Shown here: positions 1-64,000 of the stretch, one piece after another | Layout: each line of letters begins with the position of its first letter | Position numbering within the stretch: the stretch's first letter is position 1 | The notes under the pieces: model-generated | Database searches by the model: none | What the model saw: only the letters and a program-made list of their open reading frames with translations | What the model was told of the DNA's origin: nothing | Made by a program: the position numbers and the translations under genes | Assembly (NCBI GenBank): GCA_002774355.1 | Contig: PEYN01000018.1 | Span: 91 to 64,090, forward strand | Origin: Fidelibacterota bacterium CG08_land_8_20_14_0_20_45_22 | GTDB taxonomy: Bacteria; Fidelibacterota; UBA2242 | DNA: 64,000 nt | Reading direction: 5' to 3'

Positions 1-227
1 CGGCTAATACCCCGTTGGCGACAGGCTTCGGAAACGTTTCCAAGTGCTTTAGCCAGTTCTAGGGCGCTTAAGCGCTTCTGGGCTAATTTTCTTTCAGCTG
101 GTTCCATAAGACTTCTTCCCCGCCTGAATGTCGGGCAGGCTTTCGTTTTTCCTGCTGTTGTAACTTCGCTCCTCCCGAATAATCGGGATTCGCGGCGTTA
201 CAACAGCATAGTTTAATATAACTAGGC

Positions 228-1182
228 ATGATTCGGAAGAAGATTAACTATACACCGGTCAGCCAGGTCGATATTACCGCGGCACTTCAACCAGAAATTA
301 CGCCTAAGAGAAATGTCTTTTACATATCTTTTCCACTAGATATTTACGTTAAGGTTAACGCTTATGGCCGGACTGTCAAATCAGTGATTGCTGGTAAAAG
401 GAAAATGTTTTTCAGCAAAGAGCCTTATCCCTACGAAGAAGATGCCTGGATTGTTAAAATCTCAGCCGAATCTTTGACGACTCTACCCGATGGTGAGCAG
501 CTTGTTGCGATCAATTTTAATTCGGGCGAGGCGGGGTTGCTAAATTTGCAGGTTGTTCCCAAAAGAAAACCGGCTGAGCTAACAATTACTGCTCCGGATG
601 TCAATCACGGCAATTCGGTGCTGTTTTTATTACCGGATGGTAAAAAAATGCTCGTAGATTGTGGCAAGGCTTTTATCCGCGATAGCGTGATTATTCCTTT
701 ATTAAAGAAAAATGGCGTTTCTCACCTGGATTACCTTATCCTTAGTCATTACCATGAAGACCATGATAGCGGGGATCGAGGACAGACAATCCGTGAAAAA
801 TTCAAAGTTGATAATTTCAGGGACTACCGCGATTTTAAAGCCGGAGATGAATTTGAAATCGGCGGCGTTCATTACCGGAAATCAAATCACAGCTATCGAA
901 ATGCCTGGAGAAATATTAACAGATTTTGCCTTGTTTCAGAATTATCCAAACCCGTTTAATCCTATGACAACCATTGTCTATTCAATTGCGGTCGAGAGTG
1001 TTGTAAAACTGCAGATTTATGACTTGCTTGGCAGGGAGGTAAAAACACTGGTAAACCAAAGGATGCCATCTGGTAAGCATATTGTTAATTTCAACGCCAA
1101 GGAATTGAAGTCAGGGATTTACTTTTATAAAATCAAAGCTGGCGATTTTGAACAGATGAAAAGGATGATACTGATTAAATAG
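228..1182 (+). pseudogene. Disrupted gene: ComEC-like metallo-beta-lactamase-fold N-terminal part (ORF 228..959) joined out of frame to a T9SS (Por) C-terminal sorting domain (ORF 712..1182)
   Basis: ORF 228..959 has LLPDGKKMLVDCG and LILSHYHEDH (HxHxDH) motifs of the beta-lactamase fold but lacks the downstream His/Asp motifs. The overlapping +1 frame ends with YPNPFNP...SGIYFYKIKAGDFEQMKRMILIK, a typical T9SS CTD. Confidence 0.45.
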
Positions 1183-1394
1183 CCCGAATTTGACTCACAA
1201 AAGATTGTCGAATTAAACATCGTTTCTCTGAAAAATTAATAGTAGGGTAAATCGGACCATATTTCAAACCCCAAATTTATACCTTTGGATCAATGTGCTT
1301 TTATTTTGATTTCGTAACGACTATATTTTCGGCAATTGTTTTGGTTTTTCTCGTTGTTAGATATTCATGATCAGTCAATCAGGAGGAATGAAGA

Positions 1395-3209
1395 ATGTTT
1401 AAAAACCACCCCAAAGGTTTAGCGGTTGCTTTCTTTGCCAACATGGGCGAGCGCTTCGGCTTTTATACGATGATGGCAATTCTGGTGTTGTTTCTTCAGT
1501 CCAAATATGGTCTGGACGAAAATACTGCCGGAAGTATTTACAGCTGGTTTTACTTTGCCATCTACGCCCTAGCGTTGTTTGGAGGCATTATCGCTGATTC
1601 TACCAAGAAATACAAAACGGTGATACTGTTCGGACAGATCGTTATGTTTGCCGGTTATCTGTTAATTGCAATCCCCGATTTGTCGCTTACCGTGACACTC
1701 ATCGGCCTGTTCACCATCGCTTTCGGTAATGGTCTGTTCAAAGGCAATCTGCAAGCCGTAGTCGGACAAATGTATGATAATGAAAAATATTCCAAAGTCC
1801 GCGATTCGGCCTATATGCTGTTCTACATGGGAATCAATGTTGGCGCTTTCTTTGCCCCTTTCGCGGCGACCGGTATCAGAAACTGGTGGCTGAAGTCCAA
1901 CAATTTACTACATGACGGTAGTTTGCCGGCCATTTGTCACCAGTTTATTAATGGTACTTTGAAAGATTCCGGTGAGTTGCAAACCATGGCAAACAGGGTA
2001 AGTCTGAGCGGTCCTGTGACAGATCTTTCTGCCTTTGCTCATAACTATCTCGAGGTATTCTCCACGGGGTACAATTTTGCTTTTGGGATCGCCGCCATTG
2101 CGATGATCATCTCACTGGTGGTTTATATCATCTTTAACCGATATTTACCCAGTAAAGAAAAGGCCACGGCCGGAAGCGATTCAAAAGTTTCGTTGGCAGG
2201 TAAACCGCTGGCGATAATTAGTGCCCTTGTAGCTGGTGCAGTTGTGGCTTATCTGATCAGTTTGGTGAAAGACATCGCTACTGGCGCCGCGATCGGGCTG
2301 TTCGTTACCTTCGTGACCTGGATTTTACTGATCTCAAAAAAAGAAGAAAAATCGCGGGTCATGGTGCTCTTGTTGGTGTTCTTTGTAGTCATATTTTTCT
2401 GGATGTCCTTCCATCAGAACGGACTGACGCTGACTTTCTTCGCCCGCGACTATACCGTCAAGACCGTCGATCCATATACCTATATGTTTTTCACACTGCC
2501 AAATATTTTGTCATTGATCGCCTTTTTAATCGGATTGGTTTTAATCTTGGGGCGAAAAAACGCCCGAAATGTGCGTTTTACGGGAGTGGGATTTTTAGTC
2601 GTCAGCGCCGCGGTTATTTATTATCTGTTCAAACAGGGAGAAGCGCAGAATCCAATCGCGCCGGAGATTTTCCAATCGTTCAATCCGCTTTTCATCGTTT
2701 CACTCACCTTCGTTGTGATGGGACTATTTTCCTGGCTGAATAAAAAAGGCAAGGAACCTTCCACTCCCCGCAAAATCAGCTATGGTATGGTGATCGCGGC
2801 GCTGGGATTCCTGGTACTTCTGATTGGCTCGCTGAACCTGGTTTCTCCTCACGAATTAAAACTCATTGATGAAACCGGTGCGATTAAGTTCAGTCAGGTT
2901 CCCGACTCATCGCGGATTATGCCCTACTGGCTGATTTCATCCTACCTAATTCTCACGATCGCGGAATTGTTTCTCAGTCCGATGGGACTCTCCTTTGTAT
3001 CCAAGGTGGCTCCGGATCGTTTCCAGGGTCTCATGCAGGGCGGCTGGTTATTGGCTACCGCAGTCGGCAATAAACTGCTGTTCGTAGGCAGCACTTTCTG
3101 GGGTGTTCTCGAACTCTGGCAGTTGTGGTCGATTTTTGTCATCTCATGTCTGTTCTCGGCGGTTTTTATCTTTTCGATAATGAAGCGGTTAGAGCGTGTC
3201 ACAAACTAA
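1395..3209 (+). CDS. Proton-dependent oligopeptide transporter (POT/PTR2 family MFS)
   Basis: N-terminal FANMGERFGFY signature (the ExxERFxYY motif of POT/PTR2 transporters); multiple predicted TM segments; 604 aa. Confidence 0.88.
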   Translation: MFKNHPKGLAVAFFANMGERFGFYTMMAILVLFLQSKYGLDENTAGSIYSWFYFAIYALALFGGIIADSTKKYKTVILFGQIVMFAGYLLIAIPDLSLTVTLIGLFTIAFGNGLFKGNLQAVVGQMYDNEKYSKVRDSAYMLFYMGINVGAFFAPFAATGIRNWWLKSNNLLHDGSLPAICHQFINGTLKDSGELQTMANRVSLSGPVTDLSAFAHNYLEVFSTGYNFAFGIAAIAMIISLVVYIIFNRYLPSKEKATAGSDSKVSLAGKPLAIISALVAGAVVAYLISLVKDIATGAAIGLFVTFVTWILLISKKEEKSRVMVLLLVFFVVIFFWMSFHQNGLTLTFFARDYTVKTVDPYTYMFFTLPNILSLIAFLIGLVLILGRKNARNVRFTGVGFLVVSAAVIYYLFKQGEAQNPIAPEIFQSFNPLFIVSLTFVVMGLFSWLNKKGKEPSTPRKISYGMVIAALGFLVLLIGSLNLVSPHELKLIDETGAIKFSQVPDSSRIMPYWLISSYLILTIAELFLSPMGLSFVSKVAPDRFQGLMQGGWLLATAVGNKLLFVGSTFWGVLELWQLWSIFVISCLFSAVFIFSIMKRLERVTN

Positions 3210-3469
3210 TTGTTTCCATCGAACATGTCAGCCTCGCGGGAGTCGGTGATTTCTTCGAAGCTGGTCATGTTTAAGCAAATTTGATTGGGTTTGTCTGCCA
3301 TTAATGGTTTGATTAGGATGAATCTGGTTGTCGGTAACCAGTGAATGGGTTGGCCGGAAAATGCCGACATTGACAAATCGTGCAGAAAATTAACGAAACA
3401 TTTGACGCTTTTCCATGATGAGATGTGTCAAAGTGTACGGATTTTTAAAATGTAGTTAAGGATCAATCG

Positions 3470-4666
3470 ATGAAGAAAAAGATATTAATCGGTATTGGTA
3501 TTGTTTTGGTGGCATTATTGGGTTGGCGTTTAGTCAATTTGTTTTCCGGAGCCAACAAGCAGAAATTGGTCCGAATGGCGCGACTGCCGGTAGCCGTTGA
3601 GGTGGATAGCGTTCGATTTGCGCCCATCGTGGAAGTTCGGGAATTGACAGGAACAGTTTTTCCCGATTATCAATACGTTGTTTCACCCAAAGTTGCCGGT
3701 CGGTTAATTGAGATTCGAAAACGGATCGGCGACAAAGTCAAAGCAGGAGAAATCATTGCCCGAATCGACAATGCCGAATATCAGCAGGGCGTTTTGGAAG
3801 CGGAAGCTAATTTGCGCATTGCCGAATCTTCATTAAGCGAATCCCGCTCGAATTTTAATTTGGCAAAACAGGAAAAAGACCGCGTGGAGTCTCTTCAGAT
3901 AAAAGGCATTGCATCGTCCAGCGAATTAGATGCCGCGGTGTCGAATTATTCCGCGCAGAAATCGCGTTTCGATTTGGCACGGGCTCAGGTGGAACAACGT
4001 CAAGCGGCATTAAAATCTGCCAAGATTCGTTTGAGTTACACAACGCTGATCGCTTCTCAGCCCGGTCTTATTGGTGAACGTTATATTGATGAGGGCGCAC
4101 TCCTGTCGGCGAATTCTGCCGTTGTGTCGGTTGTTGGCATTGACCGCGTAATCGTTCGGACGACGGTGATCGAACGAGATTACGGAAAAATTAATTCCGG
4201 TCAATCGGCAAAAGTATCGGTAGATGCATTTCCAAATAAGGCGTTTTGGGGTAAAGTAACCCGCATTGCGCCTATGTTGCAAGAAGCCTCCCGCGTTGCC
4301 CAGATGGAAGTAGAAGTGGCTAACCAGACGCATGAACTAAAGCCTGGAATGTTTGCCCGCGTTGAGGTCATCACGGCGGAAAAAGCGAATACGCAAGTCG
4401 TGCCGAGTAAAGCATTAGTGACTTCCAACGGAGGAGTCGGTATTTTCGTGGTTCCAGAATCAACAACCGTTGCTCGATATTATTCCGTGACGACCGGAAT
4501 CGTGACGTCGGAATACACGGAGATTGTTGCGCCGATTCTTACTGGGCGCGTCATTACATTGGGTCAGCATTTGCTTGAAGATGGCAGTTTGGTGATTCTT
4601 CCCCAAATGAAACCAATTGAAATATCAGCGCCTGATTCTTTGCAAATTGGGGAAAAATCGAAATGA
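3470..4666 (+). CDS. RND efflux periplasmic adaptor subunit (membrane fusion protein, HlyD family)
   Basis: N-terminal TM anchor, coiled-coil rich middle, beta-barrel C-terminus; 4-bp overlap with the downstream RND pump gene. Confidence 0.85.
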   Translation: MKKKILIGIGIVLVALLGWRLVNLFSGANKQKLVRMARLPVAVEVDSVRFAPIVEVRELTGTVFPDYQYVVSPKVAGRLIEIRKRIGDKVKAGEIIARIDNAEYQQGVLEAEANLRIAESSLSESRSNFNLAKQEKDRVESLQIKGIASSSELDAAVSNYSAQKSRFDLARAQVEQRQAALKSAKIRLSYTTLIASQPGLIGERYIDEGALLSANSAVVSVVGIDRVIVRTTVIERDYGKINSGQSAKVSVDAFPNKAFWGKVTRIAPMLQEASRVAQMEVEVANQTHELKPGMFARVEVITAEKANTQVVPSKALVTSNGGVGIFVVPESTTVARYYSVTTGIVTSEYTEIVAPILTGRVITLGQHLLEDGSLVILPQMKPIEISAPDSLQIGEKSK

Positions 4667-7600
4667 ATATCGCCGCCGGACCAATTAAACGACCTATTTT
4701 AACCACAATCATTTATCTTATTGTCATTACGCTCGGATTGGTGTCATTTAGCCGGTTATCCATCGATCTGATGCCGGAAATCAGTTATCCGACGATTACG
4801 GTCATCACGAGTTATGGAAATGTAGGACCGCAGGAAATGGAAGAATCCATCTCTCGCCCGATCGAGGAGGCGCTGGCGGCGGTGCAGGGCGTCGATGAAA
4901 TTACCTCGACCTCCACCGAAGGACGAAGCGTCGTGCGGGTTTCATTCAACTGGGGGACAGATTTGGATGTCGCGGCGAACGATGTCCGCGACCGTATCGA
5001 CCGAGTAATGAGTCGGCTTCCCGAAGATATTGATCGTCCGATGATCCGAAAGTTTGATGTGTCGGCTTTTCCGATCATGAATATTGGCGTTTCTGGTAGC
5101 CTAAGTCCGCTAGAGTTGCGGCGAATCGTCGAAGATCAAGTCAAATATCGGCTGGAAAAAGCACCGGGCGTTGCATCGGTCGATATTCGCGGTGGACTCT
5201 ACCGGGAAATCCATGTTGACTTACATTCTGCAAAAATGAAGGCTCTGAACATTTCACCGGAATCTGTTCTGAACGCGCTGAAAAGTGAAAATCGGAACGT
5301 TCCCGCTGGTTTGTATGAGAAGGGAAATCTCGACGTGCTTGTCCGAACACAGGGTGAATATTCTAGTCTTGACGAAATCCGAAATACGGTGATTACCGCA
5401 CGAAACGGTGTGCCGATTCAAATTCGCGATGTCGCCGATGTGATCGATTCATGGGAAGAAGTTTTACAAATGGTACGTATTGATGGCAAACCGGGGCTTC
5501 GTATTGCTGTCAACAAGCAGTCTGGCGCAAATACGGTAAAAGTCGCCGATGCGGTGAAACTGGAAATGGTACGCATTAACCGCGATATTCCACAGATTCG
5601 ACTTATTCCGATAATGGACACCTCACAACGTACATTAAAAATTCGATCAGCAGTGTCGGCAATTCGGCGCTCATCGGCGGCATTTTAGCGGTTCTGATTC
5701 TTTTTCTGTTCTTGCGAAATGTCTCCAGTACGCTGATTATATCAACGGCGATTCCGATTTCAATTATTGCTACCTTCGGACTGATGTACTTCGGTGGATT
5801 CACGTTGAATACGATTACTTTCGGCGGGCTGGCGCTTGGGATTGGTATGCTCGTTGACTCTGCGATTGTCGTTCTCGAAAATATTTATCGCCACCGGGAG
5901 TCTGGCGCTTCATACCAACAGAGTGCGATGGATGGGGCGGTGGAAGTATGGTCGGCAATTCTTGCCAGTACGCTGACGACGATCGTTGTATTTCTTCCTG
6001 TCGTTTTTATTCGCGGCGTTTCCGGAATTATGTTTCAGCAAATGGCGTATGTTATCACTTTTTCTCTGCTGTGTTCGCTCATTGTTTCCGTGACGCTAAT
6101 TCCAATGCTATCGTCGCGCTTTCTCAAATTTCAGAGATCGGAACATTATCAGGACGAAAATGCTCTGCATCGGCTCTATTCATGGAGTGAAGACGCTTTC
6201 CGGCGAGTGGAGCAAAATTACTCAAGGATACTTCGGTGGGCTCTCGGTCATAAACGAACAGTTCTGATCGTGACGTTGGGACTTTTCATTTTGGCGGTGA
6301 TTCTGGTGCGGTTTATCGGCGTCGAGTTAATGCCGACTGCTGATGAAGGACAAGTTCAGGTCAGCCTGGAAATGGCCGTAGGAACCCGGTTGGAACTTAT
6401 CGATCAAGCGACTAAAGCTGTCGAAGATGTTATTTCAAAGCAAGTACTAGAAGCCATATCCGTTTTATCAAATATTGGCGGTGGCGGCTATGGTTCTTCC
6501 GGAGGACACATGTCTGATATCCGGATTCAACTGGTTTCTCGTGATAAGCGGAAACGGAGTAGCGAACAAATAGCAAACGACCTGCGAAAATCGCTTATTG
6601 GACTACCGGGTGTCACGATTCGGACGAGAGCCGGCCAGGGACTCTTTATATTGAGAATGGGAACTTCTTCGGGAAATGTGGTCGATGTCGAAATCCGTGG
6701 ATACGATCTGGAAACGGCACAGAAACTTGCACAAGGCGCCGATGAAGTTATTCGAAAAGTTCCAGGCGTCACCGATACCAAAATCAGCCGCGAGGAAGGA
6801 AGTCCGGAGCAGGTCATTCAGATCGATCGTGAGAAAGCGGCAGATTTAGGACTTGGTGTAACGCGAATTGGCGATGCGCTTCAAACGGCAGTCGGCGGGA
6901 CGCAGGCATCTTATTATCGCGAAGGCGGAAAGCAGTACAAAATTCTTGTGCGCCTCAGCGAAGAGGACCGAAAAGATTTGGATGAATTGCTGGATTTGTC
7001 TGTTTTGAACAGTCGGGGTTATCCCGTTGCCTTGCGAAATGTTGCTACGGTGATTCATCAGGAAGGGCCGGTTTCTATTGAACGCAAGAACCAAGAACGA
7101 ATCATCACCATCGGAACAAATTTCACCGGCAGAGATATGGGATCGGTCATTGGCGACATCCGTGAACAACTGCGCACTTTACCAATACCAAAAGACTTTC
7201 TGATCCAGTTTGGCGGCGATTACGAGGAACAGCAAAAAGCTTTCAAGGAATTGTTGGTTGGCATGGTGCTTGCCATTTTTCTGGTGTATATGGTTATGGC
7301 GGGGCAATTCGAGTCGTTTGTCGATCCGTTGGTCGTTCTCTTTTCGATTCCAATGGCAATCATTGGCGTTACACTGACGATGATTCTCACCAATACAATT
7401 TTTTCCATGCAGGCATTTATTGGTAGTATCATGCTCGCCGGAATCGTTGTCAACAATGCGATTCTTCTTGTCGATTATACGAATCAATTGCGCCGACAGG
7501 ACGGGATGGATTTGACCGATGCTGTTCAGACGGCCGGAAGTCGTCGCCTGCGACCGATTTTGATGACAACGTTGACAACGGTTTTAGGTTTATTACCGCT

Positions 7601-7757
7601 ATCGTTTGGTTTAGGTGAAGGCGGCGAAACACAGGCTCCGCTCGCTCGCGTCGTGATTGGCGGTTTACTTAGCTCGACGCTCATCACATTGGTACTGGTT
7701 CCGGTTATCTATTCTGTTTTCGAGCAACGGCTGAGAATCCGAAAGGAGCGCGGTTAG
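4663..7757 (+). pseudogene. RND efflux permease (AcrB/CzcA family) split by a single-nucleotide frameshift near 5629-5630 (fragments 4663..5688 and 5712..7757)
   Basis: ORF 4663..5688 encodes the AcrB N-terminal domain up to ...IPIMDTSQ. The frame of 5712..7757 read backwards gives YIKNSISSVGNSALIGGILAVLILFLFLRNVSSTLII, the conserved AcrB continuation. The two frames meet at 5626-5631 with two extra bases (cg). Confidence 0.8.
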
Positions 7758-9251
7758 ATGCGCTATAAAAATAAAAGAACGTTGCAACGAAAAATTCTCC
7801 TCTGTCTAATAATGGGAGGAATATCTGCGCTGGCGTCTGAACCGGAACTGGCAGATACACTGCGAATCGGTTTACAAGACGCGATTTTACTTGGGTTGAA
7901 AAACAATCCGACAGTGGCGGTTAAGCGACTGGAACCGAAAATCATGGAAACATACGTAAAAGAGCAAAAAGGTTTTTTTGATCCTGCGCTCGAAATTTCT
8001 GGAACACAAAGTCAAAATAAATCACAACGTCTGTTGGGAACGCGCCCGACACCCGTAGAACTTCAGGATAACCGCTCTAATTATTCTTTACAAATTTCGG
8101 AGATATTACCAACAGGAACAGCAGTAACAGCTTCAACCGGAATGACGGGTGCTTTGTCGAATTTGTACACCGACCAATTTTCCGGTACTATTGGCTTAAC
8201 CGTGACGCAACCGCTATTAAAAGGTTTTGGGTTTGGCGTCAATCTTGCCTCGCTTTGAAAAGCAAAAATTGATCTGAATATCTCGCAATCCGAATTAAAG
8301 GGCTTTGCGGAATCTATCGTCGCGGATATTGAAACGAGTTACTGGGAGTTGTATTTGACCGGCCAAGAGATCGCGATTCAGCGGAATTCGCTTGAACTGG
8401 CGGAACGTCAATTATCGGAATCGCTGGAACGCATCAAGGTTGGAAAACTCCCGGAAATTGAATTAGCCGCTGTCGAAGCGGAACTCGCCGCTCGGAAAAG
8501 CGCATTGATTGATGTTCAGAGCCGTCACGAGCAAGCGCGTTTGCGGATTATGTATCTACTGAATCCGGGGAAAGAGATGTCATGGTCACAACAATTTCAA
8601 CCAATTGATCAGCCTTTTTTGCCGAACGATACGTTGGCGTCAGTGACGATTCACGAACAGATTGGACTGAAATATCGACCGGATTTGGAGCAGGCTCGGC
8701 TTAATCTTCAGAAAGGTGATCTGGAAGTCAGGCGGACGCGAAACGGTTTGTTGCCTCAACTGGATTTTTTCGTCACGTTGGGAAAAACGACCTACGCCAA
8801 ATCATTCGATAAAGCCTATCCTGACGTGAATTCTCCATACTATCAGGCGAGCGCCGGACTGACGCTGGAAATTCCTGTGGCAAACCGGACGGCATCGGCG
8901 CAACACACCCGCGCGCGTCTCTCCCGCGAACAGCAATCGCTTGCCTTTCAAAATATGGAAAAATTAGCGCAGGTTGAGATTCGTTCCGCATACGCCGAGG
9001 TTATCCGCACCCGACAACAGATCGAAGCAACTCGAATGACCCGTGAACTGCAGGAAAAGAAACTTGCCGCAGAGTTGGAAAAATTCCGCGTGGGTAAATC
9101 GACCAACATTCTTGTCCTGCAGGCACAAAATGATTTCACTTCCAGCCAACTTAGCGAGGCGCGGACAATGGTTGCCTATCTGACCGCACTTGTCAATCTC
9201 TATGTTTCCGAAGGCGCCTTGCTGGAACGTCGAGGAATTGAGACTTTTTAG
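7758..9251 (+). pseudogene. TolC-like outer membrane efflux factor interrupted by an in-frame TGA at 8256-8258 (fragments 7758..8258 and 8349..9251 are in the same frame)
   Basis: Both ORFs are in frame 0. Translation across the stop gives ...GFGFGVNLASL*KAKIDLNISQSELKGFAESIVADIETSYWELYLTG..., a continuous outer-membrane-factor sequence; no other stop lies between the fragments. Confidence 0.7.
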
Positions 9252-9351
9252 AAATAGCGGTTCTGAGGGGTGGAACATGAGAATAGCATGTAAGCTATTA
9301 TCTTCATCTGTCTATGCTTTCACTGAAAACCATTTCTTGATAATCCGGCGG

Positions 9352-9381
9352 TTTGTGGGTAATTTTCGTGCCGTATTTTTG
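9352..9381 (+). promoter_or_regulatory. Candidate Bacteroidota-type sigma-A promoter upstream of ppdK (TTTG -33 element, TAtTTTTG -7 element)
   Basis: TTTG at 9352-9355 and TATTTTTG at 9374-9381 with 18 nt spacing, about 30 nt upstream of the ppdK ATG; matches the TTTG-N19-TAnnTTTG architecture of Bacteroidota promoters. Confidence 0.3.
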
Positions 9382-9411
9382 AAATGATGAATCGATAATA
9401 AAGAGGAACTT

Positions 9412-12153
9412 ATGACAAGAGAAAAATCGAAAATTGAAAAGTTCGTGTATTCATTCGGTGGCAGAAAAGCCGATGGAAACGAAAGCATGAAAAACCTACT
9501 GGGCGGCAAAGGCGCCAACTTAGCAGAAATGGCCGGACACCCCGACCTGCAACTTCCCGTTCCGCCGGGGTTTACCATCACGACGGAAGTCTGCACCTAT
9601 TACTATCAACACAAGAAAAAATATCCCGAGTCTCTCTATGAAGAAGTCAATAAAGCGTTGGCTAAAGTCGAGAAGATCATGGGAAGAAAATTCGGCGATG
9701 AGAAAAATCCACTGCTGGTTTCCGTTCGTTCCGGCGCGCGCAAATCCATGCCAGGAATGATGGAAACCGTCCTGAATGTAGGTCTGACCGAAAAAACGAT
9801 TCCCGGCTTGATCAAACAGAGTGGTAGTGAGCGCTTTGTTTATGACGCATATCGCCGCCTGATCATGATGTACTCCGATGTGGTCATGGAAAAAGCCGAA
9901 GGCATCGAACCGAAAGACGACGAAGGCATTCGCAGACAACTCGAACGCATCATGGACGTAAAGAAAAAAGCCAAAGGTTATACTTCTGACACCGAATTAA
10001 CCGCGGAAGAATTGAAAGATCTCTGCAAAGAATTTAAGAAGACCATTAAAAAAGTTCTTGGCAAAGAATTTCCGGACGATCCGATGAAGCAACTCTGGGG
10101 CGGAATCGGCGCTGTTTTCGCTTCATGGAACGGCAAACGCGCCATCAGTTACCGCCGCATTGAAAATATTCCGGACGAATGGGGAACAGCCGTGACCGTT
10201 CAAACGATGGTTTTTGGAAATATGGGTGAAGATTGCGCCACCGGCGTTGCCTTCAGTCGAAATCCCGGAAGCGGCGAGAACGGATTCTATGGCGAGTATC
10301 TCATCAATGCTCAAGGCGAAGATGTCGTCGCAGGAATTCGCACGCCCGCGCCGATCAACCAGTATTCCAAATCCGAACATAACAAAGAATTGGTCACACT
10401 GGAAAAGGGAATGCCCAAACTCTACAAAGAATTGAACGAATATCGCACGCGCCTTGAAAGTCATTACCACGACATGCAGGATGTTGAGTTCACGATCGAA
10501 AATAATCGCCTGTTCATGCTGCAGTGCCGCGTCGGAAAGCGCAACGGTCCAGCGGCCGTTCGCATGGCGATGGATATGCTGGCAGAGAAATTGATCACAA
10601 AAGAAGACGCCGTTCTGCGCGTTTCGCCAGCACAGTTGGACGAACTGCTTCATCCGATCATTGATCCGAAAGCGGAAGCCAAACTTGCCGTTGTGGCTAA
10701 GGGTTTGCCCGCAGGTCCCGGCGCCGGTTGCGGTCAGATCGTTTTCAATTCGGCGGATGCGGTTGCATGGGCGGCTAAAGGCAAGAAGGTTATCCTCGTT
10801 CGCGAAGAGACCAATCCGGAAGACGTCGATGGCATGAGAGCTTCGCAGGCGATTTTGACGGCGCGCGGCGGAATGACTAGCCATGCGGCACTCGTCGCTC
10901 GTGGCTGGGGAAAATGCTGTATCGTCGGTTGCGGCGCACTGCATGTCGATTATGCGAAGCGGACGCTGTCGGTAAATGGCAAGACATTTAGTGAAGGCGA
11001 TTTTGTCACGTTGAACGGCACAAAGGGTTACGTTTACGAAGGCCAACTGCCAATGATCGACGCCACCGAGAATCCGATCCTGATCAAATTCCTGAAACTC
11101 TGTGATTCGATCCGGAAACTGGGCGTCCGAACCAACGCCGACACGCCTGCCGACGCTAAACGCGCCCGCGCATTCGGCGCCGAAGGCATTGGATTGTTCC
11201 GCACCGAACACATGTTTTATGGTGAAGGAAGCGACGCGCCATTGTTCGCATTGCGCAAGATGATCGTATCGAATACGCTCGAAGAACGTCAAAAAGCGCT
11301 GAACGAACTCTATCCGTATGTTAAAAAGGATATCAAGGCAACCATCGAAGCAATGGACGGTTATCCCGTCGTGATTCGTTTGCTCGATCCGCCTCTGCAT
11401 GAGTTCGTTCCGAGAAAGAAAGAAAAACTCGAACAATTGGCTAAAGACCTCGGCATCACGCTGAAAGAACTGGAAAAGCGCGCCGATGATCTGCATGAAT
11501 CGAATCCGATGATGGGACATCGCGGCGTTCGTCTCGGCGTGACTTATCCGGAGGTCTCGAAGATGCAAATTCGCGCGATTTTCGAGTCGGCGGCGGAATT
11601 GACAAAGGAAGGTAAAAAACCGTATCCTGAAATCATGGTTCCGGTCGTCGGACTTACCAAAGAACTCGAGAATCAGAAAACAATTGTCGACGAAGTCTAT
11701 CAAGAAACGCTGAAAAAATATGGTTTAAAGAAGATTAAATACATGTACGGAACGATGATCGAAATTCCGCGCGCCTGCTTGGTTGCCGGAGAACTTGCTG
11801 AAGTCGCGCAATTCTTCTCTTACGGAACGAATGATCTGACGCAGATGGGTTTCGGCTTTTCGCGCGATGACATCGGCGGATTTGTGCCGGATTATATCGA
11901 GAAGAAAATCCTGCCCGAAGATCCGTTCCAGTCGATCGACCAGGAAGGAATCGGCGAATTGATCCAGATCGGCATCGAGCGCGGTCGTAAGGCTCGTCCT
12001 GAACTCGAAATTGGTATTTGCGGTGAACACGGCGGCGAACCGAGATCGGTCAAGTTCTGTCACAAGGTCGGCATGGATTACGTTTCATGCTCGCCTTTCC
12101 GCGTTCCGATTGCGCGTCTCGCCGCGGCTCAAGCCGTTGTCGAGCAGAAATAG
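9412..12153 (+). CDS. ppdK: Pyruvate, phosphate dikinase
   Basis: 913 aa; N-terminal ATP-grasp, central phospho-His domain (GGMTSHAALVARGWG) and C-terminal PEP-utilizing TIM barrel, all in canonical order. Confidence 0.95.
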   Translation: MTREKSKIEKFVYSFGGRKADGNESMKNLLGGKGANLAEMAGHPDLQLPVPPGFTITTEVCTYYYQHKKKYPESLYEEVNKALAKVEKIMGRKFGDEKNPLLVSVRSGARKSMPGMMETVLNVGLTEKTIPGLIKQSGSERFVYDAYRRLIMMYSDVVMEKAEGIEPKDDEGIRRQLERIMDVKKKAKGYTSDTELTAEELKDLCKEFKKTIKKVLGKEFPDDPMKQLWGGIGAVFASWNGKRAISYRRIENIPDEWGTAVTVQTMVFGNMGEDCATGVAFSRNPGSGENGFYGEYLINAQGEDVVAGIRTPAPINQYSKSEHNKELVTLEKGMPKLYKELNEYRTRLESHYHDMQDVEFTIENNRLFMLQCRVGKRNGPAAVRMAMDMLAEKLITKEDAVLRVSPAQLDELLHPIIDPKAEAKLAVVAKGLPAGPGAGCGQIVFNSADAVAWAAKGKKVILVREETNPEDVDGMRASQAILTARGGMTSHAALVARGWGKCCIVGCGALHVDYAKRTLSVNGKTFSEGDFVTLNGTKGYVYEGQLPMIDATENPILIKFLKLCDSIRKLGVRTNADTPADAKRARAFGAEGIGLFRTEHMFYGEGSDAPLFALRKMIVSNTLEERQKALNELYPYVKKDIKATIEAMDGYPVVIRLLDPPLHEFVPRKKEKLEQLAKDLGITLKELEKRADDLHESNPMMGHRGVRLGVTYPEVSKMQIRAIFESAAELTKEGKKPYPEIMVPVVGLTKELENQKTIVDEVYQETLKKYGLKKIKYMYGTMIEIPRACLVAGELAEVAQFFSYGTNDLTQMGFGFSRDDIGGFVPDYIEKKILPEDPFQSIDQEGIGELIQIGIERGRKARPELEIGICGEHGGEPRSVKFCHKVGMDYVSCSPFRVPIARLAAAQAVVEQK

Positions 12154-12177
12154 ACAGATAGTTTAAACTGAAAATAG

Positions 12178-12210
12178 AAGAGGCTGGAATTCTCCAGCCT
12201 CTTTGGTTTT
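12178..12210 (+). terminator. Rho-independent terminator after ppdK
   Basis: GAGGCTGGA-attc-TCCAGCCTC perfect 9-bp stem followed by TTTGGTTTT, 25 nt after the ppdK stop. Confidence 0.65.
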
Positions 12211-12318
12211 CAGGGCATCTTTAAACAATATTTCGCCTTGACCCCAATAAATGTTTAGACATTTTTACGGGTGGTACCTAAATTTCGTTCGCGTTAAGTA
12301 TAATTAATCGGAGTACAC

Positions 12319-13575
12319 ATGTTTTACCGCGACATCGAGAAAGAACTGGAGACCTACATTGACTGCAAGCAGGCAATCTTCATTTTAGGCGCAAGGCAGG
12401 TAGGAAAAACAACTCTGATAAAACGGATGATGACAAATTTTCCCGAGTCCAATCGATACTATTTTGATTTGGAAAAAATGTCAGATAAAAAGGTATTTGA
12501 GGGTGGCGTCCAAAACCTGCTCTCGTTTTTGGAATTTCACGGCTTAGATCTCAAAACCAGGAACTACATTTTTGTCGATGAAATCCAGTATCTGAAAGAT
12601 TTTTCCAATCTTTTGAAACTGTTGGTCGATTACCATTCGGATTCCATCAAATTATTCCTGAGCGGTTCATCGTCCGTACAAATCCAAACGGGTTTTCAGG
12701 ATTCGCTTGCCGGCAGGAAGTATATTTTTAACCTCTTTCCTCTTACATTTCGTGAATTTCTGTTATTTAGAGGCAAAGACCATCTCTATGAAAAATTGAA
12801 TCGTCATTTTTTTGATTGGAAGGAAGATGAATTACGATTTGGTCGTGACGAGTTGTTGCCGCTTCTCTATGAATTTCTGTTGTTTGGCGGCTATCCTGAA
12901 GTCGCCAAAATTGACCAGTTCGATCGGAAAGTCAAATATCTGACGGAAATCGTCAACGCATATATCGTGAAAGATATTCGCACGATGTTTACGATCGAAA
13001 AAATTGATAAGTTCAACCACCTGGTTAGGTATCTTGCGGCAAACATCGCCAATCTACTCTCTATTCATAGCCTTGCTACTGAGGTCGGGATTTATCATGA
13101 AACGATCCTGAATTATCTCAACATTTTGGAAGAATCATTTATCGTCAAACGCATCCCGCCGTTTTTTCAAAATAAGAGTACTGAATTGAAAAAATCGAGT
13201 AAACTCTTTTTCATCGACAATGGCATTCGCAACGCCGTTCTCGAAAATTTTCAAAAACCGGAATTCAGGACAGACACCGGAGCGCTTGCCGAAAATTTTG
13301 CGTTTTCACAACTTTACAAGACTCAACCCGCATCTTCGTCTCTCCATTTTTGGAGAACCCGCGCGAAAAATGAAATTGACTTTGTTCTGAATCGACAGGG
13401 CGAACTTCTTCCCATCGAAATAAAGTCAAAAATTCAGAAACAGCAAAAAATTCTCAGCCAGATAAACTTATTCCGTAAGGAATACCAATGTCCGGCAGGT
13501 TATATTGTGAGCATCAGGGATGAATTCTCCACCCAGAACGATATTCGCGTATTACCCGCCTATTTGCTGACATGA
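12319..13575 (+). CDS. AAA-domain ATPase with C-terminal DUF4143 domain
   Basis: Walker A GARQVGKTTL near the N-terminus, DEIQ Walker B-like motif; overall architecture of the AAA_14/DUF4143 family. 418 aa. Confidence 0.8.
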   Translation: MFYRDIEKELETYIDCKQAIFILGARQVGKTTLIKRMMTNFPESNRYYFDLEKMSDKKVFEGGVQNLLSFLEFHGLDLKTRNYIFVDEIQYLKDFSNLLKLLVDYHSDSIKLFLSGSSSVQIQTGFQDSLAGRKYIFNLFPLTFREFLLFRGKDHLYEKLNRHFFDWKEDELRFGRDELLPLLYEFLLFGGYPEVAKIDQFDRKVKYLTEIVNAYIVKDIRTMFTIEKIDKFNHLVRYLAANIANLLSIHSLATEVGIYHETILNYLNILEESFIVKRIPPFFQNKSTELKKSSKLFFIDNGIRNAVLENFQKPEFRTDTGALAENFAFSQLYKTQPASSSLHFWRTRAKNEIDFVLNRQGELLPIEIKSKIQKQQKILSQINLFRKEYQCPAGYIVSIRDEFSTQNDIRVLPAYLLT

Positions 13576-13613
13576 AAATGCTGTAGCCAGCGTTGCTCCA
13601 CGTTGAAATAACC

Positions 13614-16600
13614 TCAGTACTCTCCCCAGTTCAGCGCCTTGAGATTTTCCGGTTTGATCCGCGTCAGCGCCTCGACGAACCGCATCGCGATCTGGCGGTT
13701 GGTGATGAGCATAACGTTGTAATCGACCGCGGCGCGTCGAACGAGATAACCGTTGGTGAGCTCTTTTTCCTGATAATTCTTGGGAATATTGATGACGAGA
13801 TCGATTTTTCGCTCCTTGATAAAGGTAACTGCGTTCGGTTCTTTTTTCTCGAGCGGCCAGTAGAGCGATTCGACGGAAATATCGTTCGCTTCGAGAAATT
13901 TTGCCGTGCCGGTAGTGGCGAATAGTTTGACGTTCATATCTCTCAGTGCGCGAATCGATTCCAGCAGTTCCGCTTTCGATTCGATCGGGCCGGTTGATAG
14001 CAGAACCGTTTTGATCGGCAGGCGATAGCCAACGGAGATCAGCGCTTTGAGAAAAGCTTCGTCGAAATCGTCGCCAAGGCAGGCGACTTCACCTGTCGAG
14101 GCCATCTCAACGCCAAGAGTCGGATCGGCGCCCTGTAATCGTGTGAAGGAAAACTGTGGCGCTTTGACGCCGACGTAATTCAGTTCAAACGGCGAAAGCG
14201 AACTCTTGGCAACGGGAATCCGCATGAGGATTTTCGTGGCGCAGTCGATGAAATTATCCTTCAGCACTTTGGAGATGAATGGAAAACTGCGCGAGGCGCG
14301 GAGGTTGCATTCGATGACCTTGACCTCGTTCTTTTTCGCGAGGAACTGAATATTGAACGGCCCGTTGATGTTTAAAGATTTAGCGATCTTTTCGGTGATA
14401 ATGCGGATGCGCCGGACGGTTTCCATGTAGGTCCTCTGCGGCGGTAAAACCAGTGTAGCGTCACCCGAATGAACGCCGGCGTTTTCGACATGCTCGGAAA
14501 TCGCGTAGCGGACGATTTCTCCATTCTGTGCCACGGCGTCGATCTCGATCTCCTTCGCATTTTCTAAATATTTACTGATGACGGTCGGATATTCCGGGGA
14601 AATTTTCACTGCGCGCTGAAGATATTGAACCAGTTCTTCGTCATTGGAAGCGACCGCCATTGCCGCGCCGCTTAACACATAGGAAGGGCGAATTAGTACC
14701 GGATAACCATGCTCGGCGGCGAACGCCTTAGACTCGTCGATCGATGTCAACTCTTTCCATGTTGGTTGATCGACGCCCAGATTGTCAAGCAGATCGGAAA
14801 ATTTACGGCGATTTTCGGCTCGGTCGATGCTTTCCGGCGATGTTCCGAGGATGCGGACGTTGTTACGATAAAGTTTCATTGCCAGATTGTTCGGGATTTG
14901 TCCGCCCATCGAAACGATCACGCCGAGCGACCTGAATGAATCATAGATTTCTATCACGTTCTCAAAATTGATCTCGTCGAAGATCAGGTAATCGAATTCG
15001 TCATAGTCGGTGCTGACAGTCTCCGGATTATAATTCAGCATGATCGTGTTGTAACCCAATTTCCGGAGCGTCTGCCCGGCATTCACGCAAGACCAGTCGA
15101 ATTCGACAGAACTGCCGATCCGGTAGGCGCCCGAACCGAGAATGATGACGGTGTTGGGATTTGGATAAGCCGCGTCGTCCTTAACAGCGTTGTAAGTGAG
15201 ATAAAGGTAGTTCGTCTGGGCGGGAAATTCCGCCGCCAGCGTATCGATCTGACGAATGAACGGTCGGAGATTCCATTGTTTTCTGAGTTGGGAAATTTCC
15301 GCTTCTGTCTTGTCGATTGCTAAAGCGATTTGTTTGTCGGAAAAGCCGTGCTTTTTGGCCGATTCCAAAAGTTCTCTTGAAATGGATTTAGTTCGCGACT
15401 CGATCAATTGTTTTTCGATTTCGACGACATTCTGGATTTTATAGAGAAACCATTCGTTGATGTGCGTCCAATGGTGAATTTCCGAAACGGTTTTCCCAAT
15501 TTCCAGAGCTTTAGCGACGGCAAAGATGCGCTCTTCTGTCGGTTCCCGGAGTTCCTTTTCGAGGTTGTCGAATTCGATGTCGTTGCCGACCAGCCCGTTG
15601 GCGCCGATTTCCAGCATCCGCAGACCTTTCTGCAATGCTTCTTCGAATTTTCGTCCGATGGCCATCACTTCGCCGACCGATTTCATTCCGGAACCGATTT
15701 GTCGCGAGACTTTCCGAAATTTTTTCAAATCCCAGCGCGGAATTTTGACAACGACATAATCCAGCGCAGGTTCAAAAAACGCCGTCGTCGTTTTCGTCAC
15801 GTTATTTGGCAATTCGTGCAATCCAAAACCGAGTGCGAGTTTCGCTGCAATGTAAGCGATTGGATAGGCGGTGGCTTTCGATGCGAGAGCCGAACTTCGC
15901 GATAGCCGGGCGTTAACCTCGATGACGCGATAATCTTCCGATTTTGGATCGAGAGCGTACTGGATATTGCATTCGCCGACGATTCCCAGATGGCGGATCA
16001 CGCGGATTGCGATTTCGCGGAGTTTATGATATTCGGTGTTGGAAAGTGTCTGACTGGGCGCAACGACGATGCTTTCGCCTGTGTGAATTCCCATCGGATC
16101 GAGATTTTCCATATTGCAAATCGTGATGCTGTTTCCGAGCCTGTCGCACATCACTTCATATTCGATCTCTTTCCAGCCCTTAAGGTATTCTTCGATCAGA
16201 ATCTGCGGTGCATAGAGAAGCGCTTTTTGTGCTTTGTCGTTCAGTTCCTTTCGGTTTCGGCAGACGCCTGATCCGAGTCCGCCCAGCGCGTAGGCGATGC
16301 GAACCATCACCGGAAAACCGATTTTATCAGCGAATTTCTCGGCGTCTTCAACGGTCGTAGCAGTATGACTGCGCGCCGTTTTCACGTCGATCTCATTCAG
16401 CCGGTCGATGAAGAGCCGTCGATCTTCCGTATCAATGATCGCCTGGATCGGCGTTCCCAGAACCTTCACGTCATATTTCTGTAAAATTTCGAGGTGATGC
16501 AATTCCAAGCCCGTATTCAGCGCGGTTTGCCCGCCGAAGCCGAGCAAGATGCCGTCCGGGCGTGTTTTTTGGATAACTTTCTCGACGAATTCGGAATTGA

Positions 16601-16808
16601 CCGGCAGGAAATAGACTTCGTCGGCAAGGTTTTCGGAAGTCTGGATCGTCGCAATGTTTGGATTGACGAGAATTGTATAAACGCCTTCGGCTTTTAGTGC
16701 TTTGATCGCCTGACTGCCGGAGTAATCGAATTCGCCCGCTTCGCCGATTTTTAAGGCGGCACTACCGAGGATAAGAACTTTCTTGATCATGATGCACCTT
16801 TTAACCAC
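13614..16808 (-). CDS. carB: Carbamoyl-phosphate synthase large subunit
   Basis: 1064 aa with two ATP-grasp repeats and MGS-like C-terminus; N-terminus MIKKVLILGSAALKIGEAGEFDYSGSQA is canonical CarB. Confidence 0.95.
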   Translation of the reverse strand: MVKRCIMIKKVLILGSAALKIGEAGEFDYSGSQAIKALKAEGVYTILVNPNIATIQTSENLADEVYFLPVNSEFVEKVIQKTRPDGILLGFGGQTALNTGLELHHLEILQKYDVKVLGTPIQAIIDTEDRRLFIDRLNEIDVKTARSHTATTVEDAEKFADKIGFPVMVRIAYALGGLGSGVCRNRKELNDKAQKALLYAPQILIEEYLKGWKEIEYEVMCDRLGNSITICNMENLDPMGIHTGESIVVAPSQTLSNTEYHKLREIAIRVIRHLGIVGECNIQYALDPKSEDYRVIEVNARLSRSSALASKATAYPIAYIAAKLALGFGLHELPNNVTKTTTAFFEPALDYVVVKIPRWDLKKFRKVSRQIGSGMKSVGEVMAIGRKFEEALQKGLRMLEIGANGLVGNDIEFDNLEKELREPTEERIFAVAKALEIGKTVSEIHHWTHINEWFLYKIQNVVEIEKQLIESRTKSISRELLESAKKHGFSDKQIALAIDKTEAEISQLRKQWNLRPFIRQIDTLAAEFPAQTNYLYLTYNAVKDDAAYPNPNTVIILGSGAYRIGSSVEFDWSCVNAGQTLRKLGYNTIMLNYNPETVSTDYDEFDYLIFDEINFENVIEIYDSFRSLGVIVSMGGQIPNNLAMKLYRNNVRILGTSPESIDRAENRRKFSDLLDNLGVDQPTWKELTSIDESKAFAAEHGYPVLIRPSYVLSGAAMAVASNDEELVQYLQRAVKISPEYPTVISKYLENAKEIEIDAVAQNGEIVRYAISEHVENAGVHSGDATLVLPPQRTYMETVRRIRIITEKIAKSLNINGPFNIQFLAKKNEVKVIECNLRASRSFPFISKVLKDNFIDCATKILMRIPVAKSSLSPFELNYVGVKAPQFSFTRLQGADPTLGVEMASTGEVACLGDDFDEAFLKALISVGYRLPIKTVLLSTGPIESKAELLESIRALRDMNVKLFATTGTAKFLEANDISVESLYWPLEKKEPNAVTFIKERKIDLVINIPKNYQEKELTNGYLVRRAAVDYNVMLITNRQIAMRFVEALTRIKPENLKALNWGEY

Positions 16809-16967
16809 AAATGAACACGAATACGCACGAATAAAAGATATTCAGAATTAATTTTGTTCATTCTCATTTGCTGACTTTGTAAAAACCCTTTTTGTCGCTT
16901 TGTGTTTTTTCACGGGCGAAAATCATATATTTCTAATCATTCGCGTTTATTCGTGTCCATTCGGGGT

Positions 16968-18032
16968 TCACTTAATTAATTCCAAAAAGCGATCGAACAA
17001 AAATCGTGTATCGACAGGACCGGGAGAACCTTCCGGGTGAAACTGTACGCTCAGGTATTTACCGGAACGATGGATGATTCCTTCATTTGTTTGGTCGTTC
17101 AAGTTGCTGAACCAAGCCTGCCAATCGCGTGGAAGAGTCTCTTTTTCTACAGCGTAGCCGTGATTTTGCGACGTAATATAACAACGACCCGAAAGATGAT
17201 CGATAACCGGCTGGTTTTGTCCGCGGTGACCATATTTCAGTTTGAACGTTTTTGCGCCGGCGGCGAGCGCCATGATCTGATGTCCCAGACAAATGCCGAA
17301 TGTCGGAATGTTATGGTCGAATGCGAATTTCGCCGAGCGGATTGTTTCGGCGTACATAGTGGGATCGCCGGGACCGTTTGAAATTAAAATCGCGTCGAAA
17401 TCGTACGCTGAAATGTCGGTATTCCACGGAAGCGCCAGTATCTCGAATCCATGATTAATCAGGTTAGAGAAAATGCTCCGCTTGGCGCCGCAGTCGATTA
17501 AAGCGATTCGCTTGTTCCCTTTGCCCAGAATTTCGGATTCCTTCCGGCTGACCTCCGAGACTAGATTGTGCTGATTTGGATCGTAAAATTCTATATCGTC
17601 GTTGATAAAGATCTTGCCAAGCATCGTGCCTTTATTCCGAAGAATCTGCGTTAGCGTGCGCGTGTCGATTCCGGTGATCGCCGGGACTTTTTGTGCGATA
17701 AGCCAATCTGAGAGACTTTGCTTGGAATGCCAGTGGCTGAACGATTCTGAATAATCAGCGACGACGAGACCGCGCACCTGAATTTGATTGCTTTCAAAAT
17801 CGGGATTCGGGAAATCCGGATATGCTGAAATCGGGGCGCCGTAATTACCCGCGAGCGGATAGGTCAGTGTAAGAATTTCACCAAAATACGACGGATCAGT
17901 AAGGGCTTCCGGGTAACCGGTCATACCGGTATTGAAGACGACTTCGCCGGCGGACGACGCAGGAAAGCCAAAAGAAAATCCGTGAAAAACGCTTCCATCT
18001 TCGAGAATTAGACGAGCCGGTTGATAAGACAT
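16968..18032 (-). CDS. carA: Carbamoyl-phosphate synthase small subunit (glutamine amidotransferase)
   Basis: 354 aa; CarA N-domain plus class I GATase (GICLGHQ catalytic Cys motif); immediately upstream of carB on the same strand. Confidence 0.95.
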   Translation of the reverse strand: MSYQPARLILEDGSVFHGFSFGFPASSAGEVVFNTGMTGYPEALTDPSYFGEILTLTYPLAGNYGAPISAYPDFPNPDFESNQIQVRGLVVADYSESFSHWHSKQSLSDWLIAQKVPAITGIDTRTLTQILRNKGTMLGKIFINDDIEFYDPNQHNLVSEVSRKESEILGKGNKRIALIDCGAKRSIFSNLINHGFEILALPWNTDISAYDFDAILISNGPGDPTMYAETIRSAKFAFDHNIPTFGICLGHQIMALAAGAKTFKLKYGHRGQNQPVIDHLSGRCYITSQNHGYAVEKETLPRDWQAWFSNLNDQTNEGIIHRSGKYLSVQFHPEGSPGPVDTRFLFDRFLELIK

Positions 18033-18253
18033 CAGTAAATCTGCTCCCGCTTTAGTTTTCGGCGGGGTTTAAGAACTGTTTTCAACATCCTGAGCCATAA
18101 TATAAATCCAGGATGCAAATTTTTTGAGCATTTTTTTGGCATTTATGGCAATTATTTCATGGATTTGTTTTTTCTAAAGATGTCGGTAAATCCAACGCAA
18201 ATAAGATTCTTTTGAAAAAGGGTAAAAGGCGTGAAAAAGACATTTCAAATCAA

Positions 18254-18345
18254 GTGGTGATAATTTTTGCACATCGCCTACCGTCATCATCATCCATACT
18301 ATCGCGACTTTTCAACCGGTTTTCCGATCTGCCGTAACGTGGACA
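18254..18345 (+). repeat. Copy A of a dispersed ~90-bp repeat (second copy at 23578..23670)
   Basis: Approximately 85% identity with 23578..23670 over about 90 nt (shared cores GCCTACCGTCAT, TGCGACTTTTCAACCGGTTT, CTGCCGTA); same orientation relative to the downstream plus-strand gene. Confidence 0.6.
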
Positions 18346-18470
18346 AATTTAAAGCGGGTTGTTTGATTTTCGAACCAGCCCCTGAGAAGAAAAATGTTCA
18401 ATTCTGTGAGATTGATAACATCTTCTCGTCAAAATGTTGCTAAATTATAGTAGTCTTAAACGGAGGAGTT

Positions 18471-19265
18471 ATGAATAAATTGTTAAAAATGCCCTTTTTA
18501 GTTGCACTGATTTTTGCGACCACCCTTTTTGCTCAAGTCCCTGATCTCATTCTCCAGAAAGAAATTACGTTGGAATATAACGTTTATCTTGACAGCATGG
18601 AAACTGAGTTTCTAAAGTTATTGCCGGGAGTCGACGACGCTCAAACCATGAAAGCCCACATGGGACTGGCCATTATCCAGGCCGCTCGTACCTATGTTAA
18701 TGGCGACACTCTGGTCAATGATCTTGAATATTTAATGGAAAAAATGAGTGACAATATTATCTTGGGAGTTAATCAAACCATCACAGATATTTTTCCGGTG
18801 TTCGATGCCGGTAATCCGAATGCATTTGTACTGAACCTGACTGAATTCTTCGAATCTGGTACTTATCCGGCCTATCGTGATTCAATCGATGAATGGTTGA
18901 CTAACAATAGCATGCTGGCAGATGAAATGGGTGAGGCTATCGACTACTTTGGAGAAAAAACCAGCCCGCTGATGGAAGCCTTTGGAGATCACTGGAGCAC
19001 CGTCTATGATAGCACTGCTGACTTTGAATTTAAAGTCCAGATAGTGGGCTCCAAATATGAAGACACCTTGTTTGTTTTTTCCCGAACGTTTTTCGATCGG
19101 CAAAAAATGATCGCTACACTCGGCGAGACCATGGCCAAGACCCTTGACAGCGGATTTACCCAGATTCTTGATTCGCTGAATAATAACAGCACCGCCATTG
19201 ATCCGGGAGTCACAGTCGTTCAGGAAGGACTCGATTCATTAAGCGCTTTGATCGACAGCATTTAG
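18471..19265 (+). CDS. Hypothetical secreted protein (signal peptide); possibly the N-terminal part of the downstream ORF
   Basis: N-terminal signal peptide MNKLLKMPFLVALIFATTLFA. Same frame as ORF 19317..20771 and separated from it only by one TAG (19263-19265) and 17 open codons. Confidence 0.45.
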   Translation: MNKLLKMPFLVALIFATTLFAQVPDLILQKEITLEYNVYLDSMETEFLKLLPGVDDAQTMKAHMGLAIIQAARTYVNGDTLVNDLEYLMEKMSDNIILGVNQTITDIFPVFDAGNPNAFVLNLTEFFESGTYPAYRDSIDEWLTNNSMLADEMGEAIDYFGEKTSPLMEAFGDHWSTVYDSTADFEFKVQIVGSKYEDTLFVFSRTFFDRQKMIATLGETMAKTLDSGFTQILDSLNNNSTAIDPGVTVVQEGLDSLSALIDSI

Positions 19266-19316
19266 GTATTACTCTGGAATCAACCGTTTGCTCCATTTGA
19301 ATTCGAACTGGCGTGG

Positions 19317-20771
19317 ATGGATTCGCTCCAAAAAGGCATTGCCGAAATCGACGCCCTTTTGGGCGGTAAAACCTATCCAATCGGACCTGAGGCGGAAAAT
19401 AAAGTCATTCGGCCCAGAGGCATCATCGAGAGCTTGGCACACCATGACGGACCGATGGGTGTCTACAAGGATTACTATCGCGGCGGAGAGCAATCGACTT
19501 ACACCTTTTATAATACTTTCCCGAACGGCTTGACTGCCGACATGTATGCCATGATCGCTTCCGATATTATTCTGAATGCCAATGACACAAGAGAACAATT
19601 TGAGACCAAGCTACATGCCTATCAAACGGCGCTGGCGCTTAAAGAATCTTCGCCACTTACCCCCCTGACACCCGACGAACATTTTGGTCTGGCGCTGACC
19701 CTGCTATACGATTTATTGAACGATGAAGAATATTTCGGTAACATCAAGTCGGTCATGAAAATGATCTCCGACGGACGGATCGACAGCCTGCTCGCCACCT
19801 ATGAATGGAGCGATTTCGACGTGCAGGATCAGATTGACGTTATCCGCTATCATGTCGATCAGTATATCGGAAGTCCTGATATAACGAATTATGTGGTTTT
19901 GGTCAAAACTTATGATGATGGTCTGGATTCCTATGTTCTGGGTAAAGACAGTGAATTTTCAATTAATTATCTGACCGTCTCTCAGGTCTACCTCGCAACT
20001 GAGGCGATTGAACAGGCGTGTAAAGCCATGTCAATGATGGCCGATGCATTGACAAGTTTATACAACGAACTCGACCAGATGTTTATTCTGGATCTCGATC
20101 CTGAGTATTTGGATTTCTCTAATGTACAAGGCCCAATGGATATGATCAATATATTGGAACAATCCAATCCGGATTTTATGACTGTCACTCCTTATGGTAT
20201 TGGAAAATTTCATGAAATAGGTGACTGGTTGGAAGACACGTTCGAGAATTTCGGAATATTCTTTGATAATCTGAATGATCTGTTCGTCGCCATGGAACCC
20301 TATCAGGATGACTTTGATATGAATGCCGAAAATATGCAATTTATGTCCGCAATGTCGGCTGACATGGCGTGGAGTCTGTATGAAGATTTTGCAACTCCGG
20401 ATTCTACGGTAATGATCGATGGTGAGCGGGTCAATATATCGGCTTGGTTCGACAATCCGCCGACCAGTTTCCTAACAATGATGAAGAATTTCTTCATGGG
20501 CACCGACAGTACGTTGGGAGGCATGTTCCCAGACCGCTTTAAGGTCGGCATAGCCAAGAGAGACCAGATTTTACCGACTGAGTTCAAACTCTACCCGATA
20601 TATCCGAACCCGTTCAATCCGATGACGAATATCGAATTCGATCTGCCGCAGGAATCCGTCGTGAAATTATCCATTGTTGATTTGCAAGGCCGTACGGTCG
20701 AACAACTCGTAAACAACCGGATGGCGGCTGGCCGGATCACTTATAGAATTCTTTGCAAAACCTCTTCATAA
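19317..20771 (+). CDS. T9SS cargo protein (unknown function) whose C-terminal sorting domain is truncated by an IS insertion
   Basis: C-terminus YPIYPNPFNPMTNIEFDLPQESVVKLSIVDLQGRTVEQLVNNRMAAGRITY is the first two thirds of a T9SS CTD. The reading frame then runs into the IS left end and stops at 20769-20771. Confidence 0.6.
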   Translation: MDSLQKGIAEIDALLGGKTYPIGPEAENKVIRPRGIIESLAHHDGPMGVYKDYYRGGEQSTYTFYNTFPNGLTADMYAMIASDIILNANDTREQFETKLHAYQTALALKESSPLTPLTPDEHFGLALTLLYDLLNDEEYFGNIKSVMKMISDGRIDSLLATYEWSDFDVQDQIDVIRYHVDQYIGSPDITNYVVLVKTYDDGLDSYVLGKDSEFSINYLTVSQVYLATEAIEQACKAMSMMADALTSLYNELDQMFILDLDPEYLDFSNVQGPMDMINILEQSNPDFMTVTPYGIGKFHEIGDWLEDTFENFGIFFDNLNDLFVAMEPYQDDFDMNAENMQFMSAMSADMAWSLYEDFATPDSTVMIDGERVNISAWFDNPPTSFLTMMKNFFMGTDSTLGGMFPDRFKVGIAKRDQILPTEFKLYPIYPNPFNPMTNIEFDLPQESVVKLSIVDLQGRTVEQLVNNRMAAGRITYRILCKTSS

Positions 20772-22010
20772 GGACCTCAGATTTTGGTAAATTTGGGTTG
20801 TTTAAAAAAGGGAGTTGAACGTCAAATGTACCAGTTGAGTCTTGGAGATTATCAAGCCAGTCAAAATCGGATTGTTACGAAAGCGGAAATGAAATTAACA
20901 GAGATAGATAAGATCGTAAAATGGGATCGTCTTGTTGAATTAATTTCAGTAATTGATAAGACTGATAAACACATCGGAGGCCGGCCGCGAAAAGAGACTT
21001 TGATGATGGCGAAAATTCTGTTTGTGCAATATTTGTATAATCTGTCTGATCCAGAGTTAGAAGACCAGTTAAATGACCGACTCTCGTTTCAGCGATTTGC
21101 AGGAATAGGACTTGATATGAAGGTTCCGGACTACAGCACGATATGGAGATTTAAAGAGGCTTTGACAGAGCACAAACTGTTAAGCAGAATATTTGACTTA
21201 ATATTAGACGATTTGAAGTTGAGGGGGTTGATATTAAAGAAAGGGACCATAGTGGATGCGACGATCATACAGTCCTACAATCGCCCATTGAGTGAGAAAA
21301 AAAGAGAGGAACTACAAAAGAATCCAACCCAAACTTCAGGGATCGACATGGATGCCAGATCGACGAAAAAGAACGGGAAATATCATTATGGATATAAGGG
21401 ACATATTGGAACGGATGTGAAAAGCAAGTTGATCCGGCGGGCGTCTTTGACATCAGCCAATGTTCACGACAGTCAGGAAATGGGAGATTTAATCAGCGGT
21501 GACGAGCAATCTGTATTTGGAGATAAGGCATATTTCAGTGACAAGGGTAAACGTGACTTTCGAAGAAAAGGGATTTATTATGGAATCCTGAACAAAGGAA
21601 AACGAGGACATAAATTGTCGGAGAAACAGATCAGACAGAATAAACGACACTCGTCGATCCGGTCGCAGGTTGAGCATCCATTCGCATATATGAAACGCAT
21701 CCTGAATTACGAATGTGCGAGGGCTCGGAATCTGGCGAGGAATGAGTTGAGGTTCATGATGAATTGCATCGTCTATAATCTATTACGAGGCAGTTATTTG
21801 ATTAAAATGGCGGCTTAGTTGGACAGGTACGTCCCGAAGGTGAAATCCTTCAGAAAGCAGGTAAAAATGATAGAAATTGACAAGGGAAAATGCTAAAAAC
21901 TGTATCGACTGGACAGTATCTGGGATCATTCGGGCTAGAAATGACCACCGAAATTTTAAAATTGTGAAAATATTGACCATGAAGTAAAAGGGACGGTTTT
22001 TCAAAGTACT
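20746..22010 (+). mobile_element. IS5-family insertion sequence (~1265 bp) with imperfect terminal inverted repeats and 6-bp target duplication CTTATA
   Basis: CTTATA at 20740-20745 and 22011-22016. Left end GAATTCTTTGCAAAACC pairs with the reverse complement of the right end AGTACTTTGAAAAACC. Excising the element plus one duplicate restores the frame of the interrupted CTD. Confidence 0.75.
20826..21818 (+). CDS. IS5-family DDE transposase
   Basis: Begins MYQLSLGDYQ like IS5 Tnp (MSHQLTFADSE). N-terminal DUF772-type region (RPRKETLMMAKILFVQYLYNLSDPELEDQLNDRLSFQRFAGI), DDE domain with GTIVDATII and GYKGHIGTD. The ORF call 20784 is probably 42 nt too long. Confidence 0.85.
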   Translation: MYQLSLGDYQASQNRIVTKAEMKLTEIDKIVKWDRLVELISVIDKTDKHIGGRPRKETLMMAKILFVQYLYNLSDPELEDQLNDRLSFQRFAGIGLDMKVPDYSTIWRFKEALTEHKLLSRIFDLILDDLKLRGLILKKGTIVDATIIQSYNRPLSEKKREELQKNPTQTSGIDMDARSTKKNGKYHYGYKGHIGTDVKSKLIRRASLTSANVHDSQEMGDLISGDEQSVFGDKAYFSDKGKRDFRRKGIYYGILNKGKRGHKLSEKQIRQNKRHSSIRSQVEHPFAYMKRILNYECARARNLARNELRFMMNCIVYNLLRGSYLIKMAA

Positions 22011-22111
22011 CTTATACATGGAACGCTTCTCGTTATCCCTCCGGAATATATTTTGCCACGGTGGAAATTAATGGTCATCAGACTATCCGGAAGATGACAC
22101 TGCTTAAATAG
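21983..22111 (+). other. Displaced 3' remnant of the IS-interrupted T9SS C-terminal domain
   Basis: The frame after the IS encodes ...YTWNASRYPSGIYFATVEINGHQTIRKMTLLK*, the missing last third of the CTD (compare GKHIVNFNAKELKSGIYFYKIKAG...KRMILIK at 1080-1182). Confidence 0.7.
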
Positions 22112-22119
22112 GAACGGGA

Positions 22120-23568
22120 TTGCACTTAATCCGCATGTTTTATGTGGGGGAAAGCCGAAAACTTTTCCCCACTTTTTTTACGGTTCTATTAATCAGCGCG
22201 CCAGTTTTCGCCGGCCAATGGTACGAGTCGATTTACAGCCTGATGGGCTTTCCGCAAATTAATCAGAGTGTGTCTTCCGAGTCATACTATCATGAAAAAT
22301 ACATTTCCTTTTCGACTGGTTACGATGACGTATATCGCAAAAAAATCTATGGCAAAACAACCCTGACGCTGGCTGAGCAAAGTAATAGGGTGCAATTCGG
22401 ATTGCCCTGGCAAATAGGAAAGACCCGTCATCTTTTCACGGGTGAATTAGCCGAAGATTTCTTGTATTTCAATAATCTTAATGACGAGACCAGCCTTATC
22501 AGCCGGTGCCGGATCGCGAATACCAGAATAGACGCCCGCTGGATTATTTCACGAGGATCCAGTATCTTCAGCCTGGGTACCGAGTACAGTCAGAGCAACA
22601 TGCCCTTCACGATAAACATAAAATCCTTTCCCGAGTCCGAAGACTCCCAAACCAATAAGTATTTCTTTGACTTGCTCGAACCGACTTTCGGAAGGGAATT
22701 GGGCAGTACTCTGAGTCTGAAAAATACCGGTTTTTCCTTTTGGGCTTCGACCAGGTTGAATAGGCGCTGGCGTATCGGCGTTTCGATGCATTATGCGGGT
22801 TTCGATTCTGACTGGCGGATTAACTATATCAATTCAGGTCAAAATGGGAAACGGCGGATAGATATTCCTATGAACGGATTCGATAAGGTTTATCGCTTTT
22901 CTTTACTCCCAAATCAATCTTTGCTAAAAGATATATCAATTACATTTTTCAGGGATAATATCGATTATTTTATCGATAATAACCGTCCTAATATTACTGA
23001 TCTGAAAACTCTCGGCCAGGGAGATATTGGTCGCTCCGGTTCTGCTATCAATATTAATATCGAAAAACAGAAATGGAAAATATCCGGCGGTCTGTCGATT
23101 GCTAATTACGATCTCGATTCATTTTTGCGTACACCAGTCCTTGGATATTATTTATTTTTTCCGATTTCCCATTCGGCTGAATTTAATTTTTCACACGGAC
23201 GGTCCTTCAGCCAGCAGATTGGTTTCGATAACAACTTCGACTTCCGGAATATCAATATCCGAGCTGGTTCAGTTTATACCCACGCTCTTTACGATTTCTG
23301 GATTAAAGGAACAGCCGACCTGATGCTTGGCCTTGAATCTACCCCACTCGATTACCCGTTCAAATACAGTCTACATTTGCTGGATTTACACGCGGAAATG
23401 GAATGGCGTAAAGGTCCGTTTGGATTGACCTATAATTTCCAACAATTAATCCCAATCGGCCGGCGCCTGGACGACAGTCCGATCCGGTTTACCAAGAAAA
23501 CTCCGGGAGTGGAATATACAAATCATGGCGGACAACAGCATCAGATCAATCTCGGATATTATTTTTAA
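22120..23568 (+). CDS. Hypothetical outer-membrane beta-barrel protein
   Basis: Signal-peptide-like N-terminus (TVLLISAPVFAGQ), alternating hydrophobic patterns, C-terminal ...INLGYYF ending in an aromatic residue as in OMP barrels; no recognisable enzymatic motif. Confidence 0.4.
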   Translation: MHLIRMFYVGESRKLFPTFFTVLLISAPVFAGQWYESIYSLMGFPQINQSVSSESYYHEKYISFSTGYDDVYRKKIYGKTTLTLAEQSNRVQFGLPWQIGKTRHLFTGELAEDFLYFNNLNDETSLISRCRIANTRIDARWIISRGSSIFSLGTEYSQSNMPFTINIKSFPESEDSQTNKYFFDLLEPTFGRELGSTLSLKNTGFSFWASTRLNRRWRIGVSMHYAGFDSDWRINYINSGQNGKRRIDIPMNGFDKVYRFSLLPNQSLLKDISITFFRDNIDYFIDNNRPNITDLKTLGQGDIGRSGSAININIEKQKWKISGGLSIANYDLDSFLRTPVLGYYLFFPISHSAEFNFSHGRSFSQQIGFDNNFDFRNINIRAGSVYTHALYDFWIKGTADLMLGLESTPLDYPFKYSLHLLDLHAEMEWRKGPFGLTYNFQQLIPIGRRLDDSPIRFTKKTPGVEYTNHGGQQHQINLGYYF

Positions 23569-23577
23569 CCGCCTGAT

Positions 23578-23670
23578 TTTTTATGCACAATTGCCTACCG
23601 TCATTATCATCCGTCCTATTGCGACTTTTCAACCGGTTTCTGGCTCTGCCGTAGCGCGGAATGATTTGGC
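23578..23670 (+). repeat. Copy B of the dispersed ~90-bp repeat (first copy at 18254..18345)
   Basis: See copy A; lies 30-120 nt upstream of the RluA-family gene start. Confidence 0.6.
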
Positions 23671-23701
23671 ATTTCCGCCGAATTGCCGGAAATTAGCCAT
23701 T

Positions 23702-24382
23702 ATGAAAAATCAACCGAATCCATCGTTAAAAATCATCTATGAGGACAATCATTTGCTGGTTGTCGACAAACCGGCGGGAACTCTGATGCAGGGCGATCAA
23801 ACCGGTGATATTACACTTTTGGAGATTGCCAGAAGTTACATCAAAGAGAAATATCAAAAACCCGGCGATGTTTTCCTCGGGCTCGTCCATCGCATCGACA
23901 GACCGGCGTCCGGAGTGGTCGTTTTTGCCAGAACTTCCAAAGCCGCCGCGCGCCTGACTGTGCAATTTCAGACGAAGCAAGTGACGAAAATTTACCGCGT
24001 TCTCGTCGAAGGAAAAATTCCCGACTCCGGAACATGGAAGGACGACATTCTGCGTGACAACGTGACGAGCAGAATTGTGAAAAGCGGCAAGGGGCAACCT
24101 GCGGAGTTGCATTTTCGGCGACTGAATTACGAAAACGGCTACTCACTCGCCGAGGTTGAAATTGTCACCGGGCGACATCATCAGATTCGCGTTCAGTTCG
24201 CGCATCGCGGATTTCCGGTATTCGGCGATCTTCGTTACGGTTCAAAAACCAAATTCAATGACGGTACCGCCATCGCGCTTCATTCCTATTTGTTGTCGTT
24301 CAATCATCCGACGAAAAACGAGCGAATGACGTTTGTCAGCGAGCCGGACGCCTCGTGGGGACTTTACATCAATTTGAGATGA
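23702..24382 (+). CDS. RluA-family pseudouridine synthase
   Basis: DKPAG...HRIDRPASG catalytic motif (HRLD-type with Asp). About 226 aa from the internal Met MKNQPN; the longer ORF call 23525 would overlap the upstream gene and the repeat. Confidence 0.85.
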   Translation: MKNQPNPSLKIIYEDNHLLVVDKPAGTLMQGDQTGDITLLEIARSYIKEKYQKPGDVFLGLVHRIDRPASGVVVFARTSKAAARLTVQFQTKQVTKIYRVLVEGKIPDSGTWKDDILRDNVTSRIVKSGKGQPAELHFRRLNYENGYSLAEVEIVTGRHHQIRVQFAHRGFPVFGDLRYGSKTKFNDGTAIALHSYLLSFNHPTKNERMTFVSEPDASWGLYINLR

Positions 24383-25359
24383 GCGACATGTCGTTCCCGA
24401 AAAACAGCGTCCAGATTGCCGGGATTAAAAGCCTTTCTGAAGCAAAAATGCTGATGGATTGCGACGTCGATTTTCTCGGATTTCCGCTGAAATTAGCCGT
24501 TCATCGGGAAGATATTCCGTCCGAAAAAGTCGCCGAAATTATTCAAAATCTGAAAATCGCCGATCAGTCTATTTTGATTACGTACTTAGATCGCGCCGAA
24601 GGGATTCTCGATCTGGCAGATTTTCTCGGCTTGTCGATTGTCCAGATTCACGGAATGATTACGATACCGGAACTCGTCAAGATAAAACAACAGCGTCCGC
24701 GACTTCGCCTCATTAAAAGCCTGATCGTCAAAACGGGTTTGACCGAATTATCCATCGATGTCGAACGTTTCTCGTCGCTGGTCGATGCGTTTATTCTTGA
24801 TTCGTACGATCCGAAAACCGGCGCCAGCGGCGCGACCGGCAGAACTCATGATTGGAACATCAGCCGGAAGTTGGTTGAATTTTCGCCCGAACCGGTGATT
24901 CTCGCCGGCGGACTGAATTCCGGAAACGTCCGGAAAGCCATTCTGGATGTTAGACCGGCGGCGGTCGATGCGCACACAGGCGTCGAAGATTCAAACGGCG
25001 ATAAAGTGCGGCAACTGGTGGAAAAATTCGTTTCGGAGGCGCGAGATGCTTTTCGACTGGTAAATTTGAAAGAGGAAAACGCCAATTCCATCGAAATTCC
25101 GATCGACGGAACGCTAGACCTACATACTTTCCAGCCGCGCGAAGTGAAAGAATTGTTGGCTGATTATCTTTCCGAATGTCGTCGGCGCGGCATTTTTCAG
25201 GTTCGGATCATTCACGGCAAAGGAACCGGCGCTCTTAGGGAAACTGTTCATCATTTTTTAGAGAAAATGCCATCGGAAGTCGATTCTTACCGACTTTCGG
25301 ATGAAACAGGCGGCGGTTGGGGTGCAACGGTCGTCACTTTAAAGGAAATAGATTTGTAA
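24379..25359 (+). CDS. Fusion protein: phosphoribosylanthranilate isomerase (TrpF) domain plus C-terminal Smr domain
   Basis: The N-terminal ~210 aa are PRAI-like (VQIAGIKSL...DFLGF...ILAGGLNSGNV). The C-terminal ~85 aa are LDLHTFQPREVKELLADYLSECRRRGIFQVRIIHGKGTGALRETVHHFLE, the LDLHG...HGKG Smr signature. ATGA overlap with the rluA-family stop. Confidence 0.75.
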   Translation: MSDMSFPKNSVQIAGIKSLSEAKMLMDCDVDFLGFPLKLAVHREDIPSEKVAEIIQNLKIADQSILITYLDRAEGILDLADFLGLSIVQIHGMITIPELVKIKQQRPRLRLIKSLIVKTGLTELSIDVERFSSLVDAFILDSYDPKTGASGATGRTHDWNISRKLVEFSPEPVILAGGLNSGNVRKAILDVRPAAVDAHTGVEDSNGDKVRQLVEKFVSEARDAFRLVNLKEENANSIEIPIDGTLDLHTFQPREVKELLADYLSECRRRGIFQVRIIHGKGTGALRETVHHFLEKMPSEVDSYRLSDETGGGWGATVVTLKEIDL

Positions 25360-25373
25360 AAATAATAAATTTT

Positions 25374-25397
25374 CGGACAAATCGGCTGTCCGTTTTT
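25374..25397 (+). terminator. Rho-independent terminator after the TrpF-Smr gene, upstream of glmS
   Basis: CGGACA-aatcggc-TGTCCG followed by TTTTT. Confidence 0.55.
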
Positions 25398-25423
25398 GCA
25401 CTCTTTTATAGGAGCAAACTGAT

Positions 25424-27223
25424 ATGTGTGGAATCATCGCTTACATTGGCAATCGTCCGGCATTGACGATTCTTTTAGATGGGTTGAAAAAGTTGGAGTA
25501 TCGCGGTTACGACAGTTCGGGCTTTTCTGTCATTACCGGAACTGATATGGTGACGGTCAAGCGCCAAGGCAGAATTTTGGAACTGGAAAAAGCCGTTGAT
25601 TCCAGCGTCACTGATAGTCGGATCGGAATTGCTCATACGCGCTGGGCGACTCACGGCGAGCCGAATGAAGTCAACGCGCATCCGCATCTTTCCTGCGACC
25701 GGTCGATTGCCATTGTTCATAACGGCATTATCGAGAATTATTCGGTTTTAAAAGAGGTGCTGATGCGGGAAGGGCACAAATTCGCATCGGAAACTGATTC
25801 GGAAGTAATTGTGCATCTGATTGAGAAATTCTATCGTGGAAATCTGGAATCTGCCGTTGCGGCGGCTCTGGAAAATGTCGAAGGAACCTATGGCCTTGCT
25901 GTTCTTCACCGTTTGGAAAATAAAATTGTCGTTGCCCGGAAAGGCTCGCCAATGGTCATCGGTTTAGGTCAGGACGAGACGATTGTGGCGTCGGACGCCG
26001 TTGCGATTGTCGAACATACTAAAAAGGTGGTCTATTTGAACGACAACGAAATCGCCACCGTCACAGAAGCGGAATGTGTCATTCGAAAATTGGACGGAAG
26101 CACGATCACGCCCGAAGTTCAGGAAATCCGATGGACGGCCGGTCAGATTGAGAAAAGAGGCTTCAAGCACTTCATGCTCAAGGAAATCTACGAGCAACCG
26201 GAAGCTATTCTGAACACGCTTCGAGGTCGGATCAAGGATGGCCAGATCAAACTTTCTTTATCAGTCGATTTCGGAAGAGTTAAACGAATTCTTCTCACTG
26301 CCTGCGGAACTAGCTGGCATTCGGCTCTTATTGGGAAATTTTACTTTGAAAAATATTCGGGCATTCCAGCGGAAGTTGATTATGCTTCCGAATTTCGCTA
26401 TCGGCAAGGCATTATTGATGAGAATGTTCTCGTCGTCGTTATCTCGCAATCGGGAGAAACAGCGGACACGTTAGCGGCTCTCCGCAAGGCCAAATCCGCT
26501 GGCGCACAGGTCATCGGAATTGTGAATGCTGTCGGCTCGACGATCGCCCGCGAAGTGACTTCCGGAATTTATCTTCATGCCGGACCTGAAATCGGCGTCG
26601 CCAGCACAAAGGCGTTTGTTTGTCAGACGATGGCACTGTTGCTGTTAAGTCTCCGGTTTCGGCAGGAAAAAAGTCTGCCAGTCTCGGATGCGCTCATCAA
26701 AAATTTGACTCAAATTCCGGCGCAGGTTAGGGAAATTCTCAACAGTGCATCACAAATTGCGAAAATTGCTTCGGATTACTTGCAAAAGACAAATGCACTT
26801 TATCTCGGACGGGGCATCAATTTTCCCGTTGCACTTGAAGGAGCGTTAAAGTTAAAGGAGATTTCCTACATTCACGCCGAAGGATATCCCGCGGCAGAAA
26901 TGAAACACGGGCCGATTGCGCTGATCGACGAAAATATGCCGGTTATATTTTTAGCGACAAATGGTCAAGTTTTCGATAAAGTCCTGTCGAATATGCAGGA
27001 AGTCAAGGCTCGTCACGGTATAATTCTGACTGTCACAGATTGTGAGAATAAACTGATCAGCGCTTTGTCAAACCATATTTTTTATGTTCCGAAGACAGAT
27101 GAGGATTTATCGCCTTTGCTCAATGCTATACCGTTACAACTGCTGGCATACGAAATTGCCGATCAAAAAGGTTTGAATGTCGATAAGCCGCGCAATTTGG
27201 CAAAATCGGTCACGGTTGAATAA
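25424..27223 (+). CDS. glmS: Glutamine--fructose-6-phosphate aminotransferase (isomerizing)
   Basis: MCGIIAYIG N-terminal nucleophile Cys, two SIS domains, 599 aa. Confidence 0.95.
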   Translation: MCGIIAYIGNRPALTILLDGLKKLEYRGYDSSGFSVITGTDMVTVKRQGRILELEKAVDSSVTDSRIGIAHTRWATHGEPNEVNAHPHLSCDRSIAIVHNGIIENYSVLKEVLMREGHKFASETDSEVIVHLIEKFYRGNLESAVAAALENVEGTYGLAVLHRLENKIVVARKGSPMVIGLGQDETIVASDAVAIVEHTKKVVYLNDNEIATVTEAECVIRKLDGSTITPEVQEIRWTAGQIEKRGFKHFMLKEIYEQPEAILNTLRGRIKDGQIKLSLSVDFGRVKRILLTACGTSWHSALIGKFYFEKYSGIPAEVDYASEFRYRQGIIDENVLVVVISQSGETADTLAALRKAKSAGAQVIGIVNAVGSTIAREVTSGIYLHAGPEIGVASTKAFVCQTMALLLLSLRFRQEKSLPVSDALIKNLTQIPAQVREILNSASQIAKIASDYLQKTNALYLGRGINFPVALEGALKLKEISYIHAEGYPAAEMKHGPIALIDENMPVIFLATNGQVFDKVLSNMQEVKARHGIILTVTDCENKLISALSNHIFYVPKTDEDLSPLLNAIPLQLLAYEIADQKGLNVDKPRNLAKSVTVE

Positions 27224-27234
27224 TCCGGAAACCG

Positions 27235-28449
27235 CTAATATTTTACAATACTCGCCGCAACAATATTTGCCACCAGTGACCGGAGCCGAATGGCGCTGCT
27301 GTTTGGTATATGAACGGCGTTCGTCAGCAAAATGACGATCGTTTCGGTTTTGGGATCGACGCAGATCGATGTGCCGGTAAAGCCGGTGTGACCGAATGTT
27401 CCTTCGGGAAACAGATCGCCGAGATTCGAGTTGTATGCAGAGTTCACATCCCATCCGAGTCCGCGTCCAGCGAAGGCGAGATCTGAATAAACCGATGTCA
27501 TTGCTTGAACGGTCAGCGGCGAAAAAATACGCGTTCCGCCGTAGGTTCCGCCATTTAATAGCATTTGGCAGAAGATTGCCAGATCGTCGATGGTTGAAAA
27601 GAGTCCGGCATTTCCGGATTTTCCGTCCATGAGTTGAGCGAGCGGATCATGAACGAATCCTCTCAACGGTTTTCCATTGATGACTTCCGTCGGCGCGATG
27701 CGTGGCTGGAATTTTTCCGGCGGGCAGAACAGGGTGCTTTTCATGCCAAGTGGCGTAAAAATGCGTTCCTGCGAAAATTCATCAATCGTTTTACCAGAAA
27801 TTCTGTGAACAATCTCAGCAAGCGTGATGAATCCGAGACAACTGTAATCAAAGACCTTTCCGGGCGGATTCTGTTTCTTGATTGTCGCGATAGTTTGAAC
27901 AAGCTGGTCGGGGCATGGCGAGCCAAATTTTTCTTTCAATGCGTTTGCATTAGTATAAGGCGGTAAACCGGAGGTATGCGTCAATAAATGGTAAACCCGG
28001 ATGGGTTCGTCTTTCTTTCCGACGGAATCGATAAAGTCGGTATATTCAGGAATGTACAGTTTCACCGGGTCTGCGAGACGTATTTTCCCTTCCTCAACAA
28101 GAAGCATAACGGAGGAAGCTGTTGCAACCGGTTTTGTGCAGGAAGCCATGTCAAATATTTTATCTTCGGTCATTTTTTCAACGGTTGGTGTCAGTTGGGC
28201 GTTGCCGTATGCTTTTCGATATGCGATGTAACCTTTTCGTGCGATGAGCAACGTGGCGCCGGGGATTTTTCCATCCGATATATGTTGTTGAATCACTGCA
28301 TCGACGCGCTGGAGTTTTTCAAGATCGAATCCGGCGTTCTGTGCTTGACCGCTTAAGAGATGATCGCCTGCAACTAATATCTGTCCGAAAATGAGTGTCA
28401 GGCTAAATAGTCCGATTAGCAATTTTTTGATTGCCTGCTTTTGATTCAT
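27235..28449 (-). CDS. Serine hydrolase, beta-lactamase / penicillin-binding protein family (PF00144-like)
   Basis: Signal peptide; SxxK active site motif ASCTK; class C beta-lactamase-like fold length (404 aa). Confidence 0.8.
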   Translation of the reverse strand: MNQKQAIKKLLIGLFSLTLIFGQILVAGDHLLSGQAQNAGFDLEKLQRVDAVIQQHISDGKIPGATLLIARKGYIAYRKAYGNAQLTPTVEKMTEDKIFDMASCTKPVATASSVMLLVEEGKIRLADPVKLYIPEYTDFIDSVGKKDEPIRVYHLLTHTSGLPPYTNANALKEKFGSPCPDQLVQTIATIKKQNPPGKVFDYSCLGFITLAEIVHRISGKTIDEFSQERIFTPLGMKSTLFCPPEKFQPRIAPTEVINGKPLRGFVHDPLAQLMDGKSGNAGLFSTIDDLAIFCQMLLNGGTYGGTRIFSPLTVQAMTSVYSDLAFAGRGLGWDVNSAYNSNLGDLFPEGTFGHTGFTGTSICVDPKTETIVILLTNAVHIPNSSAIRLRSLVANIVAASIVKY

Positions 28450-28456
28450 GATGACC

Positions 28457-29086
28457 TCATTTTGAAATTTGATCGATGGGAATATCTAAATTGGGTTTGT
28501 TTTCATAACCTTGATAGTCGAAGTGCCACCATTCGCTTGACAAACCGGTGAACCCATGCGCTTCCATTGCGTCTTCCAGAATTTGTCGGTGCTTTAGCGC
28601 TGACTCAGGAAGATTTTGGTAACTTCGACTGGCTTTTTCGGTGAAATCGTCAAATGGTGTCGGCATATCGATAGAATCTCCATCGATAGTAATTAGCGTT
28701 ACATCTACCGCATAACCTCTGTTGTGGCGGGAACCGGTTTTCGGATCGGCAACGAAGTTGGGATTCGGAAAAATTTCCCACATGCGCCGCTGAACAGAAA
28801 GCGGACGATATCCGTCATAGACTTTCAGTTTGTAGCCATTTGTTTTTAAATCTGCCTGAACTTCATTCAGTGCAATTGCGGCCTCCCGAACTAAAAAACA
28901 GCGATTTGACGGATAAAGAACCTGTCTGACAAAATTATTTGTCGTTGCGTAACGAATGTCTAATTCAATATCGGGGATGATCGTCTTAAGTTCTACAAGT
29001 TCGGTTTGAGCGTTGGTCAAACAGGCAAGAAGCAGAATGATCAGTCCAGTTGGAATGACAATGATCGATCGGAAACGTTTCATCAT
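28457..29086 (-). CDS. D-alanyl-D-alanine dipeptidase (M15D, VanX/DdpX family)
   Basis: Signal peptide; YDGYRP...SRHNRGYAVDV...EWWHFD zinc-binding motifs of VanX-type dipeptidases. Confidence 0.85.
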   Translation of the reverse strand: MMKRFRSIIVIPTGLIILLLACLTNAQTELVELKTIIPDIELDIRYATTNNFVRQVLYPSNRCFLVREAAIALNEVQADLKTNGYKLKVYDGYRPLSVQRRMWEIFPNPNFVADPKTGSRHNRGYAVDVTLITIDGDSIDMPTPFDDFTEKASRSYQNLPESALKHRQILEDAMEAHGFTGLSSEWWHFDYQGYENKPNLDIPIDQISK

Positions 29087-29310
29087 TTACTCCTTTTGAA
29101 AATTTCTACGGTATCAAGATTACATCGTTATCTTAATTGAATCGGAAGAATGAAACAAATGAAAAACTCAGTGGTAAAAGTGAGGCGCGTTTCCGATGGG
29201 CTTGAGAAACCATTTGTTTTTTTCAAGTAATCTGTTATCTTCGGACAAGAATTTAGATTGAAATCACGATCGCTTCAGGACGAACGAAAAGAAATATTTG
29301 GACAATTGAG

Positions 29311-29853
29311 ATGAGCATTACAAAAAAAACAGCGAAGCGGATAATCCGTCAATCTTCTCTTTACGAGTTGAAAGGTGAAAAACTAAAACGCGACAGGAAG
29401 TACCTGCTCCTTTGTTTGCCGTTTGCCCCAGATGAATTTCAAATCGCACAGCGGATGCTTTTCTCGTTTATCATCAATAATGCATTTTTCATTAAAGTCT
29501 GCGTTTATCAATCCTTTTTTCCCGTCCTGAAGAATATCGACCTTTCTCTGTTTTTTCCGATCCTCAACTCGGATTTGGATGAATCCCGCCTGCCATTTGG
29601 CCACCTGGCTCAGGATGTTTTTCAATATGAATATTCGGCGGCGGTGGATTTATCATCCGATCCGAATCCGACCAACGCGTATCTGGTTTACAACTGCGGA
29701 GCGGCGATGCGAATCGGATTTCATTCCTCCGCCACAGCCTCGATCTTCAATCTGTTGATCAAAAAAAATAAAGATATAATTGAGCCCAGCTATCAGCGCA
29801 TCAAGTCACTTTTAGACGACCAGATTCGGATTCTTTCCGGAGAAACGAAATGA
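29311..29853 (+). CDS. Hypothetical protein; possible N-terminal fragment of a GT9 (heptosyltransferase-like) glycosyltransferase
   Basis: The segment DLSSDPNPTNAYLVYNCGAAMRIGFHSS resembles the YDLAIDL...RIGF region of GT9 N-domains, but the 180-aa ORF lacks the C-terminal half. Confidence 0.3.
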   Translation: MSITKKTAKRIIRQSSLYELKGEKLKRDRKYLLLCLPFAPDEFQIAQRMLFSFIINNAFFIKVCVYQSFFPVLKNIDLSLFFPILNSDLDESRLPFGHLAQDVFQYEYSAAVDLSSDPNPTNAYLVYNCGAAMRIGFHSSATASIFNLLIKKNKDIIEPSYQRIKSLLDDQIRILSGETK

Positions 29854-29920
29854 AAAAATATACCTTGACGGATAGGATATCGAGGATTATATTAATCGCC
29901 ACTTTTGAAGAGGAGTTAGT

Positions 29921-30334
29921 ATGGAAGATTTAGTTTGTCCCGAATGTAACCATCCACTTAAAGAAGAGGATTTGAAAAAATCGCTCATCTGCCCGCATTG
30001 CAAGACCAATCTTCGCGATCCAAAATACCTCGATTTTCTCGAACTCCTAGTGTTCCATGACATTGTAGAAGACATCGATTTTTTCGATATGAGCTTGTAT
30101 GGCGAGGAAATGCTTAAAAGCGAGCGAGAAGACTACGATGAACCTGACATCGATCCATCTAAGTTCGAGAAGCGGAAAGAAGTCTGGGATGAATTTGAAG
30201 ACGACACTGAACTCAATGAGAGCCTCTCCGAAGAAGCCGAAGCGGAGGATCCGTGGAAACTCTTTGGCAACGATAATCTTCCCAATGAGGATGAGTGGGA
30301 TGAAGAAAATTCCGGTGAAGGTTCTAAATACTAA
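29921..30334 (+). CDS. Hypothetical zinc-ribbon protein with strongly acidic C-terminal tail
   Basis: CPECN...CPHCKTNL N-terminal zinc ribbon; the C-terminal 70 aa are rich in D/E. Confidence 0.4.
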   Translation: MEDLVCPECNHPLKEEDLKKSLICPHCKTNLRDPKYLDFLELLVFHDIVEDIDFFDMSLYGEEMLKSEREDYDEPDIDPSKFEKRKEVWDEFEDDTELNESLSEEAEAEDPWKLFGNDNLPNEDEWDEENSGEGSKY

Positions 30335-30360
30335 TTATTGAAACAGTTAGGATAATTATC

Positions 30361-30678
30361 ATGGAACAGAAAAAAGCGCCTCAGCAATTAAACATCGAAA
30401 TCCCCGAATCTAAAGCCGAAGGGAATTACAGCAATTTTACCGTGATTTCGCATTCGCCGGCGGAATTCGTTCTGGATTTTGCCCGCTTGATGCCCGGAGC
30501 CCCCAAAGCGATCGTTCAGAGCCGAATCATCATGACGCCTATTCACGCTAAGACATTGCTATTTACGCTTCAGGAAAATATTTCCAAATTCGAATCGAAA
30601 TTCGGCGAGATTATTTTACCGGATAAGGAATCACAGCCCAGTTTCCCACCGGTTTCTTCCAATTCGCTTCCCAATTGA
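30361..30678 (+). CDS. DUF3467-family protein
   Basis: YSNFTVISHSPAEFVLDFARLMPG...SRIIMTPIHAKTLLFTLQENISKFESKFGEI matches the DUF3467 pattern. Confidence 0.55.
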   Translation: MEQKKAPQQLNIEIPESKAEGNYSNFTVISHSPAEFVLDFARLMPGAPKAIVQSRIIMTPIHAKTLLFTLQENISKFESKFGEIILPDKESQPSFPPVSSNSLPN

Positions 30679-30699
30679 AAATCAGGTTGATCCGGTTGA

Positions 30700-30775
30700 A
30701 TAGGTAGATTGGGCTTGTCCGCCACCGGCGGATTGATTAGGTTGATTAGGTTGATTAGGTTAATTAAGTAGATTA
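30700..30775. repeat. Short tandem repeat, 9-bp unit GTTGATTAG (about 4 imperfect copies) in a convergent intergenic region
   Basis: ggattgattaggttgattaggttgattaggttaattaagtagattaa read directly from the sequence. Confidence 0.5.
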
Positions 30776-30848
30776 AACCTGTCAGCGCTTGGTTGATTGG
30801 TTATACAATGCCACGCTGACTTGATGCCTAAATACCTTTTGACGCCGT

Positions 30849-32849
30849 CTATCGCAAATATCTGCGGAAATACTCATAAATCTTTTGATATAAATCGATA
30901 GTAGTCTCATCAGCCTCGAGATGCAGATTTTTCCACGGATAAAAAATAAAATCGACGCGTTTCCGCGCATCCGTCATTTTTTCCGCAAGAGTCACCGTTG
31001 GTAAAAGCGCTTCAATACTGCTTTCGGCACCTTGAATAAATAATAAATGTCCGGTAAGATTCGGATAAGAATCCAGTCTTTTTAATGCTTTTTCGGTATC
31101 GACATGATCGAAAAGAAATGGTAAAATATCTGGCTCACAGGTTGGCATTTCTTCCTGCCATTCGGGGAGCGCTGTGATGGCAACGCCCGCTTTAAACAAT
31201 TCAGGTGCAGTGAACATCGCAACGGTTGCATCGTATCCGCCAAAGTGCGTTCCAATAATACCGGCACGATTGACGTCGGCAAAATCATATTTACTGATCT
31301 CTTTTAAAACTATTTTCATGTCGGAAATTGAATGCCCGATCGAATCGGCGTCTATTACGCGAACAGTCATCTCGACGACGATAAATTTTTGGTCGCAAAG
31401 CCATTGATTTACTAAACCGTTAATGCTCCAAGCGTCGTGGATTTTTTGGGATCGAGTCTCTTCGAAAATATTCAAGATAACCGGATATTTGGATGAAACG
31501 AGGTTTTTTTCAGGTAACCACAAATGATAATAGATTAACCTCCCGGTTTGCGGATTGCGAACGGATTTAGTCAGCGGCAATTTCAACTGATAATCTTCCA
31601 TCTCTGGCGAAATTGATTGGGTAATTCTGACCATCTTACTTTTCGGCGTAGCGTTCGACCAGAATAATTCCGGAACCTGTTGAGAACTCGAAAAAACCTC
31701 AGCGATTTTTTCTCCTGAATTGGAAGTAATGAATGAATGGACACCATTTCGGAACGTTAATTTTTCGGACTTGTCAGTTGCGGGATCGACGCTGAAGATA
31801 TGTATTTCGGTCGCGACTTCACCCGAAGTGTAAAATATCTTTTGTTTTTGGTTTTCAGCCGAATAATCGATTATATCGAATTGACCGCGTGTCAAAGCCG
31901 AGACGATACGGGATTCAACTTTGACAGTGTACAAATGATCGTATCCGTTTGCTGAAGAACCAAACAACAAGCTTTGTCCGCCATCGATCCAGAAAATTTT
32001 TCCGCCAAACGCTCCCACTCGTTTTGGGTTGGTTTCCCGATATAAAGTATCAACAACAGATTGCCGGACATCGAAACGTAAAAGATATCGCTCGCTCAGG
32101 TCTGTGGCGATTTCATCAATGGCAATGGATTGGTTGTCAAGCGCCCATTGAAAATCACGAACGATCGTTTGTGGATGGATAGGAAAACGAATATCGGCGT
32201 TTCGCAATTGACTCGTTTTTATTTGGCGAATGACTAAACAGGGCGCTTGTTTATTTTTAGCTTCGATAAATGCAATCGAATTTTCATCGGATGACCATTG
32301 AAAACGAGGAGTCTCGGCAAACAATGGATGGCTTGCAAGCGTATTGTCAACCGACAAAGCGTAGGCGAGTTGTATGATTTTTCCCGAGGAAATTTCCTGT
32401 ATCCAGATATCGGAGTCTTTTTCATAAACGATATATTTACCGGTGGGTGAAAAAGAGGGGTGTGATGCAGATGGAATCCAAATTGCCGGTTTATCGTCCC
32501 TTCGGATGCCACATTGATAAATGTCGCTCTGAAATTCAAAAATGATTGATTTTCCGTCCGGCGACCATACAAGGTTCCGGATAATATTTGTAGGTGAAAG
32601 TGAAAGATTCTTCCCAAAAGAAGTGATCCGTTGAATACCGGTTGACTCGATGTCTTTGATATAGATATCCCGAAATTGTTCACCTTTTTCGTTCCAAAGA
32701 AATGCCAACTTTGCATCGTTCGGAGACCATTTTACAGAGATTGGAACCGTTCCGTAACTCAGCGGACGCTGAAAAATAAAAGGCAAATCAATCAGTTCAG
32801 CCGCCTGAACTGAAAAAACCACCGCGAAAAACAGAAATAGTTTCTTCAT
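30849..32849 (-). CDS. S9-family (prolyl oligopeptidase / DPP-like) protein with N-terminal beta-propeller; catalytic Ser and Asp apparently substituted
   Basis: Signal peptide, TolB-like propeller repeats (WSPDGK...), C-terminal alpha/beta-hydrolase domain. The nucleophile elbow reads GIIGTHFGGYDA where GxSxGG is expected (Ser to His). The HGxxD region reads IQGAESSI. Confidence 0.7.
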   Translation of the reverse strand: MKKLFLFFAVVFSVQAAELIDLPFIFQRPLSYGTVPISVKWSPNDAKLAFLWNEKGEQFRDIYIKDIESTGIQRITSFGKNLSLSPTNIIRNLVWSPDGKSIIFEFQSDIYQCGIRRDDKPAIWIPSASHPSFSPTGKYIVYEKDSDIWIQEISSGKIIQLAYALSVDNTLASHPLFAETPRFQWSSDENSIAFIEAKNKQAPCLVIRQIKTSQLRNADIRFPIHPQTIVRDFQWALDNQSIAIDEIATDLSERYLLRFDVRQSVVDTLYRETNPKRVGAFGGKIFWIDGGQSLLFGSSANGYDHLYTVKVESRIVSALTRGQFDIIDYSAENQKQKIFYTSGEVATEIHIFSVDPATDKSEKLTFRNGVHSFITSNSGEKIAEVFSSSQQVPELFWSNATPKSKMVRITQSISPEMEDYQLKLPLTKSVRNPQTGRLIYYHLWLPEKNLVSSKYPVILNIFEETRSQKIHDAWSINGLVNQWLCDQKFIVVEMTVRVIDADSIGHSISDMKIVLKEISKYDFADVNRAGIIGTHFGGYDATVAMFTAPELFKAGVAITALPEWQEEMPTCEPDILPFLFDHVDTEKALKRLDSYPNLTGHLLFIQGAESSIEALLPTVTLAEKMTDARKRVDFIFYPWKNLHLEADETTIDLYQKIYEYFRRYLR

Positions 32850-32918
32850 ATAATCCCTCGAAATGAAATCAAGGTTAAAATCGATTGGAGATTGACGATT
32901 GTCGTTGCCAACATTTGC

Positions 32919-33650
32919 TCATACTTGTTTTTCCAGTAGAAAAATTTTATTTGCGTGGAAGAATCGCAAAACCCACCATGAATCGACGATTTTCATGCCG
33001 GATTCGCTCACCTCGTTTTCCCAGTCTTTGGTAGTTGCCATTGTCATTTTTCTCGGACGCGAAGAGAGTTTTTGATTCAGTCGGTGAAGTGAAGATTCCA
33101 GATAGACGGAAATAACCACCCAACGTTTGGTCACGCGATATAGTTCTGAGAGGGTAGAAAGCCGCTCGGCGCTAGTTTTGAAATGCTGAAGTAGGCGAAA
33201 GTTAAAAACGACGTCGAATTCGTTTTTTCTAAAAGGCGTTGCATTGACATCCGAGACGACGACGCGCGTCGAACCGCGATGCAGTTTTTGCTGATATTCC
33301 AGTGCATAGAGATTCAGATCGCCATTTGTCACGGAAAAGTCGTTTTTTAGAAAAAGTTCCGTAAAACGACCATATCCAGTTGGAATGTCCAGAAGCGTCT
33401 GGTTTGCAGATCTGAGATGATTTAATATCCGGTTGACGATTCGTTTTTCCCGCCAGCTGACCCATCGTTGGTCGAGATTTTTGTACCGGTTTATGGAGTA
33501 TTTTTCCACCGATTCGACGCTTTTCCACGTGATCGAATATCGCTTGGGTTTGTCTGTTTGGTTAATTTTGCTCAAAATATTTTTCTCGTTTTCCTTTTTC
33601 CGACGAACGATTTTACGGTCTTCTCGAATAAATGTCAACCCATTTTCCAT
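32919..33650 (-). CDS. Class I SAM-dependent methyltransferase
   Basis: Motif I LDIPTGYGRF, acidic motif II (VVSDVNA), motif post-II FDVVFNFRLLQH. Confidence 0.6.
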   Translation of the reverse strand: MENGLTFIREDRKIVRRKKENEKNILSKINQTDKPKRYSITWKSVESVEKYSINRYKNLDQRWVSWREKRIVNRILNHLRSANQTLLDIPTGYGRFTELFLKNDFSVTNGDLNLYALEYQQKLHRGSTRVVVSDVNATPFRKNEFDVVFNFRLLQHFKTSAERLSTLSELYRVTKRWVVISVYLESSLHRLNQKLSSRPRKMTMATTKDWENEVSESGMKIVDSWWVLRFFHANKIFLLEKQV

Positions 33651-33734
33651 TGGAGGGAAAAGACTTGGCGTTAAAACAAAGAAGAGGCGATTGATTGAAT
33701 CGTCTCTCTTTGTGCAATTTTTGGATTGTGAAAC

Positions 33735-34406
33735 TTAATTCGTCTTGATCTTGAAAATAATCGGAATGGAAATATAGACGCCAATATTCTGATCTCTTTG
33801 TTGCGCCGGTTTGAACTTCGTTTTCTTAATCGCGGCGCAGGCGGCTTCGTCGAGTCCCGTGTTCGGAACGCCTTTGAGAACTACGGTTTCCACTACAATT
33901 CCAAATTCATTGATGAATGCCTGAACAATTACGGTGCCTTCAATTCCAGCTTCTTGAGCGATTTCCGGATAAATGACGTTCGCTTGAATCGCGGCAAATC
34001 CACCGAGCGGTTCCGGAGCTTTTTCGTAAGGAATGAACCGAATTCGTGGCCCGGAGGATTCCTCGTGTTGTTCCGGTGGCGGAGGCGGGGCTTCCCATGC
34101 CTGATAATCGCTCAGGTCGGTCGTTTCATCGATCGTAATATCTTCGGAAAAGTCTTCTCTTTCTGATTCGATTGGGATTGCCGGACGCGTCGGAGCGGCG
34201 GCTTGATCGATTTTCTGTTCAATGATCGGTACATCGGTGGTTTCCATGACGAATTCCAATTTTTTAATAGCAACCGCCGATTCCTGAAATCTCGGGAAAG
34301 CAACAAGTGTTACGATCGTCAATAACAGAGCGCCGACCATTCCAACTCTGAGGATAAAATTGTATCGTAGTTTTAAACTTTTTTCCGGATTGACTCTAAC
34401 AATCAT
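33735..34406 (-). CDS. tonB: Energy transducer TonB
   Basis: N-terminal TM anchor, Pro-rich linker (APPPPPEQ), C-terminal TonB domain; downstream of exbB-exbD-exbD. Confidence 0.8.
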   Translation of the reverse strand: MIVRVNPEKSLKLRYNFILRVGMVGALLLTIVTLVAFPRFQESAVAIKKLEFVMETTDVPIIEQKIDQAAAPTRPAIPIESEREDFSEDITIDETTDLSDYQAWEAPPPPPEQHEESSGPRIRFIPYEKAPEPLGGFAAIQANVIYPEIAQEAGIEGTVIVQAFINEFGIVVETVVLKGVPNTGLDEAACAAIKKTKFKPAQQRDQNIGVYISIPIIFKIKTN

Positions 34407-34417
34407 TTTAACTCTCC

Positions 34418-34825
34418 TTAAATTGCTCTATCGGCTGAGTAATTGACTTTTAAAGCATCCGCTAATCTTAGCTCCTTATGCACTTTGTGGATCCTTTCCA
34501 TCGTGACTTGAGCGTCGGATCGAATCGCAACCGTTAATTGAGGATCGGCTGTACGTTTTTCGTAAAAGATTGTCCGAATAGAATTGATTTCTATCAATTT
34601 TCCATCTACGGATAATAAGCCTTCTTTAGAGATCCAGAGAGTGGAAACGTGTGTATCAGAACCGAGTTTTTCGATCTGTCTGGCAACAGGCAGAACGATG
34701 TTTAATCCTTCGTAATCTCTCATCGTTGTAGCCGACATGAAAAAGAAGAGAAGCATGAAGACGATATCCGGCAACGATGTTTGAGGAATAGTCATCTTAG
34801 CTTTTGTTTTTCTAATTAATTTCAT
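34418..34825 (-). CDS. exbD: Biopolymer transport protein ExbD/TolR
   Basis: Single N-terminal TM with conserved Asp (DIVFMLLFFFM), ~135 aa. Confidence 0.8.
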   Translation of the reverse strand: MKLIRKTKAKMTIPQTSLPDIVFMLLFFFMSATTMRDYEGLNIVLPVARQIEKLGSDTHVSTLWISKEGLLSVDGKLIEINSIRTIFYEKRTADPQLTVAIRSDAQVTMERIHKVHKELRLADALKVNYSADRAI

Positions 34826-34836
34826 CGAACATATTC

Positions 34837-35232
34837 CTATTCTGCGATTGAAATCCTTCGGGCGTCTGCCATTTTCAACTGATCCAGAACTTTGATATAG
34901 ACACTGTACTTGGTTAATGGATGAGATTTGACGGAGATGATCATTTTCGGATTTAAGGAAGTCAACGCTTTAACTGAATTTTTGATATCAGAAATCTCAA
35001 TCTCTCTATTGTTCAAGAGAACTTTTCCACGAGGATCGATGACCAAATTCGTAATATTCTTCTTGGCAACTTCTATAGTGCCGCCTTCCGGCGGTAAAAT
35101 GATGCCAAGTCCTTTCTCTGTATCCATCGTCGATGTAGCCATAAAGAAGAGAAGAAGAAGAAATGCAATGTCTGCCTGAGAGACGGTCGGTATATCGGCA
35201 TCGGGGATTTTTTTCTTTTTGATGAGGGCCAT
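34837..35232 (-). CDS. exbD: Biopolymer transport protein ExbD/TolR (second copy)
   Basis: ADIAFLLLLFFM TM with Asp, 131 aa. Confidence 0.8.
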   Translation of the reverse strand: MALIKKKKIPDADIPTVSQADIAFLLLLFFMATSTMDTEKGLGIILPPEGGTIEVAKKNITNLVIDPRGKVLLNNREIEISDIKNSVKALTSLNPKMIISVKSHPLTKYSVYIKVLDQLKMADARRISIAE

Positions 35233-35244
35233 AGTGGACGATTC

Positions 35245-35868
35245 TTATTGTTTTGTGTTTGTATCGAGAGTTGTTTTCAGTGTTTCGAGAAAAGTAATTG
35301 AACTTTCTTCCATTTCGACGCTAATAGCATCGATACGCGACATAAAAATGTTGTAAAAGATCTGCATCGGCATGGCAACGATTAGACCGAAAATGGTGGT
35401 CAACAGGGCTTCGGCAATACCGTCGGCGACGATGGCGGGAGAAATATCGTTGGCTTTGGCGATGGAGTCGAAGGCTCCGATCATTCCGGATACCGTTCCG
35501 ACGAATCCGAACATTGGGGCAAGGGAAATGACCGTCGATAACCAGATCATTCCTTTTTCCAGAAATGCCAGTTCGACCGCACCTGTCGCTTCAAGGGCTT
35601 TTTCGACTTCGGAAATGCCTTTGTCGGCTTTTTCGAGTCCAGCGGCGAAAATTTCGGCGATAGGTCCGGATGTTTCTACGCAGACTTTTTTCGCGGCATC
35701 AACGCCATTTTCTCTTAGCGTGCTGGTTAATTTAGGGATGAATTTCTTTGTGATAATTGAGGATTTTGTCAGTGTATAAAATCTCTCAAAAGCGATCATA
35801 AAACCCCAAATTGCAAGAAGCAAAATAGGCCACATGAAATATCCGCCACGTATAAATAGTGCAACCAT
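35245..35868 (-). CDS. exbB: MotA/TolQ/ExbB proton channel protein
   Basis: Three TM segments and the conserved C-terminal region of the ExbB/TolQ family. Confidence 0.85.
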   Translation of the reverse strand: MVALFIRGGYFMWPILLLAIWGFMIAFERFYTLTKSSIITKKFIPKLTSTLRENGVDAAKKVCVETSGPIAEIFAAGLEKADKGISEVEKALEATGAVELAFLEKGMIWLSTVISLAPMFGFVGTVSGMIGAFDSIAKANDISPAIVADGIAEALLTTIFGLIVAMPMQIFYNIFMSRIDAISVEMEESSITFLETLKTTLDTNTKQ

Positions 35869-35992
35869 GAGTTTAAATCCTCCATTTCATTGTTTCAAAT
35901 TCCAAATAAATGCTTGGTATTTTAAGCCAAATTTTGATAAAAGTCAATAATCAATTCGGCAAATATTAACGGTATTTTAGGTGTGCAATTTA

Positions 35993-37594
35993 TCATTTCA
36001 AAGTCATTTTCTCGGCTTCTTTAAAATATTGTTTGGCCGCTATGACCTGATTGTCTTTCAATCTGATTGTCTTGTAATACTCGTCATAGCTCCAATAACT
36101 TTTAGATATTTCTGCTTTTAACATCATTTTAATATACTCGGCGTCCTTGTCGAGATTTGTCAGACTGACGTCAATCTTTTTATCCTTCACGGCTTGTTTG
36201 AAAGAATCCCATGTCTTCGCGCTAATTTCATATTTTTCAATGAACCAATCTTTTTGGTTTTCGGCTTGATACTGCGGATTTCTCTTGGCAAAATCTGCGC
36301 TGAATTCGAACAGTATCCGGGATGGGTGTCTGAGCAACTTGTAAGTATCACCGGTGAGATTTTGCATAAATTTCACATGGTAGTCTGGCGTAATCCCGCC
36401 GCCGCCGTAAACCGTTCTGCCGATCAGTGTTTTAAATTCCGGTCGCTGTTTGACCGTATCTTCTACCGCGAGAATAGAATCCCGGTTTTCTTCGCCGAAC
36501 GTCTCGTAATAATCGGCAATATTGCCGACGTAAGGACGTTGGATAAGTCTTCCGCTCGGTGTATAGTACCGAGCGACAGTGACTCGAATTGCTCCGCCGT
36601 CGCGAAGCGGGAATTGACGTTGCACGAGTCCTTTGCCGAAGCTGGTTTCGCCGACAACGATTCCGCGGTCAAGGTCCTGAACTGCGCCGGCTACGATTTC
36701 GCTGGCGCTTGCCGAACCTCGGTTGATTAATACGACCAGCGGAAACATGCCGTGATTTTCATCGCGTCCCGAATAGAACTCTTCGTTAGAGTTTTTTATT
36801 CTGCCTTTTGTATAGACAATCATTTGCCTTCCGGGGATGAATTTGTCGGCGATTTTCACCGCCTGATCCAGAAACCCGCCGCTGTTGCTCCGCAGATCGA
36901 AGATCAACTGTTTCATTCCCATTCTTTCGAGTTTGGTGAGCGCTTTTTCGACTTCGTCTTCGGTCGTTTCGCTGAATCGGTTCAGAAAAATGTATCCGGT
37001 GGTTTCATCCAGCATAAAAGAAGCCGAAACGCTATAAAGCGGAATTTCATCCCGAATGATAACGACGTCGAAATCTTCCGTTCCTTCGCGGCGAACGGTA
37101 ACGGTGACTTTAGATCCTTTGGGTCCGCGCAATTTTTTTACGACGTCGTCGCGCTTGATTTTATAAGCGGACTCGCCGTCGATTTTCACGAACTTATCAC
37201 CGATCGTTATACCGGCTTTTTCCGCCGGTGCGCCCGCGATGGGCGAAATAACCGTGATAAAGCCGTCGAGTACGTCAAATTCAATGCCGACGCCTTCAAA
37301 TTTTCCTGAAAAATCTTCCTGCACTTTGGACATTTGTTTCTGATCGATAAAGACCGAATGCGGATCAAGACTCTCTAACAATCCGGTATATGCGCCGTCC
37401 ATCGCTTTGTCCCAATCGGGATTTTCGACATAGTTTTCGTTCACGATGCCAATGATATCGTTTAGTATTTTTATTTTCAAATAAAGGTCACTGCCGGTGG
37501 CGCAAATAACTTTTCCCAGCGGCGAGACCACTAAAAATAGAGTCAGAACAACCAGTATGATGACCGGAACTGTAAATTTTTCACGTATTTTCAA
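35993..37594 (-). CDS. S41-family carboxyl-terminal processing peptidase
   Basis: PDZ domain (GITIGDKFVKIDG) plus S41 catalytic region LINRGSASASEIVAGAVQD with Ser/Lys dyad context. Confidence 0.85.
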   Translation of the reverse strand: MKIREKFTVPVIILVVLTLFLVVSPLGKVICATGSDLYLKIKILNDIIGIVNENYVENPDWDKAMDGAYTGLLESLDPHSVFIDQKQMSKVQEDFSGKFEGVGIEFDVLDGFITVISPIAGAPAEKAGITIGDKFVKIDGESAYKIKRDDVVKKLRGPKGSKVTVTVRREGTEDFDVVIIRDEIPLYSVSASFMLDETTGYIFLNRFSETTEDEVEKALTKLERMGMKQLIFDLRSNSGGFLDQAVKIADKFIPGRQMIVYTKGRIKNSNEEFYSGRDENHGMFPLVVLINRGSASASEIVAGAVQDLDRGIVVGETSFGKGLVQRQFPLRDGGAIRVTVARYYTPSGRLIQRPYVGNIADYYETFGEENRDSILAVEDTVKQRPEFKTLIGRTVYGGGGITPDYHVKFMQNLTGDTYKLLRHPSRILFEFSADFAKRNPQYQAENQKDWFIEKYEISAKTWDSFKQAVKDKKIDVSLTNLDKDAEYIKMMLKAEISKSYWSYDEYYKTIRLKDNQVIAAKQYFKEAEKMTLK

Positions 37595-37738
37595 TTTTTC
37601 TTCCTTCTTTAAAAAAACAATCAGATTTTAACATGCAATTGACAGAAAAACAAGTGCAACGCCGATAATTGGCATCCACCGAATTCCCAAAATGAAATCT
37701 ATCGGCTTCCGGTTAAAAAACTGCCAATGGAAAAAGTT

Positions 37739-38188
37739 TCAGAATATTGAAGAAACAATGCTGCAGACCTTTTCCAAAAACGCGCGATCTTCAGTTGTGA
37801 ACGCAGACGGAGCATGCGAGTCGATGTCCAATTCCGCGACGAATCGGCCGTTTTTGAAAACCGGAATGACGATTTCGCTCCGAACGTTGATACTGCAAGA
37901 CAGGTAATTTTCCTCTTTGGCGACATCCTGAACGACGACTGTTTCCAGTTCATCCGCCGCGCGCCCACAGATTCCTTTCCCGAATGGAATCCGAACGTGT
38001 TCGGTTGGCGCGCCAACGAACGGACCCAGAACCAATTCCTGTTTTTCATCGTTGGCCATATAAAAACCGACCCAGTTGTAATAGGAAACCGTACGGTTCA
38101 AAGTTAAACAAACCGCCGAAAGTTTTTCATCTTGCTTCATCGGTGAAGCGACGATATTTATAAATTCCTGTAGTTCTGGGAATGGCAT
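37739..38188 (-). CDS. GAF-domain free methionine-(R)-sulfoxide reductase (fRMsr/MsrC-like)
   Basis: GICGRAA motif and the surrounding YYNWVGFY...ELDIDSH pattern typical of fRMsr GAF proteins. Start placed at internal Met (MPFPELQ) to avoid overlap with the upstream acyltransferase gene. Confidence 0.7.
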   Translation of the reverse strand: MPFPELQEFINIVASPMKQDEKLSAVCLTLNRTVSYYNWVGFYMANDEKQELVLGPFVGAPTEHVRIPFGKGICGRAADELETVVVQDVAKEENYLSCSINVRSEIVIPVFKNGRFVAELDIDSHAPSAFTTEDRAFLEKVCSIVSSIF

Positions 38189-38211
38189 AAATGATCGATC
38201 TTCTGTGCGAA

Positions 38212-39549
38212 TTAAATTTTGATAAAAATCTTCCGCCGATAAAGAATCCAGACGAAAATGAACCAGATCAGAACATAACTTAGCGCCCAAAGAAGCGACG
38301 CGTTGTACGGACTCGCCCACGATTCGAAATAGTGCTGATATAGAAAAGTCTTCAGCGCCATTGGCGTTCCGTCGGCTGACGGAACCTTCCACCAAAAAAC
38401 AAGCGCACGCGCCGTCAGGCTTGATAATGCATAGACTGCGATGGCGTTCGATCCGAAAATTACGAATGGTTTCGACCATTTATGATAGCCCTTGATATCG
38501 ATCGCCCAGTAGCACATTGCCAGAAAAAGAAGCGCCATTCCTCCCATGAAAACCGTGTAAGACGGCGACCAGAGATTTTTATTGATCGGGAACCAGATTC
38601 CCATGACTTCTCCGACGACTAATCCAATGACTCCAAATACGAACAGCATGACAACTTTTTCAAGGTCGTTTTTTTTTGTTTTGAGCCAGTGAGCCGTCAG
38701 CACGCCGAACAGAACCGTCGAAATCGCCGGAATCGTACTGAGAATTCCTTCAGGATCAAAGCCAGCCGCGGGAGCGCCGCTCCACGTATGACCTTTTAGT
38801 AAAATACTGTCAACGTACCATGCCAAATTTCCCATTTTATTTCCAGTCGGGTCGTCTATCAAAGCCAGCATTCCCGCGCCGTAACCCGGAACGGGGATCA
38901 ATTTCATCGCCAACCAGTAAATGACCAAAAAGGCAACGGCAAGAATCGCTTGCCACTTGATATTCGTGTTGAGAACGATAATCGAGGCAATGGCATAAGT
39001 GACGGCGATTCGTTGTAAAACGCCAGGAATTCGCAAAGTGGACAATTTCACATCCATAATACCGGTAAAAGCCAGTAAAATAACGATGAAAGTCAGCGCA
39101 ATTTTGATATACTTTAAATATTGCTCTTTTACTTCGGTGGAGATGGAAAGTCTGGGGACGATATACAATCCCAGAAGTCCGATAATTAGCAACCCGCCTA
39201 AGACTTTGAGTTCAGGAGTTGGGATTCCGCGAAACGCGCTTAAATACAAACCGATGCCGAATAGCCACGCGGTTCGTTTAGCAATTTTCAAATAGATCGA
39301 TTTTCGAGGCGCACCGACTTCCAAGCGATTGGAGAAGGCATAGACAATTGCGACGCCGACGATAAACAGAAAAAATGGGAAGATAAAATCGGTCGGCGTC
39401 CAGCCGTGCCAATGCGCGTGACCTAATGGAGGGTAAATCTTGCCCCAGTTTCCGGGATTGTTTACCAGGATCATCCCAGCAATGGTAATTCCTCTGAAAG
39501 CGTCGAGAGAGATTAGTCTTTTCGGTTTTTCTGTCAATAATTCATCCAT
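38212..39549 (-). CDS. Acyltransferase-family membrane protein (HGSNAT-like, DUF1624/DUF5009)
   Basis: SLDAFRGITIAGMILVNNPG...W...DFIFPFFLFIVG N-terminal signature and about 11 TM segments. Confidence 0.7.
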   Translation of the reverse strand: MDELLTEKPKRLISLDAFRGITIAGMILVNNPGNWGKIYPPLGHAHWHGWTPTDFIFPFFLFIVGVAIVYAFSNRLEVGAPRKSIYLKIAKRTAWLFGIGLYLSAFRGIPTPELKVLGGLLIIGLLGLYIVPRLSISTEVKEQYLKYIKIALTFIVILLAFTGIMDVKLSTLRIPGVLQRIAVTYAIASIIVLNTNIKWQAILAVAFLVIYWLAMKLIPVPGYGAGMLALIDDPTGNKMGNLAWYVDSILLKGHTWSGAPAAGFDPEGILSTIPAISTVLFGVLTAHWLKTKKNDLEKVVMLFVFGVIGLVVGEVMGIWFPINKNLWSPSYTVFMGGMALLFLAMCYWAIDIKGYHKWSKPFVIFGSNAIAVYALSSLTARALVFWWKVPSADGTPMALKTFLYQHYFESWASPYNASLLWALSYVLIWFIFVWILYRRKIFIKI

Positions 39550-39568
39550 AAACGACTCCGATTGATTT

Positions 39569-40990
39569 TTAAAGTTTTCCGAGATTTTTCATCACGCCTT
39601 CTGCGGCGAACATACCGGTCACGGCGGAATAGACGATTCCTCGACTGTGTCCGCTTGCGTCGCCTGCAACGAAAAAGTTTCTGATGGAGGTTTCCATAAA
39701 TGGCGTAACATTGTATTTCGTGTCGTAAAATTTGATTTCCGGCGCATAAAGCAACGTGTTGTTCGAGACTAATCCAGAAATAATGGCATTTAGAACATTC
39801 AAACCTTCCATCAGATTTGTGGCGATTCGCTGAGGGAATGCCATGGCGATGTCTCCGGGCGTCGCATCCTTTAACGTTGGAACAATTGACGAACGTGAGA
39901 TTCGATCCCATGTCGAACGTCTTCCCGATAGAAAGTCGGTTAGCCGCTGAATAATCGGCTTGCCACCGCCGATTGTAGTCGCTAAGCGGGCAATATCGCG
40001 TCCGTATTTGGTGGTGTCTTCGACGGGATCAGTTAAAACAACGCGCGACAATAAGGCAAAGTTAGTATTGTCGGTTTTAGAATCCCGCCGCGCGTGACCG
40101 TTTACCAGAACGAAGTCGTCAAAATGTTCGCTGACAATATAGCCGTTGGGATTCGTGCAAAATGTTCGGACGAGATCGTCGTATGATTTGCTATAAAGCC
40201 TGAACTTGGCGTCGTACATGATTTGCCCGATTTCGTGATAGATCACGGCGGGAAATTCGACGCGAATGCCGACGTCGATCGGCCCGTAGATGGTTTGAAT
40301 ATTCAGATGCTTAGCCTGTTCTCTCAACCAGTAAGCGCCGGCGCGCCCGGGAGCGGCGATGACCGCGTCGGCGTTCAGTTTTTCATTCCCGCAGACAAGT
40401 TCAAAATGGTCATCTTTAAGTCGGATTTCATCGACTTTTAAATTTTTCCTGAACTGAATTCCACGTTCGACGAGTCGTCTGTAAAAACGTTCGATGACGA
40501 TGTGAAGTCTGTCCGTCCCGATGTGGCGTTGCCGGGCAAAGATGAATTCCACTCCGACGGCGCTTGCCTGACGAAGCAGTTTATGATATTCGCCTCCGTC
40601 TTCGCCGGAATAACCGTCTTCGACGCCGCTTTCTGTAAAAATATTATCAATCTGAAGGATCAATTTTTCAACTTCAGCGGGTGTTCGTCCGAAGCTGCCC
40701 GGCTCGCCGCCAATGCGATGCGTCAGGTTTAATTTCCCATCGGAAAATGTTCCGGCACCGCCGATTCCATAGTTCATATCGGTGCGTAGAGACGGCTCTT
40801 CGCCGCGATCGATTACCAAAACGGACAATCCGCTTCCAATCAGACGCTCCGCCGCGAATAACCCGGCAGATCCCGCTCCGATCAGAATTACATCGAAATA
40901 GTTTTGACTTTTATTCAAAGCAATCTTCCTTTTAAAAACGCGCTTCAATTTTAATGGTTTTCCGTTAAAAACCATAGGAAGAATTTTCAA
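39569..40990 (-). CDS. FAD-dependent oxidoreductase (COG2509-like)
   Basis: N-terminal Rossmann dinucleotide motif DVILIGAGSAGLFAA; 473 aa. Confidence 0.65.
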   Translation of the reverse strand: MKILPMVFNGKPLKLKRVFKRKIALNKSQNYFDVILIGAGSAGLFAAERLIGSGLSVLVIDRGEEPSLRTDMNYGIGGAGTFSDGKLNLTHRIGGEPGSFGRTPAEVEKLILQIDNIFTESGVEDGYSGEDGGEYHKLLRQASAVGVEFIFARQRHIGTDRLHIVIERFYRRLVERGIQFRKNLKVDEIRLKDDHFELVCGNEKLNADAVIAAPGRAGAYWLREQAKHLNIQTIYGPIDVGIRVEFPAVIYHEIGQIMYDAKFRLYSKSYDDLVRTFCTNPNGYIVSEHFDDFVLVNGHARRDSKTDNTNFALLSRVVLTDPVEDTTKYGRDIARLATTIGGGKPIIQRLTDFLSGRRSTWDRISRSSIVPTLKDATPGDIAMAFPQRIATNLMEGLNVLNAIISGLVSNNTLLYAPEIKFYDTKYNVTPFMETSIRNFFVAGDASGHSRGIVYSAVTGMFAAEGVMKNLGKL

Positions 40991-41112
40991 TGTGATGGTA
41001 ATCTCATACTCTTCTTGAAAAATGGTTTGTGATAATACACACAGATTCCGATTTTGGAAGATGGTAATATTACGGTAGGGATTTTGCTAATTGAAAACAA
41101 AAGGAGTAAAAA

Positions 41113-41907
41113 GTGAAAACAAAACTTATTTTTCTTATTGGCATCATATTGTTGATTTTAATGAAATGCGATAGTACTTTTGACGAAACGAAGACAGGCT
41201 CACTGATCATTCAGGCTTTCGACGCTCCATTCAAAGGAAACGTCGAGCATATTTACCTCAATATCAATTCAGTCAGTATTCACGAGGCAGAAGCCGACGA
41301 TTCGACTTCAGGCTGGACGATGGTTAGCGATAAAGACACTGTCATCGATTTTCTGACTCTGGTAAACGGTGAAATGTCAAATCTGGTGGAATCAGAACTT
41401 GAAGAAGGACACTATTCCCAAATCCGGCTAATGCTGGGCGATAGTTCGTTGATTGTGGTGGACGGCATTTCTTATGAACTTAGAGTTCCGAGTGGTTCCC
41501 AATCCGGAGTAAAACTGAATATAAATTTTGACATAGATGCGGATGAAATCACGGAACTTTATCTGGATTTCGATGCGGAAAGATCCATTAATAAACATCC
41601 CACACAGGATCGGTACTCTCTTCAGCCAACTTTTCGGGTAATCAAGAAAGTCCTTTCGGGTACGATTTCCGGAAAAGTGGCGAAGTCTGATCAAACAGCT
41701 CTTGCCAGTGCTTCGGTTTATGCCGTTTCTGGTTCCGACTCAATCACAACATTGACAAATTCTGATGGTTATTATCAGTTAGTTGTTCTTGCGGGAACTT
41801 ATGATATTTCCGCCGCGGCTGACGGATTTACGGCTGACACTTTGTATCAGTCTGTAGTCATAGAAGCCGAAGAGAATCTCACCCATCAAAATTTCATCAT
41901 GAATTAA
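41113..41907 (+). CDS. DUF4382-domain lipoprotein with C-terminal carboxypeptidase-regulatory-like (Ig-like) domain
   Basis: Signal/lipobox-like N-terminus (LLILMKCDS), DUF4382-like middle, C-terminal GTISGKV...TNSDGYYQL... Ig-like domain. Confidence 0.5.
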   Translation: MKTKLIFLIGIILLILMKCDSTFDETKTGSLIIQAFDAPFKGNVEHIYLNINSVSIHEAEADDSTSGWTMVSDKDTVIDFLTLVNGEMSNLVESELEEGHYSQIRLMLGDSSLIVVDGISYELRVPSGSQSGVKLNINFDIDADEITELYLDFDAERSINKHPTQDRYSLQPTFRVIKKVLSGTISGKVAKSDQTALASASVYAVSGSDSITTLTNSDGYYQLVVLAGTYDISAAADGFTADTLYQSVVIEAEENLTHQNFIMN

Positions 41908-41914
41908 TAATTTC

Positions 41915-41960
41915 GATACGGCGGACGGTTTCCTCCAAAAACTGTCCGCCGTATATACTA
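41915..41960 (+). terminator. Possible terminator hairpin after the DUF4382 gene (weak T tract)
   Basis: GATACGGCGGAC...GTCCGCCGTAT 11-bp stem with a 17-nt loop, followed by ATACTACTTTG. Confidence 0.3.
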
Positions 41961-42120
41961 CTTTGTGACACTCAGTTTTCGATTCAAATTAATCCGGTTT
42001 AATTTTACAGGCTTTTATATGAAAATCTAATGTAAGAATTAATGAATTGGATACGTGAGAATATATAGAAAAACTGGAAGAGTTTTTCGTTAGGGGACGA
42101 TTGTAGAGATATGGGAATTT

Positions 42121-42861
42121 TTACAATTTTGCCTGAAAGACGATAAAATACCCGTTTAATGGATGTTTCAAAGAAAAGACATTTAGCTGGTTATAGTCAT
42201 CTCCGAATACGCATTTCATCCGGTTTACTTCCATTTCACGTGAATTATCATCAAAGAAAGGAGTTATCAGATTCAGGGAATTATCAGCGATTTGTGGATA
42301 GCGTCGAGAATTGAGAATATTGCCTTCATTTTTAACTTCTGTCATGATTCTGAAACGTAATTTTACTGAAGATTTATCGACAGACCGTACTTTGCTGAAA
42401 TTATCCTGTTCAGAAAAAATACTGATTAATTGCTTGATCGCGAAAGACGATAGTTTAACCTCCTTTTCTTTCAAGCGTTCTTCTAATACCTGAAGAAATG
42501 ATTTTTGGATGAGCTCTTCTGGCGGTATAGTTTCAAAAAAGTGGCCATGTACCAAAACGACCTTTAGATAAGGAACAGCGCTTCTTTTTATTCCGCGAAT
42601 CAAGTAAAATACATCTCGTATCGGTAAGGAATCTATATCATCGCCAGCGTTTTCCATCTGAATTTTGATAGTACTGTTTTGATGTCGTATTAGTGAAGAA
42701 ATTGGTTTTTGCCCTGTTGGAATCGTTGAATTGAAAGAAGAAACGCTAAATGATTTACCGTCTTTTAGTTCAATTAATTCGCCGCCGGTGTATAAATCGT
42801 TTTGTGGAGAGATTTTAAGAGCAAAATCAGGGAAAATACCATCATTGGCGCAAGAGAACAT
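42121..42861 (-). CDS. Putative type II restriction endonuclease (PD-(D/E)xK-like), partner of the adjacent methyltransferase
   Basis: FPDFALK...ELIELKDGK resembles a PD...ExK core; lies immediately downstream of a DNA methyltransferase on the same strand; no other similarity recognised. Confidence 0.35.
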   Translation of the reverse strand: MFSCANDGIFPDFALKISPQNDLYTGGELIELKDGKSFSVSSFNSTIPTGQKPISSLIRHQNSTIKIQMENAGDDIDSLPIRDVFYLIRGIKRSAVPYLKVVLVHGHFFETIPPEELIQKSFLQVLEERLKEKEVKLSSFAIKQLISIFSEQDNFSKVRSVDKSSVKLRFRIMTEVKNEGNILNSRRYPQIADNSLNLITPFFDDNSREMEVNRMKCVFGDDYNQLNVFSLKHPLNGYFIVFQAKL

Positions 42862-42955
42862 ATCTCGTTCGTAAGGAAAATCCTGTAACTTTTGTGCGTC
42901 TAAAAATGTGACCTGTTTTGATGAATTGATTTGAAGAAATGGTAGATCGAATACA

Positions 42956-43834
42956 TTAGTTTTCGAAGAGTCCTAATACCTTTTGGGCTTTAGGCACTAA
43001 ATTACCGGAATCGTTTGCCCAGATACTACTGATGTTTTCGGAATATTTATAATCACTATAGTACTTCTGGATCGAATCGGATTCATGAATGACGGCAAGT
43101 CGATCCCGGATACAAGCGACATTTTGGGGATCTATTTCAATGCCTAAAGAATCCCGTTGGAGCTGATGTGCCACTATCAAAGATGTGCCCGTGCCAGCGA
43201 ATGGATCAAAAATGAAGTCGCCTACATTTGTTGAAGAGAGTATAATTCTTAAGAGCAATGCGATTGGCGTTTGTTGTTTATGAAATCTCTCTCCAGTCGA
43301 TAGTCGGATTGCTTCATTTCCAGCGAAATAACCGGATGTCAATTCCCGAATGTCATCCCACACGTCGGTAATAAATACTCCGTTTTCTCTAGGTAGTTTA
43401 TACTCTAATGGAAGTTCGGGATCGATTCTCAAGCGGTGGAAAGTCTTTGCGCGCTCGCCTTTTGTGGCATAAGCAATAATTTGGTAGTGCTTCCCGAATT
43501 TCGTCGTGACAGGAACCGCAGAAGTTTTTTTCTTCCAAATTATCACATTCTGCAATGTCCACCCAGTTTTCCGAAGGGATTGTAGTACAAACTCAATGTT
43601 TTTCTCTCTCTGCATAAAATAGATTGTGCCGCCCGTAGCGGTAATCTCGAAAACTGATCGACATACGGTTTGCATCATTTCCCAATAGGATTCATCAATC
43701 ATATTGTCCTGGTGAAACGCGTATTCCTTGTTTTGATTAAATGGCGGGTCCAAAAAAGTCAGATCGACATGGCGTCTTATTTCACCTGCTGAAAAAACAT
43801 CCAAACAATTTTTATTGATAATATCGTAAGACAT
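42956..43834 (-). CDS. DNA methyltransferase, beta-class (N4-cytosine or N6-adenine)
   Basis: Motif IV DPPF near the N-terminus (LTFLDPPFNQ) and motif I FDPFAGTGTS near the C-terminus: the circularly permuted beta-class order. Confidence 0.85.
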   Translation of the reverse strand: MSYDIINKNCLDVFSAGEIRRHVDLTFLDPPFNQNKEYAFHQDNMIDESYWEMMQTVCRSVFEITATGGTIYFMQREKNIEFVLQSLRKTGWTLQNVIIWKKKTSAVPVTTKFGKHYQIIAYATKGERAKTFHRLRIDPELPLEYKLPRENGVFITDVWDDIRELTSGYFAGNEAIRLSTGERFHKQQTPIALLLRIILSSTNVGDFIFDPFAGTGTSLIVAHQLQRDSLGIEIDPQNVACIRDRLAVIHESDSIQKYYSDYKYSENISSIWANDSGNLVPKAQKVLGLFEN

Positions 43835-43865
43835 CTTTTTTAATTTAATTGAAAGAACCTGCTTA

Positions 43866-44693
43866 TCAAACCAATATTTTTGCGGTTCTTAACAGAAATT
43901 CTTCCGTCAGAGCCCGGCACAGATAGCGCCGGTATTCCGCGGTCGAGCGTTGATCGGTAATCGGTCTGACCCTGCGCTCGATGCAATCGAGGATTTCAGC
44001 GGATTTTCCTTCACGATATAATTGCTCGGCTTCGTAAGCCCGGATAATCGTCGGTCCGACCGAGGCGTATGTCAGGCGGATTTCGTTGTTATCCGGCAGG
44101 TACAGACCGAGGAAAGCGACCTTCGAGAGTGAGAGCGCCTTGCGCGGCCCGATCTTGCGATATGAATATTTATAGTTCCACGGAATGTTCAGCCGGATTT
44201 CTGTGAGCAGTTCGTCCGAGCGGAGAATTGTCTTCTTCGGCCCGGTGATGAAGTCGCGAACCGGAATCTTCCGGATACCTTGCGCTGATTCGAGCGTGAG
44301 TTCGGCATCCAGCGCGTAAAAGATCGGAAGTGTGTCGCCCGCCGGAGAAGCATTAACGATATTCCCGCCGAAAGTCGCCATGTTGCGGATTGACGGCGAA
44401 GCAATCTGAGTCACTGCATCGGTCAGCGGCGGAAAAATACTTTTCGCCTGCTCGAGATAGGCGGCGTAGGTCAGACCGGCTCCGATTGTCAACTTTCCTT
44501 CGCTGAAATTTATTTGACTAAGTTCCGAAAGATGATTGATCTGAATGAATACCTGCACTCGTTTGACATTTGTGCGGGCTTGCACAAGTAAATCAGTGCC
44601 CCCGGCGATTGGTTGTGCCACGGTTTGGCTCATCAGATCGAGCACTTCCGATTTTTTAGATGGACGGTAATATTTGAGTTTTTCGTACCACAT
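43866..44693 (-). CDS. Xanthine dehydrogenase-family FAD-binding subunit (CoxM/YgfM-like)
   Basis: FAD_binding_5-type N-terminus (YYRPSKKSEVLDLM...PIAGGTDL) plus CO dehydrogenase flavoprotein C-terminal domain; 275 aa. Confidence 0.85.
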   Translation of the reverse strand: MWYEKLKYYRPSKKSEVLDLMSQTVAQPIAGGTDLLVQARTNVKRVQVFIQINHLSELSQINFSEGKLTIGAGLTYAAYLEQAKSIFPPLTDAVTQIASPSIRNMATFGGNIVNASPAGDTLPIFYALDAELTLESAQGIRKIPVRDFITGPKKTILRSDELLTEIRLNIPWNYKYSYRKIGPRKALSLSKVAFLGLYLPDNNEIRLTYASVGPTIIRAYEAEQLYREGKSAEILDCIERRVRPITDQRSTAEYRRYLCRALTEEFLLRTAKILV

Positions 44694-45117
44694 GTTTATT
44701 TAAAAGTGACGGGTGATGAGTGACGGGTAATTTATGCATATCAATTACGTAAAAATATTCTATTTCTTTTTTCAATGAATTTATTAGTCCTATCAGCATC
44801 TGTCGGATTGTGGCTACTTTTTCATCCAAAGCAGATATATTTTTGATTAACTTTAGATTATTTGCAATAATTAATAACGTTTCTAATTCGCCTAACGATC
44901 CTAACGAAATAAATAAAAACTGAATGCATTCTTTTTTAGAACTTCGTCCAGCGCCTTCGGCAATGTTGGCTGGAATGGATATTACGGGTCTGCGGATTTG
45001 TGAAGTAATCCCGCAGGTTTCTTCTTTGGAAAAATCCCGTGTTAAAGAATAAACCTCCGAACCGAGTTCCATACTTTTCTTCCAAACCTTCAGGTCTTTA
45101 TGGGATTTTATTGCCAT
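44656..45117 (-). CDS. Four-helix-bundle protein (23S rRNA intervening-sequence protein family, TIGR02436-like)
   Basis: MAIKSHKDLKVWKKSMELGSEVYSLTRDFSKEE...QIRR...SIPANIAEG is the hallmark of this family; 38-nt overlap with the downstream coxM-like start. Confidence 0.8.
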   Translation of the reverse strand: MAIKSHKDLKVWKKSMELGSEVYSLTRDFSKEETCGITSQIRRPVISIPANIAEGAGRSSKKECIQFLFISLGSLGELETLLIIANNLKLIKNISALDEKVATIRQMLIGLINSLKKEIEYFYVIDMHKLPVTHHPSLLNKHVVRKTQILPSI

Positions 45118-45143
45118 GTACTCACCCTGTCACTTGTCACTTT
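44703..45143 (-). mobile_element. Inverted-repeat-bounded small element carrying a four-helix-bundle (23S rRNA IVS-type) protein gene, inserted between the FAD and 2Fe-2S subunit genes
   Basis: AAAGTGACGGGTGATGAGTGACGGGTAA at 44703-44730 pairs with the reverse complement of 45121-45143 (AAAGTGACAAGTGACAGGGTGAG). IR-R supplies the last 9 codons of the 2Fe-2S gene. IR-L plus the coxM start supply a 29-aa tail on the 4HB ORF. Confidence 0.5.
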
Positions 45144-45563
45144 CTCCACCGCTTCAACGATCTTCTTATATCCGGTACACCGGCAGAGATTTCCCGAGAG
45201 TGCTTCTTTAATTTCAGCGACAGTCGGATGCGGATTGTGTTTCAGCAGGGCGTAAGCCGATACGACGAATCCCGGTGTGCAGAACCCGCATTGCACCGCG
45301 CCGGTTTCTTCGAAGGATTTGAAAAGTTCATTAGCATTGATGCCTTCGATTGTGGTCACTTCCCGACCGTCACATTGGCCGAGCAGAACCAGACAGGAAT
45401 TCACCGGTTTGCCATCGAGCAGAACCATACACGCGCCGCATTCGCCTTCTCCGCAACCTTCCTTCGTGCCGGTCAGCTTTAATTCACTGCGCAAATAATC
45501 GAGCAGACGCGTTGAGGGAGAGGCTTTTGAGACCCGAGCTATACCATTTACAATAATATTCAC
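45108..45563 (-). CDS. (2Fe-2S)-binding subunit of a xanthine dehydrogenase-family molybdenum hydroxylase (CoxS-like)
   Basis: Plant-type ferredoxin motif GCGEGECGACMV and second cluster motif CGFCTPGFV...CRCTGY. Start uncertain (GTG at 45563/45566 lies inside the element repeat; the ORF call to 45641 would overlap the GxxExxY gene). Confidence 0.85.
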   Translation of the reverse strand: MNIIVNGIARVSKASPSTRLLDYLRSELKLTGTKEGCGEGECGACMVLLDGKPVNSCLVLLGQCDGREVTTIEGINANELFKSFEETGAVQCGFCTPGFVVSAYALLKHNPHPTVAEIKEALSGNLCRCTGYKKIVEAVEKVTSDRVSTWQ

Positions 45564-46047
45564 CACAGAGGACACGGAGGGCACAGAGGTATTTTTATTT
45601 ATTTTCTTTACTTTAGTCATTAATAATTCGGTGAACCCCATCGATTAATTTTACTACGTTGAAATTTATCAATAATCCTAAGATTCGATTAGAAAGTTTA
45701 AGATAAGACAATAATTGGGCTGTATGAATTGGGAGAAGATTTTCGATGGCTTTTAATTCAACCGCAATTTCACCCTCAACTAATAAATCTATCCGATAAC
45801 CACAGTCTAATTTTACATCTTTATAGACCACCGGCAGATCTTTCTGAGATTCCACTTTCAAACCTAATTGCTTTAATTCATACACAAGACATGCTTCATC
45901 GGTGGATTCCAGCAAACCCGGACCCAGTGCACGATAAACATCAGTAGCCTTACCTATTATTTTCTCCGTAATCTTATTTAATTCCTCTCGTGATTTCATC
46001 TATCTATCTAATATTTTCTCTGTGCTCTCTGTGTACTCTATGGTAAA
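45561..46047 (-). mobile_element. Inverted-repeat-bounded small element carrying a GxxExxY-family gene, inserted between the Mo-binding and 2Fe-2S subunit genes
   Basis: CACCACAGAGGACACGGAGGGCACAGAGGTA at 45561-45591 pairs with the reverse complement of 46016-46047 (TTTACCATAGAGTACACAGAGAGCACAGAGAA), about 24/30 matches. IR-R encodes the last 10 aa (VHREHRENIR) of the Mo subunit gene. Confidence 0.5.
45613..45999 (-). CDS. GxxExxY-family protein (PD-(D/E)xK nuclease-like, TIGR04256/PDDEXK_3-like)
   Basis: GKATDVYRALGPGLLESTDEACLVYEL...RIDLLVEGEIAVELKA contains the GxxExxY signature and a D...E.K core; 128 aa. Confidence 0.85.
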   Translation of the reverse strand: MKSREELNKITEKIIGKATDVYRALGPGLLESTDEACLVYELKQLGLKVESQKDLPVVYKDVKLDCGYRIDLLVEGEIAVELKAIENLLPIHTAQLLSYLKLSNRILGLLINFNVVKLIDGVHRIIND

Positions 46048-48232
46048 TCATTTCCGGGGTCAAGGGAATCTCATGGAATTCGACGCCCAGCGCATTCTCG
46101 ACCGCGCCGAGATATGCCGCCGGAATGCCGACTAACGGTTGTTCGCCGACGCCCTTCGCGCCGTACGGCCCGCGCGAGTAATTTTCTTCCAGAATAATGG
46201 ATTCGATTTCCGGCGCATCTAATGTTGTCGGAATGATGTAATCCGTCAGGCTTGCTTGATTCAATCTGCCGTTTGTTGCCGTCATAACTTCCAGCGAGGC
46301 GTAACCGAGTCCCTGCAAAGAGCCGCCTTCGATCTGGCCTTCAACCAGAACCGGATTGATTGCCTTGCCGATGTCGTGCGCCGCCGTGATTTTTCCAACC
46401 GTCACTTCAAAAGTCAGCGGGTCAACAGTAACTTCCACTACTGACGCCGCCCAGGAGTAAATTGGGTAAGCGTCGCCGACAAATTTATCATCATCCCAGA
46501 CGACGTCGTCCGGCACGCGATAAACACGCGTCGCGGTGAAAATACCATTCGTTGCCAGTTTCGCTTTTTCGGCAAAATCCTTTTTGGCGGGCGTCGCTCC
46601 GACCTGCTCCATCAGATCGGTACAACATTGAAAAACCAATCCGCCGACGATCATGGTCGTGCGCGAAGCGACCGTCGGCCCGGAATTTGGCACAATGGCT
46701 GTATTCGGAATTGCCACCGTGATTCTTTCGATGGGAAGAGCCAGCGCGTCGGCGGTAATCTGACGCATGACGGTATTCATGCCTTGTCCCATTTCAACAG
46801 TGGCGATACGGATCAATAATCCGGTTTCATTTGAATAATCGACAGAGGCGGTTGCCTTGATAATTTCTTCGCCTTTGCCCGTAAAACCGCATCCGTGGAA
46901 AAACGCAGAGATACCGATGCCTTTTAAAAGTTGACCATTTCGCGGCTGATTGCGGTATTGATTATATTTTTCAACGAAATTCGTACGCTCGGCGACAACA
47001 TTCAATGCTTTTTCCAAGCCAATGGATTCTGCTAATAATTGGCCGGTCGCCGTACGGTCACCGAGGCGCAAAATATTAATTTTCCGCAGAGAATAAGGGT
47101 CGAGATCCAGGCGATAAGCGGCGTGATTCATCTGAGCTTCGATGGCGAAGAACGCCTGCGGAGCGCCGAATCCGCGAAACGCGCCCGACGGCAACAGATT
47201 TGTCGCTACGGCTTTCGACGCTAAACGGATATGATCGCATTTGTAAACTCCCGGCGAGCCCAGCGCGCCGCGCGCCAAAACTACCTGTGAGAGCGTACTG
47301 TGCGCCCCGCCATTCAATATGAAATCGATGTCCATGGCGATAATGCGACTGTTCTTATCGAAAGCGATCCGGCGAATACTTTGCGACGGATGGCGTTTGG
47401 TTGTCACGGAAATGTCCTCGCTTCGATCATAGACGATTTTGACCGGTTTGCCAGATTTCAGCGCCAGAAGCGCCGCGTGACCGGAAATCAGCGATGGATA
47501 TTCCTCCTTGCCGCCGAATGCTCCACCGGTGGTCGCCTGTTCAACGACTATATCTTCCGGGTCGAGATTTAGCACTGGTGCCAGACCTTTTTGCACGTAA
47601 AACGGGCATTGCATTGAACCGACGATCCTGATGCCATTCTTGAAAGGATAAGCAATCACGCCCTGCGTTTCTAAATAGATATGCTCCTGATAGCCGGTGC
47701 GGAAGGTTTCCTCCAGCACGAATTTGCTTTTTGCGAAAGCTTTATCCGGGTCGCCCTTGACGTAGCCGTAACTCTTGAAAATGTTGTCACTGCCGTAAAT
47801 CGGCGGAAAATTCCCGGACAGCGCGTTTTCCATCGTTGAAATCGCCGGCAAATCTTCGTATTCAATTTGAAATTGTGAAGCGATCGCGCGCAGTTCATCC
47901 TCATTTTTTCCGGCTAACAGCGCAATCGGTTCGCCGATGTAATTGACGACATCTTTCGCCAAAAAGGGTTGATCTTCGTTGAACAGGGCGACGTAATTTT
48001 CACCGGGAATGTCTTCAGCCTTGATATAAATGACGTCGGGCGGCAATTCCGGAGCGACAATCCGCAGAATCTTCGCCCGCTGACGGTTCGAGCGGATCGT
48101 TACACCAAAGAGCATATCCGGAAAATCCAGATCATTGGTATATTTTGCTGCGCCACGCATTTTATCGGCGGCATCAAACCGCACAATCGGCTGGCCGACA
48201 TATTTTAGATCCATTTTCTGTTGATCGGACAT
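46004..48232 (-). CDS. Molybdopterin-binding large subunit of a xanthine dehydrogenase / aldehyde oxidase-family hydroxylase (CoxL/XdhD-like)
   Basis: 742 aa with Ald_Xan_dh_C hammerhead and the two Mo-cofactor binding domains; follows XdhC and precedes the 2Fe-2S and FAD subunit genes. Confidence 0.9.
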   Translation of the reverse strand: MSDQQKMDLKYVGQPIVRFDAADKMRGAAKYTNDLDFPDMLFGVTIRSNRQRAKILRIVAPELPPDVIYIKAEDIPGENYVALFNEDQPFLAKDVVNYIGEPIALLAGKNEDELRAIASQFQIEYEDLPAISTMENALSGNFPPIYGSDNIFKSYGYVKGDPDKAFAKSKFVLEETFRTGYQEHIYLETQGVIAYPFKNGIRIVGSMQCPFYVQKGLAPVLNLDPEDIVVEQATTGGAFGGKEEYPSLISGHAALLALKSGKPVKIVYDRSEDISVTTKRHPSQSIRRIAFDKNSRIIAMDIDFILNGGAHSTLSQVVLARGALGSPGVYKCDHIRLASKAVATNLLPSGAFRGFGAPQAFFAIEAQMNHAAYRLDLDPYSLRKINILRLGDRTATGQLLAESIGLEKALNVVAERTNFVEKYNQYRNQPRNGQLLKGIGISAFFHGCGFTGKGEEIIKATASVDYSNETGLLIRIATVEMGQGMNTVMRQITADALALPIERITVAIPNTAIVPNSGPTVASRTTMIVGGLVFQCCTDLMEQVGATPAKKDFAEKAKLATNGIFTATRVYRVPDDVVWDDDKFVGDAYPIYSWAASVVEVTVDPLTFEVTVGKITAAHDIGKAINPVLVEGQIEGGSLQGLGYASLEVMTATNGRLNQASLTDYIIPTTLDAPEIESIILEENYSRGPYGAKGVGEQPLVGIPAAYLGAVENALGVEFHEIPLTPEMIYHRVHREHRENIR

Positions 48233-48402
48233 CGGTTACAAAGATAATCGTTTCTGGTGAATAATGGTAGAGAGAATTTTTAATTGAAAATTGGTGGCTG
48301 GAGATTGCTAATTTCAAAATTCAAATTGCAAATATTTCATTTCAAATTGGAAGAAAATACAAGTTTAGTTTTCTCCGCGACCGCTGCAGTCTCCGCGGTT
48401 AT

Positions 48403-49179
48403 CTAGGATTTCTTCCTCAATGAATCGGTTTCGGTTTTATTGATTACGCCTATCATTTCGCCCAGGATGGCTACCGCGATTTCAGCCGGTGTCTGCGCTC
48501 CGATATTCAGGCCAATCGGCGAGTAAAATTGCTCCGGAATGGCAATCTTTTCCTCAGTCAATCGCGCGCGGGTTTCTTTAACTTTATGCAGTGAACCGAT
48601 CAGGCCGATATATTCGAATGACTTTCCGCAAGTCAGCAATTGGCGCAGAACAGTGTAATCGAACTGATGATTGTAGGTCATAATCGCCGCAAAGAGATTC
48701 GACCCGGGAAAAGTTACCATCGGCAATTTTTCCAAATCGCACTGAATGAAGTCGATGGGCGCGAATTGCGGTTTGAGTTCCGATCGATTATCGTAAACCG
48801 TCACCCGAAAACCAATCTGCGGCGCCATTTTATAAAGCGCCTGCCCGCAATGGCCGCCGCCAAAAATTAACAGCGTGCGCACCGCCGGAAAATAGTCGTA
48901 AAAGAGCGTTGAACTGCCGCCGCAGGGCATACCAAGAGAATCGAGATCGTATCGTTTCAATTCCGACTTATGCGATTGGAAAATCAAGCCGGCATGGCGG
49001 ATCGCCTCTGCCTCCAGACTACCGCCGCCGACCGTGCCGAATGTTTTACCGTTTGGTAGAACCAGCATCTTGAAAGAAACCTTGCCCGGCGCCGCGCCGG
49101 AATTTTCGATGACGGTAATCAAAACGCAAGCCTGTCCAGAAGCAGTTATTTCCGTGATTTTATTAAACAGGGTGTTCAC
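48403..49179 (-). CDS. XdhC/CoxI-family molybdenum hydroxylase maturation factor
   Basis: XdhC_CoxI N-domain (ACVLITVIENSGAAPGKVSFKMLV...GTVGGGSLE) followed by the Rossmann-like XdhC_C domain (LLIFGGGHCGQAL). Confidence 0.85.
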   Translation of the reverse strand: MNTLFNKITEITASGQACVLITVIENSGAAPGKVSFKMLVLPNGKTFGTVGGGSLEAEAIRHAGLIFQSHKSELKRYDLDSLGMPCGGSSTLFYDYFPAVRTLLIFGGGHCGQALYKMAPQIGFRVTVYDNRSELKPQFAPIDFIQCDLEKLPMVTFPGSNLFAAIMTYNHQFDYTVLRQLLTCGKSFEYIGLIGSLHKVKETRARLTEEKIAIPEQFYSPIGLNIGAQTPAEIAVAILGEMIGVINKTETDSLRKKS

Positions 49180-49790
49180 TTTGTTCTCGCTTTCATTTTG
49201 GCAATTCGTTCTGCGGTGGATTGAAGTATTCCATAATCATTGGGCGTGTCCAGATCCAGCAGAATTTCTTCGTCATAAACCGTTACAAACCGCCTTTTGA
49301 ATTGATTAATGATCGTTTTAGGAGTTATGGAAGAATCGTTTTCGTCTGCCGCCAGAATTGCCGTCCGGACTTTTTCGCTGGCGAGGATCGGATGTCCGGC
49401 ACTACGATGGAACGATGGCTGGACAATGTCGGCTTTTTCTGCGGCGATTAATTTTTGGTAAACTTTAGCCGGAATCTGTGGCTGGTCGCCGAGTGCAATG
49501 AAAAAACGTAGCGTTTGAATCTGCGCGGCGCCGACTTTCACCGAAGAAAACATGCCTTTGGCGTACTGTTTATTTTCGACGAAAACCACGCGTTCGTCCC
49601 AGCGTTTCAGATTGACAATATCCTGCGCCCGAAAGCCCACCACGACGATAACCCGCTCCGACACTTCCAGCGCGGTGTCAATGACTGTTTCGACTATCGT
49701 GGATTGCCCGAAAGGCAACAACGGTTTGAAGGCGCCCATGCGGGTGGAAAGCCCGGCGGCGAGGACGACTGTATCAAACTTATTAACCAC
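49176..49790 (-). CDS. MobA/MocA-like nucleotidyltransferase (molybdenum cofactor cytidylyl/guanylyltransferase; YgfJ-like)
   Basis: VVLAAGLSTRMGAFKPLLPF N-terminal NTP-transferase motif; 204 aa; 4-bp overlap with the xdhC-like gene. Confidence 0.8.
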   Translation of the reverse strand: MVNKFDTVVLAAGLSTRMGAFKPLLPFGQSTIVETVIDTALEVSERVIVVVGFRAQDIVNLKRWDERVVFVENKQYAKGMFSSVKVGAAQIQTLRFFIALGDQPQIPAKVYQKLIAAEKADIVQPSFHRSAGHPILASEKVRTAILAADENDSSITPKTIINQFKRRFVTVYDEEILLDLDTPNDYGILQSTAERIAKMKARTK

Positions 49791-49809
49791 GAATGGACAC
49801 GAATTTACA

Positions 49810-51033
49810 CTAATACTTTTTCATACTATTGATTATTGCTTCAAGATTTGGCTCAATTGTCGGTGGAATAGCGATCTTATTTTCTATTGCATTCATATCT
49901 TTAAAACCAACGCCGGTTAAAAGGATAACGATTTTCTGCAAGGGATCGAGGTTACTTTTATCTTTCAGAAATCCCGCCCAGGCCGCGGCGGCGGCCGGTT
50001 CGACGAAAACGCCCGCATCCTGGCAGAGTTGCAACTGAGCGGCGGTAATTTCGGCATCGCTGACTTCCGTAGCCCAGCCGCTACAGGCTTGCATGAATTT
50101 GATGGCCATCCGACCATTAGCCGGCGAAGCGACTGAAATGGAATCAGCCGCGGTTGTCGCCTTGTCAATGGTCAGCATCCTTCCGGATTGATAAGCTTTC
50201 GCGATGGCATTTGAGCCGCTAGCCTGTACGCTAACGATTTGCGGGATTTTCGCAATCAGTCCGGCGACTTTCAGATCGGCAAAACCCTTATAAACTCCGG
50301 CATAAATCACGCCGTCGCCAACCGGCACGAAGACGATGTCCGGCGCGCTCCGGCCAAGTTGATTGAACATTTCGATCGAAACGGTTTTTTTACCCTCGAT
50401 GGTCAGCGGATTGAAAGCCGTGTTGCGGTTGATACCGCCGAATTGCTTTGTGTACTCGATAGACAGTCTGAAGGCGTCGTCGTAAGTGCCGCGAATCGGA
50501 ATGACTGTTGCTCCGTAAAGCACCGACTGCAGAAGTTTGGCCTTCGGCGCAGTCGCCGGAACGAAAAGGATGACATTCAGGCCGAGCGCCGCACCTGCAC
50601 AGGCCATCGCCGAACCGGCATTGCCAGTCGAGGCCAGGACAACGGTTTTCTCGTTATGGTATAAAGCCTGTGCGGCAACCAATTGCGAAGCGCGGTCTTT
50701 CAGCGAGCCGGACGGATTGGCGCCGTCATTTTTCAGGAAAAGATTCGGTAAGCCATATTGCTGGCGCAATTTTTCCGGCGCAACGAGCGGCGTATTGCCC
50801 ACCGGATAGGCGGCGGCCTCCGGCAATTGATAAACGAGAAAATCGGCCGGAGTAACCGCCGGTTTATTTTTCAGCGACGCCAAATATTCCGGATCGAGAA
50901 GGGTTTCCAGCACACCTTTTTGAAATTCGCCGGGAATCTGTTCGCATCGTGGACAAAGATAACGGATTTGGTCGGCCGGATATTCAGCCCCGCAATCGCT
51001 ACAGCGATATTTAAAATTCACAACGCACCTCAA
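49810..51033 (-). CDS. PLP-dependent fold-type II enzyme of the threonine synthase family with N-terminal zinc-ribbon
   Basis: YRCSDCG...CPRC zinc ribbon; PLP-lysine motif NPSGSLKDRAS; Gly-rich loop GVGDGV; 407 aa. Start is TTG (51033) or GTG (51021). Confidence 0.7.
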   Translation of the reverse strand: MRCVVNFKYRCSDCGAEYPADQIRYLCPRCEQIPGEFQKGVLETLLDPEYLASLKNKPAVTPADFLVYQLPEAAAYPVGNTPLVAPEKLRQQYGLPNLFLKNDGANPSGSLKDRASQLVAAQALYHNEKTVVLASTGNAGSAMACAGAALGLNVILFVPATAPKAKLLQSVLYGATVIPIRGTYDDAFRLSIEYTKQFGGINRNTAFNPLTIEGKKTVSIEMFNQLGRSAPDIVFVPVGDGVIYAGVYKGFADLKVAGLIAKIPQIVSVQASGSNAIAKAYQSGRMLTIDKATTAADSISVASPANGRMAIKFMQACSGWATEVSDAEITAAQLQLCQDAGVFVEPAAAAAWAGFLKDKSNLDPLQKIVILLTGVGFKDMNAIENKIAIPPTIEPNLEAIINSMKKY

Positions 51034-51093
51034 ACTTGTAATAAAGTCAGGGCAATTTTACGAAAAACTTGTCACAAAGTCAGGGCAATTTTT
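51033..51093. repeat. Two 28-bp direct repeats (period 33 bp) immediately upstream of the PLP enzyme gene
   Basis: AACTTGTAATAAAGTCAGGGCAATTTTA (51033-51060) and AACTTGTCACAAAGTCAGGGCAATTTTT (51066-51093), 25/28 identical. Confidence 0.55.
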
Positions 51094-51303
51094 CACCATA
51101 GATAACAAGAGGATACAGAAAATCAGTTTATTTTCGTTTATCTATCACAAGAGAGATATTTGAACGATTAAAGAGAGAATTTCACGTGATGAGAATTCGG
51201 ATTCTCCCCGCCTGAACGATGCCAGTCAGGCTGGAGTGCTCTTCGTGGTGAATTATTCAGGCGAAATAAACGCCCGGCATTGATGTTTACTCTGAACCTA
51301 TTT

Positions 51304-51642
51304 TTAATGATCGCAGGCGTTATCAGCGATCTGAAGCGTACCTTTGAGGTAGTCGTCAACCAGTTTTTCAGGGGTTTCCGCGGAAGCGCCAATGATCACC
51401 TGAATATTGTTTTCGGCAAAAAGCGCCAATGCACGTTGACCCATGCCGCCGGCGATAATCAGGTTCGCACCGCGCTCCGCCAGCCATCTGGGTAAAAGTC
51501 CCGGTTCATGTGGTGGGGAGTTGAGATCATCACGTTTGATGATTTTCTTTTCAGTATCGTTGATATCGATTAAGACGAAGCACTCGCAATGACCAAAGTG
51601 CATGGACAGTCGTCCGCCGACTAAAGGGATGGCGATTCTCAT
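51304..51642 (-). CDS. NifX/NafY-like dinitrogenase FeMo-cofactor-binding domain protein (Nitro_FeMo-Co, MTH1175-like)
   Basis: MRIAIPLVGGRLSMHFGHCECFVLID...LIIAGGMGQRA matches the PF02579 pattern; 112 aa. Confidence 0.8.
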   Translation of the reverse strand: MRIAIPLVGGRLSMHFGHCECFVLIDINDTEKKIIKRDDLNSPPHEPGLLPRWLAERGANLIIAGGMGQRALALFAENNIQVIIGASAETPEKLVDDYLKGTLQIADNACDH

Positions 51643-51786
51643 GAATTGGTTTCCTTTTTAACTAAGTTAATTTTTAGCATTTTCACTTATACAAAATACT
51701 ACAAAGAACCGGATAATTTACCGCATAATTTCGTACCACCGCCGATAAAACTGTTAAATTGACAGATTCCATGCTTTTTTATTCTT

Positions 51787-52659
51787 TTACAAATTGAGTT
51801 GTTTCCAAATTTCTTTAATATCCTGTGCGCTGTCCGCTTCGGTTTCCACGACTGCCAGCGCCTGCATTTGAGCGTCTGTCACGCCCTGATCATACCGGAT
51901 GCGTCCGATGACCCGCGCGCCGTTTTGCCGTGCTTTTTTTTCTATGCGTTCTGTCATTTTTGGATTGAGATCCCATTTATTGACGCAAACATGTGTCGGA
52001 ATACCGAAATGCCGCGTCAGCGATATTACGCGCTCCAAATCGTGTTCGCCGGAAATAGTTGGCTCAGTCACAACCAGCACGATCATTGCACCGGTTATGG
52101 AGGCGATCACCGGACAACCGATTCCCGGTGGGCCGTCCACGATAATCAGTGAGCGCTTTTGTTCTTCGGCGATGAGGCGTGCTTGCTGGCGCACTACCGT
52201 TACTAATTTACCGGAATTTTCAGCCGCGATTCCCAGTTTGGCATGAACCATCGGACCGACGCGCGTTTCCGAGATAAACCATTTGCCGCAGACACGTTCC
52301 GGAAAGTCGATGGCTTTCACCGGGCAGGACCGGACGCAGACGCCGCACCCTTCGCAGGCAGTTGGATCAACGAAGAATTTCACTTTGCCTGAAGGTTCAT
52401 GATTCATTAGTATCGCGTCGAATCTGCAATACGCTAAACAGGCACCGCAAGCGATACAGTCTGATTGACGAATGACAGCTTCGTGGCCGCCCTTAAATTC
52501 ATGGCTCTGCTTGATTTCCGGCGAAAGCACTAAATGCATATCCGCCGCATCAACATCGCAGTCAGCGATGACCGATCGATCAGCTAAAACGGCGAATGAT
52601 GCAGTCAGGCTGGTTTTACCGGTTCCGCCTTTGCCACTGATAATAACCAATTCTTTCAT
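51787..52659 (-). CDS. MinD/Mrp-superfamily P-loop ATPase with inserted 4Fe-4S ferredoxin domain (COG1149-like)
   Basis: Deviant Walker A GKGGTGKTS at the N-terminus; two CxxCxxCxxxCP ferredoxin motifs (CIACGACLAYC, CEGCGVCVRSCP). Confidence 0.8.
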   Translation of the reverse strand: MKELVIISGKGGTGKTSLTASFAVLADRSVIADCDVDAADMHLVLSPEIKQSHEFKGGHEAVIRQSDCIACGACLAYCRFDAILMNHEPSGKVKFFVDPTACEGCGVCVRSCPVKAIDFPERVCGKWFISETRVGPMVHAKLGIAAENSGKLVTVVRQQARLIAEEQKRSLIIVDGPPGIGCPVIASITGAMIVLVVTEPTISGEHDLERVISLTRHFGIPTHVCVNKWDLNPKMTERIEKKARQNGARVIGRIRYDQGVTDAQMQALAVVETEADSAQDIKEIWKQLNL

Positions 52660-52772
52660 GAATCAACGTTCCTCTTTCAGATCACAATAACCTTGTCTCA
52701 TTTGGTTTGGATGGTGCCTGTGCCAGGTGTTATTCGTCGTCTTCTCCTTGTAGATTACTGGTTTTTCGTATC

Positions 52773-53732
52773 TCATTTTGTCGCGAACTTTCTCAGATAG
52801 AATGTGTGTCCTTGGTAATTCGTTGCCGCAAGATTGTCTTGAGCAACCAGTCGATCGACGATTTCCCAAGACGCACCTGCTCGGGAAAGAAACGCGCTAA
52901 CCGCATCTTCTCTCATTGGATGAACAGCAGTTATACTTAACAAATCTTTTTCAATATTTCCGGTGAAGGCAAAGGCGTTTCCTTCGTAGCCAATCAGATA
53001 TTCTACTCGATCGAATCTATCGGTAAAAACCTGAAACATCCGGTTGAGAGTTTCTTCATCCGGTTTTTGTACCGGCTTCTCCGCTGGCGGGCGAATAGGA
53101 ATACTTATATAAGCCTGAGCCGGTTGGATTTTATTGACAAAATCAGCCACTTCCTTCAGGCACTCGTCATTGTCGTTTATTCCTTTGACAAGCATTGTTT
53201 CGGTCGCCAATTTGCCGGTAAAATATTTTGCAAATGTCGATATTCCGTCCAAAATCATGGGTAATTGGAGGGTTTTATGGGGTCGATTGATCTTGTGCCA
53301 TGTCTTTTCCCGGACGGAATCAATTTTCACCGAAACCCAATCGGCTTTGCTGAGTTCTTCTCTCACATCTTCCCGCCAAATCAGCGAGCTGTTGGTAATC
53401 ACGCCGACGGGAACGTTCAGCATCTTTAACAAGGTAATTGCTTTGCCCAGATTAATATCCATCGTAGGCTCGCCATCCGGTACGAAGGTGAGATAATCGA
53501 CTCGTTCGGCAGTCTCTTTTGCCTTTGCTAACCGACTTTGCACGTCATGGAAAATGTCTTCAGGTTCGTAAAAAAATCGGCGTTCGCTTTGCATATGTGA
53601 GGTTCGCCCTACCTGACAGTAAACGCAGGAATAGGTGCATACTTTGGCGGGAATATTGTTGATTCCCAAACTTTTCCCCAGTCGCCGCGACGGAACGGGT
53701 CCGTAAGAATATTTGTATTCTTGAACGGTCAT
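52773..53732 (-). CDS. Radical SAM enzyme (COG0731-like, no SPASM domain)
   Basis: YGPVPSRRLGKSLGINNIPAKVCTYSCVYCQVG with the CxxxCxxC radical SAM cluster motif; 319 aa; translationally coupled with the downstream ATPase gene. Confidence 0.85.
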   Translation of the reverse strand: MTVQEYKYSYGPVPSRRLGKSLGINNIPAKVCTYSCVYCQVGRTSHMQSERRFFYEPEDIFHDVQSRLAKAKETAERVDYLTFVPDGEPTMDINLGKAITLLKMLNVPVGVITNSSLIWREDVREELSKADWVSVKIDSVREKTWHKINRPHKTLQLPMILDGISTFAKYFTGKLATETMLVKGINDNDECLKEVADFVNKIQPAQAYISIPIRPPAEKPVQKPDEETLNRMFQVFTDRFDRVEYLIGYEGNAFAFTGNIEKDLLSITAVHPMREDAVSAFLSRAGASWEIVDRLVAQDNLAATNYQGHTFYLRKFATK

Positions 53733-54583
53733 TATTTAAAATTCCCTGTATTTTTCAAACTTGTTATTTTTTTGATCAAATTTAGAAAGAGGTTGCGATA
53801 TTCGGGTAGAGCCTTTACAATCAGTTCGCCCCGGGAATAGGCTTCGGCAATCCGCCGATCATTAGGAATCTCTATGAGGATCGGAATATTTTCTGCGCTA
53901 CAGTATAAATTCACACGGTCGTCTCCAATTCCGGCGCGATTGATTATGACACCAAACGGAATTTTCATTTTCCGCACCGTTTCGACGGCAAGTTTCAGAT
54001 CGTACAATCCAAAAGGCGTCGGTTCTGTAACGAGCGCCACAAAATCCGCCCCTCTGATTGTGTTGATTACCGGGCAGGATGTTCCCGGCGGAGCGTCCAG
54101 AATGGCTGGAATTTTTCTGTTTAAACGGGCTTTGATCGCGCGGATCAACGGCGGAACCAGCGCTCCCCCAATATCAAACTGGCCGTGAATCAAAGTTATT
54201 TTATCCGCCTGAAATGTCTCGATAATTCCGATCCGGTTATCGACTTCGCGGATGGCTTTTTGCGGGCAGATTTGCGCACAACCACCGCAACCATGACACA
54301 GGTCTGGGAATATAAGAGGTTTAGCGCCAAGCGTTACAATGGCGTGAAATTCGCAAATCCGACTGCATTCATCGCATCCATCGCAGAGATTTTCATTGAC
54401 TTGTGGAATTAAAATTGTGGCAATTTCTTGCTTAAGCGGGCTACCTTTTAAAAATAATTGGTCATTTGGCTCTTCGACATCGCAATCCAAAAGTTGAATC
54501 TCACGGTCAAAGGCGCTCGCAAGATTCACGGCAACGGTTGTCTTGCCGGTTCCGCCTTTACCGGATGCGATGGCGAGAATCAT
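53732..54583 (-). CDS. MinD/Mrp-superfamily P-loop ATPase with inserted 4Fe-4S ferredoxin domain (second copy)
   Basis: MILAIASGKGGTGKTTVAVNLA Walker A; CDGCDECSRICEF and CHGCGGCAQICPQKA ferredoxin motifs. Start placed at Met32 of the ORF call, giving an ATGA overlap with the DUF89 stop. Confidence 0.8.
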   Translation of the reverse strand: MILAIASGKGGTGKTTVAVNLASAFDREIQLLDCDVEEPNDQLFLKGSPLKQEIATILIPQVNENLCDGCDECSRICEFHAIVTLGAKPLIFPDLCHGCGGCAQICPQKAIREVDNRIGIIETFQADKITLIHGQFDIGGALVPPLIRAIKARLNRKIPAILDAPPGTSCPVINTIRGADFVALVTEPTPFGLYDLKLAVETVRKMKIPFGVIINRAGIGDDRVNLYCSAENIPILIEIPNDRRIAEAYSRGELIVKALPEYRNLFLNLIKKITSLKNTGNFK

Positions 54584-55383
54584 CAGAAAGACCTCTCTTT
54601 TATACTTTCGGTGTTGGATTTCATCAGAACCTGTGTCCCGACTGGTAATCCGATATGATTCGCAATTACCGGACATTTCACTTTGAAGAGAAAATAGATA
54701 TTGCGCGGTTCATCGCTGAGTGTTTCGTAATTGCCCTGACCTTTGGCAATGATCAAGTCTGCATCCTCAAATCGCCGGATAAATTCCCGACTGCAATCAG
54801 CCAATATCGTGCCCGGCGCATCCGAGCCGTTGTCGATAATCTTGACGATTTTATCAAGCCCGACGGTTTGCGCATCAATAATTGTAGCATCGTTGATAAT
54901 CGGCGCGCCGCGAACAACCAGCGTTACCCGTTTTTCTAAAATCTGCTCAATGAGCAAGCGGTCAAAAGCGATTTCGCCGGCATTATCTGCCAAATAAAGA
55001 ATATTCTTGGCGCCGAAAATAGCCGCCCGAAATTTTTCCCAATCGCCGGCGAGTGGCTCTTGCAATGCCTGATGAACAGCGCGCATTATGTCATTTTCTG
55101 TCAGATGACCATTGACGCCAAGGTCGATAATGTTTCCGGCGATGGCGAGACGAGTAGCCATAGCTAACGAATCTTCCGCCGATTCAACCTCGGCTTTCAA
55201 TCTGGGAAATAAATCCAAAGCCAAACGGTTATGTTTTTCCTTTTCCGTCTGATATGGGTCGCGCTGTCCGGTGATTTCACGCAGACGACGATGAAAAAAT
55301 TGTCCCATAACGGGCGGAGAAATGCTCATGTTCATATCGCTGGTTTTTTTCAACACTTCCCGGAGTATTTGTTCCTGAATCAC
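54583..55383 (-). CDS. DUF89 / ARMT1-like damage-control phosphatase family protein
   Basis: Family-typical LAIAGNIIDLG and DNAGEIAFD metal-binding segments. Uses a GTG start at 55383. An in-frame N-terminal extension to about 55445 encodes YLDCVPCFVTQALDAARRV, the CxxC N-terminal motif of the family, but has no canonical start codon. Confidence 0.7.
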   Translation of the reverse strand: MIQEQILREVLKKTSDMNMSISPPVMGQFFHRRLREITGQRDPYQTEKEKHNRLALDLFPRLKAEVESAEDSLAMATRLAIAGNIIDLGVNGHLTENDIMRAVHQALQEPLAGDWEKFRAAIFGAKNILYLADNAGEIAFDRLLIEQILEKRVTLVVRGAPIINDATIIDAQTVGLDKIVKIIDNGSDAPGTILADCSREFIRRFEDADLIIAKGQGNYETLSDEPRNIYFLFKVKCPVIANHIGLPVGTQVLMKSNTESIKERSF

Positions 55384-55457
55384 CGGGTCTTCTGTAACTC
55401 GGCGCGCCGCGTCGAGAGCCTGAGTAACGAAGCAGGGAACGCAGTCAAGGTACGTTT

Positions 55458-55976
55458 TTATAATTCAATCATCCTGCGTTTGCCTTTCTTTTTAGCTGAT
55501 TTCTCGTCTACGTCATCCTGCCAGCCATCCCGGAGCGTTTCGATCCGATCGAACCTTTTTATATAAGGCTTAATATCGATCAGCGGCGTGCCATCCAGAA
55601 TATCTCCGCCGTTTATGTACAAAATGTTGCCTTTGCGCCGGACAAGTTCGACAATGCTCAATCCTATAGCATTCGGCCGGTTGGGCGCTCGTGTCGCAAA
55701 CAGGCCGCGTTCAACATCCTGAAGAAACGGTTTTACCAGAAGTTTTGCCGGTTGTGCCCGATGAAAATGATAGATCAGATAAATGTGCGAAAACCCATCC
55801 AAATCACGAAGTCCCTCGGCAAATTCTGGAAATACTTCAACTTGCGCCGAACACTCTTTTGCATAAACTGGTTGAATTGGCGTCTGATCTTCAGCAGTGT
55901 TCTCGCTGTGAATGATTCCAATCGGTTTGAATAAAATTTCAGATTCGCTCAAATTAATGTCCTTCGACATCATCAC
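55458..55976 (-). CDS. TsaA/TrmO-like (YaeB family) SAM-dependent methyltransferase-fold protein
   Basis: FKPIGIIHS...GLRDLDGFSHIYLIYHFH...GLFATRAPNRPNAIGLSIVEL matches the TsaA-like domain (UPF0066). Confidence 0.8.
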   Translation of the reverse strand: MMMSKDINLSESEILFKPIGIIHSENTAEDQTPIQPVYAKECSAQVEVFPEFAEGLRDLDGFSHIYLIYHFHRAQPAKLLVKPFLQDVERGLFATRAPNRPNAIGLSIVELVRRKGNILYINGGDILDGTPLIDIKPYIKRFDRIETLRDGWQDDVDEKSAKKKGKRRMIEL

Positions 55977-56310
55977 TTTTTAATTCGGGAAGTTTACCGG
56001 TGCGATATTGTGCAAGAGCCTCGGCTATCGTCAAATTCTCCGCTGTAAAAATTTTAATCCCGGCGGCAGAAAGTACGCTGAAAGCCTTTGGCCCGCAATT
56101 TCCGGACACCAGTGCCTGCACTCCCAAGCGCGCAATGGCTTCCGCCGATTGGACGCCAGCGCCCTGTACCGTATTCTGGCTCTGCAGATTATCAAACAAT
56201 TTGTAAGATTCGTTGTCCAAATCATAGACGAGAAATAGCGGCGCTCGACCAAACCGGTTGTCTAAAAGAGAACTCAAATCATTTCCTGATGTTGTAAAAG
56301 CAATTTTCAT
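55954..56310 (-). CDS. NifX/NafY-like FeMo-cofactor-binding domain protein (Nitro_FeMo-Co), second copy
   Basis: MKIAFTTSGNDLSSLLDNRFGRAPLFLVYDLD...ALVSGNCGPKA pattern of PF02579; 118 aa. Confidence 0.8.
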   Translation of the reverse strand: MKIAFTTSGNDLSSLLDNRFGRAPLFLVYDLDNESYKLFDNLQSQNTVQGAGVQSAEAIARLGVQALVSGNCGPKAFSVLSAAGIKIFTAENLTIAEALAQYRTGKLPELKSDDVEGH

Positions 56311-56374
56311 AAACTTTCCCCTTCTTCTCCCGATTGGGATTAAAAGCGGGTTAACATTTACGATCGTAAAGTTA

Positions 56375-57100
56375 CTAGATTTTTACCTGTTTTACGATGG
56401 CTTTCATCACCTTTTCTTTGTCGATTTCTTTAAGGCAGAAGAACCAATCGAGACATTTGATTCCTTCCTTGCCTTCCATGCGCTCTTTGGCAACGCCGCA
56501 AGAACCGGCTGTCGGAACAATGACGTCATCACCCGGGCGCCAATCCGCCGGAGTCGCTATTGAAAATGCATCCGCAGTCTGCAATGCTGTGACAACACGA
56601 AGCAACTCATCAAAATTACGTCCCAAGCTGAGCGGATAGTAAATAATCGTACGGATAATGCCTTTGGGATCGATCACGAAGACGGCGCGTACCGCTTTTG
56701 TTGGACTTTCGCCCGGCATCATCATTCCGTATTTTTTGGCAACTTCCATGGTGATATCTTCGATCAAAGGAAATTTAACCTCGACATTCTTCATGCCTTT
56801 GTATTCGATTTTTTCCTTGATGGTGCGAAGCCAGGCAATGTGGCTGTATAAACCGTCCACAGAAAGCCCAACTAATTTGCAATTCAGTTTGGCAAATTGA
56901 TCTTCCATCGAAGCAAAAGTCATGAATTCTGAGGTACAAACTGGTGTAAAATCAGCCGGATGGCTAAACAGGATTACCCAGCTTCCCAAATACTGATCCG
57001 GGAAGTTGATCTCACCCTGCGTGGTAACGGCCTTGAAAGCAGGGGCCATGTCGCCGATGCGTGGCATTGACACATTCTGATTTTCTTTGTTTATTTCCAT
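56375..57100 (-). CDS. 1-Cys peroxiredoxin (Prx6-like)
   Basis: DFTPVCTSEF peroxidatic Cys motif; 241 aa length typical of the Prx6 subfamily. Confidence 0.9.
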   Translation of the reverse strand: MEINKENQNVSMPRIGDMAPAFKAVTTQGEINFPDQYLGSWVILFSHPADFTPVCTSEFMTFASMEDQFAKLNCKLVGLSVDGLYSHIAWLRTIKEKIEYKGMKNVEVKFPLIEDITMEVAKKYGMMMPGESPTKAVRAVFVIDPKGIIRTIIYYPLSLGRNFDELLRVVTALQTADAFSIATPADWRPGDDVIVPTAGSCGVAKERMEGKEGIKCLDWFFCLKEIDKEKVMKAIVKQVKI

Positions 57101-57189
57101 ACATTTTCTCCTTTTTTATTGGTTAGAGTCGCCTAAGCCGCGCCGGTTTCAAAACCGGCACGGCTTAGTTAACAAGTGATGGTACTTGA

Positions 57190-57546
57190 TCAGGTTTCTT
57201 TTCCCTTTTCAATCGTCGCAAGTCGTTTTTTCACTTCATCGAGTTCCGATTTTAGAAAATCAGATTGGTTGATTAGGGCTTGTTTTTCCGTCTCCGGATC
57301 AGGGTTCTGGTACGGCGAGGGGTATCCGTAAGGCACGTTATATCCGCTAAACCTTTGCCAGCCCGGTAACCCGTTGCCATAAAACCCGTGCCGGAATCCA
57401 CGTCCCCAGCCGCCACGGCCCATTCCGAAACCGCGTCCTGGCACTGGATTTGCGTATCCCGGTGCTCCGTTTCCCGCGCAGAATCCGGCCGCGCGTCCGG
57501 TCATTGGGCCCATTCCCATCGGACCCGTTCGATCTCCTCTTGGCAT
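57190..57546 (-). CDS. DUF5320-family Gly/Arg-rich protein
   Basis: N-terminal MPRGDRTGPMGMGPMTGRAAGFCAGNG motif typical of DUF5320, C-terminal coiled-coil (LKSELDEVKKRLATIEKG). Confidence 0.6.
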   Translation of the reverse strand: MPRGDRTGPMGMGPMTGRAAGFCAGNGAPGYANPVPGRGFGMGRGGWGRGFRHGFYGNGLPGWQRFSGYNVPYGYPSPYQNPDPETEKQALINQSDFLKSELDEVKKRLATIEKGKET

Positions 57547-57578
57547 AGTTATGATCTCCTTTCTTATAGATTAACTAT

Positions 57579-58187
57579 TTATTGTCTTGTCATTGCCGAA
57601 CCGCAGTTCGGGCATTTTTGTTCAAAGCAGGGAATACCGCGCCGATGCGGTTCTCTTCGTCCGCATACCGGACAGACGCAATAGTCACTTGGGTCGGCGG
57701 CCTCAAGGACGCTCACGCGCCCGAACCCTTGACCCCTTCTGCCCTGACCACGATTAGCGCCTTGTCCTGTTCTGCCCGGTCTTCTTCCTTTTACTGGAAA
57801 AATTTCGTTATAAGTACCATACATTTGCCCAAACTGATAGCGCCTTCGCCCGTAACAACCCGGCATGGCGAAAACATTCCAATCGGAACGTTTGGTAAGC
57901 CAAGCCTGGATGATTTCGTCGAGATCACCTGCTACAAACGGAATAACATAGATTCCGTGAGCAATGATGGTTTCATGTAAAGGTCGGGAGATTGCTCCGC
58001 AAACCAGCACCTCAATGCCCAATTCTTTTAATCGAGCGGCTTTCATGGCTGGAGTTAAATCGATAGGTATAAATTCCTGTTCTAATGAAATGACGCGTCC
58101 ACTTTCGGTCTCAGCGATGTGAATTTGTCCCGCAGTGTCGAAGACTGGCGCTATCCGATTGTTCCAGATTGTAAAGGCTACTTTCAT
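57579..58187 (-). CDS. NifX/NafY-like FeMo-cofactor-binding domain protein with Gly/Arg-rich linker and C-terminal zinc-ribbon
   Basis: N-terminal MKVAFTIWNNRIAPVFDTAGQIHIAE...VLVCGAIS (Nitro_FeMo-Co), RG-rich segment (GRRPGRTGQGANRGQGRRGQGFGR), CVCPVCG...CPNCG ribbon. Confidence 0.75.
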   Translation of the reverse strand: MKVAFTIWNNRIAPVFDTAGQIHIAETESGRVISLEQEFIPIDLTPAMKAARLKELGIEVLVCGAISRPLHETIIAHGIYVIPFVAGDLDEIIQAWLTKRSDWNVFAMPGCYGRRRYQFGQMYGTYNEIFPVKGRRPGRTGQGANRGQGRRGQGFGRVSVLEAADPSDYCVCPVCGRREPHRRGIPCFEQKCPNCGSAMTRQ

Positions 58188-58224
58188 ATTTCACAGTTCC
58201 AATTCATAATTTCAACAATATTTA

Positions 58225-58241
58225 AAGCATTTATCATGCCA
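58225..58241 (-). promoter_or_regulatory. Candidate sigma-54 (-24/-12) promoter for the NifX-like/DUF5320/peroxiredoxin operon
   Basis: Minus strand reads TGGCATGATAAATGCTT: GG and GC spaced as in the TGGCAC-N5-TTGC consensus. Lies about 40 nt upstream of the 58187 start codon and 135 nt downstream of the sigma-54 activator gene. Confidence 0.45.
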
Positions 58242-58374
58242 GAACAAAATATCCCTACTTTTCATCGCACAACTATCTGAAATATAGCAAGTTAAAAAAC
58301 TGCTTCTTTTAAATCACTGCGATTATATAGTAGCCTTGGCGCTACTCTGTCACCCTGCGATGGTTGCAGATATG

Positions 58375-59736
58375 TTATGATTTACGATGGGAGCGGCCGT
58401 CTTTTTCCGGCAATGAAATCCCGAGTTTTTTCATGCGGCGGAATAAGGTGGTCTTGTGAATGCCAAGTTCTTTCGCCGCCGCCGCCCGATTGAAATTATT
58501 GCGTTCGAGAGCGGACTGAATAGACTGGGAGTCGAGCAAATTGTGGGCAGAGCGGATCGTAGACAAACTTGAGTTTTTTGTGTAATGTGCCGTCAGTTCT
58601 TCGGGCAGGTGAGTCAGCAGAATATAGCCCTCATTACAAAGAATGAACGAGCGTTCGATTACATTTTCCAGTTCACGGACATTGCCCGGCCAGTCATGCG
58701 CCATTAGTAACGAGAGCGCTTCGGAGGAGATGCCTTTGATTGATTTCTGCCAGAGTTGGTTGAAGCGCCGGATAAATTGCCCAGTAATCAGCGGAATATC
58801 TTCTTTCCGGTGGCGGAGCGGCGGCAGGTCGACGCGCACAACGTTTACGCGATAGTAAAGATCGTCGCGGAATGTGCCAGCCTTCATCATTTCTGTCAAA
58901 TCCTTGTTAGTAGCAACAATAATCCGCGCGTCGGCGGTTTCAGAGCGGGTCGAACCGAGTGGCTCATAGATGTGATCCTGAAGTACCCGTAGAAGTTTGA
59001 CTTGCAACGCCGGGCTGATTTCACCGATTTCGTCGAGAAACAGTGTTCCGCCTTTGGCTAATGCAAAGCGTCCCGGTTTGTCTTTGTTAGCTCCGGTAAA
59101 CGCACCCTTTTTATAACCAAACAGTTCTGATTCCAGTAATTCGTCGGGTAATGCGCCGCAATTGACCGCGATGAATGGCCCTTTACGGCGCGGACTCAAA
59201 TGATGAACCGTCCTTGCGATCAATTCCTTGCCGGTTCCGGTTTCGCCGATTATCAAGACCGTGCTCGGGCTGGCGGCAATTGCCGGAAGCACTTCAAATA
59301 TTTTTTGCATCAAGGGACTACGACTGACAATATCGCCAAAAGTCATTTTGGCATGTAGTTCCTGGCGTAAAGTTTCGATTTCGCTCAAATCCCGAAAAGT
59401 CTCAGCCCCGCCGATGATGTAACCTTCTCCATCTTTCAGTACGGCGGTCGATATACTGATGGGTATGCGGGAGCCGTCCGCCTTAATAATGTAGGCGGAT
59501 TTGCCAATGATCGGCTTGCCGGTTTTTAATGTTTTCTGTAGGGCGCAGTCGGTTCCACAGAGGCTGGAGCGAAATACTTCCGAACAGCGTTGGCCAATCG
59601 CCTCTTCTCGCGTAACCCCGGTGATTTCTTCCGCCGCTCGATTAAAAGACGAAATGCGCCAATTGGAATCTACCGTAAAGACGCCATCGGAGATGCTTTC
59701 CAGAATATTTTCGATCATTTCAGGTTTCAGCGACAT
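58375..59736 (-). CDS. Sigma-54-dependent transcriptional activator with N-terminal PAS domain (YgeV-like)
   Basis: PAS N-terminus; AAA+ sigma-54 interaction domain (GETGTGKE Walker A, GAFTGA loop, DEIGE Walker B); C-terminal Fis-type HTH. Confidence 0.9.
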
Positions 59737-59760
59737 TTCATTCCAAAGTTAACTAATTTT

Positions 59761-59903
59761 CACCACAGAGAGTATTTTGCCGCGGATTAGCGCGGATAAA
59801 TCAATAATATTTATAGACTCTTTGCTAATATATGGTGTAGAGTTTTTCGTTTTTTTTGTGTTATTGATATAAAGAGATTTTTCTCTGTGTACTCTGTGGT
59901 GAG
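59761..59903. repeat. ORF-less 143-bp MITE-like derivative of the GxxExxY-carrying element, between the sigma-54 activator and ygeW-like genes
   Basis: Termini CACCACAGAGAGTA (59761-59774) and CTCTGTGTACTCTGTGGTGAG (59884-59903) are inverted repeats. They match the termini of the 45561..46047 element (CACCACAGAG..., ...CTCTGTGTACTCTATGG). Internal palindrome CCGCGGATTAGCGCGG. Confidence 0.55.
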
Positions 59904-59913
59904 TTTAAAAACA

Positions 59914-60936
59914 TTACGGTCTTCCGCCCATCGTCAGCGCCATGACGGCTTTCGCGGTATGCAGACGGTTTTCGGCTTCGTCGTAAATGATCGCCGCTGG
60001 TCCGTCAATGACTTCATCGGCGACTTCTTTGCCGCGATCGGCGGGCAGGGCGTGCATGTATTTGACTTCTGGTGCGGCGAGTTTCATCCGGCGGGCGTCG
60101 CAAATCCAATCGGTATGTTTTTCGAGATTGGTCTTCATCTCTTTGCGACACTCTTCTTCATTTTGGTTGTACTCGTCGAATTCATAGTTGCCGAATCCGC
60201 CCCAGTTTTTCGGGATGACAATCTGAGCGCTACGGAATCCCTCATCCATGTTGTCGGTGAATGACAGTTTGCCGCCATTCAGCCGGGTGTTTTCCTGCGC
60301 CTGGGCGACATATTCCTTTTTTAATGGAAATTCTTTCGGCGCGGCGACCGTCACGTCCATACCGAAACGCGGAAAGAGCAGAATTTGCGAAAGCGGTACG
60401 GAGAGCGGTTTAGCGTGACTGGTGGCGTACGCCCAGGAAATCGTGACTTTCAAGCCATGCAAATTTTGCCCGAAATATTCCTGCATCGTCATCAAATCGG
60501 CGATTACCTGCATGGGGTGAAAAATATCATCCTGCAACGAGAGAATCGGCACGGACGAGAATTGCGCCAATTCACGTAGATATTTGTTGCCGATGCCGTA
60601 GAAGCAATTGCGGCAGGCGATGCCGTGTCCCATGCGCGAAAGCACCATGGCAGTATCCTTAGCCGATTCGCCGTGTGAAAGTTGCATTTTGTCGGGTGTC
60701 AAGTCATGGGCATGGCCGCCGAGTTGAGTCATGCCGGCTTCCATCGAATTGCGCGTGCGCGTGGATTGCTCAAAAAACATCATGAAAAGCGTCTTGTCCT
60801 GCAATAGCCGATGCGGCTCACCGAGCGCGAATTTGCGCTTGAGGTCAGCGGCAACCCCGAGCACCATATTGATTTCGTTTTTTGTCCATTCATTAAAAGT
60901 GATGAGGTGTTTCCCTCGTAAAAGAGTCTCGTTCAT
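59914..60936 (-). CDS. YgeW-family carbamoyltransferase (ATCase/OTCase superfamily; oxamate carbamoyltransferase-like)
   Basis: STRTR carbamoyl-phosphate motif; WAYATSHAKPLSVP and MHALPADRG segments closely resemble E. coli YgeW (WAYSPSYGKPLSVP, MHCLPAD). Confidence 0.85.
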   Translation of the reverse strand: MNETLLRGKHLITFNEWTKNEINMVLGVAADLKRKFALGEPHRLLQDKTLFMMFFEQSTRTRNSMEAGMTQLGGHAHDLTPDKMQLSHGESAKDTAMVLSRMGHGIACRNCFYGIGNKYLRELAQFSSVPILSLQDDIFHPMQVIADLMTMQEYFGQNLHGLKVTISWAYATSHAKPLSVPLSQILLFPRFGMDVTVAAPKEFPLKKEYVAQAQENTRLNGGKLSFTDNMDEGFRSAQIVIPKNWGGFGNYEFDEYNQNEEECRKEMKTNLEKHTDWICDARRMKLAAPEVKYMHALPADRGKEVADEVIDGPAAIIYDEAENRLHTAKAVMALTMGGRP

Positions 60937-60946
60937 ATCAAACCTT

Positions 60947-61372
60947 TCATGTTAACCGCGGAGGACGCTGAGAACGCAGAGTTTCTCCTTGATAATTGTT
61001 GACAATTCTTTTTATTCCATTTTTAAGTATGCTTGAATTGAAGTTAATCAACAACCCTACTTGTAGTTTTGAGATTTTTAAGTAATTCAGTAGTTGCGCC
61101 TGATCGATATTGGTCAGTTCGTTGACGGCTTTACACTCAACCACCAATTGGTCGTCGATAAAAAAGTCGCAACGAAAACCTTTTTCTATCACTATGTCAG
61201 CATATTTAACGGACAGATATTTTTCCTTTTCAAATTTCATTCCGGCTTCCTGCATTTCACAAGCCAGGGCGGCCTGATAAACCGATTCCAAAAACCCGGG
61301 GCCAAGATTGCGGTGAACCTTAATCGCTAAACCGATTACTGTTTCCGTCAGTTGGTTTATATCTTCAAACAT
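60947..61372 (-). CDS. GxxExxY-family protein (second copy)
   Basis: GLAIKVHRNLGPGFLESVYQAALACEM...RCDFFIDDQLVVECKA contains the GxxExxY signature; paralog of 45613..45999. Confidence 0.85.
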   Translation of the reverse strand: MFEDINQLTETVIGLAIKVHRNLGPGFLESVYQAALACEMQEAGMKFEKEKYLSVKYADIVIEKGFRCDFFIDDQLVVECKAVNELTNIDQAQLLNYLKISKLQVGLLINFNSSILKNGIKRIVNNYQGETLRSQRPPRLT

Positions 61373-61405
61373 AAAATTGCTCCGTGCCCTCTGCGTCCTC
61401 GGCGG
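60958..61405 (-). mobile_element. Second GxxExxY-carrying inverted-repeat element, inserted between the M20 peptidase and carbamoyltransferase genes
   Basis: GCGGAGGACGCTGAGAACGCAGAG (60958-60981) pairs with the reverse complement of CTCCGTGCCCTCTGCGTCCTCGGCGG (61380-61405). IR-L encodes the C-terminal tail QGETLRSQRPPRLT of the GxxExxY ORF. Confidence 0.45.
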
Positions 61406-61406
61406 T

Positions 61407-62603
61407 TTATTTCCCGCGGCTCAGATTTGCGACCAGTCCGGCGTAGAAAGCCGCGGCTTGCCAGAGGTGCTCGACCGGCGTCCATTCGTTCGGGGCGTGG
61501 GCTTGCTCCTCGAATCCCGGCCCGAAGCCGATGCACGGTATACCATGCACGCCGCGAATCGTCACACCATTGGTCGAGAAAGTCCACTTGTCGACAACCG
61601 GCTCCTTTGCGAACAGGTTGCGGTAGTTTTCAATTCCAGCCTGAACGAGAGGGTGGTCGGTTTCCAGTTTCCAGGTTGGGAAATATTTTTCCATTGGATA
61701 GACTTTTCCGGTGAATGCCTTTTCCCGGTAAACCGGCAATTCGACTTTGGCGTCAATTTTCAGTTTTTCAATGATAGCACGAATTTCCGCTAACGCTGAT
61801 TCCTTCGTCTCGCCCCAGGTCAGGCGGCGGTCGAGATAGATCGAACAATAATCTGGCACGGCACATAATGACGGACTGATAGATTTTATCTGGCTTAGCA
61901 CGACGGTGCCTTTGCCGAGAAATTCATCGAATGCCAGACGTTCGTTGAGCAGTTCAATTTCTTTTATCAGCGGTGCGATTTTGTAAACGGCGTTGTCGCC
62001 GCGTTCCGGCGCGGAGCCGTGCGCGGAAAGTCCGACGACGGAGATTTCGATTTCCATGCGTCCGCGCTGACCGCGATAAATCCGACAGCCGGTTGGTTCG
62101 GTGCTGACGGCGAAGTCGGGGCGGAGGTGGTCTTCATTGACAATATAATTCCAGCACAAGCCGTCGCAATCTTCTTCCATGACCGAACCGACGAAATAGA
62201 CAGTGCAATCTCTGGCGAGGTCGAATTCCATAATAATGCGTGCCGCCGCCAGCATAGACGCCATGCCGCCTTTCTGGTCAGCTACGCCGCGCCCCCAGAC
62301 CTTGCCGTCTTTCACATGACCATCGAACGGATCGAACTGCCACAGACTACGGTTGCCGACATCCACGGTGTCTATGTGAGCGTCGAAAGCGATTTTGACT
62401 GGACCATTGCCGAGGCGCCCGATGATGTTGCCGATGCCGTCGATGATTATTTCATCGAAGCCGATGTCTTCCATTTCCTTTTTTATTCGGCTAATTACAT
62501 TTCCCTCTTGGCCACTCAGTGAGGGAATCGAGGCAAGTTCAGCCAGGAAATTGGCTGTAGAATGATCTAAGCCTTTAGCAAGCCTTATGATTTTTGTTTT
62601 CAT
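61407..62603 (-). CDS. M20-family peptidase, YgeY-like
   Basis: Long collinear similarity to E. coli YgeY (e.g. MEEDCDGLCWNYIV, YRGQRGRMEIEI, HGSAPERGDNA, VVDKWTFSTNGV, HAPNEW). Start placed at the internal Met MKTKIIRL (62603). Confidence 0.85.
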   Translation of the reverse strand: MKTKIIRLAKGLDHSTANFLAELASIPSLSGQEGNVISRIKKEMEDIGFDEIIIDGIGNIIGRLGNGPVKIAFDAHIDTVDVGNRSLWQFDPFDGHVKDGKVWGRGVADQKGGMASMLAAARIIMEFDLARDCTVYFVGSVMEEDCDGLCWNYIVNEDHLRPDFAVSTEPTGCRIYRGQRGRMEIEISVVGLSAHGSAPERGDNAVYKIAPLIKEIELLNERLAFDEFLGKGTVVLSQIKSISPSLCAVPDYCSIYLDRRLTWGETKESALAEIRAIIEKLKIDAKVELPVYREKAFTGKVYPMEKYFPTWKLETDHPLVQAGIENYRNLFAKEPVVDKWTFSTNGVTIRGVHGIPCIGFGPGFEEQAHAPNEWTPVEHLWQAAAFYAGLVANLSRGK

Positions 62604-62649
62604 TTTGCCAGATTCCTTATTTAATCCTTTCTGCAAGGCGCAATGCTCC

Positions 62650-62904
62650 TCAATATTTTTTCCCGATGGCAAATTCCGCTCCCAGGGTCATGTATTGGTT
62701 AACGTAATTGAAATCGATCTCTTGTTCTAAAAAAGCATTCGATCCGCCGAATTGGGCGAAAAACTTTAGATTTTCCCTGCCAATTTTGAAGGTGATTGAC
62801 GGTTCATAAAACCAATAGCCCTTGCTGTTAGGTCTATTCTTGCCATTATAGTGAAAATCCGCAAACGAGACGTATGAGTTGCGCCACGAGTATGCCATTT
62901 CCAC
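62650..62904 (-). CDS. Hypothetical beta-strand-rich protein (GTG start), possibly the C-terminal part of a frameshifted outer-membrane protein
   Basis: Alternating hydrophobic pattern, C-terminal aromatic residue; separated by 5 nt and a +1 frame change from the upstream lipoprotein ORF. Confidence 0.25.
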   Translation of the reverse strand: MEMAYSWRNSYVSFADFHYNGKNRPNSKGYWFYEPSITFKIGRENLKFFAQFGGSNAFLEQEIDFNYVNQYMTLGAEFAIGKKY

Positions 62905-62909
62905 GATCC

Positions 62910-63359
62910 TTAGAGAGTAATGCCAAGATCCGATTGAATGAAAAAGCGCCGATATTTACCCTGATTAATAGAAGAACCAATCTCAAAATCATACGATTTA
63001 GTCATTCCCACGCCATAGCCGCTGAAGATTTCAAATACGAACAGCTTTTCATAAGGAAAGAATAATCCAGTTCCGATTTCTCCGTACCAATGCCTGTAAC
63101 AATCTGACTGGGCATCTTCGCTACGCTTGAAATACCCGCCATTTGCCATAAGAGCAAGGTGTTTTGAAAATGAATGGGCGGTCAATAATTCGAAGCCAAT
63201 GCCGGGGGTGGGACAGAAAGTCAAATGGGTTTCATTGGAGCTATTCAACAATGGGACGTTGCGGGTGTCGGGCGTGTAAATCGGATTACAAGAGAAGAAG
63301 ACTAATACAATACAGAATAGAACCAATTTATTCATTTTGGGAATGGTTGAATCTCCCAT
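62910..63359 (-). CDS. Hypothetical lipoprotein
   Basis: Signal peptide with lipobox-like VFFSC; no recognised domains. Confidence 0.4.
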   Translation of the reverse strand: MGDSTIPKMNKLVLFCIVLVFFSCNPIYTPDTRNVPLLNSSNETHLTFCPTPGIGFELLTAHSFSKHLALMANGGYFKRSEDAQSDCYRHWYGEIGTGLFFPYEKLFVFEIFSGYGVGMTKSYDFEIGSSINQGKYRRFFIQSDLGITL

Positions 63360-63365
63360 AAGGTT

Positions 63366-64000
63366 TTATCTAAGATTTTTCCTAAAGAACAGCAGGTGAT
63401 ATTCAAGAGCATTCGTCCAGTAGCCCCAGCTATGGGTGCCGGGTCGTTCGATATAATCATGCGGAATCTTCAGATCTAATAGTTTTTTATGCAGTAAAAC
63501 ATTGGTTTGAAATAGAAAATCATCCACGCCGCAGTCGATTAAAATCGCCTTGTTGCGCCCGACCAACCGATCAGCTAAAAATAAGGCGGAGTTACTTTCC
63601 CATCTTTGCCGATTGGTTTCATAATTGCCCAGAAGATCGGCCAGCCCGGCCCGGCGATTGCCATCGGACATCGACATAGCGCCACTCAGGCATCCGGCGC
63701 CGGCAAAGCGTTCCGGATATTTCGCCAGCAGGGTAAATGCGCCATGCCCACCCATGCTTAAACCGCACAGAAAACGTCCGGTGGAATCGGCGACCGTGCG
63801 GTAGTTATTATCAATGAATGCGACGACCTCTTTGGCAATGTAAGTTTCGTATTGCGAGTCCTTTTTCAGGGGACTGTCCACATACCAACCGGCATAGCCG
63901 CCGTCAGGACAGACGATGATGAAACCATATTTATCAGCCAGCGGTTTTAGATCCATTTTAGTTGGCCAGTCGCGATAGGAACCGCTCCTGCCGTGCAGAA
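63366..64000 (-). CDS. Esterase-family alpha/beta hydrolase (PF00756-like), 5' end beyond window
   Basis: GLSMGGHGA nucleophile elbow; the reading frame stays open to the window edge (…LHGRSGSYRDWPTKMDLKP), so the true N-terminus lies outside the window. Confidence 0.75.
   Translation of the reverse strand, partial: LHGRSGSYRDWPTKMDLKPLADKYGFIIVCPDGGYAGWYVDSPLKKDSQYETYIAKEVVAFIDNNYRTVADSTGRFLCGLSMGGHGAFTLLAKYPERFAGAGCLSGAMSMSDGNRRAGLADLLGNYETNRQRWESNSALFLADRLVGRNKAILIDCGVDDFLFQTNVLLHKKLLDLKIPHDYIERPGTHSWGYWTNALEYHLLFFRKNLR

Follow-up and report, generated by a model that had tools for sequence, protein, structure and literature searches.

Organisation of the locus

The window, meaning the whole 64 000 nt stretch of DNA that was analysed, comes from an uncultured Marinimicrobia genome. 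The named genes between 43866 and 62603 all lie on the minus strand, at the positions given by a first-pass annotation, which read them as a single island collinear in content with ygeV-ygeW-ygeY...ygfJ-ygfM-xdhD of Escherichia coli. However, about 45% of this span (51304–59736) is an ORP-type gene block that is absent from that annotation, and three small ORFs flanked by inverted repeats break up the operons of the locus. The region is not one collinear island but two modules split by an unrelated ORP-type operon. The features of the two modules and their neighbours are:

43866–44693, minus: FAD-binding subunit, XdhB-like
45108–45641 (ORF maximum), minus: 2Fe-2S subunit; true start probably ~45566, within a repeat arm
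46004–48232, minus: Mo-binding subunit of an XdhA-type purine hydroxylase
48403–49179, minus: XdhC-family Moco insertion/maturation factor
49176–49790, minus: MocA-like NTP transferase, probable Moco cytidylyltransferase
49810–51021, minus: ThrC-derived fold-II PLP enzyme with an N-terminal Cys4 zinc ribbon
51034–51092, minus: two tandem copies of AAAATTGCCCTGACTTTNNNACAAGT, 33 nt apart, directly upstream of the ThrC-like gene
59914–60936, minus: short (340 aa) YgeW-related knotted carbamoyltransferase (CT) of a distinct subfamily
61407–62603, minus: YgeY-family M20 ureido-hydrolase (NF009555, TIGR03526)
63366–64000, minus: PF00756 esterase, truncated where the window ends
~64332–67397 (extrapolated coordinates, from the overlapping contigs L089–L093): full-length YgfK homologue, 1021 aa

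YgeY, YgfK and the carbamoyltransferase

The M20 peptidase is a genuine YgeY, as had been proposed, scoring 559.8 bits on NF009555 (cut-off 321) and 537.8 on TIGR03526 (cut-off 321.5) with 55% identity to E. coli YgeY (E = 7e-157). A tblastn search of the whole 64 kb found no homologue of hyuA, yqeA, yqeC, ssnA, ygfK or ygeX, and the earlier statement that hydantoinase, carbamate kinase, SsnA and YgfK are missing is thus correct for the window. However, ygfK lies just past its end, at a distance of 0.3–3.4 kb, and the encoded protein reaches 1328.6 bits on TIGR03315 (cut-off 835.3), with 44% full-length identity to E. coli YgfK. The suggestion that the chemistry may differ because these genes are absent consequently fails for ygfK, whereas the absence of ssnA and hyuA is real. 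Neither these two genes nor an XdhD-type subunit or carbamate kinase was found in the window or the 5 kb past ygfK, so the full pathway is not demonstrated for this organism. The ygfK gene is also missing from L008, the closest relative. With YgeY and YgfK both above equivalog cut-offs, the reading of the locus as an anaerobic purine catabolism cluster of the ygeW-xdhD type is supported.

The description of the carbamoyltransferase as YgeW-type held in part. The protein has the YgeW knot loop and four other motifs in common with YgeW (KPLSVP, RFGMDVT, PKxW, DWxC and YMHxLPAD), and in blastp it scored 173 bits against YgeW, 151 against ArgI and 73 against PyrB. In a comparison set of 80 loci anchored on the window's carbamoyltransferase, ygeY is directly upstream of the CT gene in 62 of 67 related loci, and 28 of the 29 loci flanked by 8 kb or more on each side include ssnA, ygfK or hyuA. 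On the other side, identity to YgeW is 34% and the protein falls below the cut-off of both YgeW models (193 vs 453 bits and 184 vs 500). Ornithine carbamoyltransferase (OTC) gave the best HMM score, although that model was not passed either. A placement of the two enzymes among ornithine carbamoyltransferases and generic dipeptidases, which the first-pass annotation had named as counter-evidence, is not seen for YgeY, and the carbamoyltransferase gives an ambiguous result. For the latter, motifs and synteny nevertheless point to a YgeW relationship.

The ORP-type block and its activator

The intervening genes were identified from Pfam calls on an identical JGI contig and from NCBIfam, and together with the activator gene they make up an 8.4-kb stretch (51304–59736):

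51304–58187, minus: ORP-type block, comprising the following genes
51304–51642, 55954–56310 and 57579–58187, minus: three Di-Nase/NifX-like proteins
51787–52659 and 53732–54583, minus: two Orp3/Orp4-like P-loop proteins with 2x[4Fe-4S]
52773–53732, minus: radical SAM protein
54583–55383, minus: DUF89/ARMT1
55458–55976, minus: TrmO_N (NCBIfam TrmO model passed)
56375–57100, minus: 1-Cys peroxiredoxin (NCBIfam peroxiredoxin model passed)
57190–57546, minus: DUF5320
58226–58241, minus: sigma-54 -24/-12 promoter-like site TGGCATGATAAATGCT; the first ORP gene starts 39 nt downstream
58375–59736, minus: OrpR-type sigma-54 enhancer-binding protein (PAS-AAA+-HTH)

The composition of the ORP complex has been described (PMC6345978), and NCBIfam matched the product of 51304–51642 to MrpORP, at its C-terminal Di-Nase domain (129.7 bits). 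The activator had been called YgeV-like, but its PAS residues C51, E53, C60 and C64 are spaced like C52, E/D54, C61 and C65 of OrpR (PMC8359166), whereas YgeV has no cysteines at the triad positions and has a 160-residue N-terminal region that is missing from the window protein. The resemblance to YgeV (35% identity over 441 residues) comes mostly from the generic AAA+ and HTH regions, and no NCBIfam equivalog was passed. In the intergenic spacers of the locus, TGGCATGATAAATGCT is the only site with two or fewer mismatches, and none precedes ygeY or the CT, thrC-like, Mo or ygfK genes. Since such sites are no more frequent across the window than expected by chance, the call rests on its position. 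The activator is accordingly OrpR-like and probably belongs to the intervening operon rather than to the purine genes.

Among the 80 CT-anchored loci, genes of the block were detected only in L008, where, as in the window, they lie between the CT and ThrC-like genes; in most relatives these two are neighbours. The ThrC-like gene starts within 1.6 kb of the CT gene in 38 of 43 loci, compared with 8.9 kb in the window. In L102 an ORP-type block lies directly upstream of thrC-like - mocA, and given its positions in L008 and L102 the block may be functionally linked to the Mo genes.

The molybdenum hydroxylase and the ThrC-like enzyme

The MocA-like, XdhC-like and Mo/2Fe-2S/FAD genes are present as first reported. 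The MocA-like protein is 30% identical to E. coli MocA and below the TIGR03310 cut-off (146.5 vs 186.45 bits). The XdhC-family protein, 59% identical to its L103 orthologue, is likewise below cut-off on NF045664 (167.6 bits) and TIGR02964 (115.5 bits). The equation of the Mo and FAD subunits with XdhD plus YgfM was not upheld, the enzyme being XdhABC-like. The Mo subunit is 27% identical to XdhA and 24–26% to XdhD, retains E243, R353 and E697, is without the XdhD A(I/L)GEGK insertion carrying Glu606, and passed no equivalog model. The FAD subunit is 30% identical to XdhB and 26% to YgfM, with 68 bits on the YgfM model TIGR03312 (cut-off 241.5). The 2Fe-2S subunit is 43% identical to E. coli XdhC(FeS) and 75% to that of L103, and scored 178 bits on the pucE model (254 required).

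The ThrC-like enzyme does occupy the place of YgeX (diaminopropionate ammonia-lyase), as had been noted. Among 46 loci it is found in 30 and YgeX in six, with both in none, a distribution in which MocA and phylogeny are confounding factors. It narrowly passes TIGR00260, the thrC model (171.5 vs 167.1 bits), but A139, T211 and D240 are invariant in the family (43 sequences) and replace the T, R and N of four solved ThrCs, at positions whose roles we take to be those given in the ThrC structural literature. Spirochaete YgfK-SsnA-YgeY clusters also contain a ThrC-like enzyme; of the look-ups anchored on this protein, five were in YgfK-SsnA-YgeY-Mo-FeS clusters and one was beside CT, CK, MocA, XdhC and Mo genes. 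Because it never occurs with YgeX, has the three motif changes and is found in the spirochaete clusters, the enzyme is a candidate replacement for YgeX. The repeat AAAATTGCCCTGACTTTNNNACAAGT upstream of its gene gave two matches where none was expected, and neither L102 nor L103 has it in the orthologous spacer.

Related loci and interpretation

Seven Marinimicrobia MAGs (L012, L016, L017, L019, L020, L026 and L044) share the order xdhD-like - hyuA - ssnA - ygfK - ygeY - CT - thrC-like - mocA - Mo - FeS - FAD, with mocA undetected in L020 and xdhC terminal where the contig extends that far. The cluster in the window is a fragmented variant of the known pathway cluster, and its genes are under purifying selection (dN/dS 0.04–0.25 vs L008; carbamoyltransferase 0.04, YgeY 0.06). 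We consider that the two modules, with an unrelated operon between them, probably represent a Marinimicrobial form of the cluster for anaerobic, reductive degradation of urate (2,8-dioxopurine).

The oxygen-free breakdown of uric acid was recently solved, including the roles of the E. coli enzymes (PMC12507026, 10.1101/2025.04.24.650524). With these roles as a guide, we infer that module 1, made up of ygfK (past the window end) ... ygeY - carbamoyltransferase, would act on 2,3-diureidopropionate: the YgeW-related enzyme would phosphorolyse one ureido group to carbamoyl phosphate and YgeY would hydrolyse the other to give 2,3-diaminopropionate. In module 2 (thrC-like - mocA - xdhC - Mo/FeS/FAD) the ThrC-derived PLP enzyme, in the place of YgeX, would deaminate this C3 diamino acid, yielding pyruvate and ammonia. 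MocA and XdhC would mature the cytosine-dinucleotide Mo cofactor of the XdhA-type purine hydroxylase, which may be a xanthine dehydrogenase or a urate/2,8-dioxopurine dehydrogenase. The OrpR-type activator, predicted to sense Fe-S or redox state and paired with its own -24/-12 promoter, would act on the ORP-type metallocluster/oxidative-stress operon and not on the purine genes.

There is some, lesser likelihood that the pathway is partial or repurposed, the window, L008 and L103 having lost the ring-reducing and ring-opening genes while the rest (carbamoyltransferase, YgeY, ThrC-like and XdhA-type enzymes, esterase and, in L008 and L103, a nearby carbamate kinase) handles another or an external ureido or N-heterocyclic compound. 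No ssnA, hyuA or XdhD-type gene is near any of these three loci; L103 has two further CT paralogues and a carbamate kinase but is without YgeY; the esterase, missing from canonical clusters, is a conserved neighbour (80% in L008, 59% in L103); and the purifying selection is also consistent with this proposal. However, the window genome keeps an intact, equivalog-level YgfK next to ygeY, and in the known pathway the YgfK product requires SsnA (PMC12507026). As ~70 kb of the genome is covered, ssnA and hyuA may also sit elsewhere.

An unlikely alternative is that the ThrC-like enzyme, instead of being a catabolic lyase, works with MocA and XdhC to mature the Mo cofactor, for instance by donating sulfur or selenium, with the adjacent ORP block part of the same metal-cofactor logistics. 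Such a role would suit the adjacency of thrC-like and mocA, with mocA following in ~35 loci, their pairing in L102 with no Mo enzyme or YgeY within 10 kb, the lack of both proteins in ygeX-type loci, and the position of the ORP block, in the interval between CT and thrC-like - mocA in the window and L008 and directly upstream of the pair in L102. However, the deltaproteobacterial and Bdellovibrio-type loci (L030, L059, L074) have the ThrC-like enzyme without MocA, as do all five spirochaete clusters, in which another PLP enzyme is paired with it beside YgfK-SsnA-YgeY. No precedent for a role in cofactor maturation was found.

A single YgeV-controlled island equal to that of E. coli, its activator regulating the purine genes and its Mo enzyme being XdhD plus YgfM, is very improbable and already largely refuted. 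Seven proteins do have the best E. coli island match that it states and the activator resembles YgeV over 441 residues, but the cysteine triad, the missing N-terminal region, the sole plausible sigma-54 site before the ORP genes, the XdhA-like Mo subunit, the FAD subunit score and the detection of the intervening genes in L008 alone among the 80 CT-anchored loci all oppose it. Least probable is a housekeeping set, with the carbamoyltransferase and M20 enzyme as an acyl-ornithine carbamoyltransferase and acyl-citrulline deacylase of arginine synthesis, the ThrC-like protein as threonine synthase and the Mo enzyme unrelated: public labels ('ornithine carbamoyltransferase', 'threonine synthase'), the top OTC score, 206 bits for N-acetylornithine CT, the marginal TIGR00260 pass and the 67–94% identity of the CT family across phyla, common for housekeeping enzymes, favour it, but the OTC motifs DxxxSMG and HCLP are not in the carbamoyltransferase, the M20 enzyme passes the YgeY equivalog and not the ArgE/DapE models, and the ssnA, ygfK or hyuA neighbours and the loss of three residues invariant in solved ThrCs also contradict it.

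Inverted-repeat cassettes

The three small ORFs that interrupt the modules are:

44656–45117, minus: four-helix-bundle protein (TIGR02436, 115.5 bits vs 24), inside inverted repeats 44703–44727 / 45126–45143
45613–45999, minus: GxxExxY protein (TIGR04256, 138 bits), inside 40-nt inverted repeats 45558–45597 / 46009–46048
60947–61372, minus: GxxExxY (PD-(D/E)XK) protein (TIGR04256, 146 bits vs 35), inside 28-nt inverted repeats 60954–60981 / 61380–61407

The first two are not present in the orthologous L103 operon, and an RNA fold closes the stem of the second (z = -2.7). The spacer between ygeY and the CT gene, where the third is located, contains a GxxExxY gene in eight of 68 other loci.

Gene content and boundaries of the locus

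The locus was found to be a fragmented, lineage-specific variant of a known gene cluster, with all of its genes on the minus strand. The same junctions were present in the independent JGI, ENA and Logan assemblies, indicating that the arrangement is not a chimera.

Features of the locus, listed from position 62603 down to 43866
61407–62603, minus strand: M20 hydrolase (YgeY)
60947–61372, minus strand: small GxxExxY ORF
59914–60936, minus strand: 340-aa carbamoyltransferase
58375–59736, minus strand: PAS-AAA+-HTH sigma-54 activator
51304–58187, minus strand: ten-gene block (three Di-Nase/NifX-like proteins, DUF5320, 1-Cys peroxiredoxin, TrmO_N, DUF89, two P-loop/2x[4Fe-4S] proteins, radical SAM)
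49810–51021, minus strand: ThrC-like PLP enzyme with zinc ribbon
49176–49790, minus strand: MocA-like gene
48403–49179, minus strand: XdhC-like gene
46004–48232, minus strand: Mo subunit
45613–45999, minus strand: second GxxExxY ORF
45108–45641, minus strand: 2Fe-2S subunit
44656–45117, minus strand: four-helix-bundle ORF
43866–44693, minus strand: FAD subunit

Contigs that overlap the end of the window gave the order beyond position 64000 as TPR protein - YgfK - esterase - 149-aa ORF - 82-aa ORF - ygeY. The YgfK homologue (1021 aa) lies 0.3–3.4 kb past the window end, scored 1328.6 bits with the model TIGR03315 (cut-off 835.3) and aligned along its entire length with E. coli YgfK at 44 % identity. 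The first-pass annotation had reported no ygfK, which holds within the window but not for the locus, as a full-length copy stands just beyond the end. The esterase gene (PF00756; 63366–64000 and beyond) is also kept upstream of the purine module by other members of this sub-lineage, at 7506–8354 in L008, the closest relative of the locus (80 % identity), and at 4357–5196 in L103, a related Marinimicrobia contig (59 %), but is absent from the canonical clusters.

Directly downstream of the FAD subunit gene, at 42121–43834, were a DNA adenine methyltransferase gene with weak CcrM/PRK11524 similarity and a 246-aa ORF without family matches. These two probably form a restriction-modification pair and mark where the locus ends. 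A Pfam scan of the 13 kb downstream (30.8–41 kb) revealed no more purine genes, only TonB/ExbBD, peptidases, a methyltransferase and a GAF protein. No riboswitch (Moco, purine or xanthine) or other RNA was detected using Rfam, either at the gathering threshold in the whole window or at E <= 1 in the locus.

The lower module, from the thrC-like gene onward, was orthologous to and collinear with that of L103 (54–75 % identity). In comparisons with L008, dN/dS was 0.04 for the carbamoyltransferase, 0.06 for YgeY, 0.11 for the ThrC-like protein and 0.25 for MocA, with dS near saturation. The low ratios together with the collinear orthologues in L103 indicate that the genes are kept by selection, despite the lack of ssnA, hyuA and an XdhD-type enzyme in their vicinity.

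Relationship to the reductive urate pathway

The reductive urate (2,8-dioxopurine) pathway of gut bacteria was solved in 2025, and is encoded in E. coli and Clostridium by a cluster with the order ygeW-ygeX-ygeY-hyuA-yqeA ... mocA-ygfK-ssnA-ygfM-xdhD (PMC12507026; 10.1101/2025.04.24.650524). Urate is first reduced to 2,8-dioxopurine by XdhD-YgfM. Reduction of the purine ring system and opening of its six-membered ring are carried out by YgfK and SsnA, after which HyuA opens the hydantoin to give 2,3-diureidopropionate. The two ureido groups are then removed by YgeW (with phosphate) and YgeY, and YgeX converts diaminopropionate to pyruvate and ammonia (PMC12507026; 10.1101/2025.04.24.650524). 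The two reports disagree on which ureido group is attacked by YgeW, and in the first the ring-opening amidohydrolase SsnA is used as the marker gene (PMC12507026).

The proteins of the E. coli K-12 ygeV-xdhD island were compared in both directions with those of the window. The M20 hydrolase was 55 % identical to YgeY (E = 7e-157) and, at 559.8 bits with NF009555 (cut-off 321), was alone among the compared proteins in passing an NCBIfam equivalog cut-off. Identities were lower for the carbamoyltransferase with YgeW (34 %), the activator with YgeV (35 %, aligned from YgeV residue 165 onward), the MocA-like protein with MocA (30 %) and the XdhC-like protein with the N-terminal half of YqeB (29 %). 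The Mo subunit was 27 % identical to XdhA and 24–26 % to XdhD, the FeS subunit 43 % to XdhC, and the FAD subunit 30 % to XdhB and 26 % to YgfM.

Using tblastn, no homologue of hyuA, yqeA, yqeC, ygfK, ssnA or ygeX was found in the 64-kb window, bearing out the earlier statement that it contains no hydantoinase, carbamate kinase or ssnA. SsnA was also without a match in the overlapping contigs L089–L093, which reach 5 kb beyond ygfK, and HyuA in the adjoining contigs; hyuA was present in 23 of 80 related loci. For YgeX, there was only a weak 23 % match to the ThrC-like protein. A carbamate kinase (YqeA) gene was found in two relatives, 7 kb upstream of ygeY in L008 and between two carbamoyltransferase genes in L103.

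The locus thus shares with the E. coli and Clostridium clusters an equivalog-level YgeY and YgfK (the latter just outside the window), a knotted-type YgeW-related carbamoyltransferase adjoining YgeY, MocA-like and XdhC-like maturation genes, an XDH-family Mo enzyme and a fold-II PLP enzyme. It differs from them in lacking ssnA, hyuA, yqeA, yqeB and yqeC locally, in the shorter (340 aa) carbamoyltransferase of a separate subfamily, in a ThrC-derived enzyme that replaces YgeX, in an XdhABC-like Mo enzyme without the Glu606 insertion of XdhD, in having no YgeV-type regulator and in being broken by an 8.9-kb foreign block.

Synteny of loci with the same carbamoyltransferase

A genome scan anchored on the carbamoyltransferase retrieved 80 loci (67–94 % identity), and their neighbours were mapped by tblastn. 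They belonged to Neomarinimicrobiota, Ignavibacteria, Bacteroidota, deltaproteobacterial and myxococcal MAGs, Spirochaetes, CSSED10-310, Calditrichia and others. The ygeY gene was directly upstream of the carbamoyltransferase gene in 62 of the 67 loci with enough sequence, and ssnA, ygfK or hyuA was present in 28 of the 29 loci flanked by 8 kb or more on each side, the exception being L008. The gene set of these loci is that of the reductive urate pathway, and the first-pass annotation had named the anaerobic purine-catabolism family rightly.

In seven Marinimicrobia MAGs (L012, L016, L017, L019, L020, L026 and L044), the order was xdhD-like - hyuA - ssnA - ygfK - ygeY - carbamoyltransferase - thrC-like - mocA - Mo - FeS - FAD, with xdhC last where the contig extends far enough; mocA was undetected in L020. 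The locus shares with the canonical Neomarinimicrobiota/Ignavibacteria clusters (such as L012, L016, L017, L026; L054, L066) the carbamoyltransferase family (69–86 % identity) and the core order ygeY - carbamoyltransferase - thrC-like - mocA - (xdhC) - Mo/FeS/FAD. In the canonical clusters, unlike the window, xdhD-like, hyuA, ssnA and ygfK are contiguous with this core and the carbamoyltransferase gene adjoins the thrC-like gene. The YgeY, ThrC-like and Mo proteins of the window were only 42–55 % identical to those of other Marinimicrobia.

A separate subfamily of carbamoyltransferase

The carbamoyltransferase is named 'ornithine carbamoyltransferase' (OTC) in public sources. It failed the OTC model TIGR00658 (249 bits, cut-off 280.85) as well as the YgeW models NF005538 (192.6 bits, cut-off 453) and TIGR03316 (184 bits, cut-off 500), and in blastp scored 173 bits with YgeW, 151 with ArgI and 73 with PyrB. 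True OTC representatives carry both DxxxSMG and HCLP; the protein has KNWGGFG and HALP in their place. It shares with E. coli YgeW the proline-rich knot loop (WAY..S..KPLSVP; AKPLSVPL here and GKPLSVPQ in YgeW) and the motifs RFGMDVT, PKxW, DWxC and YMHxLPAD, and the His of the (S/A)HGE motif is common to both, the Pyrococcus OTC having Arg at this position. Two insertions of YgeW are absent and the C-terminal helix is OTC-like.

The family formed one 50 %-identity cluster among 1.84 billion representatives. Its nearest neighbours were a diffuse group of uncharacterised carbamoyltransferases, of which several carry the WAY..KP.SVP loop, and true OTCs ranked lower. An AF2 model built from a 10-sequence alignment was poor (mean pLDDT 74, residues 45–89 disordered), and in a Foldseek search of the PDB it matched OTC, AOTC and PTC alike with TM of ~0.7. 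The protein is related to YgeW but represents a separate subfamily, and a reading of it and the M20 hydrolase as parts of an arginine pathway was rejected on the motifs and the synteny. By its resemblance to YgeW, it may act on 2,3-diureidopropionate and phosphate, a putative YgeW-type role.

Two further paralogues of this enzyme (38–39 % identity to the window protein) flank the carbamate kinase gene at 6391–9658 in L103, which lacks YgeY. The full order there was esterase - ADH - carbamoyltransferase - carbamate kinase - carbamoyltransferase - thrC-like - mocA - xdhC - Mo - FeS - FAD.

A ThrC-like enzyme in place of YgeX

By genomic context, the thrC-like gene occupies the role of YgeX, as had been proposed from the sequence alone. 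Among the 46 loci whose sequence extends 6 kb or more downstream, 30 encoded a ThrC-like protein, six encoded YgeX, none both and ten neither. The thrC-like gene began no more than 1.6 kb from the carbamoyltransferase gene in 38 of 43 loci.

As a fold-II PLP enzyme, the ThrC-like protein resembles threonine synthase (~155–165 bits in phmmer) and retains the SxKDR lysine motif, STGN, EG.KT and G.KD. It passed TIGR00260 marginally (171.5 bits, cut-off 167.1) and failed NF006050 (212 bits, cut-off 303). Identity as a cysteate synthase was rejected (52 bits, cut-off 325). Unlike ThrC, the family has an added N-terminal Cys4 zinc ribbon, a genomic context of purine catabolism, and STGNA for STGNT, NPLTIEGKKT for NPxRxEGQKT and PVGDGVI for PVGNAGN. 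The four zinc-ribbon cysteines and the PLP lysine were invariant in the 43 sequences of the family, as were A139, T211 and D240-G-V, where four solved threonine synthases from different lineages (6CGQ, 2ZSJ, 2D1F and 1UIM) have T, R and N-A-G. The residues at these motif positions in ThrC presumably hold the phosphate of O-phosphohomoserine. The change of Arg and Asn to Thr and Asp would fit a substrate that carries an amino group in place of a phosphate.

Searches anchored on the ThrC-like protein, and hence independent of the carbamoyltransferase, retrieved five loci where it adjoins YgfK (53 % identity to E. coli) - SsnA (60 %) - YgeY - Mo - FeS, one of them in the complete genome of Sediminispirochaeta smaragdinae, where the thrC-like gene lies at ~1.4725–1.4738 Mb of CP002116.1. 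All five also encode a second, 487-aa PLP enzyme. In the spirochaete clusters (L100, S. smaragdinae CP002116.1, 8445–9908; L101, L104 and L105), this 487–490-aa PF00291 protein always precedes the thrC-like gene, and it had no blastp match to the E. coli island proteins, YgeX included, or to the window proteins. The spirochaete clusters contain neither a carbamoyltransferase gene nor hyuA, a hint that the ureido groups are removed by another route there. The searches anchored on the ThrC-like protein also retrieved L103, with the gene order given above, and L102, in which the thrC-like gene follows a block of ORP-type genes.

No threonine-synthase-like enzyme is mentioned in either report of the pathway (PMC12507026; 10.1101/2025.04.24.650524). 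YgeX neighbours were counted there by Pfam PF00291 (PMC12507026), so the ThrC-like family would be included, and our literature search found no report of a ThrC-like replacement for diaminopropionate ammonia-lyase. We tentatively propose, at somewhat less than even confidence, that the zinc-ribbon, ThrC-derived family marked by A139, T211 and D240 is an undescribed terminal lyase that replaces YgeX in Marinimicrobia, Ignavibacteria, deltaproteobacterial lineages and spirochaetes including S. smaragdinae, and that, with the very highly conserved 340-aa carbamoyltransferase, it defines a second form of the pathway that is widespread in the environment.

The locus and its at least 80 relatives place the urate-pathway gene set in uncultured phyla of sediment and groundwater, with two components that are non-orthologous or subfamily-level replacements and are publicly annotated as 'ornithine carbamoyltransferase' and 'threonine synthase'. 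Because of such misannotation, metabolic reconstructions of these MAGs would overlook the anaerobic fermentation of purines and mistakenly assign arginine and threonine synthesis to them. The transferable novelty lies in these two misannotated proteins, both of which are testable in a cultured spirochaete, the ThrC-like enzyme as a directly testable new enzyme function in S. smaragdinae.

Abutting the start of the thrC-like gene, at 51034–51092, were two exact-core tandem copies of AAAATTGCCCTGACTTTNNNACAAGT with a 33-nt period (none expected by chance), which may be an operator or promoter element. This 26-nt repeat was not found elsewhere in the window, upstream of ygfK or in the orthologous spacers of L102 and L103, and no regulon can thus be inferred from it.

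The molybdenum enzyme

The Mo subunit was aligned with XdhA, XdhD and 42 subunits from related loci. It retains E243, R353 and E697, a Glu/Arg/Glu set characteristic of purine hydroxylases, and we take these to be the counterparts of the bovine catalytic residues E802, R880 and E1261. The XdhD-like subunits of sister clusters have an A(I/L)GEGK insertion that is missing from the window subunit, as it is from XdhA, and that contains Glu606, a residue linked to urate reduction (PMC12507026). Lack of the insertion and retention of the three residues identify the enzyme as XdhABC-type. Genes for three subunits (Mo, FeS and FAD) are present, as in that type, although no equivalog cut-off was reached. 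The first-pass annotation had equated the enzyme with XdhD and YgfM, and this assignment was mistaken; the Mo subunit scored 159 bits with the XdhD model TIGR03313 (cut-off 1102) and the FAD subunit 68 bits with the YgfM model (cut-off 241).

The enzyme may catalyse xanthine oxidation or the interconversion of urate and 2,8-dioxopurine. The latter option is suggested by the Clostridium XdhAC enzyme (10.1101/2025.04.24.650524) and by the single Mo enzyme of the spirochaete clusters. A selenium-dependent hydroxylase found no support (402.6 bits with TIGR03311, cut-off 830); there was no yqeC match in the window, and of YqeB only the XdhC-like half was matched.

The activator and the ORP block

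The sigma-54 activator had been assigned as YgeV-like. However, its PAS domain carries C51, E53, C60 and C64, and in the Desulfovibrio regulator OrpR a [4Fe-4S] cluster is bound by a triad of C52, C61 and C65 with an acidic residue at 54 (PMC8359166). The spacing is identical (Cys-x8-Cys-x3-Cys, acidic residue at +2). E. coli YgeV lacks cysteines at these positions, and the alignment with it (592 aa) starts at residue 165, after its N-terminal region of ~160 aa. By analogy with OrpR, [4Fe-4S] binding and redox-dependent activity are putative properties of the activator.

The only -24/-12-like site in the spacers of the locus was TGGCATGATAAATGCT at 58241–58226, 39 nt upstream of the first Di-Nase gene, with none upstream of ygeY, the carbamoyltransferase gene, the thrC-like gene, the Mo gene or ygfK. 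A scan of the window with the sigma-54 consensus gave 25 matches where 23 were expected, close to chance, so it is only its position that supports the predicted site. Scans for sigma-70 promoters and terminators also gave chance-level results.

Within the ten-gene block, PF02579 (Di-Nase) was found in three ORFs, and CbiA/ParA and Fer4 domains (Orp3/Orp4-like P-loop, 2x[4Fe-4S]) in 53732–54583 and 51787–52659. Orp3/Orp4-type P-loop proteins with two [4Fe-4S] motifs and Orp5/Orp8-like Di-Nase proteins are components of the ORP complex (PMC6345978). Like the orp operons of D. vulgaris (PMC8359166, PMC6345978), the window has a PAS-AAA+-HTH activator, a predicted sigma-54 promoter, two Orp3/Orp4-like proteins and several Di-Nase (NifX-like) proteins. 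Unlike them, the block forms one operon running in one direction, where D. vulgaris has a divergent pair, and includes added stress genes, its additions being a 1-Cys peroxiredoxin, DUF5320, TrmO_N, DUF89 and radical SAM. It also has a free-standing Di-Nase domain only, with no two-domain MrpORP (Mrp/NBP35 + Di-Nase) in the window; with the MrpORP model NF041136, only the C-terminal Di-Nase part was matched (positions 265–365, 129.7 bits, cut-off 450). Separate Mrp-type genes are present in L008 and L102.

The cysteine triad, the sigma-54 site and the ORP-type genes downstream of it indicate that the activator belongs to the ORP block, and the window illustrates how a sigma-54 activator beside purine genes, here part of an OrpR/ORP redox module, can be mis-assigned. 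Comparable redox/Fe-S genes separate the carbamoyltransferase gene from the thrC-like gene in L008 and stand upstream of thrC-like - mocA in L102, indicating that the juxtaposition is stable in this sub-lineage; among the 80 loci anchored on the carbamoyltransferase, ORP-block genes were detected only in L008. As a weaker extension, the ORP-type block beside thrC-like - mocA might serve the cofactor logistics of the Mo enzyme.

The first gene of the block (57579–58187) encodes a Di-Nase domain, a Gly/Arg-rich linker and a C-terminal CxxC...CxxC zinc-ribbon tail, and the DUF5320 protein that follows has a similar Gly-rich region.

Small-ORF cassettes and repeat elements

The first-pass annotation had overlooked the ORP block and also three small-ORF cassettes, at 44656–45117 (TIGR02436) and at 45613–45999 and 60947–61372 (GxxExxY/PD-(D/E)XK). 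Each ORF is flanked by inverted repeats of the CACAGAG/CGCGGAG type, which form a long stem with the ORF in its loop; the arms lie at 44703–44727/45126–45143, 45558–45597/46009–46048 and 60954–60981/61380–61407, respectively. The RNA fold of one cassette closes the stem (z = -2.7). All three are found in intergenic spacers of the purine operons and are the sole members of their families in the 64 kb; the orthologous operon in L103 has no cassettes. We take the four-helix-bundle TIGR02436 and GxxExxY TIGR04256 families to be those of the small ORFs of 23S rRNA intervening sequences. The window cassettes resemble these in family and in their position in the loop of a long inverted-repeat stem, but are in spacers of protein-coding operons, not in rRNA.

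A GxxExxY gene was found in the spacer between ygeY and the carbamoyltransferase gene in eight of 68 other loci from different phyla (L008, L009, L010, L012, L014, L050, L051 and L070). These were only 34–74 % identical to the window copies, which suggests either repeated insertion into this spacer or rapid divergence there.

Just downstream of the carbamoyltransferase stop codon, at 59749–59900, was an ORF-less copy of the cassette repeat, consisting of CACCACAGAGTACACAGAGA and TCTCTGTGGTGA ~110 nt apart. This copy lies at the boundary with the OrpR/ORP block, and a related sequence, CACCACGAAGAGCAC, was found at the other boundary (~51246).

Follow-up and report, generated by a model that had tools for sequence, protein, structure and literature searches.

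The ORange Protein complex (ORP) and the orp type of gene cluster were first described in Desulfovibrio vulgaris and are known from sulfate-reducing bacteria. In D. vulgaris Hildenborough (DvH), the orp operons (DVU2103-2109) are controlled by the regulator OrpR (PMC8359166, PMC3897727, PMC6345978), whose Fe-S-binding residues are C52, D/E54, C61 and C65 (PMC8359166). Orp3 and Orp4 are MinD ATPases with two [4Fe-4S] motifs each, and MrpORP passes Fe-S clusters to them in vitro; its Di-Nase domain binds a [3Fe-4S] cluster, for which the motifs HFGHCE and CDH are the proposed ligands (PMC6345978). According to work cited in PMC6345978, isolated ORP carries a Mo-Cu-S cluster. A second related system is IssA of Pyrococcus furiosus, a NifX-fold protein with a cationic Gly/aromatic tail that stores thioferrate (PMC5524996).

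Results

We analysed a 64,000-nt stretch of DNA (the window) from a Marinimicrobia genome. Ten co-directional ORFs (g1-g10) occupy 51304-58187 on its minus strand, as does every feature with coordinates below. Pfam and NCBIfam searches confirmed the ten ORFs and the family that the original prediction had assigned to each, and an independent gene call on the same contig returned the identical ten genes, with the shorter starts used here. The module lies, as described before, between a sigma-54 activator gene (58375-59736) and a block of PLP, MocA, XdhC and XdhL genes; on the side opposite this block it is also bordered by genes for a YgeY-family selenium-linked hydrolase and a carbamoyltransferase. 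Most genes had been thought to overlap or abut through ATGA and 1-bp overlaps, but only three of the nine junctions do so (TGATG, TAATG and a 1-nt gap), none of the nine has an ATGA overlap, and the remaining gaps are 32-144 nt long. For comparison we surveyed the neighbourhoods of 93 non-redundant module loci, drawn from numerous phyla of Bacteria and Archaea, with some counts made on 80 genome loci.

Like the DvH system, the module has an adjacent PAS/AAA+/HTH activator and a sigma-54 promoter. The activator (Pfam PAS, Sigma54_activat, AAA_lid_14 and HTH_8) carries the PAS motif C51-x-E53-x6-C60-x3-C64, with spacing identical to that of OrpR (PMC8359166). All 27 aligned module-adjacent activators keep the three cysteines and 26 keep the acidic residue; in one activator, the last two cysteines are one residue further apart. 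The AAA+ motif reads GAFTGA here and GAFTDA in DvH OrpR (PMC4641369). OrpR was previously thought to be confined to Deltaproteobacteria, whereas the host here belongs to the Marinimicrobia. The arrangement also differs, with a single ten-gene operon downstream of the regulator in place of the two divergent three-gene operons of DvH.

The -24/-12 promoter element TGGCATGATAAATGCT (58226-58241) sits 38 nt ahead of the g1 ATG, close to the 40 nt originally given. Taken alone it is no better than chance, since the window holds 25 sigma-54-type matches against 23.4 expected. However, each of the 14 related loci with the activator ahead of the module has an upstream element of the form GG-N10-GC that scores 14-16 of 16; it lies 12-45 nt before the first gene in 12 of them and further upstream in two. 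On these comparative sequence grounds, we take the predicted sigma-54 promoter of g1-g10 to be real. Two candidate activator sites lie upstream of it. The first, CTGCAACCATCGCAG (58355-58369), is an inverted repeat directly after the activator gene and resembles CTGCGACACAGTCGCAG at the same place in another module locus (L011). The second, the palindrome GTAGCGCCAAGGCTAC (58330-58345), follows the pattern GTNGCN6GCNAC, which occurs three times in the window against 0.6 expected; this copy is ~105 nt upstream of the -24 element, in relatives, palindromes of the GTCGCA-N4-TGCGAC type are found 130-205 nt ahead of the first ATG, and its half-sites resemble those of the DvH OrpR site GGGCGYRTTTTGCGCCC (PMC8359166). 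By analogy with OrpR, the activator probably responds to low redox potential by way of a [4Fe-4S] cluster on the three PAS cysteines, binds the palindromes ~100-130 nt upstream of the promoter, and drives sigma-54 RNA polymerase from the element at 58226-58241. With such redox gating, g1-g10 would be made only under strongly reducing conditions.

As in D. vulgaris, two MinD-type ATPases with two [4Fe-4S] motifs each are present. The Orp3/Orp4-type protein g7 (53732-54583), which matches a protein of Candidatus Marinimicrobia bacterium CG08_land_8_20_14_0_20_45_22 with 100% identity, is an ATPase of the MinD type into which a 2x[4Fe-4S] ferredoxin domain (2x CxxCxxCxxxC) is inserted. Its Walker A motif SGKGGTGKT, the eight ferredoxin cysteines, C34 (in DCD) and C170 (in GTSCP) are invariant, and its AlphaFold2 model (pLDDT 85.6) has a MinD/SIMIBI fold. 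The paralogue g9 (51787-52659) is 28% identical to g7, and the two types are paired in 76 of the 80 genome loci; they may act as a nucleotide-switched heterodimer.

The ORP complex of D. vulgaris was first put forward as acting in cell division or positioning; on that view, the MinD-like ATPases would place the septum or some polar structure, with the metal clusters serving as redox sensors only. Among solved structures, archaeal MinD proteins are indeed nearest to g7 in fold, and in D. vulgaris OrpR inactivation is reported to cause morphological defects and MrpORP to localise to the poles (PMC8359166, PMC6345978). However, neither MinC, MinE, FtsZ nor similar division genes recur in the module flanks, the companions that do recur are Fe-S scaffold/carrier and iron-homeostasis genes, and the module also extends to archaea and to phyla that divide by very different machineries. 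We therefore consider this role quite improbable for the module.

Those companions, counted over the 93 loci, comprise Mrp/NBP35 (45 loci), NifU_N/IscU-type scaffolds (35), sometimes fused to Mrp, CGGC proteins (12), Fur (7) and FeoB (6); ferritin and DsrE-like genes also occur. A Zn_ribbon_8 (FmdB zinc ribbon) gene lies directly upstream of the radical SAM gene in ~20 loci (19 if only module spans are counted, 23 if whole loci are), and 16-18 loci have SAM methyltransferases. Many relatives carry an Mrp/NBP35 loader, an IscU-type scaffold and the FmdB partner of the radical SAM enzyme, all three of which are missing from the version of the module described here.

Three proteins have the NifX fold. 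For g4 (55954-56310; Nitro_FeMo-Co), the best solved-structure match is D. gigas ORP (2WFB; E 3.9e-19, 40% identity over 109 residues), followed by MTH1175, making it an ORP/Orp8 homologue and a further component in common with D. vulgaris. The same holds for g10 (51304-51642; Nitro_FeMo-Co), a stand-alone homologue of the MrpORP (Orp9) Di-Nase domain. It matches positions 265-365 of the NCBIfam MrpORP model (129.7 bits, E 1.6e-37), with HFGHCE near its N-terminus and CDH at its C-terminal end. The Mrp/NBP35 domain of MrpORP is absent here; in L089 and L092 the g10 homologue comes after a separate Mrp/NBP35 gene, and the L092 Mrp protein matches model positions 2-250 with 388.7 bits.

The third, g1 (57579-58187; Nitro_FeMo-Co, Pfam 1.4e-8), has conserved CGAIS and MPGC cysteines and departs from the D. 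vulgaris system by an added cationic, RG-rich linker and a C-terminal ribbon of four to six cysteines (CxCPxCG...PC...CPxCG), the tail having a pI of 10.8. In an alignment of 39 homologues, the ribbon was largely limited to a Marinimicrobia-type subgroup. A g1-type gene is the first after the promoter in most OrpR-linked loci, and g1 is a candidate Orp5 equivalent. Next to it, g2 (57190-57546) is a DUF5320 protein (Pfam 3.2e-31) whose N-terminus, MPxGDxTGPxGxGPxTGRxAGxCxG, is strongly conserved among 47 homologues. Behind it come a low-complexity region of Gly, Arg and aromatic residues, a linker rich in Pro and an amphipathic helix at the C-terminus; residues 1-85 contain 23 Gly, 8 Arg and 13 aromatic residues (pI 10.0).

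This combination recalls IssA, in that a NifX fold (IPR003731) is accompanied by a cationic, Gly/aromatic-rich and probably disordered segment, here in the g1 tail and, in trans, in g2. No sequence similarity to IssA was detected in the tail, and unlike IssA, g1 ends in a cysteine ribbon and g2 starts with a strongly conserved motif that contains Cys and finishes in a coiled coil. By analogy, the cationic Gly/Arg/aromatic segments of g1 and g2 might take the role of the IssA tail in binding thioferrate, while g1, g4 and g10 would carry or hold anionic Fe-S or metal-sulfide species.

The four remaining genes, for peroxiredoxin, TrmO-like, DUF89 and radical SAM proteins, are absent from the D. 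vulgaris cluster and are lineage-variable accessories that recur in the module across several phyla. The Prx6-type peroxiredoxin g3 (56375-57100; AhpC-TSA and 1-cysPrx_C) scores 332.5 bits against NCBIfam PRK13189 (cutoff 211), and peroxiredoxin genes lie inside the modules of several relatives (L016, L059, L089, L094, L099, L101 and L133). The family originally proposed for g3 thus holds, but the 1-Cys mechanism proposed with it is not established because the protein has three further C-terminal cysteines. The TsaA-fold protein g5 (55458-55952; TrmO_N 6.1e-41, TIGR00104 124 bits) lacks the C-terminal domain of TrmO, and in L006, L008, L010, L029, L089 and L092 a homologue directly precedes the first MinD gene. 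With its ARMT1/DUF89-like metal-dependent phosphatase fold, g6 (54583-55329; Pfam 1e-66) scores 169 against the NCBIfam models for damage-control phosphatases, short of their cutoffs (500); 17 of the 80 genome loci have a g6-type gene, usually as the immediate neighbour ahead of the first MinD gene.

The radical SAM protein g8 (52773-53732; Pfam Radical_SAM, an uncharacterised family) carries GPVPSRRLG followed by CTYSCVYC, and the signature GPVPSRRLGxSLG then CxxxCxxCQ is common to all module-linked homologues. Those with at least 68% identity sit between both MinD genes wherever both flanks are on the contig. This single signature across phyla and this fixed position suggest a cofactor-building pathway, analogous to that of NifB, NifX and NifH, in which a modified or higher-order metal-sulfur species would be made by the radical SAM enzyme, the FmdB partner and SAM methyltransferases of relatives, IscU/Mrp, the NifX-fold carriers and the NifH-like MinD-ferredoxin ATPases. 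FeMo-cofactor assembly likewise combines P-loop Fe-S ATPases of the same superclass with a radical SAM enzyme and NifX-fold carriers, NifB joins a radical SAM domain and a NifX-fold domain in one protein (PMC5524996), the fold of g7 also matches NifH, BchL, ApbC and HypB, and the recurrence of Zn_ribbon_8 and methyltransferase genes fits as well. We nevertheless regard such a pathway as unlikely. The radical SAM gene is present in only 18 of the 80 loci, about a fifth, and so is not core; g8 lacks the NifB signature, and a profile of its family finds only distant relatives in the PDB with weak E-values (TYW1 at 7e-6, then viperin-like enzymes and MoaA); and the D. vulgaris ORP complex exists without a radical SAM enzyme. 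NifEN and NifDK are also missing here, the NifX model match is far under its NCBIfam cutoff (20.9 against 112), and unlike NifH the ATPases have inserted ferredoxin domains in place of a bridging-cluster architecture.

According to the original prediction, the module would serve the adjacent xanthine-dehydrogenase-family enzyme by maturing, inserting or protecting its cofactor, either the Mo-pterin (MCD with a labile S/Se ligand) or the Fe-S centres; one possible route would have an ORP-type protein handle thiomolybdate and pass sulfurated Mo to XdhC/MocA. The Mo-Cu-S cluster cited for isolated ORP is compatible with this, as is the position of the module between the YgeY/carbamoyltransferase and the PLP/MocA/XdhC/hydroxylase genes. 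The downstream adjacency recurs in L092, a close relative, and the upstream one in L086-88. We also found no terminator-like hairpin between g10 and the PLP gene, so read-through co-transcription may occur in this lineage. Across the survey, however, xanthine-dehydrogenase-family genes were within reach in only two of the 93 loci, about chance level for a common enzyme family: L092 and the unrelated L077, where they are on the opposite strand. Other Marinimicrobia (L086-L091) keep the module at the same chromosomal anchor, PPDK and then an esterase, without hydroxylase genes, and the Marinimicrobia relatives L094, L099 and L104 also have the module without them. At neighbourhood level, the module is therefore conserved without a molybdenum hydroxylase in many phyla. 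Furthermore, no molybdate/tungstate transporter or client enzyme recurred in 775 kb of module flanks.

The hydroxylase block also has XdhC and MocA maturation genes of its own. Upstream of its PLP-enzyme gene and outside the module lie two tandem copies of AAATTGCCCTGACTTTRTKACAA (51036-51091), unique in the window (0 matches expected), conserved upstream of the same gene in L092 and overlapping a sigma-70-like CTGACT-17-TAAAAT. The PLP/MocA/XdhC/hydroxylase genes have their own conserved tandem-repeat, sigma-70-like promoter/operator region. With XdhC/MocA/YqeB/YqeC-type maturation the module shares adjacency, here and in one close relative, and no protein families. Lying next to the hydroxylase genes is a trait of a single sub-lineage; the data do not support a maturation system dedicated to that enzyme, and we judge it very unlikely.

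Discussion

Altogether, the region is probably a variant orp-type cluster under an OrpR-type regulator, encoding a redox-gated complex that handles Fe-S (metal-sulfide) species. The orp identity is supported by the 40% identity of g4 to ORP, the correspondence of g10 to the C-terminal domain of MrpORP, the g7/g9 pair and the activator motif, together with a sigma-54 element conserved in 14 of 14 loci and accompanied by upstream palindromes. Architecture, motifs and gene context, with 2WFB and the NCBIfam MrpORP model as two indirect anchors, suggest orthology to Orp3, Orp4, Orp5, Orp7 and OrpR. We infer Fe-S handling from the neighbours of the module and from the in vitro work on D. vulgaris; the cell-division proposal and the Mo-Cu-S cluster on ORP speak against it.

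The independent sigma-54-regulated redox system that the original prediction offered as its alternative is the reading we favour and matches the OrpR/orp system, and the general idea of metal-cluster handling fits the evidence. The co-occurrence of NifX-like and MinD-ferredoxin genes, which had been called uncharacterised, is partly known through the ORP/orp system (PMC8359166, PMC6345978). Across anaerobes, the module adjoins iron-sulfur assembly genes, not molybdenum enzymes.

Gene content and identity of the module

Ten ORFs of the window (51304–58187) lie co-directionally on the minus strand, and we numbered them from the first gene of the module, g1 (57579–58187), to the last, g10 (51304–51642). 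Pfam and NCBIfam searches verified each of the protein families originally assigned to them: g1, g4 and g10 are Nitro_FeMo-Co (NifX-fold) proteins, g2 is a DUF5320 protein, g3 is a Prx6-type peroxiredoxin, g5 has a TrmO_N domain only, g6 is DUF89/ARMT1-like, g7 and g9 are MinD-type ATPases, each carrying a ferredoxin insert with 2x[4Fe-4S] motifs, and g8 is a radical SAM protein with GPVPSRRLG followed by CTYSCVYC. Identical calls for all ten genes are present on the same contig in public metagenome assemblies, and the g7 sequence matches a protein from Candidatus Marinimicrobia bacterium CG08_land_8_20_14_0_20_45_22 with 100% identity. The tight junctions that had been described were found in part: there are two 1-bp overlaps (TGATG and TAATG) and one 1-nt gap, but the other gaps are 32–144 nt long and no ATGA overlap exists. 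The larger intergenic gaps held no convincing internal terminators or extra sigma-54 sites. Because the coding strand within the module has no terminator-like hairpin, a single transcript is still plausible.

The best match to g4 among solved structures was the ORP of D. gigas (2WFB; E 3.9e-19, 40% identity over 109 residues), and since MTH1175 scored nearly as well, we placed g4, as an orange protein (ORP, Orp8) homologue, in the ORP/MTH1175 subfamily. The g10 protein aligned to positions 265–365 of the NCBIfam MrpORP model with 129.7 bits (full-length cutoff 450), corresponding to the Di-Nase half only. An HFGHCE motif lies close to the start of g10 and a CDH motif at the end; in MrpORP, this pair has been proposed as the binding site of the Di-Nase [3Fe-4S] cluster (PMC6345978). 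The g7 and g9 proteins match the description of Orp3 and Orp4, paralogous ATPases with two [4Fe-4S] motifs apiece (PMC6345978). From their position only, g1, which has two conserved cysteines, and g2 are candidates for Orp5, a small [2Fe-2S] protein, and Orp7. Six of the ten genes would thus be ORP components or candidates, with g3, g5, g6 and g8 as additions.

The orp genes of D. vulgaris are split between two divergent operons, whose sigma-54 promoters have an absolute requirement for OrpR; this regulator works at low redox potential only (PMC8359166, PMC3897727). A physical Orp3-4-5-8-9 complex also belongs to the D. vulgaris type. Two defining features of that cluster are missing here. First, no Mrp gene or remnant that could represent the Mrp/NBP35 P-loop domain of MrpORP (Orp9) was found anywhere in the window, and a search of the 144-nt gap between g9 and g10 for a decayed copy found none. 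MrpORP is fused in D. vulgaris, whereas its two halves are adjacent separate genes in two related loci, L089 and L092. Second, the module is a single co-directional operon downstream of its activator, in contrast to the two divergent operons flanking D. vulgaris orpR; in three relatives (L031, L034 and L044) the activator is divergent from the module. We conclude that the feature is an orp cluster in a phylum without a prior description of one, arranged as one operon, lacking the Mrp loader and carrying recurrent accessory genes.

Literature searches on DUF5320, on COG1149/COG1433 and on the DVU tags turned up nothing beyond ORP-related papers. An identity in nitrogenase cofactor assembly (NifB/NifX/NafY) was also considered and rejected: g8 had no NifB match, and the nifX model TIGR02663 reached 20.9 bits against a cutoff of 112.

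Promoter and activator

A sigma-54 -24/-12 element, TGGCATGATAAATGCT, lies at 58226–58241 on the minus strand, 38 nt 5' of the g1 start. Matches of this type (sigma-54 consensus with 2 mismatches) occur 25 times in the window against 23.4 expected, which is chance level. Since the statistics of a lone match are therefore uninformative, we turned to positional conservation among relatives. A GG-N10-GC element scoring 14–16 of 16 is present upstream of the module in all 14 loci where a homologous activator precedes it, 12–45 nt 5' of the first gene in 12 of them and farther upstream in the other two. This conserved position agrees with the original prediction of a sigma-54 promoter before the first gene and suggests that the element serves as one.

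The activator gene (58375–59736, minus strand), located 5' of g1, encodes PAS, Sigma54_activat and HTH_8 domains. Its PAS motif, C51-x-E53-x6-C60-x3-C64, has spacing identical to that of the residues C52, D/E54, C61 and C65 by which D. vulgaris OrpR binds its redox-sensing [4Fe-4S] cluster (PMC8359166). All 27 aligned module-adjacent activators keep the three cysteines, with one residue more between the second and third in a single case, and 26 keep the acidic residue. The likeness to OrpR (DVU2106) is one of motif spacing and architecture; NCBIfam has no OrpR model, and the best match of the activator there was PrdR, under its cutoff.

Some 105 nt 5' of the -24 element we also found a palindrome, GTAGCGCCAAGGCTAC, with half-sites similar to the mapped D. 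vulgaris OrpR site GGGCGYRTTTTGCGCCC (PMC8359166). Its degenerate pattern occurs three times in the window (0.6 expected), and palindromes of the GTCGCA-N4-TGCGAC type are found at 130–205 nt in relatives. We infer that the activator would bind at this palindrome.

Relatives of the module and the hydroxylase locus

To find relatives, we scanned a MinD-ferredoxin alignment against one genome per species, which gave at least 417, and searched the best 80 loci with every protein of the window. These 80 span Desulfobacterota, Planctomycetota, Ignavibacteria, Lentisphaerae, Chloroflexota, Omnitrophota, Spirochaetota, Acidobacteriota and several archaeal groups. Among these best 80 of at least 417, the second ATPase (g9 type) was present in 76, giving the Orp3/Orp4-like pair, the g4-type NifX in 69 and the g10-type NifX in 63. 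The remaining genes were less frequent: the g1 type in 29, DUF5320 in 28, the activator in 21, radical SAM in 18, DUF89 in 17, the TrmO-like protein in 10 and the peroxiredoxin in 3. Hydroxylase subunits were found at only one of the 80 loci (L077, on the opposite strand), and XdhC, MocA, the PLP enzyme, the carbamoyltransferase and YgeY at none. Scanning metagenomes with the radical SAM protein yielded further loci.

The original prediction held that the module matures, inserts or protects the cofactor of the adjacent molybdenum hydroxylase. The closest relative, L092 (~80% identity), has the same block of PLP, MocA, XdhC and hydroxylase genes downstream. This block is absent from the 5–8 kb downstream flank of L094, L099 and L104, and in the Marinimicrobia loci L086–88 and L089–91 the module sits beside the same upstream anchor (PPDK and an esterase) with no hydroxylase; L089–91 additionally lack the YgeY and carbamoyltransferase genes. 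At the neighbourhood level, hydroxylase genes of the xanthine dehydrogenase family lie near the module in 2 of 93 non-redundant loci, so adjacency to the hydroxylase is a trait of one sub-lineage. The neighbourhood search thus revealed no conserved co-occurrence, and a role in hydroxylase cofactor maturation is not supported. The alternative offered alongside it, an independent sigma-54-regulated redox system, is supported.

The 282-nt spacer 5' of the PLP gene contains two tandem copies of AAATTGCCCTGACTTTRTKACAA, 33 nt apart (51036–51091, minus strand), which are unique in the window, conserved in L092 (15620–15685) and overlap a sigma-70-like promoter. These repeats are probably the operator/promoter of the block comprising the PLP (threonine-synthase-like), MocA, XdhC and hydroxylase genes. 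Together with the sigma-70-like promoter they argue for separate control of that block, although read-through from the module is possible.

Several neighbouring genes deserve mention. The M20 peptidase at 61407–62603 (minus strand) scores above the NCBIfam cutoff for the YgeY family of selenium-metabolism-linked hydrolases (559.8 bits, cutoff 321). The neighbouring carbamoyltransferase at 59914–60936 (minus strand) falls under the cutoffs of all named families, including YgeW. L086–88, which have no hydroxylase, carry this pair upstream of the module as well. Small PD-(D/E)XK_3 and 23S_rRNA_IVP genes (45613–45999, 44656–45117 and 60947–61372, all minus strand) sit between genes for hydroxylase subunits and, likewise, between those for the carbamoyltransferase and YgeY. 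An insertion of this kind is also present in L086, and they look like small genes hitch-hiking within operons.

Companion genes

We clustered the extra ORFs inside modules and those of 775 kb of flanks, then ran Pfam and NCBIfam on representatives. Across the 93 loci, Mrp/NBP35 proteins, which match the N-terminal domain of MrpORP, were present in 45, and NifU_N/IscU-type scaffolds, at times fused to Mrp, in 35. An FmdB-type Zn_ribbon_8 gene lies directly upstream of the radical SAM gene in ~20–23 loci of several phyla, making the two a conserved two-gene unit. SAM methyltransferases (16 loci), CGGC proteins (12), Fur family proteins (7) and FeoB (6) also recurred, as did metallo-beta-lactamase folds (6 within modules and 11 in flanks) and pyruvoyl arginine decarboxylase (5 loci); ferritin and DsrE-like genes were also among the module companions. 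The flanks of the 93 loci contained no recurrent client metalloenzyme, and no molybdate/tungstate transporter recurred among the companions. A search of the whole window for genes encoding NifU_N, Zn_ribbon_8, FeoB, DsrE, methyltransferase, DUF134, ferritin and CGGC proteins found none.

OrpR-type activators (26 of 93 loci) and DUF134 (20 of 93) are nearly mutually exclusive, both occurring in one locus. This suggests two alternative regulatory solutions, in which DUF134 would replace the activator in Chloroflexota, archaea and other lineages.

Examples of the Zn_ribbon_8 protein (MPTYEYEC...) are encoded in L092 (9726–10004), L086 (10853–11116) and L006 (3963–4220). The L092 operon also has FeoA, FeoB and two TonB-dependent receptors between its orp genes (1970–4351, 7329–9707 and 11303–13281). 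There, the module and these metal uptake genes appear to share a transcript; the window either lost the latter or never had them. Pyruvoyl-dependent arginine decarboxylase genes lie in or beside the modules of L006, L010, L011, L043 and L094; the module itself also encodes proteins rich in arginine and glycine.

Features of individual proteins

Outside the ferredoxin insert, two cysteines are invariant in both ATPase paralogues, C34 (DCD) and C170 (GTSCP); these may, speculatively, form an inter-subunit metal site. The AF2 model of g7 (pLDDT 85.6) matched MinD, ParA, ApbC, NifH, BchL and HypB about equally in Foldseek, suggesting a generic MinD/ParA/NifH/ApbC fold.

The g1 tail has a pI of 10.8, and the N-terminal part of g2 (85 residues, with 23 Gly, 8 Arg and 13 aromatic residues) a pI of 10.0. 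In composition, the g1 tail and the Gly/Arg/aromatic part of g2 resemble the cationic Gly/aromatic tail of IssA, which also has an IPR003731 domain. DUF5320 proteins have a strongly conserved N-terminal motif with a Cys.

The signature of the g8 radical SAM family is kept across phyla. Single-sequence search gave no solved homologue of g8, and the family profile gave only weak matches, to TYW1, viperin-like enzymes and MoaA; we therefore dropped assignment to a characterised family. The C-terminal ~80 residues of the family (g8 ~225–305) matched MarR/AdcR-type winged-helix proteins weakly by profile (E ~5e-4), and may constitute an added nucleic-acid- or protein-binding domain.

Implications for ORP function

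At the sequence level, the locus combines a sigma-54 promoter and an activator of OrpR type with homologues of ORP and of the MrpORP Di-Nase domain and with a pair of Orp3/4-type ATPases. By analogy to D. vulgaris, its genes would be expressed at low redox potential only, through the PAS [4Fe-4S] cluster. MrpORP loads Fe-S clusters onto Orp3/Orp4 (PMC6345978), and IssA uses its NifX-fold domain and cationic tail to store thioferrate (PMC5524996). Given this biochemistry and the companion genes, the products would assemble into a nucleotide-switched complex for holding, storing or handing on anionic Fe-S or metal-sulfide species. The recurring set of Mrp, IscU-type, FmdB/radical SAM, SAM methyltransferase, DUF89/TrmO-like, CGGC, Fur and FeoAB genes points to iron-sulfur handling and not cell division, and the comparative picture as a whole speaks for iron-sulfur handling more than for cell division or for the maturation of molybdenum enzymes.

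A bolder proposal, which we consider improbable, is that the extended orp module is a widespread pathway of anaerobes that builds or stores non-canonical iron-sulfur species at low redox potential only. Its parts would be NifX-fold carriers, IssA-like cationic DUF5320 proteins, the MinD-ferredoxin ATPase pair, an IscU/Mrp loader, the radical SAM protein with its FmdB partner, and SAM methyltransferases, and it could yield a thioferrate-like polymer or, in analogy to NifB-co, a SAM-modified cluster. In a less likely sub-case of this proposal, this Marinimicrobia lineage would have recruited the module for its own selenium/molybdenum hydroxylase.

Altogether, these results remove an attractive but unsupported tie of the module to molybdenum/selenium hydroxylase maturation and assign it to a known, functionally unsolved system, the ORP complex, whose function is no more testable at this locus than in D. 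vulgaris. Putative OrpR-type Fe-S-sensing sigma-54 activators adjoin orp modules outside Deltaproteobacteria, in Marinimicrobia, Ignavibacteria, Planctomycetota and Spirochaetota. The recurrent accessory gene set provides concrete candidates for experiments on ORP function, and the non-canonical iron-sulfur pathway would, if true, supply a biochemical role for the ORP complex, which has long lacked an explanation.

Follow-up and report, generated by a model that had tools for sequence, protein, structure and literature searches.

The 64,000-nucleotide stretch of DNA analyzed here (the window) contains small cassettes in which one open reading frame (ORF) is bracketed by inverted arrays of a short repeated motif, the arms, and which lie at gene junctions within protein-coding operons. 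The best reading of these cassettes is that they are mobile, IVS-like nuclease cassettes that spread by recombination through their flanks and by occasional transposition, with a catalytic step that we infer. With modest confidence, we favor the view that they belong to one family of small selfish elements, built like the ORF-bearing intervening sequences (IVSs) of rRNA but residing in protein-coding operons, whose spread would be driven by a nuclease. No description of a GxxExxY cassette was found in the open literature searched.

Cassettes in the Window

A preliminary description of this DNA had recognized three loci with recurring termini. All three are where it placed them, with their genes on the minus strand, and arms and profile scores confirm them (Table 1). 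The number was nevertheless an undercount, as at least five further junctions bear arms, including those at about 16.8, 48.4, 49.8, and 51.2 kb and that of a sister cassette with a different cargo. The window loci were recovered identically in independent assemblies (ENA, JGI, and Logan), and the motif statistics given below are far from chance; chance similarity or an assembly artefact, for which the origin of the DNA in a metagenome assembly is the sole point in favor, is hardly credible.

Table 1. Positions of cassettes, arms, and remnants in the window.
Feature	Positions	Strand	Basis or description
Cassette E1, 491 bp	45558–46048	minus	Inverted repeat and profile match to GxxExxY family
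E1 5' arm	46009–46048	minus	Sense: ATTTACCATAGAG TA CACAGAG AG CACAGAG
E1 3' arm	45558–45597	minus	Sense: CTCTGTGCC CTCCGTGTC CTCTGTGGTGAAT
E1 GxxExxY ORF	45613–45999	minus	Between E1 arms
Cassette E3, 454 bp	60954–61407	minus	Inverted repeat, profile match, orthologous cassettes in relatives
E3 5' arm	61380–61407	minus	
E3 3' arm	60954–60981	minus	
E3 GxxExxY ORF	60947–61372	minus	Last 13 codons arm-encoded
ORF-less mini-cassette, 143 bp	59760–59902	minus	Between ygeW-like gene and sigma-54 activator gene
Mini-cassette outer arms, CACAGAG type	59883–59902 (sense 5' arm); 59760–59770 (3' arm)	minus	
Nested 3' arm of different type (ATCCGCG), within mini-cassette	59779–59799	minus	Sense: TTATCCGCGCTAATCCGCGGC
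Sister cassette, PF05635 cargo	44703–45143	minus	Between xdh Fe-S and FAD subunit genes
PF05635 ORF (23S_rRNA_IVP, Avd-like four-helix bundle)	44656–45117	minus	Cargo of sister cassette
Solo 5'-type arm	48373–48401	minus	Sense: TAACCGCGGAG AC TGCAGCGG T CGCGGAG; immediately after XdhC-like stop codon
Solo 3'-type arm	49783–49814	minus	ATTAGTG, ATTCGTG, ATTCGTG, tip GGTTAA; PALP/NTP-transferase junction
Probable decayed ORF-less pair, weak call	51092–51252	minus	TTCACCACGAAG ... CTATGGTGAA; direct reading only
Clean ORF-less mini-cassette, CRCGAAT units	16803–16970	minus	TGAACCCCGAATGGACACGAATAAACGCGAAT ... ATTCGTGCGTATTCGTGTTCATTTGTGGTTAA

E1 is located between the genes for the Mo subunit and the Fe-S subunit of a xanthine-dehydrogenase-type enzyme, and its arms, 40 nt each and 78% complementary, comprise three 9-nt units apiece. 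E3, the arms of which are 28 nt long and 79% complementary, has a ygeY-like M20 peptidase gene on one side and a ygeW-like carbamoyltransferase gene on the other. The arms of the sister cassette are inverted arrays of GTGAC-type 7–8-mers (45126–45143 and 44703–44727). The solo 5'-type arm is followed by ATTGNAA-type 7-mers at 48270–48350, and the PALP/NTP-transferase junction, where the solo 3'-type arm is found, holds differing mini-cassettes in L016 and L018.

The 143-bp copy had been described as lacking an ORF, and this is the case; moreover, blastx of this copy against GxxExxY proteins gave no match. It is closed by a perfect 11-nt inverted repeat, TCACCACAGAG/CTCTGTGGTGA, at 59760–59770 and 59892–59902, for which we estimate that about 0.01 occurrences would arise there by chance. 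Its 5' end matches the 5' arm of E1 at 18 of 19 bases, and its nested arm is of the type found on the GxxExxY cassettes of L015, L016, and L018, with 20 of 22 bases matching the L015 and L016 arms. The interior is unrelated to E1 and was seen at a single locus among the window and all fetched loci; other strains have unrelated mini-cassettes at the same junction. An origin by deletion from E1 is not supported, as blastx and blastn of the interior revealed neither a GxxExxY remnant nor a second copy. Thus, the earlier designation of this copy as a MITE-like derivative holds for the terminal repeats that it has in common with E1, but not for the remainder, which is single-locus, chimeric, and unique in its interior.

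Architecture and Distribution of the Arms

The arms of E1, E3, and the 143-bp copy are inverted arrays of two to three CRCRGAG/CTCYGYG units that recur every 9 nt. In the 64 kb, the two-unit pattern CTCNGNGNNCTCNGNG is seen eight times, every time inside cassette arms, against about 0.1 occurrences expected by chance according to our own arithmetic, and the heptamer CTCTGTG occurs nine times in the window against 2.7 expected, a count reached in none of 100 shuffles. A full copy measures about 450–490 bp, and each of its ends consists of a TTMAC tip followed by two to four CRCRGAG units about 9 nt apart, the two ends being inverted.

This organization extends far beyond the window, as cassettes were found in many bacterial and some archaeal phyla. 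Complete genomes rich in GxxExxY genes exist among Bacteroidota, Chloroflexota, and cyanobacteria, the Gemmatirosa kalamazoonensis megaplasmid NZ_CP007129.1 has three copies, and cultivable carriers include Bacteroides finegoldii, Melioribacter roseus, Pinibacter aurantiacus, and Dyadobacter sp. 3J3. The inverted arms flanking the gene were better than those of every shuffle at 88 of the 110 GxxExxY loci, and of 100 distinct GxxExxY genes, which represent about 20 phyla, some three quarters or more share these arms. Units number 220 upstream and 256 downstream of GxxExxY genes, compared with about 19 in shuffled upstream windows; their spacing across loci peaks at 9, and both outer ends read TT[A/C]AC at 72–79% per position. 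It had been considered that the termini might be a ubiquitous intergenic motif unrelated to the gene. Instead, the motif is present in the window only at elements and their remnants, and it accompanies GxxExxY across phyla.

Cassettes fit into the short gap that separates the stop codon of one gene from the ribosome-binding site of its successor. In 45 cases the two neighbors share the strand of the cassette, and in five they both lie on the other strand. The cassette gene appears to be promoter-less, and because a cassette is nearly always co-oriented with its neighbors, the gene is presumably expressed by read-through from the operon. Scans for sigma-70 promoters and intrinsic terminators between 44 and 63 kb gave counts equal to those of shuffles.

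The class of arm motif follows the cargo across phyla: CRCRGAG or CRCRGAT accompanies GxxExxY, and GTGAC, CAGTGTT, or ATTGAAA accompanies PF05635. Within the GxxExxY group, however, only the GAG/GAT split tracks protein clades, whereas the CAC/CGC and GAG/AAG variants switch between close relatives, and a co-evolving specificity of arm and protein was therefore dropped as an argument. This switching probably follows host G+C content or CpG decay, and the unit variants may reflect these influences rather than protein specificity. As to the insertion site, the cassette ends read TA/TTAA (TTAACCGC...GCGGTTAA), and since this sequence is palindromic, a target-site duplication is inseparable from an extension of the inverted repeat. 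A search for an exact pair of empty and filled sites yielded none, the closest relatives all carrying a cassette or a remnant, nor was a pair of near-identical copies encountered at two loci of a single genome.

The GxxExxY Protein

The family PF13366/TIGR04256 is listed as being of unknown function (PMC3424549), and it is large, with 19,281 clusters at 50% identity and E ≤ 0.001. Against a TIGR04256 cut-off of 35 bits, the ORFs of E1 and E3 score 138 and 146 bits, respectively (PF13366 E-values of 8e-39 and 4e-41), and the divergent cassette proteins of L015, L021, and L089 pass at 133–135 bits. The cargo had been proposed to be a nuclease, with the retention of its D-E-K residues as the point to be checked, and these residues are kept: E29, D69, and E79 never vary, K81 reaches at least 90% conservation, and the RecB-type motif Q93xxxY97 is nearly invariant, occurring in 28 aligned sequences, with both window proteins among them. 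In the E1 protein, D replaces the Y of the naming motif (GLLESTD), and the D, ExK, and QxxxY elements are preserved. An AlphaFold model of GxxExxY (pLDDT of 87) has Cas4 and lambda exonuclease as its best structural matches, and Foldseek returned generic PD-(D/E)XK matches alone, with a TM of about 0.5; a sequence search of the PDB gave no match. The protein appears to be a PD-(D/E)XK core of roughly 125 residues without an obvious separate DNA-recognition domain, a point that weighs against the mechanism proposed below. Tandem two-domain GxxExxY proteins also exist, which suggests that the putative nuclease may act as a dimer. Overall, GxxExxY is a putative homing endonuclease.

The protein is under purifying selection (dN/dS of 0.02–0.24), and the arms are retained even though dS is saturated. 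Such selection would also be expected of a module that benefits its host, in which defense or RNA-processing accessories were combined with arms serving as regulatory sites repeatedly recruited into operons. A functional association of 23S_rRNA_IVP genes with cas operons has indeed been suggested (PMC3936711), and a PADLOC scan found a weak Cas4 match for one protein (E-value of 6e-4). However, no other defense-system model was matched, no record with a GxxExxY gene was found in a phage collection, and a plasmid search found the gene in only eight records, mostly megaplasmids. Furthermore, the junctions have no constant host partner (xdh, ygeY/ygeW, and aconitase-type and isocitrate-dehydrogenase-type genes are all represented), and the cassettes are sporadic among near-identical strains and frequently decay to remnants. 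A host-beneficial module is thus very improbable.

Turnover and Mobility

The junction between ygeY and ygeW, which E3 occupies in the window, is empty in many relatives (L032, L034, and L037–L052 among others), where it measures 11–37 bp. Loci L024 and L025, the ygeW genes of which are 99% identical at the nucleotide level, nevertheless carry different GxxExxY lineages and arm types at this junction, and ygeW is 98% identical between L033, which is ORF-less, and L175, which has the full cassette; some strains have versions with internal deletions or without an ORF. In the upstream gene beside a cassette, divergence climbs over the final 20–60 nt. In addition, relatives that are 71–77% identical occupy unrelated junctions, and nested and chimeric arms were seen. 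Cassettes are therefore gained and lost at a given junction, where lineages replace one another, and they decay to remnants, the 143-bp copy being one example, that are deleted, ORF-less, chimeric, or reduced to one arm. The proposal of a mobile or copy-and-paste family is borne out by these empty, replaced, and decayed junctions and by the 77%-identical relative at an unrelated junction. It should be noted that strain-to-strain replacement could also have come about through ordinary recombination following gene transfer, unaided by the element.

Among ygeW loci collected irrespective of GxxExxY, 32 arrays adjoin a GxxExxY gene and 44 lie farther off, some of the latter being chance occurrences, and full cassettes are roughly matched in frequency by ORF-less pairs and solo arms. 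This abundance would be expected if the arms were a non-autonomous repeat of the REP/REPIN or MITE kind, moved by a transposase encoded elsewhere, and if GxxExxY and PF05635 were captured cargo or addiction-type passengers. Two unrelated cargo families within one architecture, each too small for a classical transposase, would fit as well. Yet a single enzyme acting in trans would not predict that the arm motif class tracks the cargo family across phyla, and the GxxExxY protein is under strong purifying selection. The mini-cassettes are single-locus with unique interiors, unlike amplified MITE families, and no transposase-type Pfam family was found among the called genes of the fetched contig parts (these cover part of the window, beyond its first 38 kb). 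We consider this alternative quite improbable.

Sequence Motif or RNA Helix

In minimum-free-energy folds, the arms pair with each other at all three window loci, with z-scores of -2.5 to -4.2 (-2.5 for E1), which makes a role at the RNA level possible. A purely RNA-level IVS would go further, in that the arms would form a stem in the transcript that is either cut by RNase III or keeps the flanks together for translational coupling, with the ORF as a passenger and with spread by gene transfer and homologous recombination only. The strong co-orientation of the cassettes fits such reliance on a host transcript. The arms directly adjoin the stop codon upstream and the ribosome-binding site downstream, and both the size and the stem of about 27–28 bp are like those of the Coxiella 23S IVS, which is excised by RNase III (PMC4990558). 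However, the antisense strand folds at least as well as the sense strand, and whereas some young copies (L108, L121, and L149) have perfect inverted repeats of 30–45 nt, L173 has a central A-A mismatch in all three of its units.

Arm mismatches show no G:U bias (93 G:U against 89 A:C), units match one another alike in and out of register (3.47 vs. 3.38 of 4 variable positions), and covariation in the arms is not above that of shuffles, with no compensatory change and with variable positions that are mostly unpaired. Thus, the wobble, register, and pair-count tests all fail to support an RNA helix as the conserved feature. Furthermore, motif and TTMAC tips are kept across phyla despite saturated synonymous sites, which helix constraint alone would not predict. 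The arm data favor a conserved sequence motif over a conserved RNA helix, and an explanation at the RNA level alone is unlikely. A scan against Rfam found no family in the window or in 16 related loci.

Comparison with Known Systems

The ORF-bearing IVSs in the 23S rRNA of Coxiella and Leptospira are 428–444 nt long and have a terminal-repeat stem of about 28 bp and one small ORF; rRNA IVSs are sporadic and horizontally transferred, and their ORF tends to decay (PMC4990558). PF05635 has remained "uncharacterised" since the discovery of these elements (PMC11270868; PMC4990558). The cassettes of the window, at 441–491 bp with arms of 27–40 nt around one small ORF, are similar in build, and the sister cassette even carries the IVS-type PF05635 ORF. 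There are also differences: the cassettes lie between protein-coding genes rather than in helix 25 or 45 of rRNA, GxxExxY is a PD-(D/E)XK nuclease by its sequence rather than an S23p protein, and the arms, which show no helix constraint in their evolution, consist of repeats of a conserved 9-nt unit together with conserved tips. The likeness to ORF-bearing IVSs that had been pointed out stands for size and arm length, although the arm data favor conservation of the motif over that of a helix.

The free-standing homing endonuclease genes seg and mob of T-even phages are members of the GIY-YIG or HNH families and lack arrays of terminal repeats. The cassettes resemble them in that a small nuclease gene is wedged amid conserved genes and is present, absent, or replaced in close relatives, and the raised divergence of the flank next to a cassette resembles a co-conversion tract. 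Unlike these genes, GxxExxY is absent from the phage records searched and its cassettes have terminal arrays. The Correia elements of Neisseria occur in high copy number and have a TA duplication and an interior that is conserved, and their inverted repeats are cut by RNase III. With these and with MITEs the cassettes share short terminal inverted repeats, a location at gene junctions, ORF-less forms, and, presumably, transcription together with the neighbors, whereas the window mini-cassettes are chimeric remnants and a full cassette has a gene of its own.

A conserved tip together with several copies of a short motif, inverted at the two ends, is also found in Tn7 and in the plant elements Ac and En/Spm, and TnsA of Tn7 is itself a PD-(D/E)XK nuclease that works together with TnsB. 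The cassettes share this layout of tip and repeated subterminal motif but have no DDE or other known transposase, the PD-(D/E)XK core being their only protein. Short tandemly repeated repetitive (STRR) arrays are composed of tandem 7–9-nt units in transcribed non-coding DNA, and also occur within a structured RNA gene. To our knowledge, they have not been described as inverted pairs bracketing a gene, and CRCRGAG is not a classical STRR motif. The GTGAC-type arms of PF05635 cassettes nonetheless resemble the heptamer arrays of this kind in heterocystous cyanobacteria (Vioque, 1997, cited in PMC7593598), a likeness that serves as a lead only.

Proposed Mechanism and Implications

In the mechanism that we propose for a nuclease-driven cassette, the tips and motif arrays would be DNA cis-sites for the encoded nuclease, probably a dimer, and a break at or near the junction or a resident arm would be repaired from a cassette-bearing copy. 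Between strains, repair would proceed via homology of the flanking genes, like the homing of free-standing endonuclease genes; within a genome, rare moves to new junctions might take place, perhaps through arm-to-arm homology. In the transcript, the arms would still be able to pair as an interrupted stem of about 27 bp and so enclose the insert. As in rRNA IVSs, RNase III might cut this stem, although this role seems secondary. PF05635 cassettes share the architecture, and the four-helix bundle that they encode is not a known nuclease; therefore, the cargo may not be the mobilizing enzyme.

A more far-reaching version, which we put forward tentatively as possible rather than probable, is that the cassettes are autonomous micro-mobile elements. 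A RecB/Cas4-like dimer of about 125 residues per subunit would recognize its own and resident TTMAC tips and CRCRGAG arrays and thereby drive homing, replacement, and occasional transposition into operon junctions of Bacteria and Archaea, with PF05635 cassettes and rRNA IVSs as sister branches. If true, this would explain both the origin of rRNA IVSs and the roles of two very large families of unknown function. The fact that both PF13366/TIGR04256 and PF05635 ride arm-bracketed cassettes gives these families a concrete context as selfish elements, and the cassettes provide a testable model of how rRNA IVSs arose. A minimal nuclease of this kind, sequence-directed and with a defined 9-nt unit, might also prove useful as a tool.

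Finally, the cassettes are of consequence for annotation. In metagenome-assembled genomes they are hot spots of variation between strains, and they may wrongly be taken for functional parts of an operon such as a cas operon (PMC3936711). Host proteins also acquire tails encoded by the arms, and the predicted positions of start codons are shifted. By frame reading, the final 13 codons and the stop codon of the Mo-subunit ORF upstream of E1 (46004–48232) come from the 5' arm of E1 and the bases just after it, and direct reading shows that the tip of its 3' arm contains an in-frame GTG (45563–45561) for the downstream Fe-S subunit. Likewise, the stop codon of the PALP gene lies inside the solo 3'-type arm.

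Cassettes and Remnants in the Window

The interval from 44 to 63 kb of the window is a single long minus-strand gene run that encodes xanthine-dehydrogenase-type (xdh) subunits, XdhC, a PALP enzyme, Nitro_FeMo-Co-type proteins, a sigma-54 activator, a ygeW-like carbamoyltransferase, and a ygeY-like M20 peptidase. Its proteins were recovered identical on contigs of several independent assemblies, and the probability that the cassettes are an artefact is considered negligible. The preliminary description had proposed a family of three loci, namely two cassettes with a GxxExxY gene (E1 and E3) and an ORF-less copy (the mini), whose arms and ORFs were confirmed; the number three, however, proved an undercount, as one PF05635 cassette and five places with remnants exist besides (Table).

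Table. Cassettes, mini-cassettes, and arm remnants in the window
Feature	Positions	Strand	Description
E1 cassette	45558-46048	minus	40-nt arms, 78% complementary, around GxxExxY ORF
E3 cassette	60954-61407	minus	Built like E1; CGCNGAG/CTCNGCG units; 141-aa GxxExxY ORF
Mini	59760-59902	minus	Perfect inverted ends TCACCACAGAG/CTCTGTGGTGA
PF05635 cassette	44703-45143	minus	Inverted arms of GTGAC-type 7-8-mers; between xdh Fe-S and FAD subunit genes
ORF-less mini-cassette	16803-16970	minus	Clean pair; CRCGAAT units; TGAACC/GGTTAA tips
Solo arm, CGCGGAG type	48373-48401	minus	At gene junction
Solo arm	49783-49814	minus	PALP gene stop codon within arm
Probable decayed ORF-less pair	51092-51252	minus	TTCACCACGAAG ... 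CTATGGTGAA in 270-bp spacer; recognised by eye only
Nested 3' arm, ATCCGCG type	59779-59799	minus	Within the mini

In coding-strand orientation, E1 has ACCATAGAG-TA-CACAGAG-AG-CACAGAG as its 5' arm and CTCTGTG-CC-CTCCGTG-TC-CTCTGTGGT as its 3' arm, so that each arm consists of three 9-nt units, inverted to those of the other. The E1 ORF (45613-45999) encodes a protein of 128 aa that belongs to GxxExxY/PDDEXK_3 over its full length and is 45% identical to that of E3. The 5' end of the mini matches the E1 5' arm in 18 of 19 bases, and neither an ORF nor a gene remnant was detectable in the mini. The 64 kb contain eight occurrences of the two-unit arm pattern, all of them in these arms, and the pattern is not a ubiquitous intergenic motif.

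The PF05635 (23S_rRNA_IVP) ORF at 44656-45117 encodes a four-helix-bundle protein of 153 aa; its cassette resembles the GxxExxY cassettes in architecture and differs in cargo and unit. The mini-cassette at 16.8 kb occupies the spacer between ORFs 13614-16808 and 16968-18032, 28 kb from the E1, E3, and mini loci. ATTGNAA-type 7-mers adjoin the solo arm at 48.3 kb (48270-48401) and resemble those around a PF05635 gene of locus L173 (L-numbers denote loci fetched for comparison). Where two genes converge, a G+C-rich hairpin is embedded in an array of roughly nine directly repeated 9-nt units (TTGATTAGG and variants; 30681-30775, plus strand), without an inverted partner or an ORF. Directly downstream of the xdh cluster lies a minus-strand N6/N4 DNA methyltransferase gene (PF01555, 42956-43834), for which no restriction partner was noted and which may be linked to the CpG-type variation of the arm units.

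Direct reading of the window sequence shows that arms and host reading frames overlap. The xdh Mo-subunit ORF terminates in YHRVHREHRENIR within and just past the E1 5' arm (46004-46048), an arm-encoded tail of 13 aa, and the E3 ORF ends in TLRSQRPPRLT, encoded within its own 3' arm (60947-60985). A GTG in the E1 arm tip (45561-45563) is in frame with the Fe-S subunit, the start of which is placed by gene callers 26 codons upstream, within the cassette. Database homologues likewise carry arm-encoded tails.

Arms Around GxxExxY Genes in Other Genomes

Beyond the window, the cassette architecture proved to be general and linked to the GxxExxY gene. The sample comprised 80 GxxExxY loci of species-representative genomes together with copies from metagenome loci, and its taxa included Chloroflexota, Verrucomicrobiota, Planctomycetota, Bacteroidota, Acidobacteriota, cyanobacteria, Chlamydiota, Pseudomonadota, Methanophagaceae, and Methanosarcinales. 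In 88 of 110 loci, the strongest inverted match between upstream and downstream flanks exceeded all 30 shuffles. The 100-nt stretches upstream of 100 distinct GxxExxY genes contain 220 copies of the unit C[AG]C[N][AG]A[GT] (about 19 in shuffled upstream windows), and the downstream sides contain 256 copies of its complement, mostly with two to four units per arm, spaced at 9 nt (n = 142), 8 nt (n = 64), or 10 nt (n = 30). An outer tip, TT[A/C]AC, is present on both ends (72-79% conserved per position) and absent from internal units, giving the consensus 5'-TTMAC(CRCRGAG N2)2-4 ... gene ... (N2 CTCYGYG)2-4 GTKAA-3'. The gene lies tens of bases from each neighbor and is co-directional with both in 45 cases and opposite in 5.

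Helix or Recognised Sequence

Fold prediction shows paired arms for each of the three window loci, and the geometry of the cassettes equals that of the Coxiella 23S intervening sequence (IVS), an RNase III substrate of 428-444 nt with a 28-bp stem (PMC4990558); to this extent the resemblance to IVSs noted earlier holds. Both observations would suit an IVS that acts purely at the RNA level. However, none of four tests showed selection for arm pairing, and we regard this explanation as unlikely. Over 69 elements, mismatches that leave a sense-strand wobble are as frequent as those that do not (93 G:U vs. 89 A:C). Of 4 variable positions, units of opposite arms match at 3.47 in mirror register and 3.38 out of it, and units of different elements at 2.49. 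In nine orthologous cassettes, cells are 86% paired at the invariant motif positions, and the variable columns are mostly unpaired; none of the covariation measures rose above shuffles, the score being 0.080 against 0.071, a value matched or exceeded in 113 of 500 shuffles. A specific motif and tip are kept across phyla despite saturated synonymous sites. As the four tests did not reveal pairing selection, we infer that the arms are primarily arrays of recognised sequence; on this reading, their pairing is a by-product, one that may yet play a part in RNA. Host G+C content or CpG decay (CGC to CAC) is the probable source of the uniformity of units within an element and was preferred to co-evolving specificity.

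The GxxExxY Protein

The putative catalytic residues are retained: in an alignment of 28 relatives, E29 (the GxxE), D69, and E79 are invariant and K81 is at least 90% conserved, and these residues with Q93xxxY97 form what we take to be the RecB/Cas4/lambda-exonuclease motif set. A sequence search found no solved relative. AlphaFold gives a confident model (pLDDT 87), whose best PDB matches, at a TM of about 0.5, are Cas4 SSO0001, Pcal_0546, and lambda-type exonucleases. The dN/dS values of 0.02-0.24 among orthologous cassette genes, whose synonymous sites are mostly saturated, indicate that selection preserves the protein. The family is large, with 19,281 clusters (50% identity) reaching E <= 0.001. 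Some members of the representative library (P0121-P0130 and similar, 250-295 aa) carry a tandem pair of GxxExxY domains, and such fusions suggest that the single-domain protein acts as a dimer.

Turnover and Movement

Eighty loci around ygeW homologues were gathered regardless of GxxExxY presence. Empty-site alleles exist, as the ygeY|ygeW spacer measures just 11-37 bp in many relatives (e.g., L032, L034, L037-L052); in closer relatives it is occupied. In the ygeW nucleotide tree, the occupants change inside shallow clades. The ygeW genes of L024 and L025 are 99% identical, whereas their arms are of the CGCNGAG and CACAGAT types, respectively, and their GxxExxY lineages differ in their match to the window proteins (about 72% for L024, about 35% for L025); L014 and L016, 94-95% identical, also differ in cassette type. 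L033, ORF-less like L020, L028, and L029, is 98% identical to L175, which has a full cassette, and the L023 gene is internally deleted. We consider it very improbable that the cassettes are a host-beneficial module.

In pairwise alignments, homology breaks 15-25 nt ahead of the upstream stop codon and resumes a few bases past the 3' arm, and between L014 and L016 divergence is elevated across the final 50-60 nt of the upstream gene. Such a pattern is typical of allele replacement via flank recombination and can be likened to co-conversion around homing endonuclease genes.

At the ygeW|sigma-54 spacer, the site of the mini, each strain has a different mini, one with a 5' arm only and one with mismatched arm types. 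In L016 and L018, the PALP|NTP-transferase junction, which is the site of a solo arm in the window, is occupied by a fusion of a complete mini with a solo arm whose type differs from that of the mini. Relatives of the E3 protein (71-77% identical) were found at unrelated junctions, indicating that the element reaches new sites too. One precedes an aconitase-type large subunit gene, which a PF05635 cassette separates from the small subunit gene, and another is flanked by an HD-domain gene and an isocitrate-dehydrogenase-type gene. The aconitase-type arrangement is seen in L173, a metagenome contig, where a GxxExxY cassette lies ahead of the large subunit gene and the PF05635 gene (1788-2348) between the two subunit genes has long arms of ATTGAAA/TCTCCAA-type units. 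The differing occupants in near-identical strains and these relatives at unrelated junctions bear out the proposal of a mobile family.

Mechanism and Known Systems

Cargo and arm class go together, GxxExxY occurring with CRCRGAG, or with CRCRGAT in a divergent protein clade, and PF05635 (three cassettes seen) with GTGAC, CAGTGTT, or ATTGAAA/TCTCCAA units. The PF05635 cassettes are the strongest counter-argument to a cargo-driven mechanism, because we know of no catalytic activity for this four-helix-bundle fold. That the arms are non-autonomous repeats which some unknown transposase mobilises, the genes travelling as passengers, is judged distinctly improbable.

A selfish, IVS-like cassette family is the best-supported explanation. 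The tips and unit arrays would be its cis-elements and a minimal RecB/Cas4-like nuclease its cargo, expressed through operon read-through. The nuclease itself may recognise the units and make the initiating break; spread from strain to strain would proceed via recombination in flanking genes, with rare jumps to new junctions and decay to ORF-less stubs, as at 59.8 kb and elsewhere.

Among known systems, the nearest comprise ORF-bearing rRNA IVSs, free-standing homing endonuclease genes, co-transcribed MITEs, cyanobacterial STRR arrays, and transposon ends with subterminal repeats. The GxxExxY cassettes lack the location that defines an rRNA IVS and the copy number of a MITE, and share the population-genetic hallmarks of free-standing homing genes. 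Searches of full texts in the open literature met the family only as "unknown" or in brief mentions, and no account of the arms turned up. In addition, 23S_rRNA_IVP genes within cas operons have been read as functional partners (PMC3936711); the present results suggest that they are invaders instead.
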